Part shown: in pieces, positions 1 through 64,000 of the stretch | Layout: every line of letters begins with the position of its first letter | How positions within the stretch are numbered: position 1 is the stretch's first letter | Virus record (IMG/VR): IMGVR_UViG_3300032373_000001 | Source of the DNA: a virus | Lineage: Duplodnaviria > Caudoviricetes | Length of the DNA: 64,000 nucleotides | Direction: 5' to 3' (one strand) | The notes under the pieces: generated by a model | What the model saw: the letters and a program-made list of their open reading frames with translations, nothing else | The model's database searches: none | What the model was told of the DNA's origin: nothing | Position numbers and translations under genes: made by a program

Positions 1-419
1 GCCTGCCCGGCCCACCTGACACCGGGGTCCGTTGTTCCCCGGACCATACGCCGACCAACTGGGCGGGGTCGGGCTCACTGTGGCTGTAGTCGGCTCCGGT
101 CCCCCCGAGGTCACGTCAATCTTGAGAAGATCATTGACGTCCAACAGGAAGTTCGAAGAGATGTGATCGAACTGGGGATACCGGGCCAGCAGACCGGCAG
201 AGATCAAGCCGGTGACGGACCCTGAGTCCTGCGGCTGGATGTAGCTGGAAGAGTCCAACTCGATAGACACCCCGTCCGGGACCGGGATGAGGTACTGGCC
301 GTTGACAACAGTGGTTCCCCCGACCGCAGGGGAGCTCTCCGACTTGACGACGTCGTCTGAAGAGAGGTTTCCGATGATCTGCAAGACCGTTTCTCCGTGT
401 TCTTAGGGCTGTACCCCAA

Positions 420-3400
420 TCAGGTGGTGGAGTTGTTCGCGGAAGTCCACCCGACCGCTGCAATGTCCGGCCAGGTGTTATTGCCGCCCCCAGAAGTGGA
501 CTGGCTGATGTTGCCCAGGAGCGCGCCGTCCGAGGTACTGTAGTTGGTCCCAGACTGACCGGCATCTGTCATGCTGGGCGTCAAGGAGGACCCATTGCCG
601 CGAGCCAGGTTGTTGGAGATGATGATCGCGTCCAAGTTCCCCTGGTTGGAGTCGAACGTCCCTGTCAGCACGGAGGTCTCCGCATCGCCGTCCCCGAGGT
701 CAACGAAGAATCCGTAGGCGGTGCCGTTGTTCAGCTGGTTGCTGGTCAACACCACGTTGTCCGACTCACCCGTGAGTCGGAGGCTCATGTTGTGGAGCCC
801 CCCGTTGAAAGAGGTAGACGCCGCCGACCCCGCCGAGCCGTTCTGAGTCGAGGCGTTGCCGCTCAAGACCACGTGTCGCAGAAAGGAGTTACCAACCGCT
901 CCGGAGTCCCCCACGTCATGAGCCAGCCGCAAGCCGTGGCCGCCGCAGTCCCGCACGATGTTGTTGCTCATGCTCACGTTGTACAGGTTGAAGGAAGTGC
1001 CGTTGCCCCCCGCGTCCGTAGGGGGATTGAACCCGGTGATGACGATCCCATTCGAGCCAGCCTCCACCACCGTGTTGCCATCGGTCTTGATGGAGTAGGA
1101 GCTGATAGTGTCGTTGGTGGGGTACTCGACCTGAATTCCGAGAGCTGCCGTGCCCTGAATGGAGTTGTTACAGGCGCGGATGTCCTCGTAGGTAGAGGAA
1201 CTTGCAGAGAGTGTTCCCGCATTGATAAGGATGCCGTTGGACCAAGAGCCACCGCGGATCTGGTTCCCCGAGGCCGAGACCTGAAGGATGTCGTCCACGC
1301 CGTCCAGGTCGATGCTGATGGCCGTACCCGTAGAGGCGGTTGCGGTGTCCCAGTTGAGGATGTTACCGTCCACTCGGAGGTCCGAGATGTCCTGAGCGTA
1401 GGTGGCCGTCAGGTCCGTGAAGTAGATCCGGATGCCTCCGCCGGGGCCAGAGTTGAGGATGTTGTTGCAGACCGAGACGTTGTTGTAGCTGCTGCCATCC
1501 CCGTAGAGGCCGATGCTGAGGATGGCGTCCTGATAACCTTCCGCAGCGCAGCGATCGAAGGTGTTGCCCTCAACCCGGAAGTTGGACGCCGAAGCATCGT
1601 TGAGGACGATGAAAATGTCCTCGTCCGCACTGACAGTGAACGCCGAGAAGTCGCTGGTAGTCAGCTCCCAGTAGTCCCCCATGAGCCAGACCACCGCGCC
1701 ATCGTTCCAGAAGTTGTACTGGTTGCCCGGCAGGGCCGTGTTCAGGGCACCCACGATGTTCGCGGCAGTGTCTGAGGCCGTACCTCCGACGGCAAACTCG
1801 GTCCCGGCAGTGATCACCGTACCATTGATGGTAAGCGTGTCACCGCCCGTGACGTTGCCGTTGTTGATGACCTCGATGCGTCCTGGGCCCACATTGTAGA
1901 AGGAGTTGTTCCGGACGCTGACGTTGCGGAGGCTCCCGTTCAGAGGGGAGGTGGCGTTGGAGTTGTCGAGACGGAAGCCCGTGGTCATCAGGTCGGTGAC
2001 CTGGTTGTCCCGAACGTCGAAGTTGGCCAGCCCTGGGACCGGAAGTGTAGTGGCCCCCATATCCAGGAAGATGGCTGCGCCGCCTTGCTGGTATCCCGGA
2101 CTGCCACTGCCGAACAGTCCCCGCTGACTCAGCGCGTTCTCGGAGATGTTGCCGCCGAAGACCTGACCCGAGATGAAGAGGCGGATGCCCTGGTTCGTCC
2201 AGTTCTCGATGGTGTTGTTGGCGATGACCAGGTTCGTAGAGATGTCCGTGTTGGTGGTAGCCAGCACGTAGAAGCCGGTGGTCAAGGCGCTGCCTGAACC
2301 GTAGACCGAGTTGCCCGTGATGGTGACATCGCTGAACAGGTCCGCATCGATCTGGGCGGCTCCCCCCCGGACATCACTGAAGGTGTTGTCTTGGATCGCC
2401 AGCCCCAGCACTTGCTCCAGGTCTACATCGACGGAGCGCTGGTACACCCCGTCGAAGGAGTTGCCCGAGATGGAGCAGCCTTCCAAGGGGTTGCTGGAAC
2501 CTCCGTCCTGAGTGAGCCGGAGGGCGGTGAGGCTCAAGGCATTGCCCTGGAACTGGTTGCCTTGAATCTGGATGTTCTGGTAGAAGCCCGCGCCGCCATC
2601 GACCAAGAGCAGGGTCGTAGCAGGACCCACGTCCGGCTGAAGGAGCTGATTGCCCGAGATGAGGACGTTGACCAGGGCTGTCGTCAAACCCGAGTCGCAG
2701 AGGACTTCGAGGTGTGCGTTGGAAGTTGTGAGGACCGCCTCGACCGTGTTGCCTTGAACCCGGAGGCCGTTGACGGTGGAGTTGTCGCCCACAGTGGCCG
2801 AGATACCGGCATCCCCGCAAGAGCGGAGGTGGTTCTCCGAGATGGCAGCATCCCGAACAGTGATGTCAGTGCTACCGACCCCACCATCGTCGGCGCGGAG
2901 GTGGATGCCGTAGGTGGCTGCTGCGGTCACAGAGTTGGCCGTAGCGCTCAACCCTGCGAAGTCACTGGTCGCACCCGTGGAACGGTTGGCGAAGAAGATG
3001 CCATAGCCCCCTCCGGCCCCAGTGCCTGCCAGCGCGTCCAGGACATTGCCCGAGACCACCAGCCTCTCACAGTTGCGCGCGTAGAGCCCTTGAGAGTCCA
3101 CGTTGGCCCCGCCAGCAGTAGGGGGGTTCTGGGTCCCGGTGGAGTCAATGATCTCCCCGATCTCGGAGATGTTGTTGCCGTTGACCGTGCAGCTCACTGC
3201 CCAGTTGAGTCCGATGCCCTTGCAGCCCGATGCGAAGGTATCGGTCAGGCTGCCTTGAGCGTAGGCGCAGTGGTGAATGGTGTTGCCCGTCACCTGGCAG
3301 TCTTCCATCGGGAAGGTAGAGGAACCCTCCAAGAGGATGCCGTTCTGGAACCTCTGGATCGTGTTGCCCCGGATGGTGATGTACCGGGCCTCCGCAGCAG

Positions 3401-5723
3401 AGTTCTGAACGTAGATGCCATCCGCCGTGGGGTCGAACGGATTCGACCCCAGATAGCCGTCGAGGTTGTTGTTCTCGATCAGCACGTTCCAACAGTAGTC
3501 GGTGACCCTGATGGCGTCCGCAGTCACTGCGTAGACAGTGTTGTTGGAGATCTCCAGGTCCTGGGTCCGGTTGTTCGCCGAATCGGCCCCCGTCACCGCG
3601 ATGCCCGTACCAGTGACCTCCGCCCCGTTGATGTAGTTGCCGGTCACCTTGCTGACCTGGGTGCCGTTACCCAAGACCACTGCTGTGGTGAGGGAGCTGA
3701 AGCGGTTGTTCTGGATCTGGACACCAGCAGTGTTGCTGCTGACCTCCACCCCATAGCGGTTCAAGCTCAGGGTGGTGTCTTGGACCAGGTAGTCTTCAGT
3801 GCCTTGGATGTAGATGCCTCGACCCAAGACCCCCACCGAGTTGTAGAACCCCGAGACCTCACAGCCCCGAACACTGGCGCGCACTCCTTGGAGATCGATG
3901 CCCATCGGCACCTCAGCCGTGTAGCTGGCTGCGGACCGGCCATTCTCGATGCGGGTGGCATCCATGCTGAACCCCTCACCAGTGACCTGAACCCCCAGGA
4001 GTCCTCGGGTGGTGTCGGTCAGGAGCTGGCACCCAGTCATGCGGGAATCTGCCCCCGCGATGGCGGCAGCGACCTCTACTTCCCGAACCGTAGTACTGGA
4101 GACCAGCGCGTCCGAGGAGTTGAACTCAAGGCCCTCCTTGGCCCCCCGAATCAAGCACCCGACCACCTGAGTCCCAGGGCTGGTTCCCGTCTGGGAGATA
4201 CCATTGCCCAGATCATCCGAGTCGTTGTAGAAGCCTTGGATCTCGGTGTTGGAGATCAAGGCGTCCGCCACGTCGGCCAACAAGATGCCTTGCGGGTCGT
4301 CCCCCCCTCCCCAGGTGGTGCGCGGGTTCTCCAGAGAGCAGGACGTGATCTCCACTCCGGAGAGGGTGTTGAGCAGGAAGCCGTCCACTGCCGTAGTGGC
4401 ATCCAAGACCACGGTCGTGTCTACGATCTTGGCGTGGTCCGGGACCGAGTCTGAGCTACCAGCAGCATAGTTCAGACCCGTGGTGGCATTGAGCAAGCGG
4501 CTGCCCAGTACGTGATGACCATAGCCCCGAAGGTACACGTTCAGGGCATAGCCATCCACCGAGACGTTCCGGAGGGTGCAGCGGCCCTGCCTCGCTGAAG
4601 GTGCGGTGTTGTCCCAGAAGGAAATGCCAGCCGTGCCGGAGCCAGCCGTGCCTTGCACCCTACAGTCGGCAATCAGGCACTCCTCTGCTTGGTCGATACG
4701 GACCCCATAGTCACTGGCCTGGAAGAAGTTGCGGTGAAATTGGCCCTGGCTGGAAGCAGTCAAGTCAATGCACCGCTCCCAGGTGTTGGTTCCGTCGATG
4801 AAGTAGCAGTCTTCCACCCGCAGGTTGTCGGCAGTGCCTCCAATGACCCTTGAGGTGGCATGGTTACACACAAAGGCCAGATTGCGGAAAGTGACCTGAC
4901 TGGCTGCCAAGTTGAACATGGGGACTGGAGCAAGCACTGCCCCGCTCTGAAGGATGGCGTCCCCGTCCCCCTCGAAGATGACCCCTTCCAGGTTAACGGT
5001 GATCCCAGAACTGATCGTGTGGGTGCCCCTAATGAGAATACGGTGAGTGTCGATCTCAGACGTGGCTCCCGCCGTGGCATACAGCTCCAAGTAGAGGAGT
5101 GCCGCCTCCAGGCTGAGGAAGTTTGCCTCGGAGCGCTGGTTGGCTGAGGTGCCATCACTACGCACAGTGAAAGGGACCTTGCGGTCCAGGTTGTAAACGA
5201 ACCACCGAGCATCTTCGGAACTAACGATGCTGCCGCCCAAGGCCAGGACCCGAGCAAGGAGGATGTCCTCGCTCTCCATGGTAGGGAGGCTCGTCGAGGA
5301 GGTCAGAGTCCCCGTGCTGGCGTCGATGTAGAGGTAGTTGGTGGCGGAATCCGTCAGCGTAGTCGAGTCCCCACCGAAGCTAATCGCCCCGCCCCCCACA
5401 AGGGCCGTGGTGGGGGAATCCAAGGTGACAACCAGACCCACTGCAGTGTAGGTGCCGCCTTCGATCAAGCCGTTGTAGCGGGTCGAGCCAGTGCCCCCGC
5501 CGATCTCTTGCAGTGCCCCCTCTACATCATCCGAGACATACAAGCCGCCCGCATCTTCGATCTCAATGGCTTCCGCCAGGTGAGCGCGGGAGTCATCCCG
5601 GACGTGACTCTTCAGGGGGATGGAGTCCCTACTGGGCTCCGTGAGGGCAGAGCTGGTCACCGAGCCTTGGGGAGTGTTCCCCGTTCCGATGTTGAGGTCG
5701 CCAGGGTTATTCGAGCGAGGCAT
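420..5723 (-). CDS. Giant parallel beta-helix virion protein (tailspike/fibre-like, pectate-lyase-like fold), 1767 aa
   Basis: Dozens of PbH1-like turns (xxIxGNxIxx, V/I-x-N-N); N-terminal fibre-type motif DDVEGALQEI; directly downstream of the 1097-aa tail gene. Confidence 0.8.
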   Translation of the reverse strand: MPRSNNPGDLNIGTGNTPQGSVTSSALTEPSRDSIPLKSHVRDDSRAHLAEAIEIEDAGGLYVSDDVEGALQEIGGGTGSTRYNGLIEGGTYTAVGLVVTLDSPTTALVGGGAISFGGDSTTLTDSATNYLYIDASTGTLTSSTSLPTMESEDILLARVLALGGSIVSSEDARWFVYNLDRKVPFTVRSDGTSANQRSEANFLSLEAALLYLELYATAGATSEIDTHRILIRGTHTISSGITVNLEGVIFEGDGDAILQSGAVLAPVPMFNLAASQVTFRNLAFVCNHATSRVIGGTADNLRVEDCYFIDGTNTWERCIDLTASSQGQFHRNFFQASDYGVRIDQAEECLIADCRVQGTAGSGTAGISFWDNTAPSARQGRCTLRNVSVDGYALNVYLRGYGHHVLGSRLLNATTGLNYAAGSSDSVPDHAKIVDTTVVLDATTAVDGFLLNTLSGVEITSCSLENPRTTWGGGDDPQGILLADVADALISNTEIQGFYNDSDDLGNGISQTGTSPGTQVVGCLIRGAKEGLEFNSSDALVSSTTVREVEVAAAIAGADSRMTGCQLLTDTTRGLLGVQVTGEGFSMDATRIENGRSAASYTAEVPMGIDLQGVRASVRGCEVSGFYNSVGVLGRGIYIQGTEDYLVQDTTLSLNRYGVEVSSNTAGVQIQNNRFSSLTTAVVLGNGTQVSKVTGNYINGAEVTGTGIAVTGADSANNRTQDLEISNNTVYAVTADAIRVTDYCWNVLIENNNLDGYLGSNPFDPTADGIYVQNSAAEARYITIRGNTIQRFQNGILLEGSSTFPMEDCQVTGNTIHHCAYAQGSLTDTFASGCKGIGLNWAVSCTVNGNNISEIGEIIDSTGTQNPPTAGGANVDSQGLYARNCERLVVSGNVLDALAGTGAGGGYGIFFANRSTGATSDFAGLSATANSVTAAATYGIHLRADDGGVGSTDITVRDAAISENHLRSCGDAGISATVGDNSTVNGLRVQGNTVEAVLTTSNAHLEVLCDSGLTTALVNVLISGNQLLQPDVGPATTLLLVDGGAGFYQNIQIQGNQFQGNALSLTALRLTQDGGSSNPLEGCSISGNSFDGVYQRSVDVDLEQVLGLAIQDNTFSDVRGGAAQIDADLFSDVTITGNSVYGSGSALTTGFYVLATTNTDISTNLVIANNTIENWTNQGIRLFISGQVFGGNISENALSQRGLFGSGSPGYQQGGAAIFLDMGATTLPVPGLANFDVRDNQVTDLMTTGFRLDNSNATSPLNGSLRNVSVRNNSFYNVGPGRIEVINNGNVTGGDTLTINGTVITAGTEFAVGGTASDTAANIVGALNTALPGNQYNFWNDGAVVWLMGDYWELTTSDFSAFTVSADEDIFIVLNDASASNFRVEGNTFDRCAAEGYQDAILSIGLYGDGSSYNNVSVCNNILNSGPGGGIRIYFTDLTATYAQDISDLRVDGNILNWDTATASTGTAISIDLDGVDDILQVSASGNQIRGGSWSNGILINAGTLSASSSTYEDIRACNNSIQGTAALGIQVEYPTNDTISSYSIKTDGNTVVEAGSNGIVITGFNPPTDAGGNGTSFNLYNVSMSNNIVRDCGGHGLRLAHDVGDSGAVGNSFLRHVVLSGNASTQNGSAGSAASTSFNGGLHNMSLRLTGESDNVVLTSNQLNNGTAYGFFVDLGDGDAETSVLTGTFDSNQGNLDAIIISNNLARGNGSSLTPSMTDAGQSGTNYSTSDGALLGNISQSTSGGGNNTWPDIAAVGWTSANNSTT

Positions 5724-5729
5724 TCGATG

Positions 5730-8700
5730 TCACTCCGCCAAGATGAAGAGGCCACGGGTCTTGTAGACTGCCGCGCAGGTTTCGTTGTTCGAGTCGGTGA
5801 ACCGGACAGTGTTGTCGTCGTCCAGGATGCCGAAGCGGCTCACCACGATCAAGAGGACTTCTCCTGCCCGGAACAGCTCGTTGTCGCTCTCCGCGCGAGC
5901 CAAGAACGGGAAGAAGCACTTGTGGGCCATGACGCCACCCAGTTTCTGGGCAGCAGCTGTGGGCCTGTATGCCGTCGGGTCTGCAGTCTTGTAGGCTGCC
6001 CGGAACTCAACATCGGCATCGATGTCCGTGAATGTGAAGGTGCCGTTAGCGTCGGCCCGAAGGAGCTGGTGGAGGCTCAACAGGCCCGCATTGGCGTCGA
6101 ATCCACTGACCTCAATCTTAGAGGTGGCCTGGAGGACCCACTCACCCTGGAAGGTGGCAGGGCTCAAGTCCCCATTCACCGCGACCTGATCCAGGGGGTT
6201 CGAGTAGGGGAAGCCGAGTTCCGAAGACCCGGCCGAGTTGCTGCCGGCCCACAGGCCGGTGCTCATGGCCAGGGGTCGGACTACCAACGAAGAAGGCAGC
6301 GGGTAGGTGGACGGAGCGCCTGCTTGGACTCCGACCGTCTGAGGAGCGTTGCTGCGGAAGTAAACTGCCAGCTGGTAGCCCGCAGCCCCGTAGTTGGGCA
6401 ACGGGTCCTGGGCGAAGTACTCCACAGAGCAGAGGGTCTGGCCGGCACCGCTCAAGGGACTGCCTCCTTGAATCGCCAGCAGCCGGGAGGAGGACCCATA
6501 CTCCGTCGCTGAGGTGTCGACCGGGCGCGCCACCAAGTCGTTCTGGTCGGTGACGGTGACGGTGGTCACCCCCGAACCGTAGATGCGGCGGGGCAGGATC
6601 ATGCTCACGGTGTTCAGGCTCACGACGGAGTCGGTGATGGGAGTGCCGCTGCCTGCTCCAGAGTTGTCGTTGGCGATGTACTCCAGGGCAATCTCCCGGC
6701 GACCCTCAGTGAACACCGGATCAAGGAGACCTTCCCAGTCGTTCGGGCGCTGGGTGACGTCGTTTTCCAGGACCGGACCGTCTGGGTACACTCCGGAGTC
6801 CGGGACCACCTCCAGGTCTGGGGTGTCGGTGGTCCCGGAGCCGATCGGGTAGCTGATTTCCAGCTCAACGAAGATGCGTCGGGGGGAGCCGTTGTCCCCA
6901 GCCCCGCTATCTACCACCATGTCGTAGGTGGCGACGCTCAACCCCCCGCTGGCCTGGAGCCCGTTGTCAGCGAGGTAGACCTGGATGACCGAGGTGCCGA
7001 TACCTCGGATCTGATCGATCTGAACAGTCTGATCGATGGCAGTGTTGAAGTTGCCGTCATCATGGACCACCCGAAGGACATCCGTGACCACAGTCCCGCT
7101 GGGCCAGAGGTTCTCCACATCCCCACCGCCCGTAGGAGATCCCGAGGAGGCGTTAGACCAGTCACCAGGACCCGTTGCGTCCAAGGAGGTCAGGTCGATC
7201 GTGATGATGTCGCCTTCCTGCCAAGTGGTGTAACCGCCCGTGTTCTTGGTCACGTACAGGCCAGGGTTGGTGCCGATAGCAGCATCAGGCTCGACCGGGA
7301 AGATGCGGCGTTCCACGACAGAGTAGTCGGCAAAGCGTCGGCGGACATGGTCGAAGTCCCCGATCTGATCGCCCCGCGTTGTAGAGCCCGAGGCGGGTGA
7401 GACGCCGCCCTTGCTGGCAGAGCGACCGATCTCGTTGCACACCAAGAACTGGGTGCTTTGGTCTCCGGAGCCTGCACCAAGAGTGTTCTTGTCTGCAGCG
7501 TCGATCGCCCAGGTGAAGAGGTTGCCATCCAGCAACAACTGCATCTGACGCCGAAGCTCTCCGCTCTGGTCCAAGCCGCCAGGAACGACCTGCCTGCGGA
7601 GGTCAATGACATCCCCCCCTTGAGGCAGGATCTCGTCGTGGAATCGCCCGTCGGGACGATCCGAAGTGTTAGCAGGGATCGTCCCAATCACCGGGTTGAC
7701 GTAGCCGGGATGTGTTTGCGGGGGGGCACCGTTGGTGTTGGTCAGGGGAGCAAAGCCTGCCCCCGCGCCTCCGTTGTAGGCATCGTTCCTGCGAAGGACG
7801 AAACACAGAGGGATGGCATACACATAGCCATCCACCGTACCCAACGCGGTAGCTGCAGTGGAGCTACCGTCCCCAGCGACCCACAGCCCCGGATCCACCG
7901 TCTCGTAAGCCGTGGCGTCGGAGTTGCTCGAAACGGTAGAATTGTCCGCTGGGATGAACGGGTAGGTGGCAACCGGAGAAGCCTGAGCACCTTGAGCCAG
8001 GATGTTGGAGTTGCTGAACCCGCTGTACTCGGTCTTGAAGTTGACCGCCTCACTCTGACCGGTGACCCTCAAACGGTACTGGATCTGAACCCTCTTGGTG
8101 CTCTCGGTCCCTACGATGGGGTCTTCGATGTTGTCCGTCAGGTTCACTCCCGCCGGAGCATCGACGTTGCCGTGGCGGTAGAGGGTCGCTTGAGTCGGCT
8201 TGTTGGCCGTGTCGCTACCCCCGCTGAAGGTGGTCGGGCCAGCCCCCCCGTTGACCTGAATAGCGCCCGCAGTTCCGAGGGTGATCGTCAGGGTGAGGGC
8301 GTTACCCGCAGCCCCCGCGAAAGGGTCGGCTGCGCGAAGGTTGACCAGGTCCGTGTTCGAAGGGTCGATGGTCGCCGTGCAGATCCCGGTGAAGGAGTTC
8401 CCCGAGTCATTGATGGCATTGGAAATGTTCTGGGCAGTGGCGGCTTCGTTGGCCCCGACCTGAAACTCATCGACAGCGGGGGCTCCGGCAACCGCAGTGA
8501 GGTTGGTGCCGTTGAGGGAGAGGATGTCCCCCGGAGTCACATCTGCGTTCGTGATGACCTCGATGGTGGCCGTGGCCCGAGGGCTGGTGGATACTACACA
8601 GCGCCACACCTCAAGGAAAACGAAGTCAGTCCGCTTCACGTCAGGCGGGGCACCGCCGAACACGGGAGCCGCATCGAGCTGGATGGTGTTGGAGGCCTGA

Positions 8701-9023
8701 GTGGTTGTGTTGGTGTACTCAACCACCACCGGCATGTCAGCGACCAGAGCCACGCGGCGGACCATGCCGAGCTGATCGGCTGCTGCGCCGGTAGAGAAGT
8801 CCGCCAGGGGGTCCGCAGTGGTCGGCCCACGGAGCCACCCCGAGGTGGTGGTCTGTCGCTGGAGGAGCCTGTTCAGCTCCAGCGACCACTCCTGACTCAG
8901 GTTGAGGTCTGAGTCCAAGATGGGCTTGCCCGACTGAACCAGCACGTCTGCCCAAGAGTGGTCGCCGGGTGACAGGTATCGGGAAACAGAGGTTCCGGGG
9001 AAATACTTCTCGCGGACGGGCAT
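5730..9023 (-). CDS. Tail/baseplate structural protein, 1097 aa (DUF6519/DUF4815-like N-terminus)
   Basis: N-terminal VLVQSGKPILDSDLNLSQE resembles the VxxQQGxxxLDxDxNE motif recalled from baseplate-associated proteins; G/T/S/D-rich beta composition. Confidence 0.65.
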   Translation of the reverse strand: MPVREKYFPGTSVSRYLSPGDHSWADVLVQSGKPILDSDLNLSQEWSLELNRLLQRQTTTSGWLRGPTTADPLADFSTGAAADQLGMVRRVALVADMPVVVEYTNTTTQASNTIQLDAAPVFGGAPPDVKRTDFVFLEVWRCVVSTSPRATATIEVITNADVTPGDILSLNGTNLTAVAGAPAVDEFQVGANEAATAQNISNAINDSGNSFTGICTATIDPSNTDLVNLRAADPFAGAAGNALTLTITLGTAGAIQVNGGAGPTTFSGGSDTANKPTQATLYRHGNVDAPAGVNLTDNIEDPIVGTESTKRVQIQYRLRVTGQSEAVNFKTEYSGFSNSNILAQGAQASPVATYPFIPADNSTVSSNSDATAYETVDPGLWVAGDGSSTAATALGTVDGYVYAIPLCFVLRRNDAYNGGAGAGFAPLTNTNGAPPQTHPGYVNPVIGTIPANTSDRPDGRFHDEILPQGGDVIDLRRQVVPGGLDQSGELRRQMQLLLDGNLFTWAIDAADKNTLGAGSGDQSTQFLVCNEIGRSASKGGVSPASGSTTRGDQIGDFDHVRRRFADYSVVERRIFPVEPDAAIGTNPGLYVTKNTGGYTTWQEGDIITIDLTSLDATGPGDWSNASSGSPTGGGDVENLWPSGTVVTDVLRVVHDDGNFNTAIDQTVQIDQIRGIGTSVIQVYLADNGLQASGGLSVATYDMVVDSGAGDNGSPRRIFVELEISYPIGSGTTDTPDLEVVPDSGVYPDGPVLENDVTQRPNDWEGLLDPVFTEGRREIALEYIANDNSGAGSGTPITDSVVSLNTVSMILPRRIYGSGVTTVTVTDQNDLVARPVDTSATEYGSSSRLLAIQGGSPLSGAGQTLCSVEYFAQDPLPNYGAAGYQLAVYFRSNAPQTVGVQAGAPSTYPLPSSLVVRPLAMSTGLWAGSNSAGSSELGFPYSNPLDQVAVNGDLSPATFQGEWVLQATSKIEVSGFDANAGLLSLHQLLRADANGTFTFTDIDADVEFRAAYKTADPTAYRPTAAAQKLGGVMAHKCFFPFLARAESDNELFRAGEVLLIVVSRFGILDDDNTVRFTDSNNETCAAVYKTRGLFILAE

Positions 9024-9037
9024 TTAGATCTCCTGGA

Positions 9038-9169
9038 TCATCTCCGAATTCTTCGGCCCCTCGGCGAAGGCTTCGGGGTATTCGGGGTCCCCTTCTTGGG
9101 AGGCTTCTTCGTGGATGAGGGCCTCAGTTTCGGCTTGACAGCTTTCTTCTTGCGGCAGTTACAACCCAC
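9038..9169 (-). CDS. Small basic protein, 43 aa (MGCNCRKKKAVKPKLRPSSTKKPPKKGTPNTPKPSPRGRRIRR)
   Basis: GTG start at 9169 after GAGGGGGG; stop 14 nt before the 1097-aa gene; CGGTA-N6-CTAT motif 30 nt upstream. Confidence 0.6.
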   Translation of the reverse strand: MGCNCRKKKAVKPKLRPSSTKKPPKKGTPNTPKPSPRGRRIRR

Positions 9170-9198
9170 GAGGAACCCCCCTCTAAGGCGACTCCTGT

Positions 9199-9213
9199 AT
9201 AGGGGGTGTACCG
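9199..9213 (-). promoter_or_regulatory. Putative late promoter CGGTACACCCCCTAT
   Basis: Identical 16-mer at 14366-14381; both copies precede minus-strand structural operons. Confidence 0.6.
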
Positions 9214-9316
9214 CAGGGCGGGCATGTTGACACCCCCCGTGAATTTTTTTCGGCGTGTTGATTTCGGGGCAGATTTGTGGCCGTAATGGGGGTGAGAATA
9301 CGAACGGAGGTCGATA

Positions 9317-10387
9317 ATGCCCATCAAATGGTACACCCTCGTCGACAAGACTGGGGCCAACCGTCGGGAGCGCGTCGAGGGGAAAGAGGTCACGGACGCG
9401 CAGGGGGAGAAGCAGCGAGTTTACGAGACCCACGCCGGATTGGTTGCCTCTACCGCCTTCCTGCGCGCGGAACGAGTGATGTCGGATGCCTGGGCAGACG
9501 TGAGCTACTGCCGCGTCTACAACCCCCAGAAGGGCCAGCTGGAAGAAGTGTGCCTGGGGCACCACTTTGAGCTGGGCACCGTGTTCGGAGAGGCCACGGT
9601 GGACCTGGACCCCAAGATCACCGCAAGACTGGCCGATCGCCAGCAGAAAGCCGACGCTGCAGCGAAGGCGGAGACCGAGCGCCTCCGCCAGGTCGAGGCT
9701 GAGGAAGAGGCCCTGCGGTCGCTGCTGGCCCCACGCAAGGAGTACATCGGGTTCCCCTTCCGAGCCATCAAGGGGCGGAAAGTGCCCAAGGGGGCCACGG
9801 GTCGGCTGATCGGGGTCAGCCGCGACAACACCCGCTCCAAGGTCCGCTTCGCGGACAAGGGAGGCGGGACCTCCGAAGAGTGGACCGACTCCCGCAACCT
9901 GGAGGTCTACCCACCAGGCTTCGACCCCCAGAACCCCCCGGAGGCGAGCGAGAACAGCAACTGGGTCTTGGCCAGCTACATCATGCTGACCAAGACCCAG
10001 GAGTGGGGGAAGAAGTGGGGGAAGGGGAGCCCCCACCGCATCCGCCCGGCAGGGGACCTCAAGTTCAACGCCGGGCGGATGCGGGGTCGCGTCTTCTGGG
10101 AGGGGGGAGGGCGCATCGGCGTCAAGAACTCGAAAGGGGGGGAACCCGCTTGGGGGATCCCAAGCGGGTTCGAGTACGAAATCGACGGGGAGTGGGTCCG
10201 AGGCGAGGACTACTTCCTGACGGTCCCGCAACCGGTGGTCTCGATGCGGGAGATGGGGGAACCGTTCGACTCCATCGCAGCGCTCATCCTTCAGCGCGAC
10301 GGGACCTGGGATGCAGTCACCGCAGACGGCGGGACGGTGGCCTTGTTCCCCGCGGACGCCCTGGGGAGCACCTTCGCGCGCCGCTAA
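9317..10387 (+). CDS. Hypothetical protein, 356 aa, with SH3/KOW-like segments
   Basis: GGAGG RBS; AIKGRKVPKGATGRLIG and GRVFWEGGGRIGVK segments. Confidence 0.75.
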   Translation: MPIKWYTLVDKTGANRRERVEGKEVTDAQGEKQRVYETHAGLVASTAFLRAERVMSDAWADVSYCRVYNPQKGQLEEVCLGHHFELGTVFGEATVDLDPKITARLADRQQKADAAAKAETERLRQVEAEEEALRSLLAPRKEYIGFPFRAIKGRKVPKGATGRLIGVSRDNTRSKVRFADKGGGTSEEWTDSRNLEVYPPGFDPQNPPEASENSNWVLASYIMLTKTQEWGKKWGKGSPHRIRPAGDLKFNAGRMRGRVFWEGGGRIGVKNSKGGEPAWGIPSGFEYEIDGEWVRGEDYFLTVPQPVVSMREMGEPFDSIAALILQRDGTWDAVTADGGTVALFPADALGSTFARR

Positions 10388-10404
10388 CCTGGAGCCGGTA
10401 AAGT

Positions 10405-10434
10405 AAAATCGCCCCTACATGTAGGGGCGATTTT
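10405..10434. terminator. Perfect 30-bp palindrome AAAATCGCCCCTACATGTAGGGGCGATTTT (bidirectional terminator or operator)
   Basis: Exact inverted repeat with T4 tails on both strands, in an intergenic gap. Confidence 0.6.
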
Positions 10435-10453
10435 CGCAATTCGGGGGAGCCCC

Positions 10454-11653
10454 ATGACCAGCAACGAGAAACAACAACGCATTCGCCAGTACATCATCCC
10501 GGATAACCTCGTCGAGGGGTCAGTCAGGGAGGTCTCCTCCCCAGACGGCCAGTTCCGTCTGGTCACCGCCAGATACAAAACGGGGGAGCGTACCTGGGAC
10601 TACACCGAAGGCCGGGTGTACCGCGTGGGGGAATCGGAGCCCCTGGCTATCGTGTGCCGCAACTACTCCACCTTCTGGCACAGCTGGGTGATGGACCACC
10701 CCAGCGGGACCCCCTACCTGTTGTGCGGGGAAGACTACCAGAACCAGACGTGGGTCGACCTGAGCACCGGGGAGGTGAGGTCCACAGAGGGCGAGGAGTT
10801 CTGCTGGTACGGGGTGGAGAAGCACCTGGGGGGAGGTATGCTCTGGGTAAAGGGGTGCTACTGGGGCGGCCCCGCAGAGTTCGCCCTGTACGACTTCAGG
10901 GACCCCAACGCGGGACCTGTTGAGATCTGCTGGTACGACGAGGCCCCCATGCCCCAAGAGGGGCTTCAGTTTGAAGTCACCCTCAAAGAGGGCGTGCTCC
11001 GCATCGTCCGCCAGGACCTCTACCACAAGGTCTTCGGCAAGCGCTACGAGGAGTTGGAGCAGGAAGGCTACGGCATGCTCGACCTCAAGAGCAAAGCCGG
11101 GGACGCCGGGGACCCTACAGCAGCTGCCGAGTGGGACAGGAAAGCCGAGGAGCACTGGGACTCCTACCAAGACCCCTCAGAAGACCCCACGGACTGGGAG
11201 CCCCGCACGGAAGAGGAGCGCACCTACGAAATCGTCCAAGAGGCGGACGAGGATGGGGACTTGATGCTCCGATTGGCTTCGATGAAGGTCAGTGATCGGC
11301 TCAAGGAGGAGCGCGAAAAGAGGGCAGAAGCCCTCAAGCAGTGGCGGGCCAAGCGGGAGAGCACCAAGTGCTCCCCTGCCTACATATTCGCCGCAAACTT
11401 GACCGGGCTGAGGCAAAGCGGGTGGACCTATGGGGCCAAGAAAGCCCTCGCTGCCCTGTTCCCCCGGAGAGGGGCTGACAGAGAACTGACCTTGGAAGCG
11501 CAAGTAATCGGGGACGAGAAGTACACCATCAAGCGGTGGCAGCGTGGGGAGGGGAGCAACAACACCGAGACCGTAGACAGGGGAGAGTGCCAAGCCTTGT
11601 GGGCGGAAGGGCTCAAGTGGATGGAGGAACAAGATGGCAGCGCCGCAGAATAG
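10454..11653 (+). CDS. Hypothetical protein, 399 aa
   Basis: Long ORF with GGGAG RBS; motifs RNYSTF, LCGEDYQ, FCW, GCYWG. Confidence 0.8.
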   Translation: MTSNEKQQRIRQYIIPDNLVEGSVREVSSPDGQFRLVTARYKTGERTWDYTEGRVYRVGESEPLAIVCRNYSTFWHSWVMDHPSGTPYLLCGEDYQNQTWVDLSTGEVRSTEGEEFCWYGVEKHLGGGMLWVKGCYWGGPAEFALYDFRDPNAGPVEICWYDEAPMPQEGLQFEVTLKEGVLRIVRQDLYHKVFGKRYEELEQEGYGMLDLKSKAGDAGDPTAAAEWDRKAEEHWDSYQDPSEDPTDWEPRTEEERTYEIVQEADEDGDLMLRLASMKVSDRLKEEREKRAEALKQWRAKRESTKCSPAYIFAANLTGLRQSGWTYGAKKALAALFPRRGADRELTLEAQVIGDEKYTIKRWQRGEGSNNTETVDRGECQALWAEGLKWMEEQDGSAAE

Positions 11654-11870
11654 GGTCTGGGTCACAGGATACAAGCCTTCCTGGTGCGAACGGTCGACCC
11701 GCTACATCTTGCCGACCGGGGGACGCTCCTGCCGCATCTGGCGGAAGCGGGAGCTCCCGGAGAACACGGAGTTCTTCCGCCTCTACAGGATGCCAGGGGA
11801 TGAGCGGTCCTGGTTCAGTCCCGATGGCACAATTGGAAATACGACCCGCTGCCCCTCTTCCCGCGCATGA
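11634..11870 (+). CDS. Hypothetical protein, 78 aa
   Basis: GGAGG upstream; overlaps neighbours in operon style. Confidence 0.5.
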   Translation: MAAPQNRVWVTGYKPSWCERSTRYILPTGGRSCRIWRKRELPENTEFFRLYRMPGDERSWFSPDGTIGNTTRCPSSRA

Positions 11871-12052
11871 CCTACGAGGTAGCCCACCGCTACTTCAGCG
11901 GGTTGGTCCTCGCCCCCTACTGGGAACGGGTCTGCATCAAAGGCGAGCACTTCTACCAGGTCCAGATGTGGCCTGCTGCGACCTCCGACCCCTACAGGAC
12001 CTGGAGACTGGAGGAAGAGTGGGAGCAGATGGAGGCAGCTGCCAGGGTATAG
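11867..12052 (+). CDS. Hypothetical protein, 61 aa
   Basis: ATGA overlap with the upstream gene. Confidence 0.6.
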   Translation: MTYEVAHRYFSGLVLAPYWERVCIKGEHFYQVQMWPAATSDPYRTWRLEEEWEQMEAAARV

Positions 12053-12072
12053 GGGGCGCGGAGGACGACCTG

Positions 12073-12837
12073 ATGACCGCCTGTAGTTGGAAAGTTTACC
12101 GAGAGCCTCAGTGCCTCTACGCCGTATCCCGTCCTGTGGAGCGCGTAGCCCAGCCCTCCTCCGGCCTCGAAGGGGGAAGCTTCAATTGTGCAGCCCTGGC
12201 CATTCTACAGCAGTTCCTCCCAGAAGCGCCGACGTTGGATGTGCTGTGGGAGGATGTGTGGGAGGGGTTGGTGCTCGGTCCTCAGAGCAAGGGACCCTCC
12301 GGATTAAAAGACCACGCCGATTTCTGGTCGGCCGTCAACGACTGGGGTGATGTTCGACTCCAAGCAGTGGTCGACCCTCCCCTGAGCCTTCCGGATACCT
12401 GGGGGGATCGCGCCCATGGGCCGACCATGTTCCAGGAAGACACCTTCAGCAAGCGCTGCCGGGCGTACTTGGAGGCAGGATACGTCGGTTACTGCGCAGT
12501 GCAGTTCGAGCGCCGGTCCGACGTCATCCGGTACAAGAACCAAGACCCCGCAGAAGGGTCAGACCACGTCGTGGTCCTGGACGGATTCCGGGAGATGTAC
12601 CGCAGCACCGGCAAGTGTTCCGGCGACGGCCCTCAGTACTCGGGACACCACTACAACGAAATTCATGTGGTGTGCTCTACGGTGCGGGAAGACTACTGGG
12701 TCGACTCCCAAGAGTTTATCCGAGAGCACGGAGGATACCAGGTCATATGGGTCCGCCAGGACCCCCGAAAAGAGCCCCGGCACCTGCCCAAGGTTCAAGC
12801 GCCTCGGTGCGGCAACGGCCACCCGAAGAAGGGCTGA
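12073..12837 (+). CDS. Putative papain-like (C39-like) cysteine peptidase, 254 aa
   Basis: GGAGG RBS then ATG at 12073; FNCAALAIL (Cys-helix) and DHVVVLDGF (His-strand) motifs. Confidence 0.45.
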   Translation: MTACSWKVYREPQCLYAVSRPVERVAQPSSGLEGGSFNCAALAILQQFLPEAPTLDVLWEDVWEGLVLGPQSKGPSGLKDHADFWSAVNDWGDVRLQAVVDPPLSLPDTWGDRAHGPTMFQEDTFSKRCRAYLEAGYVGYCAVQFERRSDVIRYKNQDPAEGSDHVVVLDGFREMYRSTGKCSGDGPQYSGHHYNEIHVVCSTVREDYWVDSQEFIREHGGYQVIWVRQDPRKEPRHLPKVQAPRCGNGHPKKG

Positions 12838-12838
12838 G

Positions 12839-13021
12839 TCAGCAGTCGGGTGCTTGCCCCGACTGCTGGGCCGTCAGCATGTCGTTGACAACAGCGGCGG
12901 TCGCGACGCTCGCGAGCTCCTCGTCGCCGTACAGCTCCAGGAACTCTGCGTAGACGGACGCAATCAGCTCGCCCAGGGTCGTGTCGGCGGGCTGGGGCTT
13001 GGGGGCTTCCTGAACTTCCAT
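12839..13021 (-). CDS. Small acidic helical protein, 60 aa (TLGELIASVYAEFLELYGDEELASVATAAVVNDML)
   Basis: GAGGAGG RBS before ATG at 13021. Confidence 0.75.
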   Translation of the reverse strand: MEVQEAPKPQPADTTLGELIASVYAEFLELYGDEELASVATAAVVNDMLTAQQSGQAPDC

Positions 13022-13031
13022 AACAACCTCC

Positions 13032-14348
13032 TCAGAGATAGAACTGCTCGCTGGCATCCTCGGCAGTCACAGTCTTTGGTACCCGGACCCCAAGCCTGTC
13101 CACAGTCAGCTCGTAGCTCTGGCCCGACAGTGCTACCGACATCCGGCGGTTCAGCCGCAGTACTGTCGGGGCCAGCCGTGCCTGGGAGCCGCTGATGCCC
13201 GATTGCCCCAGGGGCCCTCCGCTCAACCCCAGCACCGACTTGAGGCGGTAGGTGCCTGCGTTGACCCCGGAAGCAATCGTCAGTTGCTCGCCGTCCCCGA
13301 AGGTGCCCCAGTCCTGGCTGGAGTCCTCAACATCCTGGGCACTGATCGCAGTGAGGGTTCCACTGCCGCCGCCTGGAGAGGTCGTGTAGGTTGCAGAAGT
13401 AGTGCTCGCGCCGCCGAGGAGGCTCAGCACCTCAACCACCCGGTAGTGGCCTTGGTTGTCTCCGCTGAGGATCTTGAGGACTGCCCCAGGCTGAATGTTC
13501 TCAAAGCTGACAGTAGGGTCGCTGAAGTAGAATCGGTTGCTGAGGGTGGACCCGGTACTGAGGATGGCCTGAGCACCCTCGCACCATTTGCGCAGGTCGT
13601 CATAACGGTAGTCGTCCAGCTCCCAGGCCAATCCGTCTGCGTCGGTCGCGATCTGATCAAAGGAATCCCGGAACAGATAGCCCAACCCGCAGAGGACGTG
13701 GGCAGGCTTCAGCGCGCGTTGGACCAGCGCAGCGTTCTGCTGATAAACGAACGGGTCCTCTGGAAAGCCGCCGCCTGCCCCTTCGACGTAGATGTCCATG
13801 AAGAACTGGTCATCAATGGTGTAGCCTCCGTCTGGGTCCCGTGGGGGCGTCTCCAAGTACCGCTCCAGGATCGTCACCGTGACGGCAGGGTCGATGGCTT
13901 CCAACCCCTGCCTCAAGGAGGCAACCGTCGCCCCCTGAAGTAAAGAGTCCACCATCTTGTGGAGGAAGTCCCGATACGCCAAGTCCCCGTCAATCTGGGG
14001 CACCCCGCCACGGGAGTCTGCCATCGGGAAGATGTACTGCCCCAGAACCTCCCACAGGAACTCAGGTCGGGTGAAGTCCCAATAGGAGTCCTTCAGGACC
14101 TCCCCCTCGCTCAACTGGATGTCTGCCAGCTGCTCTGCCATGGCTTGAAACTGCAAGGAGTACCAAGGCCCATTGGTGGCGGAGACGTAGTTGCTCGGCA
14201 ACACCGCCCGGAAGGCTGCCATGATCTCTTCGACCAGCAAACGCTTCTGGTCTTGGAGGGCCTGCCCCTCTACAGGATAGGGGGCAGGGTTCTGTTCGAG
14301 GCCGCGCAGCGGGGCTTCGAGTTCGTTTTCAGGCGGGTCGTGGCTCAT
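13032..14348 (-). CDS. Baseplate wedge / tail protein I-like, 438 aa
   Basis: LPSNY...LWEVLG...LQGAT N-terminal pattern and the LKPAHV motif typical of gpI/wedge proteins; late-type motif upstream. Confidence 0.65.
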   Translation of the reverse strand: MSHDPPENELEAPLRGLEQNPAPYPVEGQALQDQKRLLVEEIMAAFRAVLPSNYVSATNGPWYSLQFQAMAEQLADIQLSEGEVLKDSYWDFTRPEFLWEVLGQYIFPMADSRGGVPQIDGDLAYRDFLHKMVDSLLQGATVASLRQGLEAIDPAVTVTILERYLETPPRDPDGGYTIDDQFFMDIYVEGAGGGFPEDPFVYQQNAALVQRALKPAHVLCGLGYLFRDSFDQIATDADGLAWELDDYRYDDLRKWCEGAQAILSTGSTLSNRFYFSDPTVSFENIQPGAVLKILSGDNQGHYRVVEVLSLLGGASTTSATYTTSPGGGSGTLTAISAQDVEDSSQDWGTFGDGEQLTIASGVNAGTYRLKSVLGLSGGPLGQSGISGSQARLAPTVLRLNRRMSVALSGQSYELTVDRLGVRVPKTVTAEDASEQFYL

Positions 14349-14365
14349 GGTAACACCCCTTCCTC

Positions 14366-14380
14366 ATAGGGGGTGTACCG
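14366..14380 (-). promoter_or_regulatory. Putative late promoter CGGTACACCCCCTAT
   Basis: Identical to the copy at 9199-9213; 18 nt upstream of the ATG at 14348. Confidence 0.6.
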
Positions 14381-14504
14381 CTCCTCCGCGAGGCTTGCTT
14401 CTCGTCTACACCTTGGGTCAGCCGCTCGAACTGGCACTCAACCCAGCCCTGATCTTCCCTCTTGGGGCGGTGCCTGTAAGCCGAGGGAACCGAAGTCGGT
14501 TCCC

Positions 14505-14951
14505 TCAGAGATTCGCCTCAGCCTCGCAAGCCTCGAGAAACTTCCGCCACTGACGACTGAGGCGAATCGCGTCCGCAGCCCTCAGCCTCAAACCTTCCCC
14601 AGAGATCGGGTGAGCTTCTTGGGCGAGTCGCTCATAGGCCCCGGGGGCCTGGGTGAGACGGTCCAAGACCCAGCGGGTCTCCGCCAAGGAAAGCCCCTCT
14701 TCCGCCTGAACGTCTCGGAGGCCCTTGTTGTACTCTTTCTCCGGCAACACATCCCGGAGGACTGCCAGCCGAGTCTCCCCGAACCAGCCGCTGCGCAAAC
14801 CATACTCCGCCTCGCACGCTGCCACCGCCTGCCGGAAAGCCTTCGGGAACAGGATCGGCACCAGCCGATCGTCCTCGAAGAGCCGGACAGCCTCCACCTT
14901 GAGTGCATGAAGCTCTTCGCACCAGTAGCGGCGGGAGACCTTGACGTTCAC
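14505..14951 (-). CDS. Hypothetical protein, 148 aa
   Basis: GTGA overlap with the stop of the 342-aa gene. Confidence 0.65.
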   Translation of the reverse strand: MNVKVSRRYWCEELHALKVEAVRLFEDDRLVPILFPKAFRQAVAACEAEYGLRSGWFGETRLAVLRDVLPEKEYNKGLRDVQAEEGLSLAETRWVLDRLTQAPGAYERLAQEAHPISGEGLRLRAADAIRLSRQWRKFLEACEAEANL

Positions 14952-15976
14952 GCCCACTCCACAGTGGTGTTGTTCGCAGCCTTGTCCAAGAACCGCTGCC
15001 AACGGTCCCGGCGACTGATCGCCACATCCACAGGAGAGCCTGACGCTGACATCCCTCGGAAGCCTCGCAGGGAGGCGCGTCCAGTGAGGAACCGCAGCTG
15101 GTGCGCCGCCTCGGTGAGAGCTGCCACCACCTTCCGCAGGTCCGACGCGCTGTAGCCGTACTTCTGGAGCTCTGAGAACTCGAGACTGTTGACGGTCGGA
15201 GCCAGGTTCTTCAGGATGTAGTCGACCTCCGGAACATTGTCGCCCACCGAGCGCAGGATCGCCCGAACTTCTTCCGTCTGGACGGAGAGCTGGCTGGGGA
15301 GGTAGCGTGCGGGCTTGATGTCCAAATCGAGGGCTGCGGGCTGGGCCTCAAAGGCTTCGAAGCCCAGCCCTCTCCCTTCGATCGAGTCCTCGTGAAGCAG
15401 CTCCTCTGCCTTCGGGCCGAAGTCATTCGCCAACACCGAGTAGAAGCCTGCGCAGACGCTGAGGGTGCCGTTGCCGAAGAGCCGCCAGTCCCCCATGACA
15501 GCCTCACTCTTCAGCGAAGAGGAGATGTTGCTCCAAGAACTGCGGCTGATGGCCAAGCCTCGCCGCAGGAGGTGGTGGTTGGTGGGGCCTCGGTGGTAGA
15601 GGAGGATCGGCAGCAGGAACCGGACGAACTCCTGCGACAAGGTGAAGCAGGTCTTGTTGGCTGGCAGCCGCTCACCCCGCGCCACTGCTCCCGGAGGGCT
15701 CCAGAGGGGGAGGGTCTTCGTCTCCCCCTCTGCGAAGGGACCGTGCTGGCGGAAAAACCTCTTGACTCTGGCCCGCAGAGAAGGGTCCCCGACCTCTGCC
15801 AGGATGTCTTCCAGCACGAAGTACTGGTGCATGGGGACGGATCCGCCGACCCGCTTGGCGTACAGACCGACCAGCAGCCGGAAGAAGATGCGCCCATTGG
15901 CACTCTTCCGGAACATGGTCTTGTACTGCTCCAGAGTCTTTGCCCCACGGGCGTGGAGGAACTCTCGGGTTGTCAT
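14948..15976 (-). CDS. Hypothetical protein, 342 aa
   Basis: GGGAG RBS; long ORF. Confidence 0.75.
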   Translation of the reverse strand: MTTREFLHARGAKTLEQYKTMFRKSANGRIFFRLLVGLYAKRVGGSVPMHQYFVLEDILAEVGDPSLRARVKRFFRQHGPFAEGETKTLPLWSPPGAVARGERLPANKTCFTLSQEFVRFLLPILLYHRGPTNHHLLRRGLAISRSSWSNISSSLKSEAVMGDWRLFGNGTLSVCAGFYSVLANDFGPKAEELLHEDSIEGRGLGFEAFEAQPAALDLDIKPARYLPSQLSVQTEEVRAILRSVGDNVPEVDYILKNLAPTVNSLEFSELQKYGYSASDLRKVVAALTEAAHQLRFLTGRASLRGFRGMSASGSPVDVAISRRDRWQRFLDKAANNTTVEWA

Positions 15977-16104
15977 GCGTTGCTCCCTTCAGGGGTGTAG
16001 GTGTGGCTCAGGCGCGTGAACTCTCACAGTACTGCTTGCCCTACGCCGGGGTCCAAGCCGACCCGCCCGAATAGGTCTCGTCCTCGTCGAGGGCCCAGCG
16101 GGCG

Positions 16105-16584
16105 CTACCCATAGAGGACCTCCGACGCACTCAAGACAAGGTCCACCTCATCGGGCGTCAGGTCGAGCAGCGGAGGCATCCAGTAGGGGCGGTGCTCTCG
16201 GCCCCGAGCCTTGTAGTCAAGGAGGCTCTCCCGGAAGTATTCTGGGGTCTTCCTCCAGGAGTCCTTCTGGAAGGCGTCCCAGACCTGCCGAGCGGCATAC
16301 TGGATCAAAATCTCCCGCCACTGCTCATTGGCCTCACCGAGGTCGAGCTTGATCCAGAGACCGAAGAAGCGCTTGGCGGTGCTGGAGTTGTAGATGTCGG
16401 TGCCCATGCCGATCCGGCTGCCGCCTGACTGGGTGCGGAAACGGATCAGCTCTGGGCGAGGGTCCTTGTAGGCCCTGTGGAGCTGGAGGTGGTCCCGCTT
16501 CTGGCCGATGAACAGATAGGTGCCGTCCTCGGCCGGGAACTTCCCGTCAAGGTAGGTTCCGCGCTCCAGGTTCCGCTCGATCAT
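16105..16584 (-). CDS. Hypothetical protein, 159 aa
   Basis: GGAG RBS; part of a minus-strand accessory operon. Confidence 0.65.
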   Translation of the reverse strand: MIERNLERGTYLDGKFPAEDGTYLFIGQKRDHLQLHRAYKDPRPELIRFRTQSGGSRIGMGTDIYNSSTAKRFFGLWIKLDLGEANEQWREILIQYAARQVWDAFQKDSWRKTPEYFRESLLDYKARGREHRPYWMPPLLDLTPDEVDLVLSASEVLYG

Positions 16585-16957
16585 CTTGTGCTCCGAGTAT
16601 TCGCCTTGCCACTTCCTCCGCGGCCTTTGCGATTACCTGGGCGTGGCAGCGATACGGCTCCTGGGAGGAGTCGAGGCCGTCGTTGTTCTTGGCGCACCAG
16701 CACAACAGAGTCACTTGTTCCCCCTCTGCCAGCAGCTGACTGATGCGGAGGACCTCTTGCCGCTGGGGGGTGTCAGACTTGAGATTCTCGCGCAGCCAGT
16801 CCCGATACTGTTCGAGGGGCGGACCTTTGTCGCGGGTCATCCACTCCGGCTTCCCCAGGGGGCTGGCAGCGTACCCCCTACAGGCCCTGCCAGTATAGAT
16901 GCGCACCTCACCTTCCCGGCGATGGTGCCTCCAAACCGAAGCGACGTGAGCCTTCAC
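16547..16957 (-). CDS. DUF4326-family protein
   Basis: GR...SPLGKP...YRDWL...LLCWCA...CHAQVI signature; GTGA-coupled start. Confidence 0.8.
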   Translation of the reverse strand: MKAHVASVWRHHRREGEVRIYTGRACRGYAASPLGKPEWMTRDKGPPLEQYRDWLRENLKSDTPQRQEVLRISQLLAEGEQVTLLCWCAKNNDGLDSSQEPYRCHAQVIAKAAEEVARRILGAQDDRAEPGARNLP

Positions 16958-17562
16958 AGGCGTTCCAAGACCCACTCATTGAGGACGGCGTTGAACTCCT
17001 CGACGCTCGCCTGGAGAACGCCAGGGTCGATGGGGTAAGGACCTTCGGAGTGCTGGAGGCTCCAAATCACCGCCACTCGCTGAACGAACCCCTCCCACGG
17101 GAGGTCCTGTTTCGAGGAGCGGTTCGCCCACCAAGCAGCCCGCTTCGCCCAGTGAAGCGGGCTCGGCCGCTCGTTGGAGAAGTTTGTCTCTGCTTTCCGG
17201 TTCAGCTCCACCTGCTCGGCGACGGAGAGGCTTCGATACTCTTCGAACTCGGCGAGGGCCGCCGGGTCGCCTCGGAAAAGCGGAGCCAAGCAGCGGTCGA
17301 GGACGAGAGTGCGGAGATCACCCTCTCCCCCCTCTGGGTCCCCCAAGAACACGAGCGGGTTGGAGAAGTAGGGGACGACCTGGAACTGGAAGTCGGTGAT
17401 GCCGACCCTCCAGCCCAGGCAATAGATCGGCAGCCCAGACCCCCGACTCAGCTCCAGCGCCTGCTCGAACACAGCACGATCCCGCAGCCTCTTGACGACC
17501 TGACCGGCTGTCCACTCAAACGCGCTCCTGTAGAGCTCTTTCAGGGCCTCTTCCTGGCTCAT
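16954..17562 (-). CDS. Hypothetical protein, 202 aa
   Basis: GAGG RBS; ATGA overlap at 17559-17562. Confidence 0.7.
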   Translation of the reverse strand: MSQEEALKELYRSAFEWTAGQVVKRLRDRAVFEQALELSRGSGLPIYCLGWRVGITDFQFQVVPYFSNPLVFLGDPEGGEGDLRTLVLDRCLAPLFRGDPAALAEFEEYRSLSVAEQVELNRKAETNFSNERPSPLHWAKRAAWWANRSSKQDLPWEGFVQRVAVIWSLQHSEGPYPIDPGVLQASVEEFNAVLNEWVLERL

Positions 17563-18008
17563 ACTTCCTCCGAAGGCTTCTTCGCTTCTTGGTAGTGGGA
17601 GATGTTCCACACGTCCCTCAAGGGCTTGTGCCCCTTGTACAGACTGGGGATGCTTACCGTGAGGTGGTGTTCTGGTTCTGGGGGTCGCGGGCCCCCAGAA
17701 CCTTCCCCCAACCACTTGAGGTAATCCTGGAGCTGAGCAGCCGCAGCTTCGGGGTCAGACTGCATCATCCGAAGGTGAGCCATCACCACAAACGGGTGGC
17801 CTCCCTGGTCCCACATCCTCAACCAGACCGCACGGTCTTGGTGGGTGTCCTCGTCGAAGGGCGGAGGGCCTGAGATCCATGCGGAGTGCTGCTCCTCTTC
17901 CTCGGCGTTGCAGACGGGACAGTCGGGGTTGTCTGAGATCCAAGGACCCCCCACAACCCCGCAGCCGTAGCCGCACATGGAATGTTGCCGCGCTTCTTCT
18001 TCCGTCAT
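17559..18008 (-). CDS. Hypothetical protein, 149 aa, with N-terminal Cys cluster (CGYGC...CPVC)
   Basis: GAGG RBS; coupled to neighbours. Confidence 0.7.
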   Translation of the reverse strand: MTEEEARQHSMCGYGCGVVGGPWISDNPDCPVCNAEEEEQHSAWISGPPPFDEDTHQDRAVWLRMWDQGGHPFVVMAHLRMMQSDPEAAAAQLQDYLKWLGEGSGGPRPPEPEHHLTVSIPSLYKGHKPLRDVWNISHYQEAKKPSEEV

Positions 18009-18011
18009 GAC

Positions 18012-18545
18012 TCACCTCACTGGGGGCGGGTCTTCCGCTACCCGCAACTGGTCCAGGGCCTCCAATACCTCCGGCTCAGTCCGAACAGCCAGATTGAGCA
18101 CGGGAATCCCATGCACCTGCGCCAAGACGATTGCAGTCCGAGTCCCCCCCACAGATTTCCCGCCCGGAGTCCAACAGACCAAGGCAGTGGAAGGCATGTT
18201 GAGCTTGCTGCCCAAGACCTGCCAAGTGTTCCTGCCGTGCAGCTTTCGGGCACCAGGCATGAGCCTGCCTGCGTTGGGGTGGATCCGGTCCACCAGGGCT
18301 TCGCTCTCCGGAGACGCCCTGTAGACTACGCGACGTGCGTTGGAGAGGTAGTCCTCACGAAAGCTCTTCCAGGGCAAGTAGGCGATGCAGAACTCCTGCG
18401 CCCCCAACTCAAAGGCCCAGTCCGCCCCATCCGCATGCCCGGATCGGAGCGGAACCCGGTTCCGACGACACCAGTCTCCGATGCGGGTCATCGAGTCCAA
18501 GATTTTTTTGGGGGTTTTGCGGGAACCGACGCCCGTTATGACCAT
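18012..18545 (-). CDS. SLOG-superfamily (DprA/Smf/YpsA-like Rossmann) protein, 177 aa
   Basis: TGVGSRKTP, LRSGHADGADWAFE, HARN-like LHGRN, GGTRTAI motifs. Confidence 0.85.
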   Translation of the reverse strand: MVITGVGSRKTPKKILDSMTRIGDWCRRNRVPLRSGHADGADWAFELGAQEFCIAYLPWKSFREDYLSNARRVVYRASPESEALVDRIHPNAGRLMPGARKLHGRNTWQVLGSKLNMPSTALVCWTPGGKSVGGTRTAIVLAQVHGIPVLNLAVRTEPEVLEALDQLRVAEDPPPVR

Positions 18546-18633
18546 GAGGTTGCCTTCCTTAGACTCCTAATTACCGCAAAGCTATCTCGAGAGGCCCCGC
18601 CCCCCTTTGAGGTAACAAGGGCTTGGAGGCGAG

Positions 18634-19224
18634 ATGGCAAGACGACCGCTGAAGAGCATCCTGAGACGAGAGAGCTGGTGGAGGCACTACTGGGGTCTGA
18701 TCAAGACCTTCTGGAAGGTTGTTCGAGGTCCGCTCTTGTGGGGAGTCCTCACAGGGTTCTTGCTCGGAGGATTCTTCGCGGGGTCATCTAAGGCCCCGAG
18801 CACTGCCTTGTGGCAGTGCTCCCTGATGTTCGGGGTCATCTTCAGCGCCTACGGGATGGCCCTGTCGCAGGAGTTCAACACCGACCGCGTCCGCCTCATC
18901 CCTCCGTACAAATTGCCCGAGGGGGAAGTCTGGGTCTTCTACCGGGAGGGTGATCGCAAAGGGGAGGGGGAGAGCCGCCGGCAAGACCTCTCCCGCTTGC
19001 GGGATCTGGGCTACGGCAAGACCGTCTGGGTGGGAGGGTTGCTCATACCTCTGAGCGAAGCCTTTCTGGCAGGACCTCAAGACTTGAGGGCGCTCCAAGA
19101 GGAAACGGAGGAGCGCGGAGGCCCTGCGAAGCCTATCGTGACTGACCTGTATGAGCGATCTCCTCAAGACCCCGGTGACCCCCGGCGTCCAGACCTTCGT
19201 CCGACGCGACCCCGATACACCTAA
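18634..19224 (+). CDS. Membrane protein (2 predicted TM helices), 196 aa
   Basis: GGAGG RBS; hydrophobic LLWGVLTGFLLGGFFAG and LMFGVIFSAYGMAL segments. Confidence 0.65.
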   Translation: MARRPLKSILRRESWWRHYWGLIKTFWKVVRGPLLWGVLTGFLLGGFFAGSSKAPSTALWQCSLMFGVIFSAYGMALSQEFNTDRVRLIPPYKLPEGEVWVFYREGDRKGEGESRRQDLSRLRDLGYGKTVWVGGLLIPLSEAFLAGPQDLRALQEETEERGGPAKPIVTDLYERSPQDPGDPRRPDLRPTRPRYT

Positions 19225-19702
19225 GCCCACCGCCCCCGACCGGACGAAGGAGGTGGTGCTGCCGCCGGGGAGTGCCACCCCAGGAGGGGCGGGTCGGGAC
19301 ATCCCCAAGTTCGAGAACAACACCCCGGACTCTGACTCGAACATCCAGCCCCGGACTCTGGGGGTGCCGGGGGAAGAATACGGGGTTCCGGTCAAGAAGG
19401 ACTACAACAACGTCACCCGGCGCACCATGACCAGTCGCCTGTCACCGCTGAGGGTGGTCGTGCTGGCGGAGTACAAGCCCCCCTCAGAGCGGGGAGGCAA
19501 GGACGGAGACCGCCAACGAGAACAGAGCCGGGACCAACAACGGAAAGACAACATCTACTATCGGAAGAACCGCTCCAAGATCAAGCGGGATAACCGGAGG
19601 CGATACAAGCAGGACTGCGTGCGGAACAACAACTGCAACCGCCGCAGGGACAGGGCGCGAAAAGACCCCGAGTTCTACAGGCGAGGTCCTCACCGCGACT
19701 GA
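19151..19702 (+). CDS. Hypothetical Pro-rich protein with very basic C-terminus, 183 aa
   Basis: Coherent ORF; T-N7-CTAT motif at 19122-19136; overlaps the upstream gene by 74 nt. Confidence 0.7.
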   Translation: MSDLLKTPVTPGVQTFVRRDPDTPKPTAPDRTKEVVLPPGSATPGGAGRDIPKFENNTPDSDSNIQPRTLGVPGEEYGVPVKKDYNNVTRRTMTSRLSPLRVVVLAEYKPPSERGGKDGDRQREQSRDQQRKDNIYYRKNRSKIKRDNRRRYKQDCVRNNNCNRRRDRARKDPEFYRRGPHRD

Positions 19703-19717
19703 GGGTAGAGCGGAGAC

Positions 19718-20356
19718 ATGAAATTCCGTGAAGTCTTCCTGAGCCAGTGCCGTCTCTCCCCCCAGGGTAAAGTCCGGAGCTTCCCCGGCGACGAATGGCT
19801 CGAACAGATGCGAGAGCTGGCCGTCGTGATGGGAGAGGAAGACCCACTCCTCTGGGTCACGGAAGACGGTAAATCTATCTGGGGCATCAACAATCTTCGC
19901 TCCTGGATCCCCGAGAACCTCCTGGAAGAAGGCGATGCTCAGTACGCCAAAGACGCCGTCCGAGACGGAGTGCGGTCCTGTAGCCTGGAGGAGTGGGAAC
20001 AGGACCTCGTAATCCAAGACCTACTTGACGTGTTGGACGGCGCAGCGGACCGCAACAGTCTCGACTACGCGCGAGCCCTATTGATGAGATGCCCAGAAAG
20101 CGTTGGGAGGACCAGGGTCGGCGACACGGGAGTGGCGAGCAGCCTCCGGCTGGATGGATCGCCCCTGTGGGAAGCGATCCTCCGGTTCTCCAGCAACGCG
20201 CACGAGAACGGGGCAGGCAAACTGTGGCATTTTGGCCCCCTGGAATGGCTCACCCGCGCGTACTTGGGGGAGCACCGCTACACTTCCTTGTACCTCTTGC
20301 CTCTACTGAGGCAACACCTTCAGTCCAAGACCTCTACGGGCAACGAGGCCAACTGA
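19718..20356 (+). CDS. Hypothetical protein, 212 aa
   Basis: GGAG RBS. Confidence 0.65.
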   Translation: MKFREVFLSQCRLSPQGKVRSFPGDEWLEQMRELAVVMGEEDPLLWVTEDGKSIWGINNLRSWIPENLLEEGDAQYAKDAVRDGVRSCSLEEWEQDLVIQDLLDVLDGAADRNSLDYARALLMRCPESVGRTRVGDTGVASSLRLDGSPLWEAILRFSSNAHENGAGKLWHFGPLEWLTRAYLGEHRYTSLYLLPLLRQHLQSKTSTGNEAN

Positions 20357-20507
20357 CCTCGGACGGACTCGGGCAGCGGGCCTTGCACCGAGATGTGTAC
20401 GAGCACGACCAGCCGAGGGTTGAGCCCCTCTTGCCTCAAGAGGCGCATGACTTGAGCCCGGACTTCAGACTCACTGGGTCCGGGCTCAGGCTGAATTACA
20501 GCACAGG

Positions 20508-21167
20508 TCACCGGAGCGTCAGCTTCTTCCCCGACTCCAGCCACTGATCGATCTTCTTGAGGACGGACTTGGCCGGACCGAAGGTCTTCTCGTAGCCGTT
20601 CAGGACCAACCGTTGGAGCTCCCGGAGGTCCTCGGGCTCCGAGGAGTCGGACTTGGACCCCATGCGGGCACGGATGCTCTCCACCGGACGCAGGAGGTTC
20701 CCCAGCCGATAGATGTTGGGGTTCCTCCGGCTGACCTTTCGGTCGTAGGCCGTGATCTTGTGGACCAGAACGGCAATGAAGTTGTTGACAGTGGGTTCCA
20801 TGGCACCTTCTCGGAGGGTGGATGCGTGCCGCAGGATCTGCTGACGATCCTCGTCACCCTTCGGGAGGAAGGATGCCAGGCGGACCAACGAACGGAAGCG
20901 GTTACGGCGACCGGGGCGCCGCAACTCCCTACGGCTCTTGGCAGAGTACTTCTGAATATCTGCCAAGAGCTCCAGGTAACGGTCTACCTGATTCCTGCCT
21001 ACGATCTCCGCGGCGGCTTCCCATGCCTGTTCTGCCTCAAAAGGGAGACCCGACTTCCTGGCTCCCTCGCCCCCTTCGATGAGGCTCACAGCATCACGGC
21101 CTAAAGACCGGCCCAAGGATCGCAGGAGGCGTTCGGCCTCTACACGTTTCTGTTCGAAATCGCTCAT
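20508..21167 (-). CDS. Hypothetical protein, 219 aa, with internal family-B motif (SLVRLASFLPKGDEDRQQIL)
   Basis: AGGAGG RBS; motif shared with the genes starting at 31864 and 62893. Confidence 0.75.
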   Translation of the reverse strand: MSDFEQKRVEAERLLRSLGRSLGRDAVSLIEGGEGARKSGLPFEAEQAWEAAAEIVGRNQVDRYLELLADIQKYSAKSRRELRRPGRRNRFRSLVRLASFLPKGDEDRQQILRHASTLREGAMEPTVNNFIAVLVHKITAYDRKVSRRNPNIYRLGNLLRPVESIRARMGSKSDSSEPEDLRELQRLVLNGYEKTFGPAKSVLKKIDQWLESGKKLTLR

Positions 21168-21388
21168 TTGAGTGGGTCCTCCTTACCGGGGGACCCCTAT
21201 AGCAAGGCAAGCGGCTCAATCTGCCTTCTGCGCAGCCACCGCCTTCAGCTCCTCGTCCCCGATGAAATTTCGGTGGCTCAGGCTACCATCCTGACCCTCA
21301 GCACCCTCTGCGGCGGGTTAGCTGTCCTGATCTCCGCAGCTGGGGTCGCCTTCGACCAACTGCGGGAGGAACTGAAACCGGAGGAATG

Positions 21389-21544
21389 ATGGCTGAGAAA
21401 TGGGAAGTCGGATTCTACGCTGGGCACCGGAGCGAATGGGTCCAGATCGCAGAAGGAACCCACGACTACTGCCGAGGGTTCCTAGAAGGGCTGGGGTACG
21501 GGGATGGTCCCAAGGACCACTACAAGATCCGCAAGAAGCCTTGA
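21389..21544 (+). CDS. Small hypothetical protein, 51 aa (MAEKWEVGFYAG...)
   Basis: GGAGG RBS; below the length cutoff of the ORF track. Confidence 0.55.
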   Translation: MAEKWEVGFYAGHRSEWVQIAEGTHDYCRGFLEGLGYGDGPKDHYKIRKKP

Positions 21545-21997
21545 TCAGGCGGCGTTGAGGGTCTTGCTCAGAGAGATGGTGCCCGCAGGCAGGTCACTGT
21601 CGGCACCGACTGTGAGCGTGAGCGTGAGAGACTTCGCGACGTCCTCATCGGCAGCGATCGCGGTGATGACGAAGGTGGTGTCGAAGTTCTCGAAGAGCGG
21701 GATGAAGAACGAGTCCGTATCGTCGAGGGCGTCGTCGCCTCCCGTAGCGAAAGCGCGGCCCATGACGCTCTTGATCAGGAAGGCTCCGCTGTCCCCCGAA
21801 GCCTCCAAGTAGAGGCTGGAGTTGCGGTCAGAGGTGATGGTGAAGGTAACGTCGGTGGCTGCCGTGATGTCACCGAAGGCTCCATCACCGGTGATGATGA
21901 GGGAGGGGAAATCCTCGGCCTTATTGACGACGGCTCGGAGCGCGGCCTTGGTGTTGGCCTTCTGGGCGTAGAAGGGGGGAAGGCGTCCTGAGGGCAT
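21545..21997 (-). CDS. Putative virion structural protein, 150 aa
   Basis: GGAG RBS; T/A/D-rich beta composition; T-N7-CTCT variant motif upstream. Confidence 0.55.
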   Translation of the reverse strand: MPSGRLPPFYAQKANTKAALRAVVNKAEDFPSLIITGDGAFGDITAATDVTFTITSDRNSSLYLEASGDSGAFLIKSVMGRAFATGGDDALDDTDSFFIPLFENFDTTFVITAIAADEDVAKSLTLTLTVGADSDLPAGTISLSKTLNAA

Positions 21998-22035
21998 GGG
22001 GGGTCTCCAGTTGGGGTCTCACGACCCCTCAAGCA

Positions 22036-22060
22036 AGAGCCAGTCTAATGAAACCCCTAT
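22036..22060. promoter_or_regulatory. Back-to-back late-type motifs sharing a central TAATG/CATTA (divergent promoters)
   Basis: Plus strand TAATG-AAACCC-CTAT; minus strand CATTA-GACTGG-CTCT; AGCCAGTCTAATG recurs at 44898-44910. Confidence 0.4.
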
Positions 22061-22088
22061 ACAGAAGCCCTTGCTGTGGAGGACCCCT

Positions 22089-22478
22089 ATGAATAAGCTC
22101 GCGAAGATCCTGGACCAAGAAGGCGTGCGGAAGGTTGCCGGAATGAAGCAGCTCCAGCAGGCCATCTACCGGGATGCCATTCAGCACATCGTGCGGGACA
22201 AGGAGGCCGAGGCCGCAGCCCTGGAACTGGCCAGGACTTCCGACGCCTTCTACGTCGGCACCTTCCAGGACCTCTACGACGTGTTGCGCTCCGACGAGGG
22301 TGAGGAGGAGGTGCTGGACGCGATCCACGCGATCCTGATTGATGTGGGGGATCGCGTCAAGAACTACTTGAGCAACAAGTGGAACTTCGAACCCGGATAC
22401 CAGGTTCCCAGCATGAACCTGAGCTGGTCACCCGACGAGCGGGACAGCTACCTCCGAGAGTTCTCCCGGCTGCTCTGA
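22089..22478 (+). CDS. Leader family-A protein (MNKLAKILDQEGVRKVAG), 129 aa
   Basis: GGAGG RBS; shared N-terminal leader. Confidence 0.8.
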   Translation: MNKLAKILDQEGVRKVAGMKQLQQAIYRDAIQHIVRDKEAEAAALELARTSDAFYVGTFQDLYDVLRSDEGEEEVLDAIHAILIDVGDRVKNYLSNKWNFEPGYQVPSMNLSWSPDERDSYLREFSRLL

Positions 22479-22479
22479 G

Positions 22480-23037
22480 TCAGTACTGGATCGCATCCGA
22501 GACCTGAACTGCGTAGATGTGGGGACGTGCTGGGTCCAGCTTACTGAGCTGGACCTTACTCCGTCGGAACGGACGCCCGGACAAGAGGCGCAAAGCCCCA
22601 CTCTTCCAGTCCTTGTTGGAGCGCGGTGATCTCAGCGGTCCCGCGCTCCAACACAAGCCCATCTCAGCTGGCCGCTGGCCGGCAGGCTTTGCGCCTTCTC
22701 GGATGACCGGAGTGTCGTAGAGGATCCCATCCTGGTCCTCCTCCGTCTCCCACCGAAGAATGTCCCCCTCGGCGTAGTAGTCCTTGCTGGGAGCCAAAGC
22801 CACGAGGGCGCAAGGGTCCACACGCACAGAGATCTCGATCCAATCTGCCGAGGGGTTCTGGCGTTCGATTTCTTGGCAGTACTCATCGAGGCGGTCGAGC
22901 ATCGCATCGACCCCTTTCTGCTGGGCGGTGTCCCACTGGTCCAGACGTCGGAGTTGGACCATGATGCGGGAGGCTACCTCCACTTCCTCTCCGGGGGCCA
23001 TCTCTCCGGCACCCAGGTTCCGGATCGTGTACTTCAT
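22480..23037 (-). CDS. Hypothetical protein, 185 aa
   Basis: GAGGAGG RBS before ATG at 23037. Confidence 0.65.
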   Translation of the reverse strand: MKYTIRNLGAGEMAPGEEVEVASRIMVQLRRLDQWDTAQQKGVDAMLDRLDEYCQEIERQNPSADWIEISVRVDPCALVALAPSKDYYAEGDILRWETEEDQDGILYDTPVIREGAKPAGQRPAEMGLCWSAGPLRSPRSNKDWKSGALRLLSGRPFRRSKVQLSKLDPARPHIYAVQVSDAIQY

Positions 23038-23047
23038 CGAATCCTCC

Positions 23048-23518
23048 TCAGATACGGACAATCTCAGCACCCGGCCACCCGCTCATCCGGGACCCGCGAC
23101 GGTCCTGAACGGTCACTACCAGGTGCAAGCCTCTCACAGCAGCGCGCTTCGCCAAGTCCTCGGCTTCCTCCGAGTAGGGCAAGCAGCTATCTTCCAGGCG
23201 CTGAAGCCCGTCCACAAGGATCGCCGAACCCTTCGGGAATTCATGGATGGCCCGCCACAGGTAGCCCATCGAGCAGTCTGAGTCGTTCCGGATGACCTTC
23301 TCGTGGGTGGTGTCCTCGGGCTCTGGGCACAACTCCTCAGAGTTGTGCGTTTCCGGGGTCATCAAGACGATCTCGGGGATGTCTTCCCGAGCGCAGTAGG
23401 CTTGGAAGATGCGCCTCAAGTAGGTGCTCTTGCCTGTTCCTGCCTGACCTCGGATCATCCAGGTCTGGCCAGCCTTGGCCGACCCGACCTCTTCCAGCTT
23501 CTCTTCGATTGGTGACAT
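23048..23518 (-). CDS. Small P-loop NTPase-like protein, 156 aa
   Basis: Walker A GQAGTGKS; Walker B-like ILVDG; GGAGG RBS. Confidence 0.6.
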   Translation of the reverse strand: MSPIEEKLEEVGSAKAGQTWMIRGQAGTGKSTYLRRIFQAYCAREDIPEIVLMTPETHNSEELCPEPEDTTHEKVIRNDSDCSMGYLWRAIHEFPKGSAILVDGLQRLEDSCLPYSEEAEDLAKRAAVRGLHLVVTVQDRRGSRMSGWPGAEIVRI

Positions 23519-23548
23519 GTAGTCCTCCCTGGGGGTTTACCGGGTCCG

Positions 23549-23908
23549 TTAATCGACCCGGATGCTCCAGCGCCACCCAGGATAGTCCTCCAAGAGGCGG
23601 AACCCCTCCTCCACGTAGGGAGCATCATCCCAGTCCACGCTCGCGGGGCCAACGTAGCCGTACTTCTTCTCGAAGGCTTCTTCCGACAGCTTCTGGTCCT
23701 GGGCGACGCAGTGTTCAAAGTAGGACACTCGTATCCACCACTCCTCTGCCCAGGAACGGTCAGTGACGGGGTGGGTCGCTCGGATGCGGCGGAGACTGCT
23801 GAGGAGGTCGTATCCGAAGTAGCTCATCGTGCCCAGGTGACCCACTCGGTACGCATCCTCTTCGCCGGTCTCTGGGTTCACGAAGTCAATGTAGACGTCA
23901 CTACTCAT
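23549..23908 (-). CDS. Hypothetical protein, 119 aa
   Basis: Coupled to the upstream ORF. Confidence 0.6.
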   Translation of the reverse strand: MSSDVYIDFVNPETGEEDAYRVGHLGTMSYFGYDLLSSLRRIRATHPVTDRSWAEEWWIRVSYFEHCVAQDQKLSEEAFEKKYGYVGPASVDWDDAPYVEEGFRLLEDYPGWRWSIRVD

Positions 23909-24083
23909 TGCCATCCCCCCGAAGGTGTCGGGAAGCGATCTCGCGCTCCTCTTCCGTCATGTCATACCAGGGCTGGTCCATGCGGTCGAGGATCTCATTC
24001 TCTTCGGGGGAGTCCTCGCCGTGCTCCCGGCGGATACGCAGTAGCTCTCCGACGAGGTGCAGGTAGGTCTGGAGGGCGCTCAC
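23901..24083 (-). CDS. Hypothetical protein, 60 aa
   Basis: GTGA overlap; acidic helical sequence. Confidence 0.6.
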   Translation of the reverse strand: MSALQTYLHLVGELLRIRREHGEDSPEENEILDRMDQPWYDMTEEEREIASRHLRGDGNE

Positions 24084-24436
24084 TTGAGCAAGACTCCAAA
24101 GAAGCTGCCTTCCGGGGTGTGCCCGACCACCCAGCCGTGTCGGTACAGGGTCAGGGTCTCATCTCCTCCGGAGTCGTCTTCCGCCAGCGGATCCTTGAGG
24201 ATCGCCATAGGGCTGGGAATCTTGCGCTCCACCCCGACCCATTCGTTCTCGGTGTACTTGAAGTGATCCGCGCAGTCGTACATGCTGCCGGCGATGCGAA
24301 CCACGACATCCGAGATGTGCTCCGCGGAGGGGTCGGAGCGCAAGCACTCGTCCTCCCGCCACAGGACCAGGACCTTGTTCGGCCAGTCCTCGGGCACCTT
24401 ATCCTTGCTCCAGACCCGGTCCACTTCCATGCGCAT
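24080..24436 (-). CDS. Hypothetical protein, 118 aa
   Basis: AGGAGG RBS. Confidence 0.7.
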   Translation of the reverse strand: MRMEVDRVWSKDKVPEDWPNKVLVLWREDECLRSDPSAEHISDVVVRIAGSMYDCADHFKYTENEWVGVERKIPSPMAILKDPLAEDDSGGDETLTLYRHGWVVGHTPEGSFFGVLLK

Positions 24437-24512
24437 GAGGTTGCCTCCTTGGGGGGCTTACCGGAGGCCGATGAAAGGCTTATACGGAACCCACAACAAC
24501 AGGGAGTGAACC

Positions 24513-25550
24513 ATGCGAAGTGTGCTGGCAAGAATCCTCGTCGAAGAGAACATCCGAGTAGCTGCCATCAATGACGCACAGGGGTGGCAACTGGTGCGGG
24601 AAATGTACGACGGAGCCACCACCCAGGGGAAACGGAACAAGGGCGAGAGCGCCTTCATGAACAACTGGGGCACTGACAACGGGTGGGACTGGATCGGCTT
24701 CAAGGAGTTCGCCCGCGACTTCTCCAACTGGGTCTCAATGAAGGCCATCCAGCTCCAGGGAGCTATGGACACCTGGCAAAACCAGAACGGAGAGACCATC
24801 ACCCCATCCGACGACGAGAGGGTGGACTGGAGCCACAACGCAGTCCTCATGGGTCGGCAGTTCTTCGACTCGGTCATGCGAAACCCTGGCATGCTCCCCC
24901 GCCGGGGAGGGCCGCTGCACCACTACAAGATCATCAACAAGGGTCAGGACCCGGCCTTCCTTGCAATCGCCCGGAAGTCCATGGGACGCCCCTTCACCAA
25001 TCTCCCGGGCAGTCCCCCCAACAAGCGGTGGGTGGAAGATGTCGCCATGGGACGCGGATGGGCGGACATGACCGATGACCTTCGCGCCAAGTACCTCACC
25101 GAAAACCGCATCGGACCTCCGCGCAACATCCCTGCCCGCGTCAGCCGCTCCAAGTTCTGGGAGTTCTACTGGTATCCCAGCTGGTCTCCGAATAGCCACG
25201 GCAAGGGCAACTACCAGCGATTCACACCTTCCGGCGCTGACGTCGGGCTGACCCTCGCAGTGAGCTGGGTCCCGACCAGCACCTCCCGGAAGAAGTCAGT
25301 GCTGGAAGAAGCCCTGCGGGACGCGGAGCAAACCTTCCGGGCATTCCGGATGCGTCTGGACACGGTGGTGGACCCCCGCTACAAGTTCACCCTCGAAGAT
25401 GTCGTCGCCGGCAAGCTCCGCCGGAAAAACTACAAGGGGGACTTGCAGCTGCCCCACACCACCAAGGTGGTCAGCATCCCCCTGATCGGAGATGCTGCGG
25501 TCGACAAGGCTACGATGCAGTCGATGGCCTCATCGCCCATCGCTCCCTGA
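24513..25550 (+). CDS. Leader family-A variant protein (MRSVLARILVEENIRVAA), 345 aa
   Basis: GGGAG RBS; CGATG-N6-TTAT motif at 24469-24483. Confidence 0.8.
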   Translation: MRSVLARILVEENIRVAAINDAQGWQLVREMYDGATTQGKRNKGESAFMNNWGTDNGWDWIGFKEFARDFSNWVSMKAIQLQGAMDTWQNQNGETITPSDDERVDWSHNAVLMGRQFFDSVMRNPGMLPRRGGPLHHYKIINKGQDPAFLAIARKSMGRPFTNLPGSPPNKRWVEDVAMGRGWADMTDDLRAKYLTENRIGPPRNIPARVSRSKFWEFYWYPSWSPNSHGKGNYQRFTPSGADVGLTLAVSWVPTSTSRKKSVLEEALRDAEQTFRAFRMRLDTVVDPRYKFTLEDVVAGKLRRKNYKGDLQLPHTTKVVSIPLIGDAAVDKATMQSMASSPIAP

Positions 25551-25604
25551 CCGCATTCGGGTAAGTGCTTAATAGTCCGCCCCGGTCACCTAAGTGGCTC
25601 ACCC

Positions 25605-25982
25605 ATGGGTGAGCCACTTACAATTCAGGTAATCCCACGTATGGCGAATACCTGTAACCACGACCGAACCCTACAACTCACAGGCAAGGCGGTCGACTCC
25701 AAGTGGTGTAAATGGCCCAACGAAGCCGAATCCGGTCATGATCGGGGACTTCCCATGCCTGACATTCCAGGACTGGTCAACGGGGACTACATCGACCTTG
25801 AGGTCTGCATCGACTGCGGGAAGGTCTTGGGACTGCCCGATGCGGAAGACATCCTACAGAAACAACCTGTCAAGACCCCCCGCGCAACATCCAGGAGGAA
25901 GACCCTCCGAGAGATGCAAGAAAGCCTTCCGGAGTGTCAGGTCTGCGGGGATGTTCCCGGAGCGGGCTGCCCTGCCTGCTAA
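25605..25982 (+). CDS. Cys-rich hypothetical protein (CNH...CIDC; CQVC...CPAC), 125 aa
   Basis: Several CxxC pairs; start codon uncertain. Confidence 0.6.
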   Translation: MGEPLTIQVIPRMANTCNHDRTLQLTGKAVDSKWCKWPNEAESGHDRGLPMPDIPGLVNGDYIDLEVCIDCGKVLGLPDAEDILQKQPVKTPRATSRRKTLREMQESLPECQVCGDVPGAGCPAC

Positions 25983-26479
25983 GGGGTGATGCCCAAGAAG
26001 GTCTTCAGCGCGGTTCGGTAGTGGTCCAGGGCTTCCCGCTGGACCACTACCGAGGGGGTGTTGTTGAGCATGATGATGGCGGGGTTCACCTCCAACATCT
26101 TCCGGAAGACCCCATGCTTAAACAACATCTTCCGGAAGACCTCATCCTTAAACTGGAAGGGGTAACCCAACGCTTCCAAGTTGAACTGCCGCACTCGGTC
26201 GTATCCGAAGACCACAACCAGCTGCGAGTAAGTCCACAGAGGAATGTCGTAGCAGTTGTCCGGGGGACGCGACCCGCAGTAGGTATCTTCGAACAAGTAG
26301 GCGAAGCCGAACAGGCCTCGACGGAAGCCCAAGACTGTAGCCTCGGGCATCACTGGCGGAGGGGCCTCCAGGCCCAACGACTTCCTCAGCTCCTGCGCCT
26401 GCACCAGAAGGTCAGGGCCAGCGGAGATCTGCAGGGCCTCTTCGTACAGGTTGAGGAGGGCCTCTGGATAACCACTCAT
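25979..26479 (-). CDS. Hypothetical protein, 166 aa (paralog of 26476-27039)
   Basis: ATGA overlap; shared N- and C-terminal motifs. Confidence 0.7.
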   Translation of the reverse strand: MSGYPEALLNLYEEALQISAGPDLLVQAQELRKSLGLEAPPPVMPEATVLGFRRGLFGFAYLFEDTYCGSRPPDNCYDIPLWTYSQLVVVFGYDRVRQFNLEALGYPFQFKDEVFRKMLFKHGVFRKMLEVNPAIIMLNNTPSVVVQREALDHYRTALKTFLGITP

Positions 26480-27039
26480 AGGTCGAGGGCCTCTGCCAGT
26501 GCGTCCTTGTATCGGGCTATCCGCCCCCTCCCCTCATCTAAGGGAGAGTGCCGCAAGACCTGCCAAGTCAGAGGCGAGTACGGGGCCTGGAGACGGAGGC
26601 CGAGCTGCTTCAGCAAAGACCAGACGGCAGCCTCTCCGATGACAGGAGCCAAAGTCCCTGCAGTCCAAGCCGGGGCGGTGAGGTAGCTGCAGCCCTCTTG
26701 CGGGTAAGCGCTGTCCCCAGGCTCGGTGAACGTGCGGCACGCTGGCATGTACGGGGGATTTTGGGCGGGGGTCACACCCCTCGAATCAGGGTCGAATACC
26801 TCAAAAATTCGGGGCGACGGGTTGAACTCGACGCAGAGGTTGTTGAGGACGATGGGGTGCGGGGCCAATCCCATCGACTTTCGAAGCTCTTCTGCCTGAC
26901 GGAACAGAGCCTCCTGACCGACCATGTGGCGCCGGAAACACTCCACGTAGAGAAGGTGGAGCGACTCCGGAAAGGAGGCCAGCACAGCCTGCTCAACTTT
27001 CGGGAGGTTGCAATAGGTGGGAGGAGTTGTAAGCATCAA
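26476..27039 (-). CDS. Hypothetical protein, 187 aa (paralog of 25979-26479)
   Basis: QAEELRKSMGL versus QAQELRKSLGL. Confidence 0.7.
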   Translation of the reverse strand: MMLTTPPTYCNLPKVEQAVLASFPESLHLLYVECFRRHMVGQEALFRQAEELRKSMGLAPHPIVLNNLCVEFNPSPRIFEVFDPDSRGVTPAQNPPYMPACRTFTEPGDSAYPQEGCSYLTAPAWTAGTLAPVIGEAAVWSLLKQLGLRLQAPYSPLTWQVLRHSPLDEGRGRIARYKDALAEALDL

Positions 27040-27057
27040 GAGTGCTTACGGGGTGGG

Positions 27058-27753
27058 TCAGTACGCCCACCCATCGTAGTCAGTCCAGGGCTTCTTCTTC
27101 CCCTGCCCCATCCCTCGGGTGACCATCTTCCCGCCGAGCTTGCCCAGGGCCTCGAAGACCTTCTTGAGCGTCGTCCCGTGCTTCCGGGCACCAGCCTCCG
27201 TGACCATGGCCCGGAAACCGCCCAGCTGAGAGTCGATGTCCTCCAGATACGCGGAGGTGAACACCCCACCCTTCTTGCGGGGCTGCCACTGGAGCACGCG
27301 AACCTCACCAGGGGTGAAGAAGTCACGGTTGCCCCGCGCAGCATCACCCAAGGTCAGGAGTTCCTTCTTGTAGGGGCTGGAAGACCACTCACGCTTGCGG
27401 GCCTTGTCGACCTCGGCCCCCAAGAGCGCCGTCGCATCCCGGAGGAACTTCCCGTAGGGTCCCTGGCGGACCTTGGAGGCAGGATAGGCGAGGCCCTCGA
27501 TGTAGGACTCCGCCAAGGTCAGGGGCTGGTGTCGGAGGACCGCTTGAGCGAGATCACGAGCAGAGCCCGTGGAAAGAGCACTCAAGATATCCTGGGGGAT
27601 GGGGCTGCCCATCCCATCGACGGGATCCTCGGGGTCCCAGTCGTCCTCTTCGTAATCATCCCCCCACTCGTCTTCCTCTTCCTCCCAAGTGTAATCCTGA
27701 CTGGAAGTCTTGCGGAGTCCCTCTTCTCGAAGGATTTGAGCGAGCTTGTTCAT
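27058..27753 (-). CDS. Leader family-A protein (MNKLAQILREEGLRKTSS) with acidic tract, 231 aa
   Basis: AGGAG RBS; T-N7-CTAT motif at 27782-27796. Confidence 0.85.
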   Translation of the reverse strand: MNKLAQILREEGLRKTSSQDYTWEEEEDEWGDDYEEDDWDPEDPVDGMGSPIPQDILSALSTGSARDLAQAVLRHQPLTLAESYIEGLAYPASKVRQGPYGKFLRDATALLGAEVDKARKREWSSSPYKKELLTLGDAARGNRDFFTPGEVRVLQWQPRKKGGVFTSAYLEDIDSQLGGFRAMVTEAGARKHGTTLKKVFEALGKLGGKMVTRGMGQGKKKPWTDYDGWAY

Positions 27754-27851
27754 GGGTTCTCCTTACGGGGAAGGGGGTTCGATAGGCAGGTCAGGTAAGG
27801 GTGGGGGGACTCTGCCCCATAGTTCTTCGGGGTGGGGCGGGAGGCGAAGAA

Positions 27852-28265
27852 ATGGACCCTGACCTGAAGATGTCCTTAGAGCTCGCAGTGCTGAAGATTC
27901 TCCCCAAGCACCTTAGCGCCTCCCTTCGGGAGGGCTGCGAGCGGGCAAAGGCCCAGGATGACGAGAGAAGAGTACAAGCGAACCTTGCTGCGGCTCGGCT
28001 GTTCAGCCTCGCTCATGGAGAGGGTCTTCTGGAGCTGTTCGGGGAACCGGCTCGGAGTGCAGCGGACCTTCCTGTCTGGTTCACCTCGGAAGGGCTGGTC
28101 ACCTTCACGGGGAAGGGCGTCGAGTTCTGGAGTAGGACCCCTCTGGGGGAAGTCCTACAGAAGCTCGAAGGGGTCCTTGGGAAGGACTACCTTCTTGAGT
28201 ACGGGGACAGGTACGTCTGGGATCTTCGGACGGCCCTCGAGAAGAGGTTGGCGGAGGAGTGGTAG
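27852..28265 (+). CDS. Hypothetical protein, 137 aa
   Basis: GGAGG RBS before ATG at 27852. Confidence 0.65.
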   Translation: MDPDLKMSLELAVLKILPKHLSASLREGCERAKAQDDERRVQANLAAARLFSLAHGEGLLELFGEPARSAADLPVWFTSEGLVTFTGKGVEFWSRTPLGEVLQKLEGVLGKDYLLEYGDRYVWDLRTALEKRLAEEW

Positions 28266-28267
28266 AG

Positions 28268-29065
28268 ATGACTGAAGAAGAGAAGTACTGGGAAAAGACG
28301 TTGGGGCACATGTGCATGTCCCTCGGCCAAGCGTGGGAGTTGGAGCGCAAAATCTTCCTTGAAGAGGACGCCGCAGGGCTTGACCTGGAGACCCTACTAC
28401 TCAACACCAAACAATCCGTCCTTACGGCCCTCAGAAAAGCGACGGATAGAAAGTCTGGAGGCAAGGGCTACCCCACGGAATACAACCTGTGGAGAAAGGT
28501 AACTTCTGCCCAAGTCCTCGGAATAGGGGGAGATCACCTGGAGGAACACTTCGGGGAAGAAGACCCCTACGGAAAATGGGAGCAGGGTCTCGCGGATCTC
28601 AGAACCCTCGGAGACAAAGTGGTAGCCCACTCAAACCCAGAGGGCCTTCTCCAGAAAAACGAGGACGGGGAAAACATAGAAGAAAAACAGACAGGGCGGG
28701 CGATCTCAAGCGAGGCATCCTTCGGGAAGACCAGCATGCACACCATGGTCGGGGTTTGCAAGGGAGCCCTAAACGCCGCCGAAGAAACCTTCCCGAATTT
28801 GAAAGGTCGGCTCCACCGCCACTGCCTCCCGAAGTTCAAAAGCGAAGAGGAAGTCGGCCCGATTGCGGAAGCCCTCAAGAAAAGGTTCAAGAAAAACCTC
28901 CGGGTCTTCTTCCTTCGTGGGGAGACGTTCAAATACAAATTCCTCGGGGAGGAAGAAGCTCCGCAAGAGTGGCGGGAACTTTTCGGGAAAAGGGACGGAA
29001 GAGGGTTCATCTTCTATGACGACCCTGGGGTCCGAAAGCTACTCGCCGAACAGGTCGAAGACTGA
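28268..29065 (+). CDS. Hypothetical protein with degenerate HEPN-like motif, 265 aa
   Basis: GGAG RBS; LRKATD and LRTLGDKVVAH segments. Confidence 0.6.
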   Translation: MTEEEKYWEKTLGHMCMSLGQAWELERKIFLEEDAAGLDLETLLLNTKQSVLTALRKATDRKSGGKGYPTEYNLWRKVTSAQVLGIGGDHLEEHFGEEDPYGKWEQGLADLRTLGDKVVAHSNPEGLLQKNEDGENIEEKQTGRAISSEASFGKTSMHTMVGVCKGALNAAEETFPNLKGRLHRHCLPKFKSEEEVGPIAEALKKRFKKNLRVFFLRGETFKYKFLGEEEAPQEWRELFGKRDGRGFIFYDDPGVRKLLAEQVED

Positions 29066-30379
29066 CGGTCCCTCCTCTTGAGAGTCCTCCTGGACTACTC
29101 CGAGGAAGTCCAGGAGCCTCTTGAGGCAGCCGTCGGGGTCCTGTAGGAGTTCCGACTCCCAGAGGAACAGGGAAGCGACCCGGACCCCAGCATACTCAGC
29201 CTCCCGTGCCAGGACGTACTGGTCGGGGGGCATTCCTGTAGCCTCCTCCCGGTGCCAGTAGTTGCCCAGGACCTCGACCACCTTCGAGGAGCGGACCTCG
29301 TTGGGCGGCATCCCCTGTTCGATGAGGGCTCGCTGCTCGACGGAGTAGGCCACGAAGTCAGGGTTGCGGCGCTTCCAGGTGCCGTCAGGCTCCCTCACGG
29401 TGAGCCAATAGGCATGATCACCCGTGTAGGTGAGAAGAAGGCCAGCGAGCCGTTCGAGGATCTTCTCCGGGCCGGTCTTGGGGGGCGGCGGGAGGATCCC
29501 AGCCTCCCATAGATTCTCCGCGCCGTAGCGAGCGAGCCATGCCTCCTTGCGCAGCCTCAAGGACTTCTTACGGATCGTAGGAGCTCCGGGATACACCTTC
29601 TGGTACTGGGCTGAAGCGATGCCGTGCTGAGACGTGAGGTGCCAGCTCAAGCTCTTGAGCCTCTTTCCGCAGATCCGGCAGACGACGAAGTCTTTGCCCT
29701 GGGAGGCACCCTCCCCGTAGAGCTCCGGATCCCGCCGCATGTACTCGGACCACGCCTTCCAGTCCTTGTCCTCGTAGGGGCCAGGGCAGGCGTTCTTGTG
29801 TAGCCCGATCCGAGTCCCCGAGAGCTTCTGGCCGCAGGAAGGGCAGGGGACCTGGTGCGCCTCTTCCCACCTCTCTCGGTTGAGCTTCTGCCAAGGCTCG
29901 CAGACAATGAGATGTGCTCGGCGGGCGTTGTTCGTCAAGAAGCCTCGGTTGCAGCCTTTGCACTTGTAGGGGAGGCTCTTGTTGTAGACCCACCAGTGGG
30001 CGCAGTTGATCCTGTGGGAAGGCCCGTGCCCTACATGACCGCAGGCGCAGCCGTCCTTGGGGGCCTCTGCGTCCAGGTCTACTTCGGGGAGAGTCTCTGG
30101 CCCAGGGCACTCTGAGAAGTGTTCACGCTGGGAGGTGACTCTGGCTCCGCAGATCCCACAGGGCTTCACCTTCCCCTCCAAGAAGCCTGGGCACACCCGC
30201 TCATGGTTGGCCCTGGACCGAGGGGCGCTGAACCCCATCCCGCACCCCTTCCGGCACTTGTGCGGGAGGTTCTTCGACCACTCAATGTACTGAGGGCATT
30301 CACGTCTATGGGGGTTGAGGTATGCGGGGTGGAAGTTGTTCCCGCACCCTTCACAGGTTGCCTTCTTCGCTCGGGCCAT
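29039..30379 (-). CDS. Free-standing putative homing endonuclease: array of CCHC/C2H2 zinc fingers plus Vsr-like (EDxHD-type) nuclease, 446 aa
   Basis: Six C-x(1-3)-C-x(8-12)-H-x3-C units, one MucR-like CRIC...HLTSQH, and C-terminal NPDF...VEVLGNYWH...LWESEL. Confidence 0.75.
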   Translation of the reverse strand: MARAKKATCEGCGNNFHPAYLNPHRRECPQYIEWSKNLPHKCRKGCGMGFSAPRSRANHERVCPGFLEGKVKPCGICGARVTSQREHFSECPGPETLPEVDLDAEAPKDGCACGHVGHGPSHRINCAHWWVYNKSLPYKCKGCNRGFLTNNARRAHLIVCEPWQKLNRERWEEAHQVPCPSCGQKLSGTRIGLHKNACPGPYEDKDWKAWSEYMRRDPELYGEGASQGKDFVVCRICGKRLKSLSWHLTSQHGIASAQYQKVYPGAPTIRKKSLRLRKEAWLARYGAENLWEAGILPPPPKTGPEKILERLAGLLLTYTGDHAYWLTVREPDGTWKRRNPDFVAYSVEQRALIEQGMPPNEVRSSKVVEVLGNYWHREEATGMPPDQYVLAREAEYAGVRVASLFLWESELLQDPDGCLKRLLDFLGVVQEDSQEEGPSVFDLFGE

Positions 30380-30525
30380 CGGCTATCCTTTCTTAGGTTA
30401 GATAACCTTACCCGAATGGGGCGCAGAATCAAAAACTTACCCGAAGCAGACGCGCCTTCGTGCCTACTCCACGCCCAAACTAAGGTTGTTTAGGGTTTAG
30501 CGAAAACGTAGGTTAAACGCCGATT

Positions 30526-31425
30526 TTAGGTGAAGTTGCGGGGGCTAAGTACGCCTCGACCGACGTGGCTCCCAAAGGCCGACCGGACCCCCCGCCCGAA
30601 GCGAGGTTGTTGTAGTCCCCGCAAATATTTCTCAGTTTGCTGCTTGGCAGTAGTCAACTTATCCCACTGTTCCTCAGCGTTCCTCTTGAGGTCCATGTAG
30701 GAGGAGGTCTTGTCCACGTCGAGAGAGATCCCCCCGATCGAGTAGTTGAAGCTGTCAGCCGTCCATCTATACGCCAGCATCTGAGCAGCGGTGACCAGCC
30801 CGCCCCAGAGCAGCGCCGACTTGTAAGCGGGACGCTTCTGGCACATGGCATCCACCGTGGGATAGAGGCGGTCGGTGTTGGGTGGGTGGAGGTTCCACTT
30901 CCAGACGGCGATCTCCAAGAACTCAGCGAACTCCTCATCCGTCCAGATGTAGCCGAAGACCTGGTTGTTGCAACCGATAGAGCCTTCCCCTTGCGGGGGA
31001 CGGAAGCGATAGACTCGGTCGGGGGAATTGTCCCCGGTCATAACCCTGAGCTTTCCTATCAAATCCTGAACACAGGCCGAGTAGGGGGAGTCGGGGATCT
31101 GGTTGTCTCCGACCACGCCAAACTCCATCACCACCTCTTCCTGCGGAGAGGTGGACTCCTTGCGGAACTTCCATCGGATCCGGTAGCAGCCGATGGCGGC
31201 GCTGGTCGGAATCAGCAGTGCCGCGTAGTATTCGCCCACCTGGGGGTTGACCGGCGTGCGCTGGTCGGTGCCGATCAAGACCTCTTGCCCCGTCTGGGGG
31301 TCCACGTAGTAGACGGCATAGGAAATCGAGAAGGCGTTGGTGGGGTTGCCGGTGTCGTCAACCATCTCAATCCAGAGGTCTCCGCGACCCAGCGTCTGCC
31401 CCTGTTCGAAGGTGGTAGTGCTCAT
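30526..31425 (-). CDS. Putative neck/head-completion protein, 299 aa
   Basis: Ig-like N-terminus plus helical C-terminus with YSIGGISLDV, as in head-tail adaptors; GGAGG RBS; T-N7-CTAT motif at 31458-31472. Confidence 0.55.
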   Translation of the reverse strand: MSTTTFEQGQTLGRGDLWIEMVDDTGNPTNAFSISYAVYYVDPQTGQEVLIGTDQRTPVNPQVGEYYAALLIPTSAAIGCYRIRWKFRKESTSPQEEVVMEFGVVGDNQIPDSPYSACVQDLIGKLRVMTGDNSPDRVYRFRPPQGEGSIGCNNQVFGYIWTDEEFAEFLEIAVWKWNLHPPNTDRLYPTVDAMCQKRPAYKSALLWGGLVTAAQMLAYRWTADSFNYSIGGISLDVDKTSSYMDLKRNAEEQWDKLTTAKQQTEKYLRGLQQPRFGRGVRSAFGSHVGRGVLSPRNFT

Positions 31426-31483
31426 AGATGAAGCCTCCCGTTAAGGAGGCCCACCTTATAGGCTGGGGAGGGCGCAAGGAACC

Positions 31484-31864
31484 TTAACGCCAGCCGAGCT
31501 CCGTCGCGGCTTCGTCCTCATCCATGCCCTTGTAGGTCCAGCCATTCCGGTTGGACCAGGAGAGGTCATAGTTGTCGCCGCCGCGCTTCAGGTCCTTCTC
31601 GAGGATCTCGTAGATAGCGCCGGGGACGTCCTCACCCGCCACCATGTCCCCGAGCTCGTCCCGGAGATCCAGGAGGTCGACCGAATCCAGGGTACGGTCA
31701 TTCACTGCGATCGTCACCATGTTCCGATCCACCCGGAGGGTGACGTTCTTGTAGCTGGCCTTCTTGAGTCCCGCCAGGATGGCGCGTCGGTTCTCGTCTC
31801 CCTTCGGGAGAGAAGAGGCGAGACGGATGAGGGCAATACGGTCTTGCTTGCTGATCTTGTTCAT
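31484..31864 (-). CDS. Leader family-B protein (MNKISKQDRIALIRLASSLPKGDENRRAILAGLKKAS), 126 aa
   Basis: AGGAG RBS; leader shared with the gene starting at 62893. Confidence 0.85.
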   Translation of the reverse strand: MNKISKQDRIALIRLASSLPKGDENRRAILAGLKKASYKNVTLRVDRNMVTIAVNDRTLDSVDLLDLRDELGDMVAGEDVPGAIYEILEKDLKRGGDNYDLSWSNRNGWTYKGMDEDEAATELGWR

Positions 31865-31891
31865 GAGAGGGTTCTCCTGGTACATGTAGCC

Positions 31892-32098
31892 CTATAAGGC
31901 TAAAAAAAACCTGCCGTAGCGCTTGGTGCCGATGAGGAACCCGTTCTTGGCCCGCTGGGTGGACCTGTGGTTGCCCTCATAGCTCTGGACGAAGTTGTAG
32001 AGCCCCTCGATGGTGCTCCGGTCAAAGGCGACCTCGGTTGAGGGACCTGGAGAATGCTGGCAAGGCGGGTTGGCATTGGGGTCCCCCTTTCGGCTCAA
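31892..32098 (-). CDS. Hypothetical protein, 68 aa
   Basis: TTGA overlap with the upstream gene. Confidence 0.4.
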   Translation of the reverse strand: MSRKGDPNANPPCQHSPGPSTEVAFDRSTIEGLYNFVQSYEGNHRSTQRAKNGFLIGTKRYGRFFLAL

Positions 32099-32487
32099 CC
32101 CACCAACTGGGCCAAATTGGAGAGCATGTCCACATCTTCGACGATGAAGCTCAAGTCGATCGACCCAGGCCGGACCTCCTTAGCTCCCACCCTCTCCCCT
32201 TCGAGGGAAGTGATGCGGAACTCGGGCTCCACTCCGAGCCGCTCCCCGTACTCCCTCAAGACAGCGTTCTGCAGCCCCTGGAGGATGACGTTCTTGTACC
32301 GCTTCAGGACCCACTCACTGAGGCCCTCGTGATGCAGGTCCGGAACCGGATCACGGACCTGCAAGAATCCGCGGACCCAGAACAAGGTCCCCCTACGGAA
32401 AGGCGCGATCTCAGTGAGGGAGAAACGTGCTCCGGCAGTCCTCACCCCTTCTTGCCCCAAGATACCAGCCAGCCTCACATTGCCCAT
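32095..32487 (-). CDS. Leader family-A protein (MGNVRLAGILGQEGVRTAG), 130 aa
   Basis: GGAGG RBS before ATG at 32487. Confidence 0.75.
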   Translation of the reverse strand: MGNVRLAGILGQEGVRTAGARFSLTEIAPFRRGTLFWVRGFLQVRDPVPDLHHEGLSEWVLKRYKNVILQGLQNAVLREYGERLGVEPEFRITSLEGERVGAKEVRPGSIDLSFIVEDVDMLSNLAQLVG

Positions 32488-32520
32488 AGGAACCTCCAAC
32501 ACCCTTGAGGGAGAGGCTGC

Positions 32521-32760
32521 CTATTTACGGCTCAGGGCCAGGTCCCGCTTCAGGTCCTTCAACGCCTGGGAGTAGCTCAACGCCTTCACCTGCCCCTCAT
32601 CCCGGAAGAACGAGTCGCGAAGTTCCCGGCTCACGGAGCGAGGCATGTCCTCGAACAAGAATACCGCATAGTCCCCCCGCCACTCTGTTCGGAGGTACTT
32701 GCAGCCGCACACCACCAAGAAGGCAGCGAAGTACAGGTTGCGGGTCTCGTACTCAGGCAT
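32521..32760 (-). CDS. DUF5659-like small protein, 79 aa
   Basis: YETRNLYFAAFL...G......VFLF pattern; GGAG RBS. Confidence 0.7.
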   Translation of the reverse strand: MPEYETRNLYFAAFLVVCGCKYLRTEWRGDYAVFLFEDMPRSVSRELRDSFFRDEGQVKALSYSQALKDLKRDLALSRK

Positions 32761-32785
32761 GCTCCAGAGTACCCCCGCCTGCGTC

Positions 32786-33175
32786 TCAGGATCCGGAGTA
32801 GTAGGTGTTGACTACACCCCGGTAGATCTCATAGGGCTTGTCGCCTGGGTCGTAAGCCTCCGGGTCATTCCGGAACGGGTCCAGGTACTGGAACACGGCC
32901 ACAACTTCCGCCATGCCTCCCGGCCAGTAGTTCTTCTTGAAATTCGACACCAGTGCGTGAGCTTTCCGCAGCGCCTCTTGCTTCGAGGAGGCTTCGCCCG
33001 TGAGCCGAACGGCTCCGCTCGGGAACGGGACACTGATCCGCATCCGACGAAGGTCGTCGGAGGTGTAGATCTTGGGGTGTTGGCCCCAACTTGGAGGAGT
33101 CTCCTCCAAGGACCGCATCGGGACAGAGGCTTCCCGCAGTCCCTCTTGCTTCAGGATCTTCGCCAATTTGTTCAT
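32786..33175 (-). CDS. Leader family-A protein (MNKLAKILKQEGLREAS), 129 aa
   Basis: GGAG RBS; shared leader. Confidence 0.85.
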   Translation of the reverse strand: MNKLAKILKQEGLREASVPMRSLEETPPSWGQHPKIYTSDDLRRMRISVPFPSGAVRLTGEASSKQEALRKAHALVSNFKKNYWPGGMAEVVAVFQYLDPFRNDPEAYDPGDKPYEIYRGVVNTYYSGS

Positions 33176-33189
33176 GATTCTGCTCCATG

Positions 33190-33220
33190 AAAAGGCCGGC
33201 AGTGTTTACCGCCGACCTTT
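33190..33220 (-). terminator. Rho-independent terminator after the 233-aa structural gene
   Basis: 11-bp stem (AGGCCGGCAGT / ACCGCCGACCT, two G-U pairs on the minus-strand transcript) with A/T tails. Confidence 0.6.
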
Positions 33221-33243
33221 GTAGAGGTCTGAGTACCTGGAGA

Positions 33244-33945
33244 TCAGGGGGCGAGGACGTTGCCGTCGGCGTCGTAGACGACCAGGGCCGCGCCAGCGGT
33301 GCCGCTGTAGGTCCAGGTCGCTGCAGCGTACTCGCTCAGGCGACCGGCACCGCAAGAGATCTGCAGCGCGCCCGTGGAGTACAGCTGACGGTACTCGGTG
33401 TCGTTGGTGAAGGAGCCGGCGACCGTCGGATCGAAGGTGCCGGTGGGGGTCTCGGTGACCGACCCAGCGGGGAGGGTGTACTCGCCACCGCTCATGATCT
33501 TCAGCAGCTCGTTCAGGTCGCCAGTGGAAGCCGAACCGCCAGCGCTGGTCAGCTCGGTGTCGGCGACGACGCCCGCGATAGCAGCGTTCACGGCGGTCAG
33601 GGTCAGCGCCCCCGAGGCGTCCAGGATGGCGATGAGGGCAGCGGCAGCGGCGTTCGCGTTGGCGTCACTGAGGGCCGAGGTACCAGCGGCCAGGCCGCCC
33701 TGCTCGACATGGTCCAGCAGGTAGGCAGCCACGCCCGTGTAGGCAGCCACAGTGACGTCATCACCACCCGAGGTGGTGGTCGCGACCGTGTCGTTGTCCA
33801 CCCGACCGAGCAGGTAGCCGCTCTGGCCGACCGGCTGGTAGATGAGGTTGCGCTGGCTGGTGTTCGGCATCAGGTCGAGCAGCTGGAGGGTTCCAGCCGG
33901 GACGTCGGTGCGCAGGCGGCAGATGTAAGCGCGGTTGGCAGGCAT
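33244..33945 (-). CDS. Putative abundant virion protein (decoration/structural), 233 aa
   Basis: AGGAG RBS; strongly biased codons; A/T/G-rich; followed by a terminator. Confidence 0.6.
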   Translation of the reverse strand: MPANRAYICRLRTDVPAGTLQLLDLMPNTSQRNLIYQPVGQSGYLLGRVDNDTVATTTSGGDDVTVAAYTGVAAYLLDHVEQGGLAAGTSALSDANANAAAAALIAILDASGALTLTAVNAAIAGVVADTELTSAGGSASTGDLNELLKIMSGGEYTLPAGSVTETPTGTFDPTVAGSFTNDTEYRQLYSTGALQISCGAGRLSEYAAATWTYSGTAGAALVVYDADGNVLAP

Positions 33946-34022
33946 TTGAGCTTCTCCTGATTGAGGTTGGGTAGACCCCTACACCTTAAAAGGTTCCTAT
34001 TTGAAGTCTACCGGGGATTCTG

Positions 34023-34712
34023 TCAGCCTTGGATGCCATTGACCAAGACAGCTGTGATCGAGAAGGTCGCAGCGGCCCCATCCCCACGGAAGCCGACCAG
34101 TGAAGTGCCAGCCTGCTTGAAGATCTTGGAGGTCCCACTGGCAACGGGGATCTCCTGGGTCCCCGGGCCCAAGCTGAAGAAGAGGTCGTTGGCTCCGTCG
34201 GTGTTGAACACCTCGACCTCGTCCGCATACTCGCTGAAATCGACCCACATGGCGGTCTGAGGCGGGAGGTTGCTTGCCAGCCCGCTCACGTTCGGGGCAG
34301 TACCGTTGAGGATCAGGCTCCTGCGCCCTGAGCTGAGGAACCCCGCTTTCGGAACGACCAAGATCGGACCGAAAGAAGAGACGCCCCCTGCTGTGTCGAT
34401 CCCCGCCACCCGAAGGAAGTGGGGTTGACCCTCACCAGGGACCGTCGCCGAAGCGTAGTCAACCGGGTCGAAAACCGCACGGGTCAGCCCCGCATTGCGT
34501 TCCAGGACCCGGTTGATGCCGGTCCGGCGAAGAGTCTTGGAACGGAAAGTAGACCCCACAGGACGGTCAAACAGTGTCACGGGGGTGGCGTAAGCTGCAT
34601 CCAGCGTGAGCGCATCCGCGAAGCGGAAGCTCACGTAGTTGGGGTTGTTTCTCACCGAGAGGGAAATGACTCCCTGGTGCCGCTCGATCAGGTTGGCCTT
34701 GAGGGTGGTCAA
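34023..34712 (-). CDS. Putative virion structural protein, 229 aa
   Basis: TTG start after GGAGG; CGGTA-N6-CTAT motif upstream. Confidence 0.6.
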   Translation of the reverse strand: MTTLKANLIERHQGVISLSVRNNPNYVSFRFADALTLDAAYATPVTLFDRPVGSTFRSKTLRRTGINRVLERNAGLTRAVFDPVDYASATVPGEGQPHFLRVAGIDTAGGVSSFGPILVVPKAGFLSSGRRSLILNGTAPNVSGLASNLPPQTAMWVDFSEYADEVEVFNTDGANDLFFSLGPGTQEIPVASGTSKIFKQAGTSLVGFRGDGAAATFSITAVLVNGIQG

Positions 34713-34742
34713 GGAATCCTCCAGTACTAAGCCTGCGGAAGG

Positions 34743-34757
34743 ATAGCCGGACTACCG
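34743..34757 (-). promoter_or_regulatory. Putative late promoter CGGTAGTCCGGCTAT
   Basis: Matches CGGTA-N6-CTAT. Confidence 0.55.
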
Positions 34758-34802
34758 CTTCAAGTCCGGGGAGGGGCGCTCCCCCGCCCCAAACTAAAGT
34801 GC

Positions 34803-35192
34803 CTATTTGTTGGACTTCTCTTTCCGGGCGAGCCTCTCATAGCCGGAGGTCTTCTTGCCCTGGTCCCGTGCGAGCTTCGCCGCATCGCTCCAGGACTCCG
34901 TCCGCTCCCCGCCCACGTTGGGGACCAGGCTCACGGAGGGGGCATCCCGCTTCATCTCGTTCTGCTTCTGAGTGAGCCTCTGGTTCTTCTTCCGCATCTG
35001 GGTGCGGATGCGGTTGTTCTTGGAAGCCCAGCCGTCCCCTTTGAAGATGGCCCCGGAAGGCAGCGAGACGAGCTTCTTCAGGTCGGCAGACCCGCACTCT
35101 TTGCAGGGGGGCGGGTCGTCCATCTCACTCATTTTGAGGCGGTGAGTGACTTCCCTTTGGCAGGACTGGCAGCGATATTCGTAGAAGGGCAT
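34803..35192 (-). CDS. FmdB-family zinc-ribbon protein (CxxC_CxxC_SSSS), 129 aa
   Basis: MPFYEYRCQSC...CKECGS...KLVS...FKGDGW signature. Confidence 0.9.
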   Translation of the reverse strand: MPFYEYRCQSCQREVTHRLKMSEMDDPPPCKECGSADLKKLVSLPSGAIFKGDGWASKNNRIRTQMRKKNQRLTQKQNEMKRDAPSVSLVPNVGGERTESWSDAAKLARDQGKKTSGYERLARKEKSNK

Positions 35193-35201
35193 GGACGCAC
35201 T

Positions 35202-37865
35202 CTACCCCTGCTGGTGCATCGCCACCACGCGCAGAGCACTCAGGCGAGAAGCTGGGGGAGCCGTCCTCGTCTCGTGGACCCGGACTGGGGCGGAGGTCAA
35301 TTTGCGGTACTGGTCCACAAAGGCTTCCCCCCCACGTTTCCGATAAGCGCGGCCCTTTAGGACGTCCACTCCCAAGAGGGCACCCTTGATCTTGACTGGA
35401 CCAGGAACGAACTCTTCCGCATTAGTGTACTGGGGATGCTCAGAGCGCGTTGCCATCCCAAACTCAAAAGGCATCATCTTGTGGTGCTCGCGCAATTTGT
35501 TGGCGTCCAGCACCAAACGGACGGGACCATACCTGCGCAAGTCAAACCGGCGAGTCAGGCTCACTCCAGGAACGAGCCCCCGCTCTTTGAGGGCTTCTTG
35601 GAAGTTCTCGGTCGGAGAGATCACCCCGCTCTTGAGGATTCCCGCAGCCCCCTCCAGGGAAGTGAAGTGGTAGAGAGGGGCGCGGTTGGAAGCCTTCTTG
35701 CCCGGCTTATACGGAACCACGTTGTACGGACCCTTCACACGTCGGGTGAATTCCCTCAGGAACTCGTCCTCCCAGGCCAACCCGGCGCTCCAGGGGAAGC
35801 TGATCTCCGGGATCTCTGGCCGAGAGTCGATTACCCCCACCACCACGATCCGGTTCTTGCCGCTGAACCCGACAGGCTCCAGGGAACGGACATTGTGAAT
35901 GGCTCCATCACCGACGTCGGCCGTAGGCTTGAAGAACCGGCTGAATTGCTCGGTCGCGTCACGCAATTTTTGGAAGGTGCCCGTGAACATCGCAGGAGGG
36001 CCCAGCAAATCCCCCAGGGCCTCCTGCGCCTCTGGGGTCGGGGTCTCTCTCAGCATACCCACCGTGCGGGTGTAGTTCCGCCGCAAGCCCCCCTCAATCA
36101 AGTGGGCCAAGTAGGTCAGCAGCAGGTCTCGAGTGACCTGCAGAGCCTTCTGCTTCTGGCGGTCATAGCTCCGTCGAGCATTTGGCCAGCGCCCCAGGAA
36201 CTTGCGGAGGAACTTGTCCAGGAGAGGATCAAAGCTCATCCCCGACATATAGGCGGCAAGCTCCTTCAGCGTGTAGGGGTTGATAGGGTTGCGGGTGTCT
36301 TCTTGAAAGAAGCGGTCAGGGATAAAGGCTCCCCAGCGCTTTGGGATGCGACGGAAATTGCTCCCGGCCACCTCTTCCGCCACCTCAAGGATCGAGTCTT
36401 CATCTTGGATGATGTCCGGCGAGCGGGTCTCCAGGGTGGCCCCAACGATCACGGGCAAGCCTCCGCTGCGAGCAGCAGTCCGTGCAGCATCGTAGGCAAA
36501 GCGTTCCGAGAAGTAGGCCCCGCCGTAGGTCTGGAGGGAGCGCGAGCCGAGCCACTCTTCCTCCCCGTAGACCAAATCCACCCCCGACGGGAGCAGCCCT
36601 TGCTTCAGGATCCCCCGGATGTTCTTGGAGGAGGTTCCATGCCAGAAGAGCTTCCGAGCAGCCTCACGGTCGGAGGAGCCCTGCTTCTCCCTGCGGGACT
36701 GAGCCTGGAGAAGGCGACCCAGCACTGCAACCACATGCTTGCATGCCCCATGTCGGTGGTTCGGGTCCTTCTCGCGAGGGGAGGCTGCGGTCCCTCTGGG
36801 CTTCCCGTAGAGATAGCCGCCGCGCTTGGCCCAGTGCTCGGGACCCTGCCAACGCCAGAACTCGCAGGAGCAAGAGACCTTGATGGAATCTTCTCCCCGA
36901 AGGACCCGAATGCGGTGAGTACCCCCGTCAGAGGCTGCCGCCCTGTACTCCAAGACGCCCAGGCGAACTCCGATGCGAGTCAGCTTCACTTTGCGGGCAC
37001 GCTGGAAGAGGTCACGCGAGCACTTCTGGAGGATGTCTCGGAGGGTGGCCCGTTTGTTATCCGAAGCGGCCTTCGGATAAGTCAACTGCTGCCGTAGAGT
37101 GTTCTTCATGCTGTCGGGGATGACCTTGGCAGAACTGGCAGGCATGTTATTTTTATGGGTCGTGCTGTTCCCCGGCCCCCCAAGGCCGGTCGGCTCGTAG
37201 TGAGTGCCTGGGGTCGTGAAGTGGGAGGAGCCGGAAGGCTGGTAGTGCACTCCCTCTCCTGGCTGCTGCCGGCCAGGGTTCGGGTTCTCCTGCTTGTAGA
37301 GGATGATGTCCCCGGCTCGACGGTCTTCCCACAGCGCCAGCACCACTTCTGCAGCGCACCGCTCGATGGGAGTCTTCTTAGGGGTGAGGCCCTTCTTGCG
37401 CCAGTAGGCCGTGATCACCTTGGCCACGGGCCCAGCGATCTTGAACACCAAGAAGAGGTGCCGCCGGGGGTCAGCCCAGCGAATCAGCGTCCCTTTCTGA
37501 ATGGCCCGCTGGTGCTTCTTGCGCAGCTCGAAGTACAAGGGGCTCTCGTAGCGGGCCCAGAACTCTCGGAACGAGTCGCGAAGGTTTCCCAGAGTGATGC
37601 CGCGCAAGTCCATCCGAAATTGAGCGTGAGCGCTCAACCCGATGAGCTTCATCTCCGGGCCGATGCCCGCGAAGGTCCGATCCGAACGGTAGACGAGGTT
37701 GACTTCGTTCGGGGTGAGGTCCCCGGTAGCGTCCAAGCGGGCCAGCAGCGGTGCGGCATTCTTGGCGCTGAGATGCTTGTTGATGCGTTCTGCTACAGTA
37801 CAAGTCCCTCCAGGAACCCCCAGCGGAGGACGGAGGTCTTTGGCGTAAGACTCTCGGAGCATCAT
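35202..37865 (-). CDS. Multidomain (polyvalent) protein, 887 aa: DUF4258/RelE-like domain, SWIM zinc finger and two ADP-ribosyltransferase-like domains
   Basis: HAQFRMDLRGI...VITAYW; CSC...CKH; WHGTS...GAYFS; YHFTS...VSLTR...AEE. Confidence 0.75.
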   Translation of the reverse strand: MMLRESYAKDLRPPLGVPGGTCTVAERINKHLSAKNAAPLLARLDATGDLTPNEVNLVYRSDRTFAGIGPEMKLIGLSAHAQFRMDLRGITLGNLRDSFREFWARYESPLYFELRKKHQRAIQKGTLIRWADPRRHLFLVFKIAGPVAKVITAYWRKKGLTPKKTPIERCAAEVVLALWEDRRAGDIILYKQENPNPGRQQPGEGVHYQPSGSSHFTTPGTHYEPTGLGGPGNSTTHKNNMPASSAKVIPDSMKNTLRQQLTYPKAASDNKRATLRDILQKCSRDLFQRARKVKLTRIGVRLGVLEYRAAASDGGTHRIRVLRGEDSIKVSCSCEFWRWQGPEHWAKRGGYLYGKPRGTAASPREKDPNHRHGACKHVVAVLGRLLQAQSRREKQGSSDREAARKLFWHGTSSKNIRGILKQGLLPSGVDLVYGEEEWLGSRSLQTYGGAYFSERFAYDAARTAARSGGLPVIVGATLETRSPDIIQDEDSILEVAEEVAGSNFRRIPKRWGAFIPDRFFQEDTRNPINPYTLKELAAYMSGMSFDPLLDKFLRKFLGRWPNARRSYDRQKQKALQVTRDLLLTYLAHLIEGGLRRNYTRTVGMLRETPTPEAQEALGDLLGPPAMFTGTFQKLRDATEQFSRFFKPTADVGDGAIHNVRSLEPVGFSGKNRIVVVGVIDSRPEIPEISFPWSAGLAWEDEFLREFTRRVKGPYNVVPYKPGKKASNRAPLYHFTSLEGAAGILKSGVISPTENFQEALKERGLVPGVSLTRRFDLRRYGPVRLVLDANKLREHHKMMPFEFGMATRSEHPQYTNAEEFVPGPVKIKGALLGVDVLKGRAYRKRGGEAFVDQYRKLTSAPVRVHETRTAPPASRLSALRVVAMHQQG

Positions 37866-37894
37866 CGACCCTCGGAACAGGCGAACCTACCGAG

Positions 37895-38734
37895 TCATGC
37901 GAATAGGTCTTCCAGTGCAAAGGGCTTGGGCCACCCCACGCAGGCGAGGAATTCTTCTCGCTCGATGGTCCCCCCTGTGCGGATACGAGGAACCTTGCGG
38001 CGCTTGACCAGCTCCCAGTCCAAGCCGGGGAAGACTTCCGGTGCCCCTGAGCCGTAAGACACCAGCACCGGCACCCCACGGCTCCGGCAGCGATCGATCA
38101 GGCCCATAGTGGTTGCCGGGTCATAATCCTTCTCTCGAACGTAGCCGCCGACCGTTCCGATGTAGGGCGGGTCCAAGAAGTAGGCGTCTCCCGGCTGGGG
38201 GTCCCAGTCCTCAGCCGCTTTCTGAGTGACCTGCACCCTCCGGGCCAGAGGGAGGAGACGGATTGTCTGGAGGACTGGGAGATTGTGCTGCGGATAGTAG
38301 GTCCACGACCCCCACTGCCCCACATAGGCCCCGCAAGAGTTGAGCTTCAGGTACAAGAGTGGGCCTGGGTCCAGGCCCAAGGTCCTGATGTCGATCTTCT
38401 CTTCCTGTTGCTGGCTCCAATCCAACAGGTGGAGCAGATCCACCTCCGCCTGGGGGGAGCACAACCACTCCCAGAGGGTGATGACCTCCGCGCTCTGGTC
38501 GGAACCGCAGACCTGACCCTCGAAGCCCGCTAAGAGGGCCTGTATACTGAACGCCCCTGAGCCCAGGTAAGGCTCCACCAACCGGCGAGTCCCCGCCGGG
38601 GCCGGAAAGACTGCCCGCTCTCGGTAATTGGGGATCAGCCGGTTCTTGTTGCCTGAGTACCGAAACAGTGAGATCAAACCGACTCCTCTTCTACCCTCTA
38701 TACCGGACCTGAAAAGTTCGGAAATACAACTCAA
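37895..38734 (-). CDS. dam: Dam-like DNA adenine methyltransferase (start uncertain)
   Basis: FRYSGNK, EPYLGSGA (motif I) and DPPY (motif IV) in D12-class order. Confidence 0.9.
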   Translation of the reverse strand: MSCISELFRSGIEGRRGVGLISLFRYSGNKNRLIPNYRERAVFPAPAGTRRLVEPYLGSGAFSIQALLAGFEGQVCGSDQSAEVITLWEWLCSPQAEVDLLHLLDWSQQQEEKIDIRTLGLDPGPLLYLKLNSCGAYVGQWGSWTYYPQHNLPVLQTIRLLPLARRVQVTQKAAEDWDPQPGDAYFLDPPYIGTVGGYVREKDYDPATTMGLIDRCRSRGVPVLVSYGSGAPEVFPGLDWELVKRRKVPRIRTGGTIEREEFLACVGWPKPFALEDLFA

Positions 38735-38824
38735 GGCGTCACGTAACTATACGCCTGCCGAGTGAAGAGCAGGAGCATGGGCGCGCTATTCCGGCCAGCC
38801 CGACAACAAGAAAGAGGTCTTACC

Positions 38825-41149
38825 ATGACGCAGCAGTACCTGCGCGGCGAGCGCAAGCTGTACCTCCTCGACCCCATCCCAAACCCCACCGAAGGCCCCA
38901 AGCCGTCCAAGAGCGTGAGCCACCACGTCCTGATCGTGGACCGGTCCGGTTCCATGTGGGGAGACATCAACGACCTGAAGGCGACCATCCTCCAGGCGCT
39001 GGCAGTGGACTCGGCCGTCAACGGCGACCCGCTGATCACGCTGGTGACCTTCAGCAACATGGTCCGCAAGGTCTTCTGCCGGGTGCCCCTGAGCCGGGTT
39101 CTCCAGCTGGGTTCCCAGGAACACCGCAGCATCCAGGCCATCTCCGCCGGGGGGCTGACCTGCATGAGCAAGGCCCTCTTCCTGGGGTTGGAGGAAGTCC
39201 GCGACGGAGAGACGACGGGCATGACCCTCTTCACCGACGGGTACGCCAACCACCCCAGCACCTACTCCGAGATCTCGAACATCGAGCGGTTCCTTGAAGA
39301 CGCCAAGCAGCGTCAGAACCTGTTCCTCAACACGGTCGGCTACCGAGACTGGTGCGACTGGACCCTGATGCGCCGCATGGCGAACACCCTCAGCGGACGG
39401 AGCGTTCGGGCTCGGAGCTTCCGGGACGTCCTGAGCATCATGCGCGACACCCAGAAGCTGTTGGCAGAAGGCAGCAGCAGGGGCGGGGCACTCTTCGAGG
39501 CACCGGGACGCAAGATCCTCGCCATCGACCAGAGCGCGGGCAACGAGCGAGTGCTCTTCGCAGAAGACAAGCTCGAAGTGCCCATCGTCGCGGACCCCTC
39601 CAAGCTCCACGTCTTCGGGGTCGTTGAGGTCGACGACCCGAAGGCCAGCGTCCACCGCGCTGCCCGCGCAATCAGCCGCGAGCAGTCCTGGATCAGCGGG
39701 GCCTTGGCGCTGGGCTACCTCCAGGCAGGAGACCTCCGCTCGGCGAAGGACATCGTGTTCAAGTCTGGCAACAAGTCCGTCTGGGCCGCTGCGAAGACCG
39801 CCCTCACCCAGACCCAGCTCCAGGCCCTGAGCGACCAACTGCACTCCTGGGCAACAGTCCCGGACGGATTGGGCACCTGGGGGTTCACCTGGGGCCGAAA
39901 CACCCACCCGCAGCACTCGATGGCCGACTTCATGTTCCGCCTCAACGCACTGCCAGATCGGAGCCTGGGGCTGGATGTCGACCGTTTCCTGAAGGACTAC
40001 AAACGTCGCACGGTCCGGCGAGTGCCCTCCGCCACGACCTCCACCAAGCTGCGGTCGCGGGACGGAGTCTACTACCTCAGGGGCATGAGCGCCAACAAGG
40101 ACGAGGCCACCCTCCAGCTCAACACCGTCACCGACGCCGAGCTCCTCAAGGACGGGGACGTCGTCAACACGGTCGAGCACGTCAGCCTGACCCAGCTCAA
40201 GGACTACCGCAGCTACACGGTGATGTCCAGCGGCGAGTACACGGTGGAGTCGCTCCCCCTGCGGGTCTACAACCAGCTGGGCTGGACGGCGGTTCAGGAG
40301 TTTATCGAGGCCAAGTACCGCTCAGGAGGCTTCGTTCCGGGCAAGCTGGTCCGCGTCAACCTCAAGCAGTTCCGGCTCGATGGGGATGCTTCTCCCGACA
40401 CCGGTGCCCTGGCTCAGACGGTCACCGAGATGCTCCAGGCTGAGGCAGAGCTTCGAGTCCTGCGGGCCGCTCAGCAGCCGGATGCGGCCAGCCCCTACAG
40501 CGCCGGTCAGGTTGCCGCGCTGCGCGCCCATGACCTCACTGCGAAGCTGTACTACAGCCCCAAGACGGGCTACAGCTACGACGACCGCGAGGACGCCATC
40601 AACAAGGGTGAGATCGACTGCTACACGCGGTACAAGATCGCCTTCGGAACGGTCGACATCCTCAGCCCCAAGAAGTACCGCTCGGGCAACGCCGCCTTCC
40701 AGCGCTTCTACCGGGTGGCGGTCGACGGCTCCGACGTCAAGAAGCCCAAACTGGCTGACTCCCTCCAGAACCGGACGGCCACCATCACCCGCAAGCCGAC
40801 GGCTTCGTCGAACAACGCCGACGCGAAGATGCTCAGCGCCTTGCGCGGGCTCGTCGGCGGCGGTCGGATGCTCCCGGCCCAGCTGGCCACCCTCCTGGAG
40901 CAGAAGGAAGAGGATGTCACCCGCCTGTACGCAGAGCACCTCCAGCCGTTGGTCTTCGAGATCGGCTGCACGGGGCTGCTCCCGGCTGAGCTGGAGCAGG
41001 ACTTCGAGCGCATGACGGCGGAGGACTTTGCCAAGTCCACCGGGGCCAAGCTCGCCAAGGCTGACCAGGAGACCATCTTCTTCCTGAACAAGGCTTCGGG
41101 CACGGTCATCTCAGTCAGCCCCACGGATGCGTGGTACTCAGTTAGCTGA
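38825..41149 (+). CDS. Large vWA-domain protein, 774 aa
   Basis: MIDAS DRSGS, GLT, and FTDGY motifs; GAGG RBS before ATG at 38825. Confidence 0.85.
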   Translation: MTQQYLRGERKLYLLDPIPNPTEGPKPSKSVSHHVLIVDRSGSMWGDINDLKATILQALAVDSAVNGDPLITLVTFSNMVRKVFCRVPLSRVLQLGSQEHRSIQAISAGGLTCMSKALFLGLEEVRDGETTGMTLFTDGYANHPSTYSEISNIERFLEDAKQRQNLFLNTVGYRDWCDWTLMRRMANTLSGRSVRARSFRDVLSIMRDTQKLLAEGSSRGGALFEAPGRKILAIDQSAGNERVLFAEDKLEVPIVADPSKLHVFGVVEVDDPKASVHRAARAISREQSWISGALALGYLQAGDLRSAKDIVFKSGNKSVWAAAKTALTQTQLQALSDQLHSWATVPDGLGTWGFTWGRNTHPQHSMADFMFRLNALPDRSLGLDVDRFLKDYKRRTVRRVPSATTSTKLRSRDGVYYLRGMSANKDEATLQLNTVTDAELLKDGDVVNTVEHVSLTQLKDYRSYTVMSSGEYTVESLPLRVYNQLGWTAVQEFIEAKYRSGGFVPGKLVRVNLKQFRLDGDASPDTGALAQTVTEMLQAEAELRVLRAAQQPDAASPYSAGQVAALRAHDLTAKLYYSPKTGYSYDDREDAINKGEIDCYTRYKIAFGTVDILSPKKYRSGNAAFQRFYRVAVDGSDVKKPKLADSLQNRTATITRKPTASSNNADAKMLSALRGLVGGGRMLPAQLATLLEQKEEDVTRLYAEHLQPLVFEIGCTGLLPAELEQDFERMTAEDFAKSTGAKLAKADQETIFFLNKASGTVISVSPTDAWYSVS

Positions 41150-41167
41150 CCGTAGGCTACTGGGCAT

Positions 41168-41195
41168 GGCCTCTCCCGCCAGGGAGGGGCCTTTT
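41168..41195 (+). terminator. Rho-independent terminator
   Basis: GGCCTCTCCC-GCCA-GGGAGGGGCC followed by TTTT, right after the vWA stop. Confidence 0.75.
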
Positions 41196-41234
41196 CAATT
41201 GCGGGTGCACGTAAGCACCCCGCAAGAGGGAAAC

Positions 41235-41657
41235 ATGCCAAACTTCGACCGATGGACCCGCGAACAACTCATCGAGGCGGCCAAGAACAGGGCCAGCATG
41301 CCCGAGGGCTTGGAGGAGCTCTCCGACCGTCGCCTATTAGAGGTGATCGCAGTGAACCTGTTCCGGCGCAAGGAGACGGCCACCGCACTGGCTCAGGCGA
41401 CCCGATACTTCTGGGGAGTACTGGAAGAAAAAGGGCACATCAGCCTGCTCAAGGAATCAGTGATGAGGGTCCTTGCCCTTGATGTGCTTCGAGGGCTGGC
41501 TTCCGACGACTGGGACGACGAGTTCAACCTCAGTCGTCGGATCAGCCTCGACTACGCCGCATCAGTCGTCGGCATCGAAGACACCCCCGAGAACCGAACA
41601 CTCCTGCGCCGGCACCTGGAGGCCCTCCCCGAGTACATGGCGAGAAGGTTCCGCTGA
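41235..41657 (+). CDS. Hypothetical protein, 140 aa
   Basis: GAGG RBS before ATG at 41235. Confidence 0.7.
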   Translation: MPNFDRWTREQLIEAAKNRASMPEGLEELSDRRLLEVIAVNLFRRKETATALAQATRYFWGVLEEKGHISLLKESVMRVLALDVLRGLASDDWDDEFNLSRRISLDYAASVVGIEDTPENRTLLRRHLEALPEYMARRFR

Positions 41658-41771
41658 ACTGTAGCGCCTACACCGTGGGGAACGAGGCAGACTACCCTGC
41701 GGAGGAACGCGGGCATTCTACAAAAGGGGGCTTGCTCTGAGGGTAAGGTAGACTGCTGCCGTGGAGGTCTT

Positions 41772-42758
41772 GTGAGCTACGATGTTGTCCTGGTCGACTG
41801 CATGAACCTGCTGCACCGAGCAGCGCATGCGTACCGTCACCTGTACGTCCAGACGCCCCAAGGGGGCATGATCGAGACGGGGCCTGCCTTCGGCTTCATC
41901 AACATGACCTTGGGCATCCACGAGAAGTTCTGCCGACCAGGCGGTCAGATGATCTTCTGCTGGGACGCAGGCTATCAGCACCGGCTGGAGATCCACCCCG
42001 GCTACAAGGCTTCTCGTCGAGAGAAGAAGGAGAAACCTCCCAAGGAGGATCGGGTCGCAATGGGTCCGCAGGTCCAAGCTGTTCGTAAGCTGATCGGACT
42101 GGCGGGATGGGCTCAGGCCAAGGCTTCAGGGTACGAGGCGGACGACGTGATGGCAGCACTCGCCGCACGACACCGCGACTCAAAGTCCGTTGCCATCTAC
42201 ACCGGGGATCAGGACCTCCACCAGAGCGTCCGCAACAACGTCCACGTCATCTCAGGCAAGTCCGGCAAGGAGACGGTGTGGACCCTGCGCGAGGTTCAAG
42301 AGAAGTGGGGGAACCCCCCGGAGCGGATCGCGGAGATGAAAGGGATCATCGGCGACCCCGGAGACGACATCCCTGGGTGCCCGAAGGTCGGGATGGTCAT
42401 GGCGAAGAAGCTGTTCGCCCAGTACGGCGGGGTCCGTAAGATTATCCAAGCCGCTCAGCAGGAAGGTGCGCTTCTCCAGGGGGAGTACAACGGGAAGTCC
42501 TGGAAGGCCAAGGCAGTGACTGCTAAGGTGGCGGCTCACGCCGAAGACATCCTCATGAGCTGGGAGCTGGCGAGGGTCATTGAGGACTGCGAAGTGCTGA
42601 TCCGTCAAGAAGACCCCAACCAGCCGGGACTGCGCAAATCCTTCAACTTCTTGGAGTTCAGCTCCCTGCTGATGCCTGACCGTTGGAACCAGATCCTTCA
42701 GGTGGCAGGCAAGGAGCCCCCCGCCCAGACAGGCCTGTTCGACCTGTTCCTGGCGTGA
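41772..42758 (+). CDS. 5'-3' exonuclease / flap endonuclease (PolA N-terminal, T4 RNase H-like), 328 aa
   Basis: VDCMNLLHRA, YKASR, EADD, TGDQD, GDPGDDIPG (helix-3-turn-helix) motifs. Confidence 0.95.
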   Translation: MSYDVVLVDCMNLLHRAAHAYRHLYVQTPQGGMIETGPAFGFINMTLGIHEKFCRPGGQMIFCWDAGYQHRLEIHPGYKASRREKKEKPPKEDRVAMGPQVQAVRKLIGLAGWAQAKASGYEADDVMAALAARHRDSKSVAIYTGDQDLHQSVRNNVHVISGKSGKETVWTLREVQEKWGNPPERIAEMKGIIGDPGDDIPGCPKVGMVMAKKLFAQYGGVRKIIQAAQQEGALLQGEYNGKSWKAKAVTAKVAAHAEDILMSWELARVIEDCEVLIRQEDPNQPGLRKSFNFLEFSSLLMPDRWNQILQVAGKEPPAQTGLFDLFLA

Positions 42759-43589
42759 TCAGCTGTCCAGCGTACTGATCTGAGTCACCGAATAGCTCAA
42801 CCGAAAGGCCGCTGTATTATCGGAGTTGGCAGTGCTCGTCTCCCCGAAGGTCATCAGCGCCAAGTAGACCGGGGAACCTTCCGGGAAGGGGGTGCCTTCG
42901 ATTCCGGAAGTGTCTGTCACGCCTTCGGACCGGACCTGAATTCGAGTCCCGTCAGGCTGGACGTTCTCAACCCCCGCGCACTTGACGGTCCGTTGCCGGG
43001 TGAAGTTGAAGTCGACATCACAATAGAAGGAAGCCGCCGAAGGGTCGTAGGAAGACCCTGATGTAGCTCCGACGCTCCTCGCAAAGGACCCATTGTTGAT
43101 CCGCTTGACAGAACAGCAAGGAAGGTTCCCCCCTGTGAGCTGAAACCCAAACCCGTAAGCAGTATCTCCGGAGACGACGGCCGAGTCGAAGATTCTGTGG
43201 GTAAGCATCGCCACCAACCCTTGGCGAGGATTGCCGTCATCCCCGAGGGAAGTGTAGCGGTCCACAAAGAGGCTGAGACGCACCTTGAAGTTGTCCCCCC
43301 AAGTGACCCCAGGAATCACCCAGTAATGGGTCCGGGCCACGGTCGGGTCCCGGCTGAACACCGCATCGTAGCTCACAGTGGAAAGCCCGGTCGATCCCGC
43401 AGTCTCCGAGTCGAGGTTGAACGCGGACGTCCCGGAGGTCGCAACGGAATCCCCGACCAACACGCGGGTCCACGAAGGGGCGGCAGCGGCTTCCCCCTCG
43501 GCCTCTTTCTCGTTGCCGTAGTCGACCGGGTTGAACCCGCCAGCGGGGTTGTTGCCTCGAAACTTGAGGTTGTAGAAGGGAACGCCCAT
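42759..43589 (-). CDS. Putative virion protein, 276 aa
   Basis: GGAG RBS before ATG at 43589; CGGTT-N6-CTAT motif at 43636-43650; beta-rich composition. Confidence 0.55.
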   Translation of the reverse strand: MGVPFYNLKFRGNNPAGGFNPVDYGNEKEAEGEAAAAPSWTRVLVGDSVATSGTSAFNLDSETAGSTGLSTVSYDAVFSRDPTVARTHYWVIPGVTWGDNFKVRLSLFVDRYTSLGDDGNPRQGLVAMLTHRIFDSAVVSGDTAYGFGFQLTGGNLPCCSVKRINNGSFARSVGATSGSSYDPSAASFYCDVDFNFTRQRTVKCAGVENVQPDGTRIQVRSEGVTDTSGIEGTPFPEGSPVYLALMTFGETSTANSDNTAAFRLSYSVTQISTLDS

Positions 43590-43652
43590 GCCGTACTCCG
43601 GGAGAGTGGGGGTTGCTCTTGGTCCCCTACTCCCCATAGCCGGGCAACCGGC

Positions 43653-43811
43653 TCAGTCCCTATTGACGGACTCGCGCACAGTCTTGCAGGGAGTCTTCCC
43701 TGCAACTTCTCGGAGGGTCGTCTTGATGGCGTGGCGTTGGTCCGCCTGACGAGCAACGGCATCTTCTCCGGTGGCGTTGATCTTGATGGCGTGGTTGCGC
43801 TTCTCGTGCAT
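43653..43811 (-). CDS. Small protein, 52 aa, with a duplicated HAIK motif
   Basis: GAGGA RBS; fills the gap between genes; below the ORF-track cutoff. Confidence 0.55.
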   Translation of the reverse strand: MHEKRNHAIKINATGEDAVARQADQRHAIKTTLREVAGKTPCKTVRESVNRD

Positions 43812-43820
43812 GGTATCCTC

Positions 43821-44300
43821 TCAGAGGCGGTTGTCGACAGAGTACCCGTTGAGGGCGGCTTCGTACCCATCCGCCTGTTCCGCCAGCAGGCTAACCCCAA
43901 CTTGGCGTTCTGTCGGGGGATTCGTCTCCCCCGACAGCTTGCGGAGCGCACCTACGAACTCCGGATAGTCGAATCTCCGCAAGAACTCTTCGGGGCTCAA
44001 CGGCTTCGCAGGCTCGTATGCCCCGGAGTATCCCTGGTGCTCCGAAGCGCACAAGAGGAGGGTGCCCAGCTGCCGCAGCGAAAGGCGGCTCGCAGCAAAG
44101 TCCAGCTCCGCTCCCATAGCCCCAAAAGAGTCCATGGAAAGGCTGAGGCGAGGACCCATCCCCGCATCGTACACCCGGAAGCTCACTCCCCCGTTACCGA
44201 CGTGGAAGTACCCCTCCTGAACCGTGCGACCCTGACCCGTGTTGCGTGCGACCTTGGCTACGCCCTCTTGCTCCAGGCTGTAGGCGAGCTTCTTTCTCAC
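43821..44300 (-). CDS. Leader family-A variant protein (MRKKLAYSLEQEGVAKVAR), 159 aa
   Basis: GTGA-coupled start; leader similarity. Confidence 0.7.
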   Translation of the reverse strand: MRKKLAYSLEQEGVAKVARNTGQGRTVQEGYFHVGNGGVSFRVYDAGMGPRLSLSMDSFGAMGAELDFAASRLSLRQLGTLLLCASEHQGYSGAYEPAKPLSPEEFLRRFDYPEFVGALRKLSGETNPPTERQVGVSLLAEQADGYEAALNGYSVDNRL

Positions 44301-44863
44301 TCGACGCCCCCGTCCTCGCTCATGTCACAGCTGATTGCCGGCAAGGTGAACAGGCCAGCCCCCGGCTCCTCGATCACAGAGATGATGTGAGGCTGGTATG
44401 CCTTCAGGCCCTCGATGAGCAGGGCTCCGACCTCGGCGACCTTCGGGTCCTCGGCGTCCTCTGCCAGCTTGCCCACCACGCTCAAGAGGGGGCTGATGCT
44501 CAGCTCCACGGCCAGGGGGATGTCCTTCCCCTCCAGTTCCTTCTCGCGGAAGGGCATGCAGGCGCTGACGTCAACGCCCACCGCCGGAATCTCGCAGACC
44601 CCGTCGCGGGCAGAGACCAAGGCAGCGCGAGAAATGTCCACCGAGGAAGAAGCGACCCCGCTGGAGACGCAGGCCACCCAGTCCTCCTGGGCGATCGCGA
44701 CTTCCTGGGCACCGACCGTTGCGGCCTTGAGGGTGGTCAGCTCCATGAGGATGGAGTTCCAGTCCTCGACGGTGCCGTCCCAGTTCTTGAGGGCCAGGAT
44801 GACTCCGACGACCGCCATCAGGGCGAGGGCCAGGGAAGGAAGATACTCGCGCAACTTTTCCAT
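44297..44863 (-). CDS. N-terminally anchored membrane/exported protein, 188 aa
   Basis: Hydrophobic LALALMAVVGVILAL; AGGAG RBS; CATTA-N6-CTAT motif at 44896-44910. Confidence 0.75.
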   Translation of the reverse strand: MEKLREYLPSLALALMAVVGVILALKNWDGTVEDWNSILMELTTLKAATVGAQEVAIAQEDWVACVSSGVASSSVDISRAALVSARDGVCEIPAVGVDVSACMPFREKELEGKDIPLAVELSISPLLSVVGKLAEDAEDPKVAEVGALLIEGLKAYQPHIISVIEEPGAGLFTLPAISCDMSEDGGVE

Positions 44864-44904
44864 TTGGGGCTCCTGGTTTCAAGAACCCCGAGACCATAGC
44901 CAGT

Positions 44905-45369
44905 CTAATGCTGCTTGGTGTGCTCTTCCAAGTGCGGAGGAATCTGTGCATCCAAGATGCGGTAGTGGCGCGCGGCGTCCTCCGGGTCTACCAGGTCCGC
45001 TGCCTCCACCCACTCCTTGAGCCTCTCATCGAGGGGACTGAATCCCCGCTCACGGCGAAACAGGCCCTTGCCTACGCCGAGCAGCCGAGCCTGAGAACGA
45101 TGGGCGCGGTTCTGGGGGTCCCACCGCTGAAGCTCTGGGTCGTTGAGGATGCTGGGCATGCCCAGAGCCGCTGTGATGCCTGCCTCAGCATCCCCGGCGA
45201 CGTGGGACTCCACCCGGTTGCGGTAGAGAACCAGGGCCTCGGAGGCCACCTTCAGGACCCCCTCGACCAGCTGGGGGTTGCGCTCCAGGGTCTGACGAAG
45301 GTCGTCCAAGAAGTCGCGGTTCTTGCGGGCGGCAGCTAAGGTTCGGGCGTCCTGGTCGTCTTCGTACAT
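44905..45369 (-). CDS. Hypothetical protein, 154 aa
   Basis: AGGAGG RBS; CCGTAATG upstream. Confidence 0.75.
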   Translation of the reverse strand: MYEDDQDARTLAAARKNRDFLDDLRQTLERNPQLVEGVLKVASEALVLYRNRVESHVAGDAEAGITAALGMPSILNDPELQRWDPQNRAHRSQARLLGVGKGLFRRERGFSPLDERLKEWVEAADLVDPEDAARHYRILDAQIPPHLEEHTKQH

Positions 45370-45440
45370 GGGTCGGGGCCTCCTGTTCGATGAGGCATTA
45401 CGGGTGACAGTAAACCCTCAAGCAAACCAGAGGAGGGTCT

Positions 45441-46229
45441 ATGAGAGCCAGGGAAGATCAAGTCCGAGAGCTGATCGAGGAGATCGAGCGCACCGTCAAA
45501 AGTATGGGGGCACCCTACATCTGGGGGACCTACTACCAGTACCAGACCCCCAAAAACAGGGTGCGCTACGGGCACGAAGACTGGGACAGGCAACGCATCG
45601 AGGCCGAAATCCAGAAGTACTGCGGGATACAACGGAGCTTCCTGCAGAGAACCCTCCGCATCCTGGAGGGCCCAGAAGTGGCTGCGTTCTTCGAGGCACA
45701 AGCTGAGGGGGCTGACGGGTTCCTGCGGAGCGCCCCGGACTTGGGAAAAGCCTTGGGAGCGACCCACCGCCTGTTGAATGGGGTACAGGTCGGCACCGTC
45801 GACCATGGCCGGTGGGGCAGGTATCCGACGATGCTGGACTTCAGCACGTTCCTCCATGGCATGGGGGACCTACTCAGCTACCTCAAGGGCTACAGACCCA
45901 GCGAGGGGCAGATCGAGAAGTACCACTGCCAGAAGTGCGGGAGGATGGGGGTCAAGCTGTGGCGGTACACCCACGACGGAAGCGAGGGCCTCTGCAGCTT
46001 CCACGCCACCGACCAGGCCGGGTTGAGGGACGAGATCGACGAGGTAGGGAAAATGGGCATGAAGATCCTCCCCGAGGACGAGTACGAGGAGCGGTCCGAC
46101 CAGATCTACAACCCTGAGCAGGGCTCCAACATGCTACCCTGGGTGCCGTGCCCGGTAGAAGGCACGTGGGGGTACTCCTCCGTCCCGCCAGAAGCCTGCC
46201 GATGGTGGAGGGAACTGCCCACCCGCTGA
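45441..46229 (+). CDS. Hypothetical protein, 262 aa, with C-terminal CxxC and WGYSSVP...WWRELP motif
   Basis: GAGGAGG RBS. Confidence 0.75.
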   Translation: MRAREDQVRELIEEIERTVKSMGAPYIWGTYYQYQTPKNRVRYGHEDWDRQRIEAEIQKYCGIQRSFLQRTLRILEGPEVAAFFEAQAEGADGFLRSAPDLGKALGATHRLLNGVQVGTVDHGRWGRYPTMLDFSTFLHGMGDLLSYLKGYRPSEGQIEKYHCQKCGRMGVKLWRYTHDGSEGLCSFHATDQAGLRDEIDEVGKMGMKILPEDEYEERSDQIYNPEQGSNMLPWVPCPVEGTWGYSSVPPEACRWWRELPTR

Positions 46230-46259
46230 GCCTACCTCCCCAGCAACGCATCGTACATG

Positions 46260-46598
46260 TCAGGGTGTACGAGGCATCGGGTCAGGGGAATGCCGCCGCC
46301 GCTCTTCGGGGGTGTCGTTCCCCCCGAACAGAGAAGCAACCTTCTCTTCCTGCTTCGAGCGCTTGACCCACCGCTCGAAGCAGCCATGCACACCAAGAAG
46401 AACGTCCAACTCCCGGACCTCGGCCGGTGTCAGGTGCCCGCGCTTCCTGTAGAGCTTGCCCAGCTGCCAACAGCGCTTGACTTCAGGGGTGGTCCCGTTC
46501 TTATGGAAGTCATGCCGCTCTTGGTCGGTCATGAATGGGGGCCAAGTGTCCTCGAAGGCCCCCATTCCAATACTCTCACGAAAGGTCCGGTTCGCCAT
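46260..46598 (-). CDS. Hypothetical basic protein, 112 aa
   Basis: ORF coupled to the upstream gene; weak RBS. Confidence 0.5.
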   Translation of the reverse strand: MANRTFRESIGMGAFEDTWPPFMTDQERHDFHKNGTTPEVKRCWQLGKLYRKRGHLTPAEVRELDVLLGVHGCFERWVKRSKQEEKVASLFGGNDTPEERRRHSPDPMPRTP

Positions 46599-46611
46599 AC
46601 ACAGGATTACC

Positions 46612-47136
46612 CTACTTCTTCTTCTTGCGGAGATTCTTGATACGCTTCCGCTCAGAGGCAGTCGCCCGCGTCAAGAGATGGATGTCCCCCGGCCGGTCGA
46701 TCGCCAGGTCCCAAGTACGCTGGCCTGCACCCCAAGAGGCCCGCACCGTGCAATGGTAGTCGCTGAGGGTGAGGATGGGACCTTCGGCCGCGCCGTCAAG
46801 CCAGCCATGCTCCGTGCGGGTCACCGAGACGACATCTCCGATGTTGAAGTCATCCGTGAACTTCCTCCGAGGAGTGCCGCCTGGGGGGTCAGGGAGCCTC
46901 GTGGGAATGCGACCCCCCAGCTCTGAAAAGCGGGCCGGGGGCTCTCCGACCACGTCCAGCCAGATCGAGTCCACCACCTTCCTGAGCACCTTGCGCTGCG
47001 GGCGACCGTCCGAAGTGCAAAACACTGCCACCGTCACCTGGGGGTGGTGGCCCTTCTTATCCTGCACCTCGAAGACCTTGGCGTACCAGCCCTTCTTCTG
47101 GGTATCCTTGACGATGTCTCCAACCTCGACCTTCAT
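46612..47136 (-). CDS. Tandem KOW/SH3-like protein, 174 aa
   Basis: VEVGDIV and FNIGDVVSV strands; AGGAG RBS. Confidence 0.6.
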   Translation of the reverse strand: MKVEVGDIVKDTQKKGWYAKVFEVQDKKGHHPQVTVAVFCTSDGRPQRKVLRKVVDSIWLDVVGEPPARFSELGGRIPTRLPDPPGGTPRRKFTDDFNIGDVVSVTRTEHGWLDGAAEGPILTLSDYHCTVRASWGAGQRTWDLAIDRPGDIHLLTRATASERKRIKNLRKKKK

Positions 47137-47173
47137 CTTCCGCTCCTACGGGCGTCAGTCTGAGGTTACGGGA

Positions 47174-47815
47174 TCAGAACGTGATACGCCAAGTGATACG
47201 GAGACGAGCAGTCGCCGACTTGGTGATGACGCCGAAGGTCAGGTAGTTGCAAAGTATGTCCAGCGTGCTCAGGTCTACCGTGGTGTCCCGCGTGGGGTAG
47301 GTGTCGGGGTTCGGGTTGGTCACCAACGGGTTCGAAGAGATGGTAGCAAGGATGCCCATCTCATTCAGCGGGCCGACAGCCTCTGCCTCGTCGTAGGTGA
47401 CGGTCCAGTCCACGATGTTCGTGGGAATGGCCACCGCGTTGCCAGAGCTGTCCCGGAAGGTGTAGCTGCTGAACGCCTTCCGCTCGATCTCAGCGTTGAG
47501 CTTCCGCTGGTCCGGGTCGGGGGCGTCTGGGCTCAGGAGGGCTCCCGTTGCTCCAGTGCCCACCCCAAGCATGTTTGCCCCCAAACTGCGAGAGCTGGGG
47601 TCGGTGAACAGGATGGCCGCGAGGATGCTGGCATCGGCAGTGATGACGTTAGGGATGTGGCGAGACTCCAGGGTCTCGCCAGTCTTCCCATCGATGAGGT
47701 CAATGAAGACCTCACCCTTGGCCTTGCCGGTGAGGATCGAACCCAGCTCCGCGTAGGGCAGGGTCATCGCTACAGCGTGAGCATCACGCGCATGGGGAAA
47801 CTTGTCCTTGTGCAT
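47174..47815 (-). CDS. Baseplate / tail-fibre attachment protein (gpH N-terminal-like), 213 aa
   Basis: LGVGTG...ERK...NEMGI...ITK...ITWRITF pattern; T-N7-CTAT motif at 47831-47845. Confidence 0.7.
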   Translation of the reverse strand: MHKDKFPHARDAHAVAMTLPYAELGSILTGKAKGEVFIDLIDGKTGETLESRHIPNVITADASILAAILFTDPSSRSLGANMLGVGTGATGALLSPDAPDPDQRKLNAEIERKAFSSYTFRDSSGNAVAIPTNIVDWTVTYDEAEAVGPLNEMGILATISSNPLVTNPNPDTYPTRDTTVDLSTLDILCNYLTFGVITKSATARLRITWRITF

Positions 47816-47839
47816 ACAGGACCCTCAAGGATAGGGGAA

Positions 47840-48913
47840 TCAGCGGAGGTCGAGCGCGCTCAGGAACTTCTGGGCTTCCTTGACCACCGCCTTCGAGGTA
47901 TCTTCCCGGATGATGTAGCGGAGGTGCTGCGCCGACGTCGCGTGGTCTTGGACCGCCTTCTTTCGGGTAGCCCAGTGGCGGTCCATGTCCCAGGTGAACT
48001 TGGCATCGCGAATGGTCCGCGACACCGATTGAAAGCCCTCATCGGGGGAGGTGTCAACACGGACAGGAGACGCCTGGGCAACGGTGGCTGCCTGGGAATA
48101 GGCAGCATCGTACTTCCGCAGCAGGGCCTGGACCATCTTCTTCATGTCGGACTCCCGGTATCCGACGATGGACTCTTGGCCATCAACCCACCCTCGCAGG
48201 AACTGCGTCGAGTCCCGTGGCAGAGAGCGCTTCTCTTCCCGGTTGATGGAAGAGACCACCTGACCGTCATCCTCAGAACCCACGGTCGAGCTGCCCACCG
48301 ACACCGTGGCCTTGGGTTCCTCGAAGCGCTTGGTCTCCACTCGCTCGTAAACGCTGGTGACGGTGCCTCGCGGAGAGTTCAGTCGAGTGTTCTTGCCGAC
48401 CTCGACTGCCTCATGCTTGGCCGAGGTCTTCAGGCGACCGACCACCCGACCCTGGCCCGAGGCGGTGCCCTCCGTCTTGGAGACCTCCGCACCCGACGAA
48501 GCCATCTGATCCGACGTCTTGCCGGCGTCCTTGGCATAGCGAGTGGAGGGCACCCTCCCAGTGTTGGCCTTCCTCCGGATCGAGGAGATCGACCCTACCT
48601 CTCGGTTGTCGTCGTCCACCGTAGTGGTCTCGACCCGGCGGCGGGTTGGGGAATCACTCACGGCAGAGCGCATTTCCACCCCAGCAGCCTGCGCTTTGAA
48701 CAGGGGGGTCTTATCCCCAGTGTCCGGGACCAGCCAGGAGCCCTTGACCGCAGCTCGAAGCTGCGCCTTGGTCAAAGGTAGGGAGGCCCCGCCAGCGCGG
48801 GTGGCCTTCTCACCATTCCAGACGATGACCTCGCCCGGGTCGATGTATTCGAGGTTATCCCCGCCGATCGAAATGCGGTTCCCCAAGACCGACTTGTACC
48901 TTCCTGGATTCAC
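47840..48913 (-). CDS. Hypothetical protein, 357 aa, with low-complexity centre
   Basis: GGAGG RBS; GTGA overlap. Confidence 0.75.
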   Translation of the reverse strand: MNPGRYKSVLGNRISIGGDNLEYIDPGEVIVWNGEKATRAGGASLPLTKAQLRAAVKGSWLVPDTGDKTPLFKAQAAGVEMRSAVSDSPTRRRVETTTVDDDNREVGSISSIRRKANTGRVPSTRYAKDAGKTSDQMASSGAEVSKTEGTASGQGRVVGRLKTSAKHEAVEVGKNTRLNSPRGTVTSVYERVETKRFEEPKATVSVGSSTVGSEDDGQVVSSINREEKRSLPRDSTQFLRGWVDGQESIVGYRESDMKKMVQALLRKYDAAYSQAATVAQASPVRVDTSPDEGFQSVSRTIRDAKFTWDMDRHWATRKKAVQDHATSAQHLRYIIREDTSKAVVKEAQKFLSALDLR

Positions 48914-49158
48914 TGACCATCCTCCGAATTCGTAGCGGCCGACAGCCCTCGACGGAGCTTGTCTTGCACCAGAGGCAAAAAGTCCGGTGCCACCCTCAGC
49001 CTACACACTACCCTTGCAACGGACTCTTCTCGCGAGAGCAAGCAGAAGTCCATCAGAAACTCAGACCCGTCCTGAATGATCCGCAGAGCATTGGCGTAGG
49101 TTCCTAAGATTTCCTCTTGAGGCACCTGGACCTCACAGGGGAGGTCTTCAAACTTCAT
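48910..49158 (-). CDS. DUF3467-family protein, 82 aa
   Basis: GTYANALRI...EFLMDF...RVVCRLRV pattern. Confidence 0.75.
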   Translation of the reverse strand: MKFEDLPCEVQVPQEEILGTYANALRIIQDGSEFLMDFCLLSREESVARVVCRLRVAPDFLPLVQDKLRRGLSAATNSEDGQ

Positions 49159-49456
49159 CCCTGCCCTCCAGAGCGAGCGTCAACAGATCGCAGATGTAGC
49201 AGAAGGCTGCGGCCCCGAAGGCGAACACCACCGCTCCCGAAAGGGGGCAACCCCCAGCAGTCCAGCACACCACCCAACCTGCATGGAACCCCGTGCAGAA
49301 AGCGCACTCGAACATGCGCTCGAAGAGGTTCTTGCCTTCCTGAACCCGAACACGGAGACCGAACAGAAAACCGTTCAGGGCAGGCAATTTGCCCTGCATG
49401 AGGGCAAACGTGATGCCGTATGCTGCTAACAGCATCAGGAAATTCGATGTCGCCAT
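49148..49456 (-). CDS. DUF1360-like membrane protein, 102 aa
   Basis: Hydrophobic helices around FECAFCTGFHAGW. Confidence 0.7.
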   Translation of the reverse strand: MATSNFLMLLAAYGITFALMQGKLPALNGFLFGLRVRVQEGKNLFERMFECAFCTGFHAGWVVCWTAGGCPLSGAVVFAFGAAAFCYICDLLTLALEGRDEV

Positions 49457-49483
49457 GGGGCCACCGTACCCGGCAGTACGCTC

Positions 49484-49975
49484 TCAGCGCGTCAAAGAGC
49501 GCACAATAACCGCCGCCGCCCCCAACACGACCCCGCTACTAACTCCGACTGCGACCCAAGACCGCGTCTTGTAGGTTTCGAGCTGAGACTCCAACGCCAA
49601 GCGACGGGTCCTTTCACTCTCCAGGGCTGCCGCCAGAACTGCGTCACCCTGTATCTGTTCGAGGCAGCGGTCCGCCAGCCCCAAGGTCTCATCGTACAGG
49701 TCCCAGTACTGAGCATCAAGCTCTTCGACCAACCCCTCGCAACGGCCCAGCCTCTGGGCCTTGAGGATGGCTGTGTCGTACATAGGTCCGGGGAGCAGGA
49801 AAGAGTTCTGACGGACCAACCGGGCCTCGTAGGTACCATCCCCCGCTTGGACCCACACCCAGCTCTGAGCCGGGAGCAGGAAGACTTCGTTTGGGACCGG
49901 GGGGCCCGGAGGCCCTCCGGAATCGGCCGGAGACTGAGCCAGGGCCAAGCTACCCAAAAAGATCATTGCCAGCAT
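49484..49975 (-). CDS. Exported protein with signal peptide and C-terminal TM (spanin-like), 163 aa
   Basis: MLAMIFLGSLALA-Q signal; coiled-coil segment; C-terminal VAVGVSSGVVLGAAAVIV. Confidence 0.55.
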   Translation of the reverse strand: MLAMIFLGSLALAQSPADSGGPPGPPVPNEVFLLPAQSWVWVQAGDGTYEARLVRQNSFLLPGPMYDTAILKAQRLGRCEGLVEELDAQYWDLYDETLGLADRCLEQIQGDAVLAAALESERTRRLALESQLETYKTRSWVAVGVSSGVVLGAAAVIVRSLTR

Positions 49976-50273
49976 TGACCTTCTCCTGATCTGTCATGCC
50001 ACGAAGAATGTCGAGCTCTTCTCGACGGACCTGCTCTTCTTTCTTACGAGACTCCTCGACCCGTCTCCGGGTGATTTCAGCCGCAGCCTTGCTGGCCTCG
50101 ACCTCTCGAAGAGACTCGTCTCGCCTACGGGCGGCTTCTGCCAACATCGCCATCGAAACAGCCCCGGCTGCGGCCCCCTCCACCCCCTGCCCTTTATGAA
50201 ACAGGATAGCAGAGCCTGCTGCCAGGAGCAGAACAACAACAGCCACGAGGATCCATTTCTGAGTCGAAGTCAT
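49950..50273 (-). CDS. Type-II membrane coiled-coil protein (i-spanin-like), 107 aa
   Basis: N-terminal TM WILVAVVVLLLAAGSAILF followed by a charged helix. Confidence 0.55.
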   Translation of the reverse strand: MTSTQKWILVAVVVLLLAAGSAILFHKGQGVEGAAAGAVSMAMLAEAARRRDESLREVEASKAAAEITRRRVEESRKKEEQVRREELDILRGMTDQEKVNAGNDLFG

Positions 50274-50285
50274 CTCACCCTCCTC

Positions 50286-53200
50286 TCAGTTAGCTGCCTC
50301 GATCGTGCCAGTAGTGATGGTGATGCTCTTCGGAAGGACTGCGCCGCCTTCCGGGAAGAACTCTGTTCCATCCAACGGGGCACCGCCCCCGATCAGGGAT
50401 TGCGCGCTGAGGTCCACCACCCCTTGACCCCAAGGCCCCGGACGCGAGTAGGGGCTGGTGTCATCGACCAACTCGTAGGCCGCAGCACCATTGCCAGCCG
50501 TGCCGGGGGTCCCATCCGGGTTGGGGTCGGTATCCGGGTCTGCCGAAGAGGGGGGAACATTGTCCCCCATGAGGGACGACAAGAGGAAGTCGTCTTCCCT
50601 CGGGGTCACGTCCTCCAGGACGAACAGGGCCTCTTGATTGTACCCAAACCGAGGACCCGTCGGGGGTGCCTCCCACCCAGGACCGCGCGCATTGGGGTAC
50701 AAGACCGGCGTCGGCGAGGTGTTGTTCGTGAGGGCCTCGCCGCCTCCCGCAGTGGAGTTTCCTGCACCGTAGGTTCCGCCGCCAGGGATGAAGATGGAGG
50801 TCTGGTTGAACAGGACTGCAGAGCCCCGGATGACCGCCCCCTGACGAGCACCGATGCCTGCCGGCCCCCCTTCCACAGTGAACTCGTTGGCATACTGTGA
50901 GCCATCCAGCTCCAGCAGCGCCAGCTCGTCGCAAGCCAGAGAAAGGTGGACGGAATCCCCAGCTTCGTCCTCGCAGTACTCCACCCCCGCGTACAAGGAG
51001 TCCTCACCATCCTGGAACTCCACCACGTTGTAGGGGTCATTGAGGACCAGCTTCTCCGCATCCGACAAGGTAGTCGAAGGGTCATTGAGGGCGCTGCCGT
51101 TGACCAGGACCGTAGTGGTGTACTCGCCCCTGCTTTTGGGGACTGGGGGGGTCCCCTCGTTGAGAATCGTGACCGACCCTTCCAGCGGCTGGGAGCAGAG
51201 GTACTCCTTGGTCTCGGGCCGCTTCGGGGCGAAGGTTACGGTGATCGGATATCGGTTGCCGGGCAGGGCCGTGGAGAAGGAAATCTCCTGGGTAGGTTCC
51301 TCAAAGCTCCAGGCGCTGGAGCTGAGGACTGAGCCGTCCACCTGGACGTTGAAGATCCGGTCGCCCAAGACCGCCGAGTCGAACAGGTTGGCGGTCTTAC
51401 TGGTTCGAGAAGTAAACGTGCGGACCTCGGGGGTCACATCCCGAGTAAACTCGCCTGAGCGGAACGTGGTTGCCCGGTTGAGCACCATGCCTTGCGGGGC
51501 CAGGGCATACCCATCATAGTCACCCCGGAGCCTGTACCGGAGAGACTTCCAGCGGCTCTGGGAGATGGCTTCGGGGTCCACCGCACCGAATTCAACGCAG
51601 CCCCTACTGGTGGGGAGCACCGGGAGTTGGGAGTACTCCACCCAGCCCCAGGCAGCGTCCAAGTCTGTGGCCGGAGTCACCCGGCCGAGACCTGTCGCGG
51701 GGGATGGGAGGTCTGGGCGGTAGAGAGTGACTCCCCAGATCGGATCGAGCAGCAGGCGCACTTGCATGTAGGAGCGCCAATCCATCTCGACAGGTGCCGC
51801 ACTCAAGGACGAGTTGGGCTCAGTGCTGGAGTCCGAACGCGGGATCACCCAACCGTCAAGGGTAGACGCCGAACCGGAGCGCTTCCGAAGACCCAGCGTT
51901 CGACCCAAAGTGGAGCCGCTCAGGGCAACGGGCCGCAGAGGGATCAGGGAAGTGGACTCGACGCTCCAGGTCGCCGCCCCATCTCCGCGAGCCCCCAAAA
52001 TTGCTCGAGGAGACCCGGCTTGACTGGCGAAGCTGCTGAGCGCTTCCGATGCCAAGACCGCATCATCCACCACAACCACGACCGAGTCTGCGACTGGGTC
52101 CAAGCTCATTCGGTAGGTGTGGTATGCGCCATCGTCCCAAGCATAGGAGATCGAGGCGATCTCCGCCCCAGAGTTGTCCACCAAGATGAGGGCAGAGTCT
52201 TTCCACCCCAGGACCACTTCCCGCACCGTACCTGAAGAGACCTCGACCCGGCACCCGAACGTCGGACCCAGCCCGACCGAGCCGGCAGTGCCCGAAGAGA
52301 TGAGGAGCCGAGACTCACTGACTACGCCCTCGTATTCGGCAGTAGCCGGTGCCTCCAGCTCCTGACACCACTCGCCATTCTGGGCAGCGGTCTTGGTCAG
52401 GTCCAGGACCTGACCTCGAACACTCACTGTAGGAAGCGTTCCGGATCCGGCTTCCCAACCGTCGTTCAGCGGAGTAAGGAGCCCGCTCAAGGAAGCTGAG
52501 GGGAGATCCGCAACCAGCGCTCGACCAGTGGCCGAAGTTGTGTAGAGCAAGGTCGTCAGCTCTACCTCACGGCCAGTATCCGCCAGTCGGATACTGACAT
52601 CCCCAGCCCCCAAATAGCCGCTCTCAACACGGAAGTCCGCAGTGAGGTCCGTAATGACCTTGGGGTTGAGATAGGGCTCCGTGCGCTGGTAGCCGAAGCG
52701 TAGCGGGAGGGAGCCGCTCCCAGAAGTGCTCTTAAGGACCAGCTGACCCCCCGTCGAGTCGACCTCCGAATAGCCGAAGCCCCCTCGAATGTACCAAGAG
52801 TCCGTGGACTCTTGGTCGGGGAGGACATTCATCTCAGTCAGGACGTACAGGCCCCGAACCAGCCGCAGCAGGGCTTCGGGTCGTGCCCGATATTGAGTGA
52901 TGTCCCACAGGGAACTGCTGACGGCAGGACGGGAGATCGAGCCCCAGAAGGCGATGCCGTCTTTGTCCTCTGGAAGGAGCAAAGATGTCTGCGCTGGGTA
53001 GGGGGCTACCTCACTGATGGTCGCTATAGTCCCGCCGACTTCCCCGCTGAGGGTGAGTTCAATTGAGCCTTCCGGCCACTCCCCGAGTGCACTCAAGGTG
53101 ACCAGGTTCTCATCCCAAGGGACTTCGAAGAAGACCTCAAAGCCGGTGGCCCCTACCTGATCCAAGTCTGCGGGCAGCGAGGGCTCAAGGTCGATGACAA

Positions 53201-55667
53201 CCGTCACCCCATCTTCTTGAAGCTCGATGCCGCACTCAGAAATCGTGTAGATACCAGCCTGAGCCCCCTCAGCTACGCGAAGGCGACTACCCGCCCCCAC
53301 GCCCGACGGAAGAGAACTGAATGGGACGCTGACCTGAGAAGAAGCCAGGGCTGTTGCTGTCGCCTTTGGACCGATCTCCCAACTGGCTTCGAGCTGAGGA
53401 TTCTCCGCGTCTACCAGGACCCCGACATGACGGAACCCGTTGACGACCAAGGCCCCAGCCAAGAAGAGGTGATTGCCGTTGTAGAATCCGAAGGCAACGC
53501 CCGTGAACACCCCATCTGCAGTATAGCTTTCAACCTGGAACCGGGCGAACTGGTTGATCTGGGCCGGCAGAGCCAGATCAAACTCCCGCCCGTAGACCGC
53601 TGCGGTCCCTGTGGAGTAGGTGCCGGAAGAGGCATCGATGACCCGATAAGTGCCGTCCCCTACCGACCCCCCAGCATCAACACCGCTCAAGGTCCAAGGG
53701 GTAGCGGCTTCGGAAGGGGTCGCCTGACCGTCGAAACTGCCGGACTGCTCCTCGGCCTGCGCGAGAATACCACCCTCAGCATAAGCATGAGGGTTCTTGT
53801 TCAAGAGCAGGGTCGTCGGCTGATTGAGGAGCGCCGAGTACTCCTTCTGGAAGCCGATGTAGCGATGGGCGACCTTCTTCGGGGAGCTGCGAACAGCAGT
53901 CGGGCCCAAGATAGACCGCATCGGGAACCTGGCAGTACTGACTGCCCCTGGGCCTGGAGGAGAGGTCTTGTACTGAGTCCCGACCGGATTCGCCCAAGAG
54001 TTGAGGACCAGCCCCGGAGTGTTGAGCCCCGCCATCGCAAAGGTCGGATTCGGGAACCAGATGTAATCGACCTCAACCGAGAAGGTCCCCGGCGCGGCTC
54101 GCGGGATCGGAAGCGCCGGGTAGATCTCCCCGACGTAGGGGTTGACCGACGAGATCTCGATCGGAGACCCGTCCAGGCGAACCTCAACATCACCCTCCGT
54201 GGCCGGGGTAGCGTCCCCCCAACCACGGACCAACGGGCCCCGCTTGGTCCGAATGCGGTCTACTGCCAGGACGCTGCTGCCCGCAAAGCTGGAATTCAAG
54301 CCGTGGATGAAGTTCCAGGTACTGGTAAACAGGGTCGAAGAGGCACTGACGTCAACCGCGACCAACTTGAACAAGCTCACCGCATGAGCAGTACTCAAGA
54401 CCACTGCAGTGCCCGCACTGTAACTGGGCACGCCGGTAGCGGAAGCTACCGGGAAGGAGATCAGCGGAGTACCGTCCAGCAGAACGGCATAGATCCCAGC
54501 CTGTTGGTTCCTGACCAGACTCACGGTGACGGCTGCGGTGCTCCAAGAGGCGGGTGCCTGAGTCGAATAGGCACCCGAAGTGATGCCGAGGACCTTGATC
54601 CCCGCAACATCTTCCAGGCGTAGGTCTACTTGAATGGCCCCATCACTGACGCTCAAGGTGGCCAGCGTCGAGTTGAACACGGCCGGGGTGATCGCCGCAG
54701 ACGTCACGTCTACTTGGAAGTCGGCACGGTAGCTGCTGCCGGCAACGATGCGCCCAGTGTCATCCTCCAACGCCCAGCCGTAGGCGACGCCTGATGCCTT
54801 GCTCAAAATCAGGCCAGCAGGGTCCGCTACCGAAGTCCCCGTGCCGATTTCCACAGCGGTCAGGTTCGGGTCTGCCGAGGGAAGGACGCTGCCCGAATAC
54901 TGATAGACGTCGCTGGGGCCGACCGTGAGATTGTAGGTCGCGGACGTCATCGGGTGAAGGTCGAACTGCACCCTGCTGAGGACCGACGCATCCTGAGACG
55001 GACTGGACAGGGTCGGCGCGACCGGATAGGAAGTCGCGACTTCGTAGGAAGTTGTCGAGCCCACCCCGGGAGTGAACTGGGCTTCGGTCAGGAGGTCCTG
55101 AGGGTCACCGTTGGAGTCCTGGAAATCCAGTTGAACAGTACGCCCGTCGTCCGGGACGGGGAGTGAGACCTGAACCGCAGTGGTATCTCCCAGCGCGTAG
55201 AACAGCTCTGCGCCAGCGGAGAGGACATTCCCTGCGATGTCGGTCAGGTTCGAAGCGGTCAGGGAGTACTGACCGCCGAGGGTCGTGCCAGAATGGGTCA
55301 CGACTACCGAGGTGTAGCCCCCCTGAGTGCCCGCCGTGCCTCCAACAACCGAAGATGCCGTGACGGCAACGCCACTCAGCGCGACGAAGACGTAGTTAGT
55401 CCCCAAGAAGAGGGCGGCGTTGCCTGCCAACTCCTCGCTGAAGAAGACCTCGACCCGGAAACCGTCCAAGGGAACAACGGAACTGATCTCCGGAGGAATG
55501 ACATCCAGAGACCCATACGAGCCGGTCCCATACGGGCCGCCACCATAGCCGCCCGAGGCGAAAGTGGTGGGGCGTGGGAGTGCGCCGCTTCCGTAGGGGG
55601 AATATCCGTAGCTTGCACCCCCGTAACCGAGGCCCCCGAAGGTGAGCCCTGGAAGGAAGACGGGCAT
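50286..55667 (-). CDS. Large baseplate/tail structural protein, 1793 aa
   Basis: YG-rich N-terminus, Ig/lectin-like beta sandwiches; AAGGAG RBS; AGGTA-N6-CTAT motif upstream. Confidence 0.65.
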   Translation of the reverse strand: MPVFLPGLTFGGLGYGGASYGYSPYGSGALPRPTTFASGGYGGGPYGTGSYGSLDVIPPEISSVVPLDGFRVEVFFSEELAGNAALFLGTNYVFVALSGVAVTASSVVGGTAGTQGGYTSVVVTHSGTTLGGQYSLTASNLTDIAGNVLSAGAELFYALGDTTAVQVSLPVPDDGRTVQLDFQDSNGDPQDLLTEAQFTPGVGSTTSYEVATSYPVAPTLSSPSQDASVLSRVQFDLHPMTSATYNLTVGPSDVYQYSGSVLPSADPNLTAVEIGTGTSVADPAGLILSKASGVAYGWALEDDTGRIVAGSSYRADFQVDVTSAAITPAVFNSTLATLSVSDGAIQVDLRLEDVAGIKVLGITSGAYSTQAPASWSTAAVTVSLVRNQQAGIYAVLLDGTPLISFPVASATGVPSYSAGTAVVLSTAHAVSLFKLVAVDVSASSTLFTSTWNFIHGLNSSFAGSSVLAVDRIRTKRGPLVRGWGDATPATEGDVEVRLDGSPIEISSVNPYVGEIYPALPIPRAAPGTFSVEVDYIWFPNPTFAMAGLNTPGLVLNSWANPVGTQYKTSPPGPGAVSTARFPMRSILGPTAVRSSPKKVAHRYIGFQKEYSALLNQPTTLLLNKNPHAYAEGGILAQAEEQSGSFDGQATPSEAATPWTLSGVDAGGSVGDGTYRVIDASSGTYSTGTAAVYGREFDLALPAQINQFARFQVESYTADGVFTGVAFGFYNGNHLFLAGALVVNGFRHVGVLVDAENPQLEASWEIGPKATATALASSQVSVPFSSLPSGVGAGSRLRVAEGAQAGIYTISECGIELQEDGVTVVIDLEPSLPADLDQVGATGFEVFFEVPWDENLVTLSALGEWPEGSIELTLSGEVGGTIATISEVAPYPAQTSLLLPEDKDGIAFWGSISRPAVSSSLWDITQYRARPEALLRLVRGLYVLTEMNVLPDQESTDSWYIRGGFGYSEVDSTGGQLVLKSTSGSGSLPLRFGYQRTEPYLNPKVITDLTADFRVESGYLGAGDVSIRLADTGREVELTTLLYTTSATGRALVADLPSASLSGLLTPLNDGWEAGSGTLPTVSVRGQVLDLTKTAAQNGEWCQELEAPATAEYEGVVSESRLLISSGTAGSVGLGPTFGCRVEVSSGTVREVVLGWKDSALILVDNSGAEIASISYAWDDGAYHTYRMSLDPVADSVVVVVDDAVLASEALSSFASQAGSPRAILGARGDGAATWSVESTSLIPLRPVALSGSTLGRTLGLRKRSGSASTLDGWVIPRSDSSTEPNSSLSAAPVEMDWRSYMQVRLLLDPIWGVTLYRPDLPSPATGLGRVTPATDLDAAWGWVEYSQLPVLPTSRGCVEFGAVDPEAISQSRWKSLRYRLRGDYDGYALAPQGMVLNRATTFRSGEFTRDVTPEVRTFTSRTSKTANLFDSAVLGDRIFNVQVDGSVLSSSAWSFEEPTQEISFSTALPGNRYPITVTFAPKRPETKEYLCSQPLEGSVTILNEGTPPVPKSRGEYTTTVLVNGSALNDPSTTLSDAEKLVLNDPYNVVEFQDGEDSLYAGVEYCEDEAGDSVHLSLACDELALLELDGSQYANEFTVEGGPAGIGARQGAVIRGSAVLFNQTSIFIPGGGTYGAGNSTAGGGEALTNNTSPTPVLYPNARGPGWEAPPTGPRFGYNQEALFVLEDVTPREDDFLLSSLMGDNVPPSSADPDTDPNPDGTPGTAGNGAAAYELVDDTSPYSRPGPWGQGVVDLSAQSLIGGGAPLDGTEFFPEGGAVLPKSITITTGTIEAAN

Positions 55668-55696
55668 CGAAGCTCCTTAGCTTAATGAGCTGACTG

Positions 55697-55711
55697 ATAG
55701 GGGCTCTACCT
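55697..55711 (-). promoter_or_regulatory. Putative late promoter AGGTAGAGCCCCTAT inside the inverted repeat CTGATAGG/CCTATCAG
   Basis: Matches GGTA-N6-CTAT; hairpin arms at 55694-55701 and 55709-55716. Confidence 0.5.
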
Positions 55712-55712
55712 A

Positions 55713-58625
55713 TCAGAGGGCCTCGAACACGAGGTCAAAGTAGATCCCTTCCCCGTTGAAGCTGACGCTGTCCGAAGTAAAAGCGATCGTCCAGCGCTCA
55801 CCATCCGCAAACTCCAAATCGCCGGAGACCCCTGTTAGGTCGACCGAAGTGACAGCGTCTGCGGTCAGGCTGTTCATGTCGTAGGGGGTGCTGAGGAGCA
55901 TGGTGTTCCCCGTCGCATTGTTGGTTAGGGCCATGGTGTAGTTGCCCGCCGTGTTCTTCGTGGCCATGTAGACCCGGAGCTTGGTTGCCCGGCAAGCCCC
56001 GAAGGCCCAACCCCTGTACTCCACAGTATCGTTGGCAACCTCGGGCACATCCCGGTGGTACGGGATGAGAAGACCACCGGAGGAAGAAACCACCTGGGAG
56101 GGGAGCGCATCGGACGCCCCCCTGTAGTAGAGGGCTCCTTGGGTCTCCCCGTTGGTACCATCCGAAACGTAGATGGCACCCTCCCCGGCAGCAGTCGCCG
56201 GGCGACCCGCCTCCGTGAAGATCATGCCGGTGGGGTCGATCAATCCTGGGACCGTCAGCTTGCCGGTGATGGCGTTGTAGATCAGCGGGTTGGCCCTGCT
56301 GGAGCCGATGGTGATCTCCCCATCCGCACTGACCTTCAGGTCAACCATGGAAGGCCACGTGCCAGCCACCATGCTCTGACCCGAGAAGGCGCCGAGGGCA
56401 GCATCCACCCCAGCTTCCGCATTCAAGAAGAACACCTCGGCGTTCGGACCCGAGGCAGTCGTCGTCAGTCGGAGCACTCCGCCGCCAGAGTCCGCTGCAG
56501 TGACTTCCCCTGTGGCATCGAACTTGGTGATCACGTCCCCGATGAGGTCGGCCGCATCTATCGAGATCTCGACAGCGCCCATCTCCGTAGCGAAGCGGAT
56601 AAGGCCCGTCACTCCCCCTACGAAGGCTCCAGCAGCCGTCAAGGTGGCAGCCGTTGCGTCCTCGACCCGAACAAGCTGGATGAGCCCTACGTTCCCGGCA
56701 GTGCTGCCTCCCGGGGCAACGTAGAGGCTCCCCCCATCGCCCCCGCCAGCATCAGTGCCGGTGCCGGCCTGCATGTAGACAGAAGAGGCCGTAACGGTGG
56801 GGTCCAGGGAATCCCCGCCCCGAAGAATGACGCGACCGACTTGCCCGCCCCCCGACGCCGAGCGAGTGCCGCCCCGCCAATTGTAGTTGTGTTGGGTGGG
56901 TGCTCCAGTGCTGTCAGCCAAGAACAGGGCAGAGCTCCCAAAGGCATTGTCGTTGGCCCAGATTTCCCGCCCCATCAAGAGAGAAGGCCCGTTCCCATAC
57001 GGGTTGGGATCCAAGGAGATCTCGGGCTTGTTGACGGCCCCCAGATAAAGGGAGGAGACCACCTCCAGCGACCCATTACCATTGGCTGCGGGGATCGGGT
57101 CGCTGGGGGAGGAAGCATCAACGATCTGAACGGGACCCGCCGATGCAACGATGGTCCGCCCAGAGCCCGTGATGCCAGGGTCCCCTCCGTTGTACGCATC
57201 GTCCAGCGTCAGCGTGGCGATGGCTGCCGTGTAGACCTCATCAAGTGCCTCTTGGACATCGGAGGAAGTGAGGCCGGAGGACGTGTTGTCGTAGAAGAGG
57301 GTCTTGCTTAGGACCTCGGACTCATAGGTCGCAGGAGCCCCCACCGGGAAGGTGACCGACGTGTAAACGCACGAACTCAGCTTGAGTTCATTGGTGCCCG
57401 TGCCAGTCGAATCGTAAGAGACAGTCCCCAGAGCGCTCCACCGAGCTTGAAGGATCTGATCCAAGGCAGCCGCGCTGGCTGAGGGGTTGACCGCAACGGT
57501 GCTGAGGGTTCCCCCGCTGAGTACTGCATGGTAAAGTTCAGCGGTGCCAGGGTCCACGCTCAGGGCATACTCGCCCGAAGAGGTGACCTCGCCTCCATAC
57601 ATGGTGAAGGAGCCGCTCGAGAGCAACATGCCCCGGAGCTCGATCCGGCAGTCCCTGAAGGTCGTGGTCGCCGACCCGCTCATCTGAACGCTGGTACTGG
57701 CTATCGAGGCTGCCGCGTTGCTCCGGAACGTACAGCGCCGTGCCTCGACCACTACGCTCCCGCTGACCGTCAGCGCAGGCCCTTGAGGGCTGGCAGCGCC
57801 TCCCGCCAAGACGTCGCAGTCTATCAGATAGAGGGAACCGCTGCCCGAGGCGTCGAGGACCCCACTGGCCGTGGCCGCCGTCTGCTCGAAGAAGATTCCC
57901 CGGACCAATAGGGAGTCCGCCAGGACTGGGACCGTCAGGAGGTGCGAAGAGACCGTATTGTTCCGGACCCGGACCAGACCCCCCTCCTCGTCCCCAGGCC
58001 AAGCCAAGAGGTGGACGTTGGGGAAGAACGTGAGGTCTTCCGTGTACAAGGCGGGGCGGGCCAGAACCACATACGGGTCCGAGGGCGTTGCCCCGGCAGC
58101 ATCCGCAGCGGCCATAGCAGACTGAAGGGTCTGGTAGTCCCCTTGCTCAGGGTCCACATACAGGACCTTGCCCGAAGCCTGGGCCGGACGAATCAGGCCC
58201 AGGATGCCCAGCAAGTTGCCATTCTGCTCGTCGGCCCAACCGGCCGCAGTGATGTCCACCGGCACGTTGACAGTATCGACACGCTCCCCTGCGGCGACCA
58301 GCTTCAGCGACCCGAGCTCCGTCAGCGCCCGGAGCCTCACGTACTGCTCCGTGGTGCCCGTGGCATCTGTAAACTCCAACCGAATGAGGTAGGAGCCCTC
58401 CTCGTCTACCGTGAAATCCCCTGGACTCTGGGCCGTGGAACTGCCGCTGAACGCAGCGGCGCTCCCTTCTGGCTTGTATGCGATGATCCAGGAGTACGCG
58501 GTGCCCACGTTGACCGAGGTGAGCTGGACCACATCGTTGACCTCAAGGTCATCCCGACTGGCATCCGTGACCGAAGCCTTCGGAACAGGAGCGGTGACCT
58601 CACTCTGGATAGAAGCGGTTGCCAT
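55713..58625 (-). CDS. Tail fibre/spike-like protein, 970 aa (PKD-like N-domain, beta-helix, fibre motifs)
   Basis: VLYVDPEQGDYQTLQSAM beta-helix cap; SSDVQEALDE fibre motif; AGGAG RBS. Confidence 0.75.
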   Translation of the reverse strand: MATASIQSEVTAPVPKASVTDASRDDLEVNDVVQLTSVNVGTAYSWIIAYKPEGSAAAFSGSSTAQSPGDFTVDEEGSYLIRLEFTDATGTTEQYVRLRALTELGSLKLVAAGERVDTVNVPVDITAAGWADEQNGNLLGILGLIRPAQASGKVLYVDPEQGDYQTLQSAMAAADAAGATPSDPYVVLARPALYTEDLTFFPNVHLLAWPGDEEGGLVRVRNNTVSSHLLTVPVLADSLLVRGIFFEQTAATASGVLDASGSGSLYLIDCDVLAGGAASPQGPALTVSGSVVVEARRCTFRSNAAASIASTSVQMSGSATTTFRDCRIELRGMLLSSGSFTMYGGEVTSSGEYALSVDPGTAELYHAVLSGGTLSTVAVNPSASAAALDQILQARWSALGTVSYDSTGTGTNELKLSSCVYTSVTFPVGAPATYESEVLSKTLFYDNTSSGLTSSDVQEALDEVYTAAIATLTLDDAYNGGDPGITGSGRTIVASAGPVQIVDASSPSDPIPAANGNGSLEVVSSLYLGAVNKPEISLDPNPYGNGPSLLMGREIWANDNAFGSSALFLADSTGAPTQHNYNWRGGTRSASGGGQVGRVILRGGDSLDPTVTASSVYMQAGTGTDAGGGDGGSLYVAPGGSTAGNVGLIQLVRVEDATAATLTAAGAFVGGVTGLIRFATEMGAVEISIDAADLIGDVITKFDATGEVTAADSGGGVLRLTTTASGPNAEVFFLNAEAGVDAALGAFSGQSMVAGTWPSMVDLKVSADGEITIGSSRANPLIYNAITGKLTVPGLIDPTGMIFTEAGRPATAAGEGAIYVSDGTNGETQGALYYRGASDALPSQVVSSSGGLLIPYHRDVPEVANDTVEYRGWAFGACRATKLRVYMATKNTAGNYTMALTNNATGNTMLLSTPYDMNSLTADAVTSVDLTGVSGDLEFADGERWTIAFTSDSVSFNGEGIYFDLVFEAL

Positions 58626-58636
58626 CTATGATCTCC

Positions 58637-59377
58637 TCAAGGGGTCTGGGTTCCGATGTAGTTGCTGGACCCCAAGTGGATCAACCGGAACACGGTATAG
58701 GCCAACGCACCCGCCGCCGGACTGCCCGAACCGCCCGCCCAAGCGACGGACACAGGCCACGTGAGGCTATGACCACCGACCCCATCCTGCTGAAACACAA
58801 CACGCACTTCCGCCCCGTCCGGAGGGTCAGTGAAGGTGAAGGTGGTGTTGCCTGTGGCTTGGTAGGAATAGGTGAAGGCTGTGGCCCAGTTGATCGCTTT
58901 GGAGCCGGAGCCGGAGCCGGAGCCGGACGCCAAGAGTCCGTTGGCCCTGCGGGTCAAGGTCTCAAGGGTGAGCAAGTTGCCGTTCTGCTCATGAGCCCAG
59001 CCCACGGGATCGATGTCTACCGGGATGACACCTTCAGCGTCCCTTCGCTCACCGCCCGCAACCAGCTTCAGCCCTTCGTCCGTCAACGCGCGGAGGCGGA
59101 CATACTGAGTGGCCTCGGTGCCCAGGCCCGCATCGACCACGAGCCGGACCAGGTAGGAGCCGACCAGGTCCGCCACAAAGCTGCCAGGCGAGAGCGCGGT
59201 GGGGTCTCCGCTGAACGTGGCCGCACTGCCTTCCGGAACATAGACCAGGGTCCAGGCATAAGTGGTGGCGGAGTCCAAAGAAGAAACCGTGACGGTGTCC
59301 GTCGCGACCAAATCATCCCGGCTCTGCTCGTCGATGGGAGTAATGCCGTTGCGTAGACTTTGAATCCGAGCGGCCAT
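58637..59377 (-). CDS. Short tail-fibre-like protein, 246 aa, sharing its N-terminal domain with the 970-aa protein
   Basis: YAW...PEGSAA.FSG...GSYL.RL...QYVRLRALT...PVDI...GWA.EQNGNL in both proteins; C-terminal INW...GNTTFTF...QQDGVGGHSLTWP fibre-tip module. Confidence 0.75.
   Translation of the reverse strand: MAARIQSLRNGITPIDEQSRDDLVATDTVTVSSLDSATTYAWTLVYVPEGSAATFSGDPTALSPGSFVADLVGSYLVRLVVDAGLGTEATQYVRLRALTDEGLKLVAGGERRDAEGVIPVDIDPVGWAHEQNGNLLTLETLTRRANGLLASGSGSGSGSKAINWATAFTYSYQATGNTTFTFTDPPDGAEVRVVFQQDGVGGHSLTWPVSVAWAGGSGSPAAGALAYTVFRLIHLGSSNYIGTQTP
58901..58924. repeat. (GGAGCC)x4 tandem repeat encoding a Gly-Ser linker
   Basis: Separates the N-terminal and C-terminal domains of the 246-aa protein. 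Confidence 0.85.
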
Positions 59378-59409
59378 GGGGAAGAGTGCCTCCTGAAGTC
59401 AGGTCAAGA

Positions 59410-59424
59410 ATAGCCCTTCGACCG
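59410..59424 (-). promoter_or_regulatory. Putative late promoter CGGTCGAAGGGCTAT
   Basis: CGGTN-N6-CTAT at the head of the tail-fibre operon. Confidence 0.55.
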
Positions 59425-59454
59425 GAGGGGTACTCTTCCTCGGAAGGGAGCCCC

Positions 59455-59850
59455 ATGAGTCTCGCATACGAAGTCTTGAGTGCCCAGCTGGAAGACCCTC
59501 GGAACCTGCTTGTTTTGATCCGGGAACTCCGCCGCCGCAAAGCCAATGACATGAAGTTCCTCATTGGACCCTTCAAGACCAAGTCCGGCCAGTGGGTGTA
59601 CCCGCTGCTTCGAGACTACATGGCTCAGACGCCCCCTTACAAAAGTGTCGAGGACATTTCCTTCACCTACTATATTCTCGACGACGGCGACGGGTTTTGG
59701 GTAATCAACTCCAGCGGGGAAGAGATGGGGCCGTTTGACGCGCCCCAGAAAGCCATGGAAGAGGTCAAGACGTTGGCTCGTTCGAACGGCTACACCATCG
59801 TGCAAGAAGCAGCATGGGACGGGGACGACATCAAGAACTTCCCCCTCTGA
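59455..59850 (+). CDS. Hypothetical protein, 131 aa
   Basis: GGGAG RBS before ATG at 59455. Confidence 0.7.
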   Translation: MSLAYEVLSAQLEDPRNLLVLIRELRRRKANDMKFLIGPFKTKSGQWVYPLLRDYMAQTPPYKSVEDISFTYYILDDGDGFWVINSSGEEMGPFDAPQKAMEEVKTLARSNGYTIVQEAAWDGDDIKNFPL

Positions 59851-59923
59851 CAGAGGACTTGGAGTTGAGCTTGGGGGCCGTAATGAGACCTGCACCCAAG
59901 CTCGACCAAAGGGAAGCCGCTAA

Positions 59924-61033
59924 ATGTCAGACCACACGATGTATGGAGCACAGCTCGACGCAGGCAAGACGTCGGAGACGCTGAGCCACCTGTTCCGCAA
60001 CAACCACGAGGCCCTGGAGAAGGGCCGGAAGGCGACCCCGGTGTGCATTTGGGGGACTCACGGCATCGGCAAGACCATGCTCGTCGAGGAGTACGCCAAG
60101 GAGCAGGGCTGGCAGTTTGCCTACGTCGCCCCCGCACAGTTCGAAGAGATGGGGGACTTGAACGGCCTGCCCGTCCTCGAAGAGAAAGAGGACGGCACCA
60201 AGACGACCAACTTCGCACCCCCGGACTGGGTCCCCACCGCCGAGGGGCCGGGCATCCTGCTGCTCGACGACGTGAACCGCGCCGACGACCGCATCCTCCG
60301 CGGCCTGATGCAGCTGCTCCAGAACGGGGAGCTGTTCAGCTGGGCGCTGCCCGACAAGTGGCAGATCGTCTGCACCGCCAACCCCGAAGGTGGCGACTAC
60401 TCCGTCACGCCGATGGACGACGCGATGCTGACCCGGATGCTGCACATCTCGATGGTGTTCGACGAGAAGCCCTGGGCCAAGTGGGCCAGCCGGAACGACG
60501 TCGACGAGCGGGGAATCGCCTTCGTGCTCACCTACCCGGAGTCGGTCACGGGACGGCGCACCACGCCCCGCTCCCTCACGCAGTTCTTCCAGCAGATCAG
60601 CAGCATCGAGAACCTGAAGGAGGAGGCCGACCTGGTGTACACGCTGGGGATGTCTTCGCTCGACGAGGTGACGGTCAGCACCTTCATGGCCTTCGTCAAC
60701 GACAACCTCCAGCAGCTCATCAACCCCGAGGACATCCTCAACGCCCCCGACTTCAGCGTCGTCGCGCGCCGCATCGAGGACCTGTCGGAGGGAGGTAAGC
60801 GGATGGACCACCTCTCGACCATCTGCACCCGGCTGCACTTGCACCTGACCCACCCCAGCTTCAAGCCCAAGGAGGCCCACCGGGAGAACCTGGTGTCGTT
60901 CCTGATGCACGAGTCCCTGCCGACCGACCTCCGCGTCAGCCTGCACCGGGACCTGGTGCGGGACGCCAGCGATGAGGTGCGGGTGATGATGCGGGACCGC
61001 CGCCTCGCAAAGCTGATGCTCGCGGGCATGTAG
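59924..61033 (+). CDS. MoxR-like AAA+ ATPase, 369 aa
   Basis: Walker A GTHGIGKT, DLNGLP, Walker B ILLLDDVNRA, sensor TANP. Confidence 0.92.
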   Translation: MSDHTMYGAQLDAGKTSETLSHLFRNNHEALEKGRKATPVCIWGTHGIGKTMLVEEYAKEQGWQFAYVAPAQFEEMGDLNGLPVLEEKEDGTKTTNFAPPDWVPTAEGPGILLLDDVNRADDRILRGLMQLLQNGELFSWALPDKWQIVCTANPEGGDYSVTPMDDAMLTRMLHISMVFDEKPWAKWASRNDVDERGIAFVLTYPESVTGRRTTPRSLTQFFQQISSIENLKEEADLVYTLGMSSLDEVTVSTFMAFVNDNLQQLINPEDILNAPDFSVVARRIEDLSEGGKRMDHLSTICTRLHLHLTHPSFKPKEAHRENLVSFLMHESLPTDLRVSLHRDLVRDASDEVRVMMRDRRLAKLMLAGM

Positions 61034-61042
61034 GAGAACAAA

Positions 61043-62314
61043 GTGCAAGACAACCGACGACACGCCTGGGAAGAACTGGCGCGCTGCATCAACCAGCTGA
61101 TCCTCAAGGAGCCGTTCTACGGCCACCTGCTGGGCAGCGTCATCCGGGACATCAACCCAGCCACGCCGACGATGGCGGTAGGGGCACGCGGAGCACAGAT
61201 CGTACTGCAAGTCAACCCTGACTTCCTGATGCAGCTCAAGTTCTCCCGCGACCCCGGCAAGTGCGAACGGACGGCTGTCATCAAGCATGAAGTGCTGCAC
61301 CTCATGTTCAAGCACGTCTTCCGGATGGGCAACCGGAACCACCGCCTGTTCAACTTGGCGGCAGACATCGTCGTCAACCAGTTCGTGAAGCCGTGGCGTC
61401 TGCCCGAGGGTGGGGTGACCCTGGACACCTTCCCGGACCTGAACCTCAAGCCCGACAAGAGCCTCGACTACTACTACAACAAGCTCGACGAGCTGCGCCA
61501 GAACCCCCAGTCCGCGCCCCAGAGCGCGGAGGCCCTGAGGCAGATGGGCGGCATGGGGGGCGAAGGGGAGGAGGACGCGCAAGGCGACCCCAGCGGGGAA
61601 GGCTGCGGGGGCCAAGGAGGGAAGGGTCGCGGGGACCACCGCCTGTGGGGCGAAGCCGAGGGCCTGGAACAGCAGGTCGCCGACTCGATCCTCGACCGCC
61701 TCATCGTCCAGGCCAAGGACCGCGCCGGACAGTCCGGTTGGGGGCCGCTGCCGAACCGGATCAAGGAGCTGATCCAGGCTGCCATCGAGCGGCGCAAACC
61801 CAAGCTCGACTGGCGCCGGGTGATACGGCTGTTCGCAGCGTCCAGCCGCAAGACCCGCGTGGTCAACACCATCCGGCGGCGCAGCAAGCGCTACGGCACC
61901 TACCCCGGCATCCGGGTTCAGCGCTTCCAGAAGATGGCCGTCGCCATCGACACCTCGGGGTCGGTCAACGACCGAGAGCTGGCAGACTTCTTCGGCGAAA
62001 TCCACGGCATCTGGAAGCAGGGGGCTGAGATCACCATCATCGAGTGCGATGCGGCAGTCCAACGTACCTACCAGTACACGGGGAAGCTGCCCGATGCCGT
62101 CGCGGGCCGGGGAGGCACTGCCTTCAACCCGGTGTTCGAGTACCTCAACGACAACCGCATGGTCCGCTACGACGGCTGCATCTACCTCACCGATGGCGGG
62201 GCTCCTGCCCCGACCATCAAGCCGCCGTGCCCTCTGCTGTGGGTCGTGACGTCAGACGGACATGCAGGGGAACACCTTCAGTTCGGTCGGGTCCTCCAGC
62301 TGCCTGCGGGTTGA
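61043..62314 (+). CDS. DUF2201-type metallopeptidase plus vWA-like protein, 423 aa
   Basis: HEVLH (HExxH), NLAAD..VN, and C-terminal AIDTSGS, GRGGT, YLTDG motifs. Confidence 0.92.
   Translation: MQDNRRHAWEELARCINQLILKEPFYGHLLGSVIRDINPATPTMAVGARGAQIVLQVNPDFLMQLKFSRDPGKCERTAVIKHEVLHLMFKHVFRMGNRNHRLFNLAADIVVNQFVKPWRLPEGGVTLDTFPDLNLKPDKSLDYYYNKLDELRQNPQSAPQSAEALRQMGGMGGEGEEDAQGDPSGEGCGGQGGKGRGDHRLWGEAEGLEQQVADSILDRLIVQAKDRAGQSGWGPLPNRIKELIQAAIERRKPKLDWRRVIRLFAASSRKTRVVNTIRRRSKRYGTYPGIRVQRFQKMAVAIDTSGSVNDRELADFFGEIHGIWKQGAEITIIECDAAVQRTYQYTGKLPDAVAGRGGTAFNPVFEYLNDNRMVRYDGCIYLTDGGAPAPTIKPPCPLLWVVTSDGHAGEHLQFGRVLQLPAG

Positions 62315-64000: not shown

What the first reader, a model, noticed from the sequence alone, without database searches (positions are those of the whole stretch)
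22089..44300. Leader family A (MNKLAKILxQEGxRxAS): candidate capsid-targeting sequence on six unrelated cargo proteins
The six leaders are 22089 MNKLAKILDQEGVRKVAG, 24513 MRSVLARILVEENIRVAA, 27753 MNKLAQILREEGLRKTSS, 32487 MGNVRLAGILGQEGVRTAG, 33175 MNKLAKILKQEGLREAS and 44300 MRKKLAYSLEQEGVAKVAR. Similarity stops after about 17 residues, and the genes are scattered on both strands. Three have the T-N7-CTAT/TTAT motif and one has the CTCT variant. It is established that T4 internal proteins use a 10-aa capsid-targeting sequence ending in Glu that the prohead protease removes. These leaders place a Glu at positions 11-13 and end in [RK]xA[SAG]. The inference is an expandable set of packaged, injected effector proteins, with new genes recruited by acquiring the leader. 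The family-B gene at 31864 shares the AGGAGAACCC...ATGAACAAG start with 27753, linking the two families.
Basis: partly seen in the sequence, partly recalled or inferred. Interest (0 to 1): 0.85.

Follow-up and report, generated by a model that had tools for sequence, protein, structure and literature searches.

The report
Swappable address tags on huge-phage proteins
Six unrelated proteins of an uncultured 411-kb phage start with the same 17-residue tag, which ends in the likely cut site of the phage's head protease, so it is probably a clip-off label that loads varied proteins into the capsid, as in phage T4 but with a different tag and protease; packaging itself is not shown.

Summary
Exactly six ORFs in the window begin with the family-A leader (M-N-K-L-A-x-I-L-x-Q/E-E-G-h-R-x-A/T-S/A/G). 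A profile scores them at 28-38 bits; the next six-frame hit scores 7. All six follow a Shine-Dalgarno site, their cargos are unrelated, and conserved residues use varied synonymous codons.

The window is part of a 410,989-bp huge-phage contig. A close relative keeps the promoter and leader at one locus but carries a different cargo, and DNA homology stops exactly at the leader's end. Another cargo has a homologue that carries the family-B leader instead. Family B is a 38-residue helical hairpin with no Pfam or PHROG entry. It heads, or sits inside, proteins of about 1,700 sequence clusters, with 6-26 copies per related genome.

Leader tails match a basic-x-Ala/Thr-small motif. That motif is conserved at aligned positions in the phage's protease and scaffold, in a layout like the herpesvirus assemblin R and M sites.

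Best reading (about 0.5): a T4-style capsid-targeting propeptide system built on a different protease specificity. Packaging, cleavage and injection are inferred, not shown. The scan has already found Glu-terminated T4-type leader arsenals on other DNA; this is a distinct variant.

The parts
22089..22478 (+). Family-A leader gene 1 (129 aa); leader is nt 22089-22142, tail R-K-V-A-G
   Evidence: (37.0 bits)
24513..25550 (+). Family-A leader gene 2 (345 aa); leader is nt 24513-24566, tail R-V-A-A. Residues 19-147 give a weak DUF4240-like lead only. The gene is absent from the close relative L049
   Evidence: (30.7 bits)
27058..27753 (-). Family-A leader gene 3 (231 aa, P0001); leader is nt 27700-27753, tail R-K-T-S-S, followed by a very acidic tract. 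Its C-terminal 108 aa have a homologue (P0002) that carries a family-B leader. The same locus in L049 holds a different cargo behind the same leader
32095..32487 (-). Family-A leader gene 4 (130 aa); leader is nt 32428-32487, tail R-T-A-G. The ortholog in L049 keeps the leader
32786..33175 (-). Family-A leader gene 5 (129 aa); leader is nt 33125-33175, tail R-E-A-S. The ortholog P0208 in L049 keeps the leader
   Evidence: (38.1 bits)
43821..44300 (-). Family-A leader gene 6 (159 aa, GTG start); leader is nt 44244-44300, tail K-V-A-R; the most divergent copy
   Evidence: (28.6 bits)
31484..31864 (-). Family-B leader gene (126 aa, P0004); the 38-aa helical-hairpin module is nt 31751-31864, tail K-K-A-S. 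The gene is absent from L049 (an indel)
   Evidence: (83.8 bits)
62411..62893 (-). Family-B leader gene (160 aa), two genes from the major capsid protein gene; module is nt 62780-62893
   Evidence: 64.6 bits
20829..20891 (-). Partial internal B-like module (first helix and turn) inside the 219-aa ORF 20508-21167
   Evidence: 26.6 bits
63642..64000 (-). 3' part of the major capsid protein gene (290 aa; continues to 64514 beyond the window). This is the start of the head module (MCP, p223, scaffold 393 aa, protease 484 aa) that carries the conserved basic-x-Ala-Ser sites
   Evidence: (phrog_2522, 8.6e-51)

Best explanation
Family A is a single amphipathic helix of about 13 residues plus a tail. 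The related-in-function family B is a 38-residue helix-turn-helix hairpin. Both are modular propeptides that work as address labels.

Shown: they are fused by recombination at the leader boundary to many unrelated ORFs. They are conserved at the protein level. In the window they end in basic-x-(Ala/Thr/Ser)-small.

Also shown: that motif is the one conserved at aligned positions in this phage lineage's own head-maturation protease (N-terminal arm, end of the catalytic domain, and before the C-terminal domain) and in its scaffold (about 22 and 37 residues from the C-terminus).

Inferred: the helix or hairpin binds a component of the assembling prohead core, so the cargo is enclosed. The assemblin/HK97-like serine protease then cuts at basic-x-Ala|Ser and frees the cargo, which leaves the capsid with the DNA and acts early in the next host. 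This is what T4 does with IPI-III and Alt.
For: 1. There are six leaders and no other hits, all at true N-termini. The cargos are unrelated and synonymous codons vary.
2. Cargo is swapped behind a conserved promoter, RBS and leader in the syntenic relative L049, and DNA identity stops at the last leader codon. Gene presence and absence differ at leader loci.
3. The homologue of the P0001 cargo carries a B leader.
4. The B profile finds 1,686 cluster representatives at E <= 1e-3. In my sample, 120 of 131 single-copy proteins have the module at residue 1, and 113 cargos fall into 87 BLAST clusters. Relatives sharing an 87-90% identical MCP carry 6-26 copies each.
5. [RK]-x-A-[SAG] follows 38% of N-terminal modules against 3.9% of background windows. 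The motif also precedes internal and C-terminal modules at about 6 and 4 times the chance expectation respectively.
6. The motif is conserved at three protease positions in seven sequences down to 37% identity (the third, before the C-terminal domain, was read in the full-length sequences), and at scaffold C-terminal positions in four genomes.
7. The protease hits phrog_18299, head maturation protease. It has invariant His130 and Ser181, and an intein sits next to the His motif in one homologue.
8. One B-leader cargo is an ADP-ribosyltransferase exoenzyme domain (7e-22), the same class of enzyme as T4 Alt.
9. T4 precedent: the CTS is sufficient for packaging, and Alt and gp21 are processed at both termini (PMC9026906).
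10. The B module is a confident helical hairpin (pLDDT 87).
Against: There is no direct evidence that any of these proteins is in a virion or is cleaved.

Leader genes are scattered far from the head module. In relative L001 they lie among replication genes, so late expression is not established.

The strict tail motif is present in only 38-43% of B leaders. It is missing from 4 of 6 A-type leaders in contig G010.

The motif is loose, with a background of 0.005 per residue, and R-L-A-S inside the B module also fits it.

The two giant proteins of the head module carry no A or B leader.

The B module also occurs internally and at extreme C-termini, sometimes without an adjacent site. That also fits a docking-domain role.

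The protease fold could not be confirmed (model pLDDT 45).
Confidence: 0.5

Rival explanations
1. The tag is a docking tag for a cytoplasmic assembly. The module is a small homo- or hetero-typic interaction domain. Proteins with two to four modules act as hubs, and single-module proteins are clients recruited to a non-capsid structure such as a replication or takeover factory or a condensate.
For: 72 of the 126 newly returned top representatives carry 2-4 modules, often at both termini. A 779-aa protein has N-terminal, internal and C-terminal copies. Leader genes sit among replication genes in L001.
Against: This does not explain why the modules are flanked, on the cargo side, by the motif that is conserved in the protease and scaffold. 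Internal copies look like fused leader-cargo units, for example K-T-A|M-K-T-L-T-A-S. T4 Alt also has propeptides at both ends.
Confidence: 0.2
2. The tag is a protease-recognition tag without packaging. It is a pro-sequence or exosite that keeps cargo inactive, or marks it for timed processing or degradation by the phage protease (or a host protease) in the cytoplasm.
For: The junction motif is enriched, and the sites are conserved in the protease itself.
Against: Prohead proteases of this class are normally active only inside the prohead (established knowledge of HK97, T4 and herpes assemblin). A 38-residue folded hairpin conserved across about 1,700 clusters is more than a cleavage site needs. 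The complex prediction gave no answer either way.
Confidence: 0.1
3. The conserved unit is a nucleic-acid-level cassette. What is conserved is a promoter, RBS and translation-initiation region spread by recombination, and the peptide is a passenger.
For: Upstream DNA is co-conserved with the leader. A C[CT]TAT[AC] element lies upstream of several leader genes.
Against: Within the window the six leaders differ at most synonymous sites while the residues stay fixed. The B peptide is conserved across contigs of 52-69% GC. It also occurs internally and at C-termini, where no initiation signal is needed.
Confidence: 0.05
4. The tag is a DNA-tethering domain. The basic helical hairpin is a SAP/HeH-like DNA binder that rides into the capsid on the genome or localises effectors to DNA.
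For: The module has a net positive charge and helix-turn-helix spacing reminiscent of SAP motifs (my reading of the consensus).
Against: None of the 53 modules hits a Pfam SAP, HeH or Rho_N model even at E <= 10. Foldseek finds only generic hairpins. Family A is a single helix yet serves the same cargo family.
Confidence: 0.05

Closest known systems
Phage T4 capsid targeting sequence (CTS) of internal proteins IPI-III and Alt, removed by prohead protease gp21 (Mullaney & Black 1996; review PMC9026906)
   Same: It is a short N-terminal peptide shared by otherwise unrelated, fast-evolving proteins. It ends at the head protease's cut site. The leader genes lie in variable loci where cargo is exchanged. 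An ADP-ribosyltransferase is among the cargos. Some proteins, and the protease itself, have propeptides at both termini.
   Different: The T4 CTS is 10 residues and ends in (L/I)-x-Glu; here the tail is basic-x-Ala/Thr-small. Family B is a folded 38-residue hairpin that is also used internally and at C-termini. The protease is a different, zinc-ribbon-bearing lineage, and the MCP is a small 290-aa HK97-type protein with a separate scaffold. Nothing has been tested experimentally.
Herpesvirus assemblin (peptidase S21) with R- and M-sites, consensus (V/L/I)-x-Ala|Ser; homologous to the phage HK97/T4 prohead proteases
   Same: Candidate sites have Ala followed by Ser. One lies at the end of the catalytic domain (K-A-A-S), one before a C-terminal domain, and one about 22 residues before the scaffold C-terminus, which would release the MCP-binding tail. 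The protease and scaffold tails look alike. The order is His then Ser, about 50 residues apart.
   Different: P3 is basic rather than aliphatic. The protease and scaffold are separate genes. The fold was not confirmed here. Herpesviruses have no family of leader-tagged cargo.
Propeptides of phiKZ/SPN3US giant-phage head and ejection proteins (PMC5694885, PMC10052503)
   Same: These are giant phages that package many proteins, which a prohead protease processes at N-terminal propeptides.
   Different: Those propeptides share only the (S/A/G)-x-Glu cut motif and no common address sequence. They belong to a different protease and MCP lineage.
Encapsulin cargo-loading peptides
   Same: A short terminal peptide directs diverse cargo into an HK97-fold shell.
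   Different: They are usually C-terminal, are not cleaved, and have a different consensus. This element is a tailed phage: its head module holds the MCP, scaffold and protease genes, and the scan's unchecked notes place portal and terminase genes nearby.
N-terminal trafficking domains of bacterial polymorphic toxins, and phage polyvalent proteins (Iyer et al. 2017, recalled from memory)
   Same: A conserved delivery module is combined with recombining variable effector modules. The polyvalent ART protein lies next to the leader genes.
   Different: The delivery route would be the capsid, not a secretion system. Cargos are mostly small single-domain ORFans.

Membership tests
T4-type capsid targeting sequence / protease-removed head propeptide | The same short N-terminal peptide on otherwise unrelated proteins of one phage | tested here: met
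   Six A leaders and two B leaders in the window; cargos unrelated
T4-type capsid targeting sequence / protease-removed head propeptide | The leader ends in the cleavage motif of the phage's own prohead protease | tested here: inconclusive
   Leader tails fit basic-x-A/T/S-small, the motif conserved at aligned protease and scaffold positions. It is enriched about 10-fold after B modules. However, the true specificity is unmeasured and the strict motif is present in only 38-43% of B leaders.
T4-type capsid targeting sequence / protease-removed head propeptide | gp21-type specificity, cut after Glu in (L/I)-x-E | tested here: not met
   The conserved Q/E-E-G has Leu at P4, not P3. It does not fit T4's (L/I)-x-E or the phiKZ-type (S/A/G)-x-E motif. 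The sites found conserved in the protease and scaffold alignments are Ala-Ser type; I did not search those alignments for conserved Glu sites.
T4-type capsid targeting sequence / protease-removed head propeptide | Cargo present in virions, with the mature N-terminus downstream of the leader | not testable with these tools
   The phage is uncultured and no proteome is available.
T4-type capsid targeting sequence / protease-removed head propeptide | The leader alone is sufficient to enclose a reporter in the capsid | not testable with these tools
   This needs an experiment.
T4-type capsid targeting sequence / protease-removed head propeptide | Cargo genes are exchanged behind a conserved leader, as in the hyperplastic IP loci of T-even phages | tested here: met
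   Window compared with L049 at the 27753 locus; homology ends at the leader. A and B leaders occur on homologous cargo.
Assemblin/HK97-type prohead serine protease (clan SH) | Sequence or fold membership, with a catalytic His followed by Ser | tested here: inconclusive
   phrog_18299, head maturation protease, 2.8e-8. His130 and Ser181 are invariant, and an intein abuts the His motif. There is no PDB sequence hit, and the AF2 model is too poor to search with (pLDDT 45).
Assemblin/HK97-type prohead serine protease (clan SH) | Self-cleavage sites flanking the catalytic domain, and a site near the scaffold C-terminus | tested here: inconclusive
   Motifs are conserved at those positions in 4-7 genomes. 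Cleavage itself was not observed.
SAP/HeH DNA-binding motif | A match to the SAP, HeH or Rho_N profiles or fold | tested here: not met
   None of the 53 modules hits such a Pfam model at E <= 10. Foldseek against the PDB gives no hit at E <= 0.001.
Recognition tag of a co-encoded modifying enzyme (RiPP-like, as in earlier finding e1-127136) | One enzyme family recurrently encoded next to the tagged genes | tested here: not met
   Clustering of neighbours in 33 IMG/VR loci shows only syntenic genes and no recurrent enzyme. This was a partial test.

The most novel reading that the evidence does not exclude
A large clade of uncultured huge phages, with a conserved 290-aa MCP and a zinc-ribbon assemblin-like protease, uses an undescribed plug-and-play packaging code. 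The code is a 38-residue helical-hairpin module, or the short single-helix family A in one sublineage, plus a basic-x-Ala|Ser cut site. It is placed at N-termini, between the domains of polyproteins, and at C-termini. It would load a polymorphic arsenal of more than a thousand unrelated effector families into the capsid for injection.
Probability: 0.4. Interest if true: 0.8.

Novelty: new variant of a known kind. Interest (0 to 1): 0.62.

Why it matters
If correct, T4's address-label principle extends to a phylogenetically separate group of huge phages with a different protease specificity. A simple sequence handle would then pick out the injected, first-strike proteins of phages that cannot be cultured.

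Those proteins, about 1,700 clusters that are mostly ORFans, would be a rich source of candidate anti-defence and host-takeover functions.

The tag and its cut site could also serve as a portable packaging signal for HK97-type capsids.

The conserved basic-x-Ala-Ser sites give a testable prediction for the specificity of a new prohead protease lineage. Their layout parallels herpesvirus assemblin.

Tried and rejected
- Complex prediction of the protease (residues 1-300) with the B leader: verdict 'no answer', score 0.00. This is not evidence either way.
- AF2 model of the protease from a 7-row alignment: pLDDT 45, unusable for fold search. PDB sequence search of the protease: only chance hits.
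- Foldseek of the B-module model against the PDB: only generic helical hairpins, best E = 3.3.
- hhalign of the B module against the scaffold alignment: probability 0.8%. I dropped the idea that the module mimics a scaffold helix. A by-eye resemblance to the protease C-terminal helix also got no HMM support.
- hhalign of family A against family B: probability 1.5%. Homology of the two leaders is not demonstrable.
- Pfam and PHROGs on all leader proteins and on the module alone: nothing.
- GenBank phages: no DNA or protein match to the region, the A24513 cargo or the B leader.
- ESM Atlas on three cargos: only a weak DUF4240 lead for residues 19-147 of the 345-aa cargo.
- Search for a recurrent neighbouring enzyme, the RiPP-like alternative: none found.
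- The 14-nt promoter pattern is not significantly enriched.
- The whole own genome could not be searched because the record is not held. The genome-wide number of A leaders is therefore unknown.
- Family A was sought in IMG/VR and JGI metagenomes by a degenerate DNA pattern. Apart from one unexamined 1.3-kb fragment, only one further contig turned up, G010.

Full report
**What is in the window.** The window has 61-63% GC and is rich in ORFans. One of its proteins is recorded on a 410,989-bp contig, identified as ena:ERZ27251221:k141_3662258.

The head module starts at the window's right end. It holds a major capsid protein of 290 aa (phrog_2522, 8.6e-51), a 223-aa protein, a 393-aa acidic scaffold-like protein, and a 484-aa head maturation protease (phrog_18299, 2.8e-8). 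Beyond these lie two giant proteins of 1,472 and 1,797 aa carrying Topo IB, pyrophosphatase, GNAT and 2H domains.

No GenBank phage matches the DNA, a cargo protein or the leader. The element is therefore an uncultured huge phage.

**The observation.**
- A loose regular expression finds only these six in all six frames.
- A profile HMM separates them (28.6-38.1 bits) from everything else (7.2 bits or less).
- Each is preceded by a Shine-Dalgarno motif.
- The alignment has M1, L4, A5, L8 and E11 invariant and loses similarity after 17-20 residues.
- The cargos show no BLASTP relationship.
- The invariant residues are encoded by two to four different codons. Selection therefore acts on the peptide and not on a recently copied piece of DNA.

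**Evidence that the leader is a mobile module.**
- *Close relative L049.* This Logan contig of 94 kb is syntenic, with 70-94% amino-acid identity. It keeps the leaders on the orthologs of 33175 and 32487. At the locus of 27753 it has a different 124-aa cargo behind the same promoter-like region, RBS and leader. Nucleotide identity runs from about 60 nt upstream to the last leader codon and then collapses. The genes at 24513 and 31864 are absent from L049.
- *Leader swap.* The C-terminal 108 residues of the 27753 cargo are 51% identical to a protein on a 222-kb contig. That protein's N-terminus is not an A leader but a family-B leader.
- *Third contig.* A 115-kb contig, G010, has six more A-type leaders on other cargos. 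One is a 23-aa stump.
- *Rarity.* Family A is otherwise rare. Degenerate-pattern scans of IMG/VR and JGI metagenomes found nothing else apart from one unexamined 1.3-kb fragment.

**Family B is the bigger story.** The window has two full B leaders (31864 and 62893, the latter two genes from the MCP gene) and one partial internal copy. The consensus is M-x-K-I/L-S/T-x-x-D-R-x-A-L-I-R-L-A-S-S-L-P-x-G-x-x-x-R-R-A-I-L-A-G-L-K-K-A/T-S/A.
- A word-based search found 77 small proteins with it, all diverging right after the leader.
- A profile search of 1.84 billion representatives found 1,686 at E <= 1e-3 and 1,051 at E <= 1e-10.
- Five IMG/VR contigs carry it. Four of them share an 87-90% identical MCP and a 57-60% identical protease; the fifth, G004, shows neither gene on its fragment. 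They carry 26, 12, 6, 8 and 7 copies.
- In my sample, 120 of 131 single-copy proteins have the module at residue 1, and 113 cargos fall into 87 BLAST clusters.
- 72 of the 126 newly returned top representatives have two to four modules, often at both termini. A 779-aa protein has N-terminal, internal and C-terminal copies.
- The module has no Pfam or PHROG family. It is predicted with confidence (pLDDT 87) as helix 6-18, turn, helix 24-39. Foldseek finds only generic hairpins.
- Among 86 representatives, Pfam recognises an ADP-ribosyltransferase exoenzyme domain (7e-22), DUF2958, pentapeptide repeats and a fusellovirus VP2-like domain. Most representatives hit nothing.

**The cut-site argument.** I aligned the protease from this phage, three close relatives and three distant ones (37-38% identity, lower GC). 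A basic-x-Ala/Thr-Ser/Ala motif is conserved at three positions:
- in the N-terminal arm (R-T-A-A, K-T-A-S);
- at the end of the catalytic domain (K-A-A-S/N);
- between an acidic linker and a C-terminal domain (R-T/V-A-S|S, K-E-A-S|S), read in the full-length sequences.

The first two positions lie in segments that are otherwise poorly conserved. The scaffold keeps P-Q-P-K-K/R-A-S and V-S/T-K-E-A-S/A about 37 and 22 residues before a conserved C-terminal tail. This layout matches the R-site and M-site logic of herpesvirus assemblin, whose sites are hydrophobic-x-Ala|Ser (established knowledge).

The six A-leader tails are K-V-A-G, R-V-A-A, K-T-S-S, R-T-A-G, R-E-A-S and K-V-A-R. The B tails are K-K-A-S, R-S-A-V and K-T-S-S. 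All fit the motif.

Across the metagenomic B proteins, [RK]-x-A-[SAG] follows 38% of N-terminal modules against 3.9% of random windows. A looser basic-x-[ATSV] form follows 84% against 31%. The motif also precedes internal and C-terminal modules at about six and four times the chance expectation respectively.

Caveats:
- The motif is short.
- R-L-A-S inside the module fits it too.
- Four of the six A-type leaders in G010 lack it.
- The two giants have no leader, and I did not test their motif density against a background from this phage's own proteins.

**Protease identity.** His130 and Ser181 are invariant and about 50 residues apart. A Cys4/His zinc-ribbon-like insert follows Ser181. One homologue has an intein inserted directly before the E-H-V-Q motif. 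This fits an assemblin/HK97-type serine protease. The AF2 model was too poor to confirm the fold, and no solved structure matches by sequence.

**Mechanism, and how sure I am.** The most economical reading is a T4-like system (PMC9026906). A terminal address peptide brings the protein into the assembling prohead core. The head protease removes the peptide, and the cargo leaves with the DNA.

Three T4 facts parallel what is seen here. Alt and gp21 have propeptides at both termini. Alt is an ADP-ribosyltransferase. The IP loci are polymorphic.

| Status | Points |
|---|---|
| Shown here | family membership; N-terminal position; protein-level selection; modular exchange; match to motifs conserved in head proteins |
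| Inferred | binding to a head component; cleavage; packaging; injection |

I put this reading at 0.5. The main rival (0.2) is a docking tag for a non-capsid assembly, suggested by the multi-module proteins and by leader genes lying among replication genes in L001. A protease-only tag, a pure DNA cassette and a DNA-binding hairpin are less likely (see the rivals).

A test for a recurrent neighbouring enzyme was prompted by an earlier case in this scan, where a shared tag turned out to be an enzyme's recognition site. It found none here. The single complex prediction gave no answer.

**Side evidence on regulation.** The hexamer C[CT]TAT[AC] lies 30-37 nt upstream of the starts at 22089, 24513, 27753, 31425, 31864, 47815 and 55667 (the 1,793-aa giant). 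It also lies at 9203(-), upstream of the operon for the 1,097- and 1,769-aa (beta-helix) proteins. The sites at 22056 and 9203 share the 11-mer CCCCTATACAG. If this is a promoter element, some leader genes are co-regulated with large, probably structural, genes. This is suggestive only.

**Novelty.** The principle is known from T4. This scan has already reported several Glu-terminated T4-type leader arsenals on other DNA. Four things are new here: the protease lineage with its Ala-Ser-type motif; a folded 38-residue module with no database family but about 1,700 protein clusters; its use at N-terminal, internal and C-terminal positions; and a documented A-for-B leader swap. I class it as a new variant of a known kind.

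Noticed in passing
L056:3959-6889 (IMGVR_UViG_3300035696_001556): A homologue of the head protease carries an intein-like insertion of about 420 residues directly before the conserved E-H-V-Q motif. This marks the probable catalytic His.
   Followed up: partly
L057:10962-13610 (own contig, beyond the window end): The C-terminal tails of the protease and the scaffold resemble each other (L-L-S-K-W-E…N-N-P against L-S-Q-L-W-Q-S-A-P-D-V). This would be expected if both dock to the capsid protein, as in herpesviruses.
   Followed up: no
window 9203(-), 22056(+), 24479(+), 27786(-), 31462(-), 31898(-), 47835(-), 55701(-): The hexamer C[CT]TAT[AC] lies about 30-37 nt upstream of gene starts, including leader genes and the 1,793-aa giant. 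At 9203(-) it lies about 180 nt upstream of the 1,097/1,769-aa operon. The sites at 22056 and 9203 share the 11-mer CCCCTATACAG. It is a candidate phage promoter element.
   Followed up: partly
window 35202-37865 (-): An 887-aa polyvalent protein with a PARP-type ADP-ribosyltransferase hit (3.4e-7). Its ortholog in L049 is 1,158 aa, so the C-terminal end differs between close relatives.
   Followed up: no
window 55713-58625 (-) and 58637-59377 (-): The 970-aa protein and the adjacent 246-aa protein (Phage_phiTE_241_C) share their first 69 residues at 48% identity. This is probably a common N-terminal anchor of two structural proteins.
   Followed up: no
window 25979-26479 (-) and 26476-27039 (-): Adjacent small paralogues (37% identity over 51 residues) in the same variable region as the leader genes.
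   Followed up: no
L001:10709-11800: In the 222-kb relative, the gene after the B-leader homologue of P0001 hits the AcrVA2-like Pfam family. The leader gene there lies among replication genes (DnaB, primase, PolA).
   Followed up: no
L060 (G010:C1:73965-74033, -): An A-type leader followed by a stop after 23 codons (M-N-R-L-A-R-I-L-G-E-E-G-L-S-A-K-K-A-A). This is a leader stump left by cargo loss or poised for cargo gain.
   Followed up: no
window 59924-62314 (+): A MoxR-type AAA ATPase (369 aa) and a DUF2201 metallopeptidase/VWA protein (423 aa) form a pair on the opposite strand, inserted between the head genes and the downstream structural genes.
   Followed up: no
window 29039-30379 (-): A 446-aa protein with a Ros/MucR-type zinc finger (4.5e-6), among the leader genes.
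   Followed up: no
L052, L054, L055, L056 (contigs G006-G009): Phages whose protease is 34-44% identical keep the K-T-A-S and K-E-A-S sites but lack the B module on the available fragments. They may use leader families of their own.
   Followed up: partly
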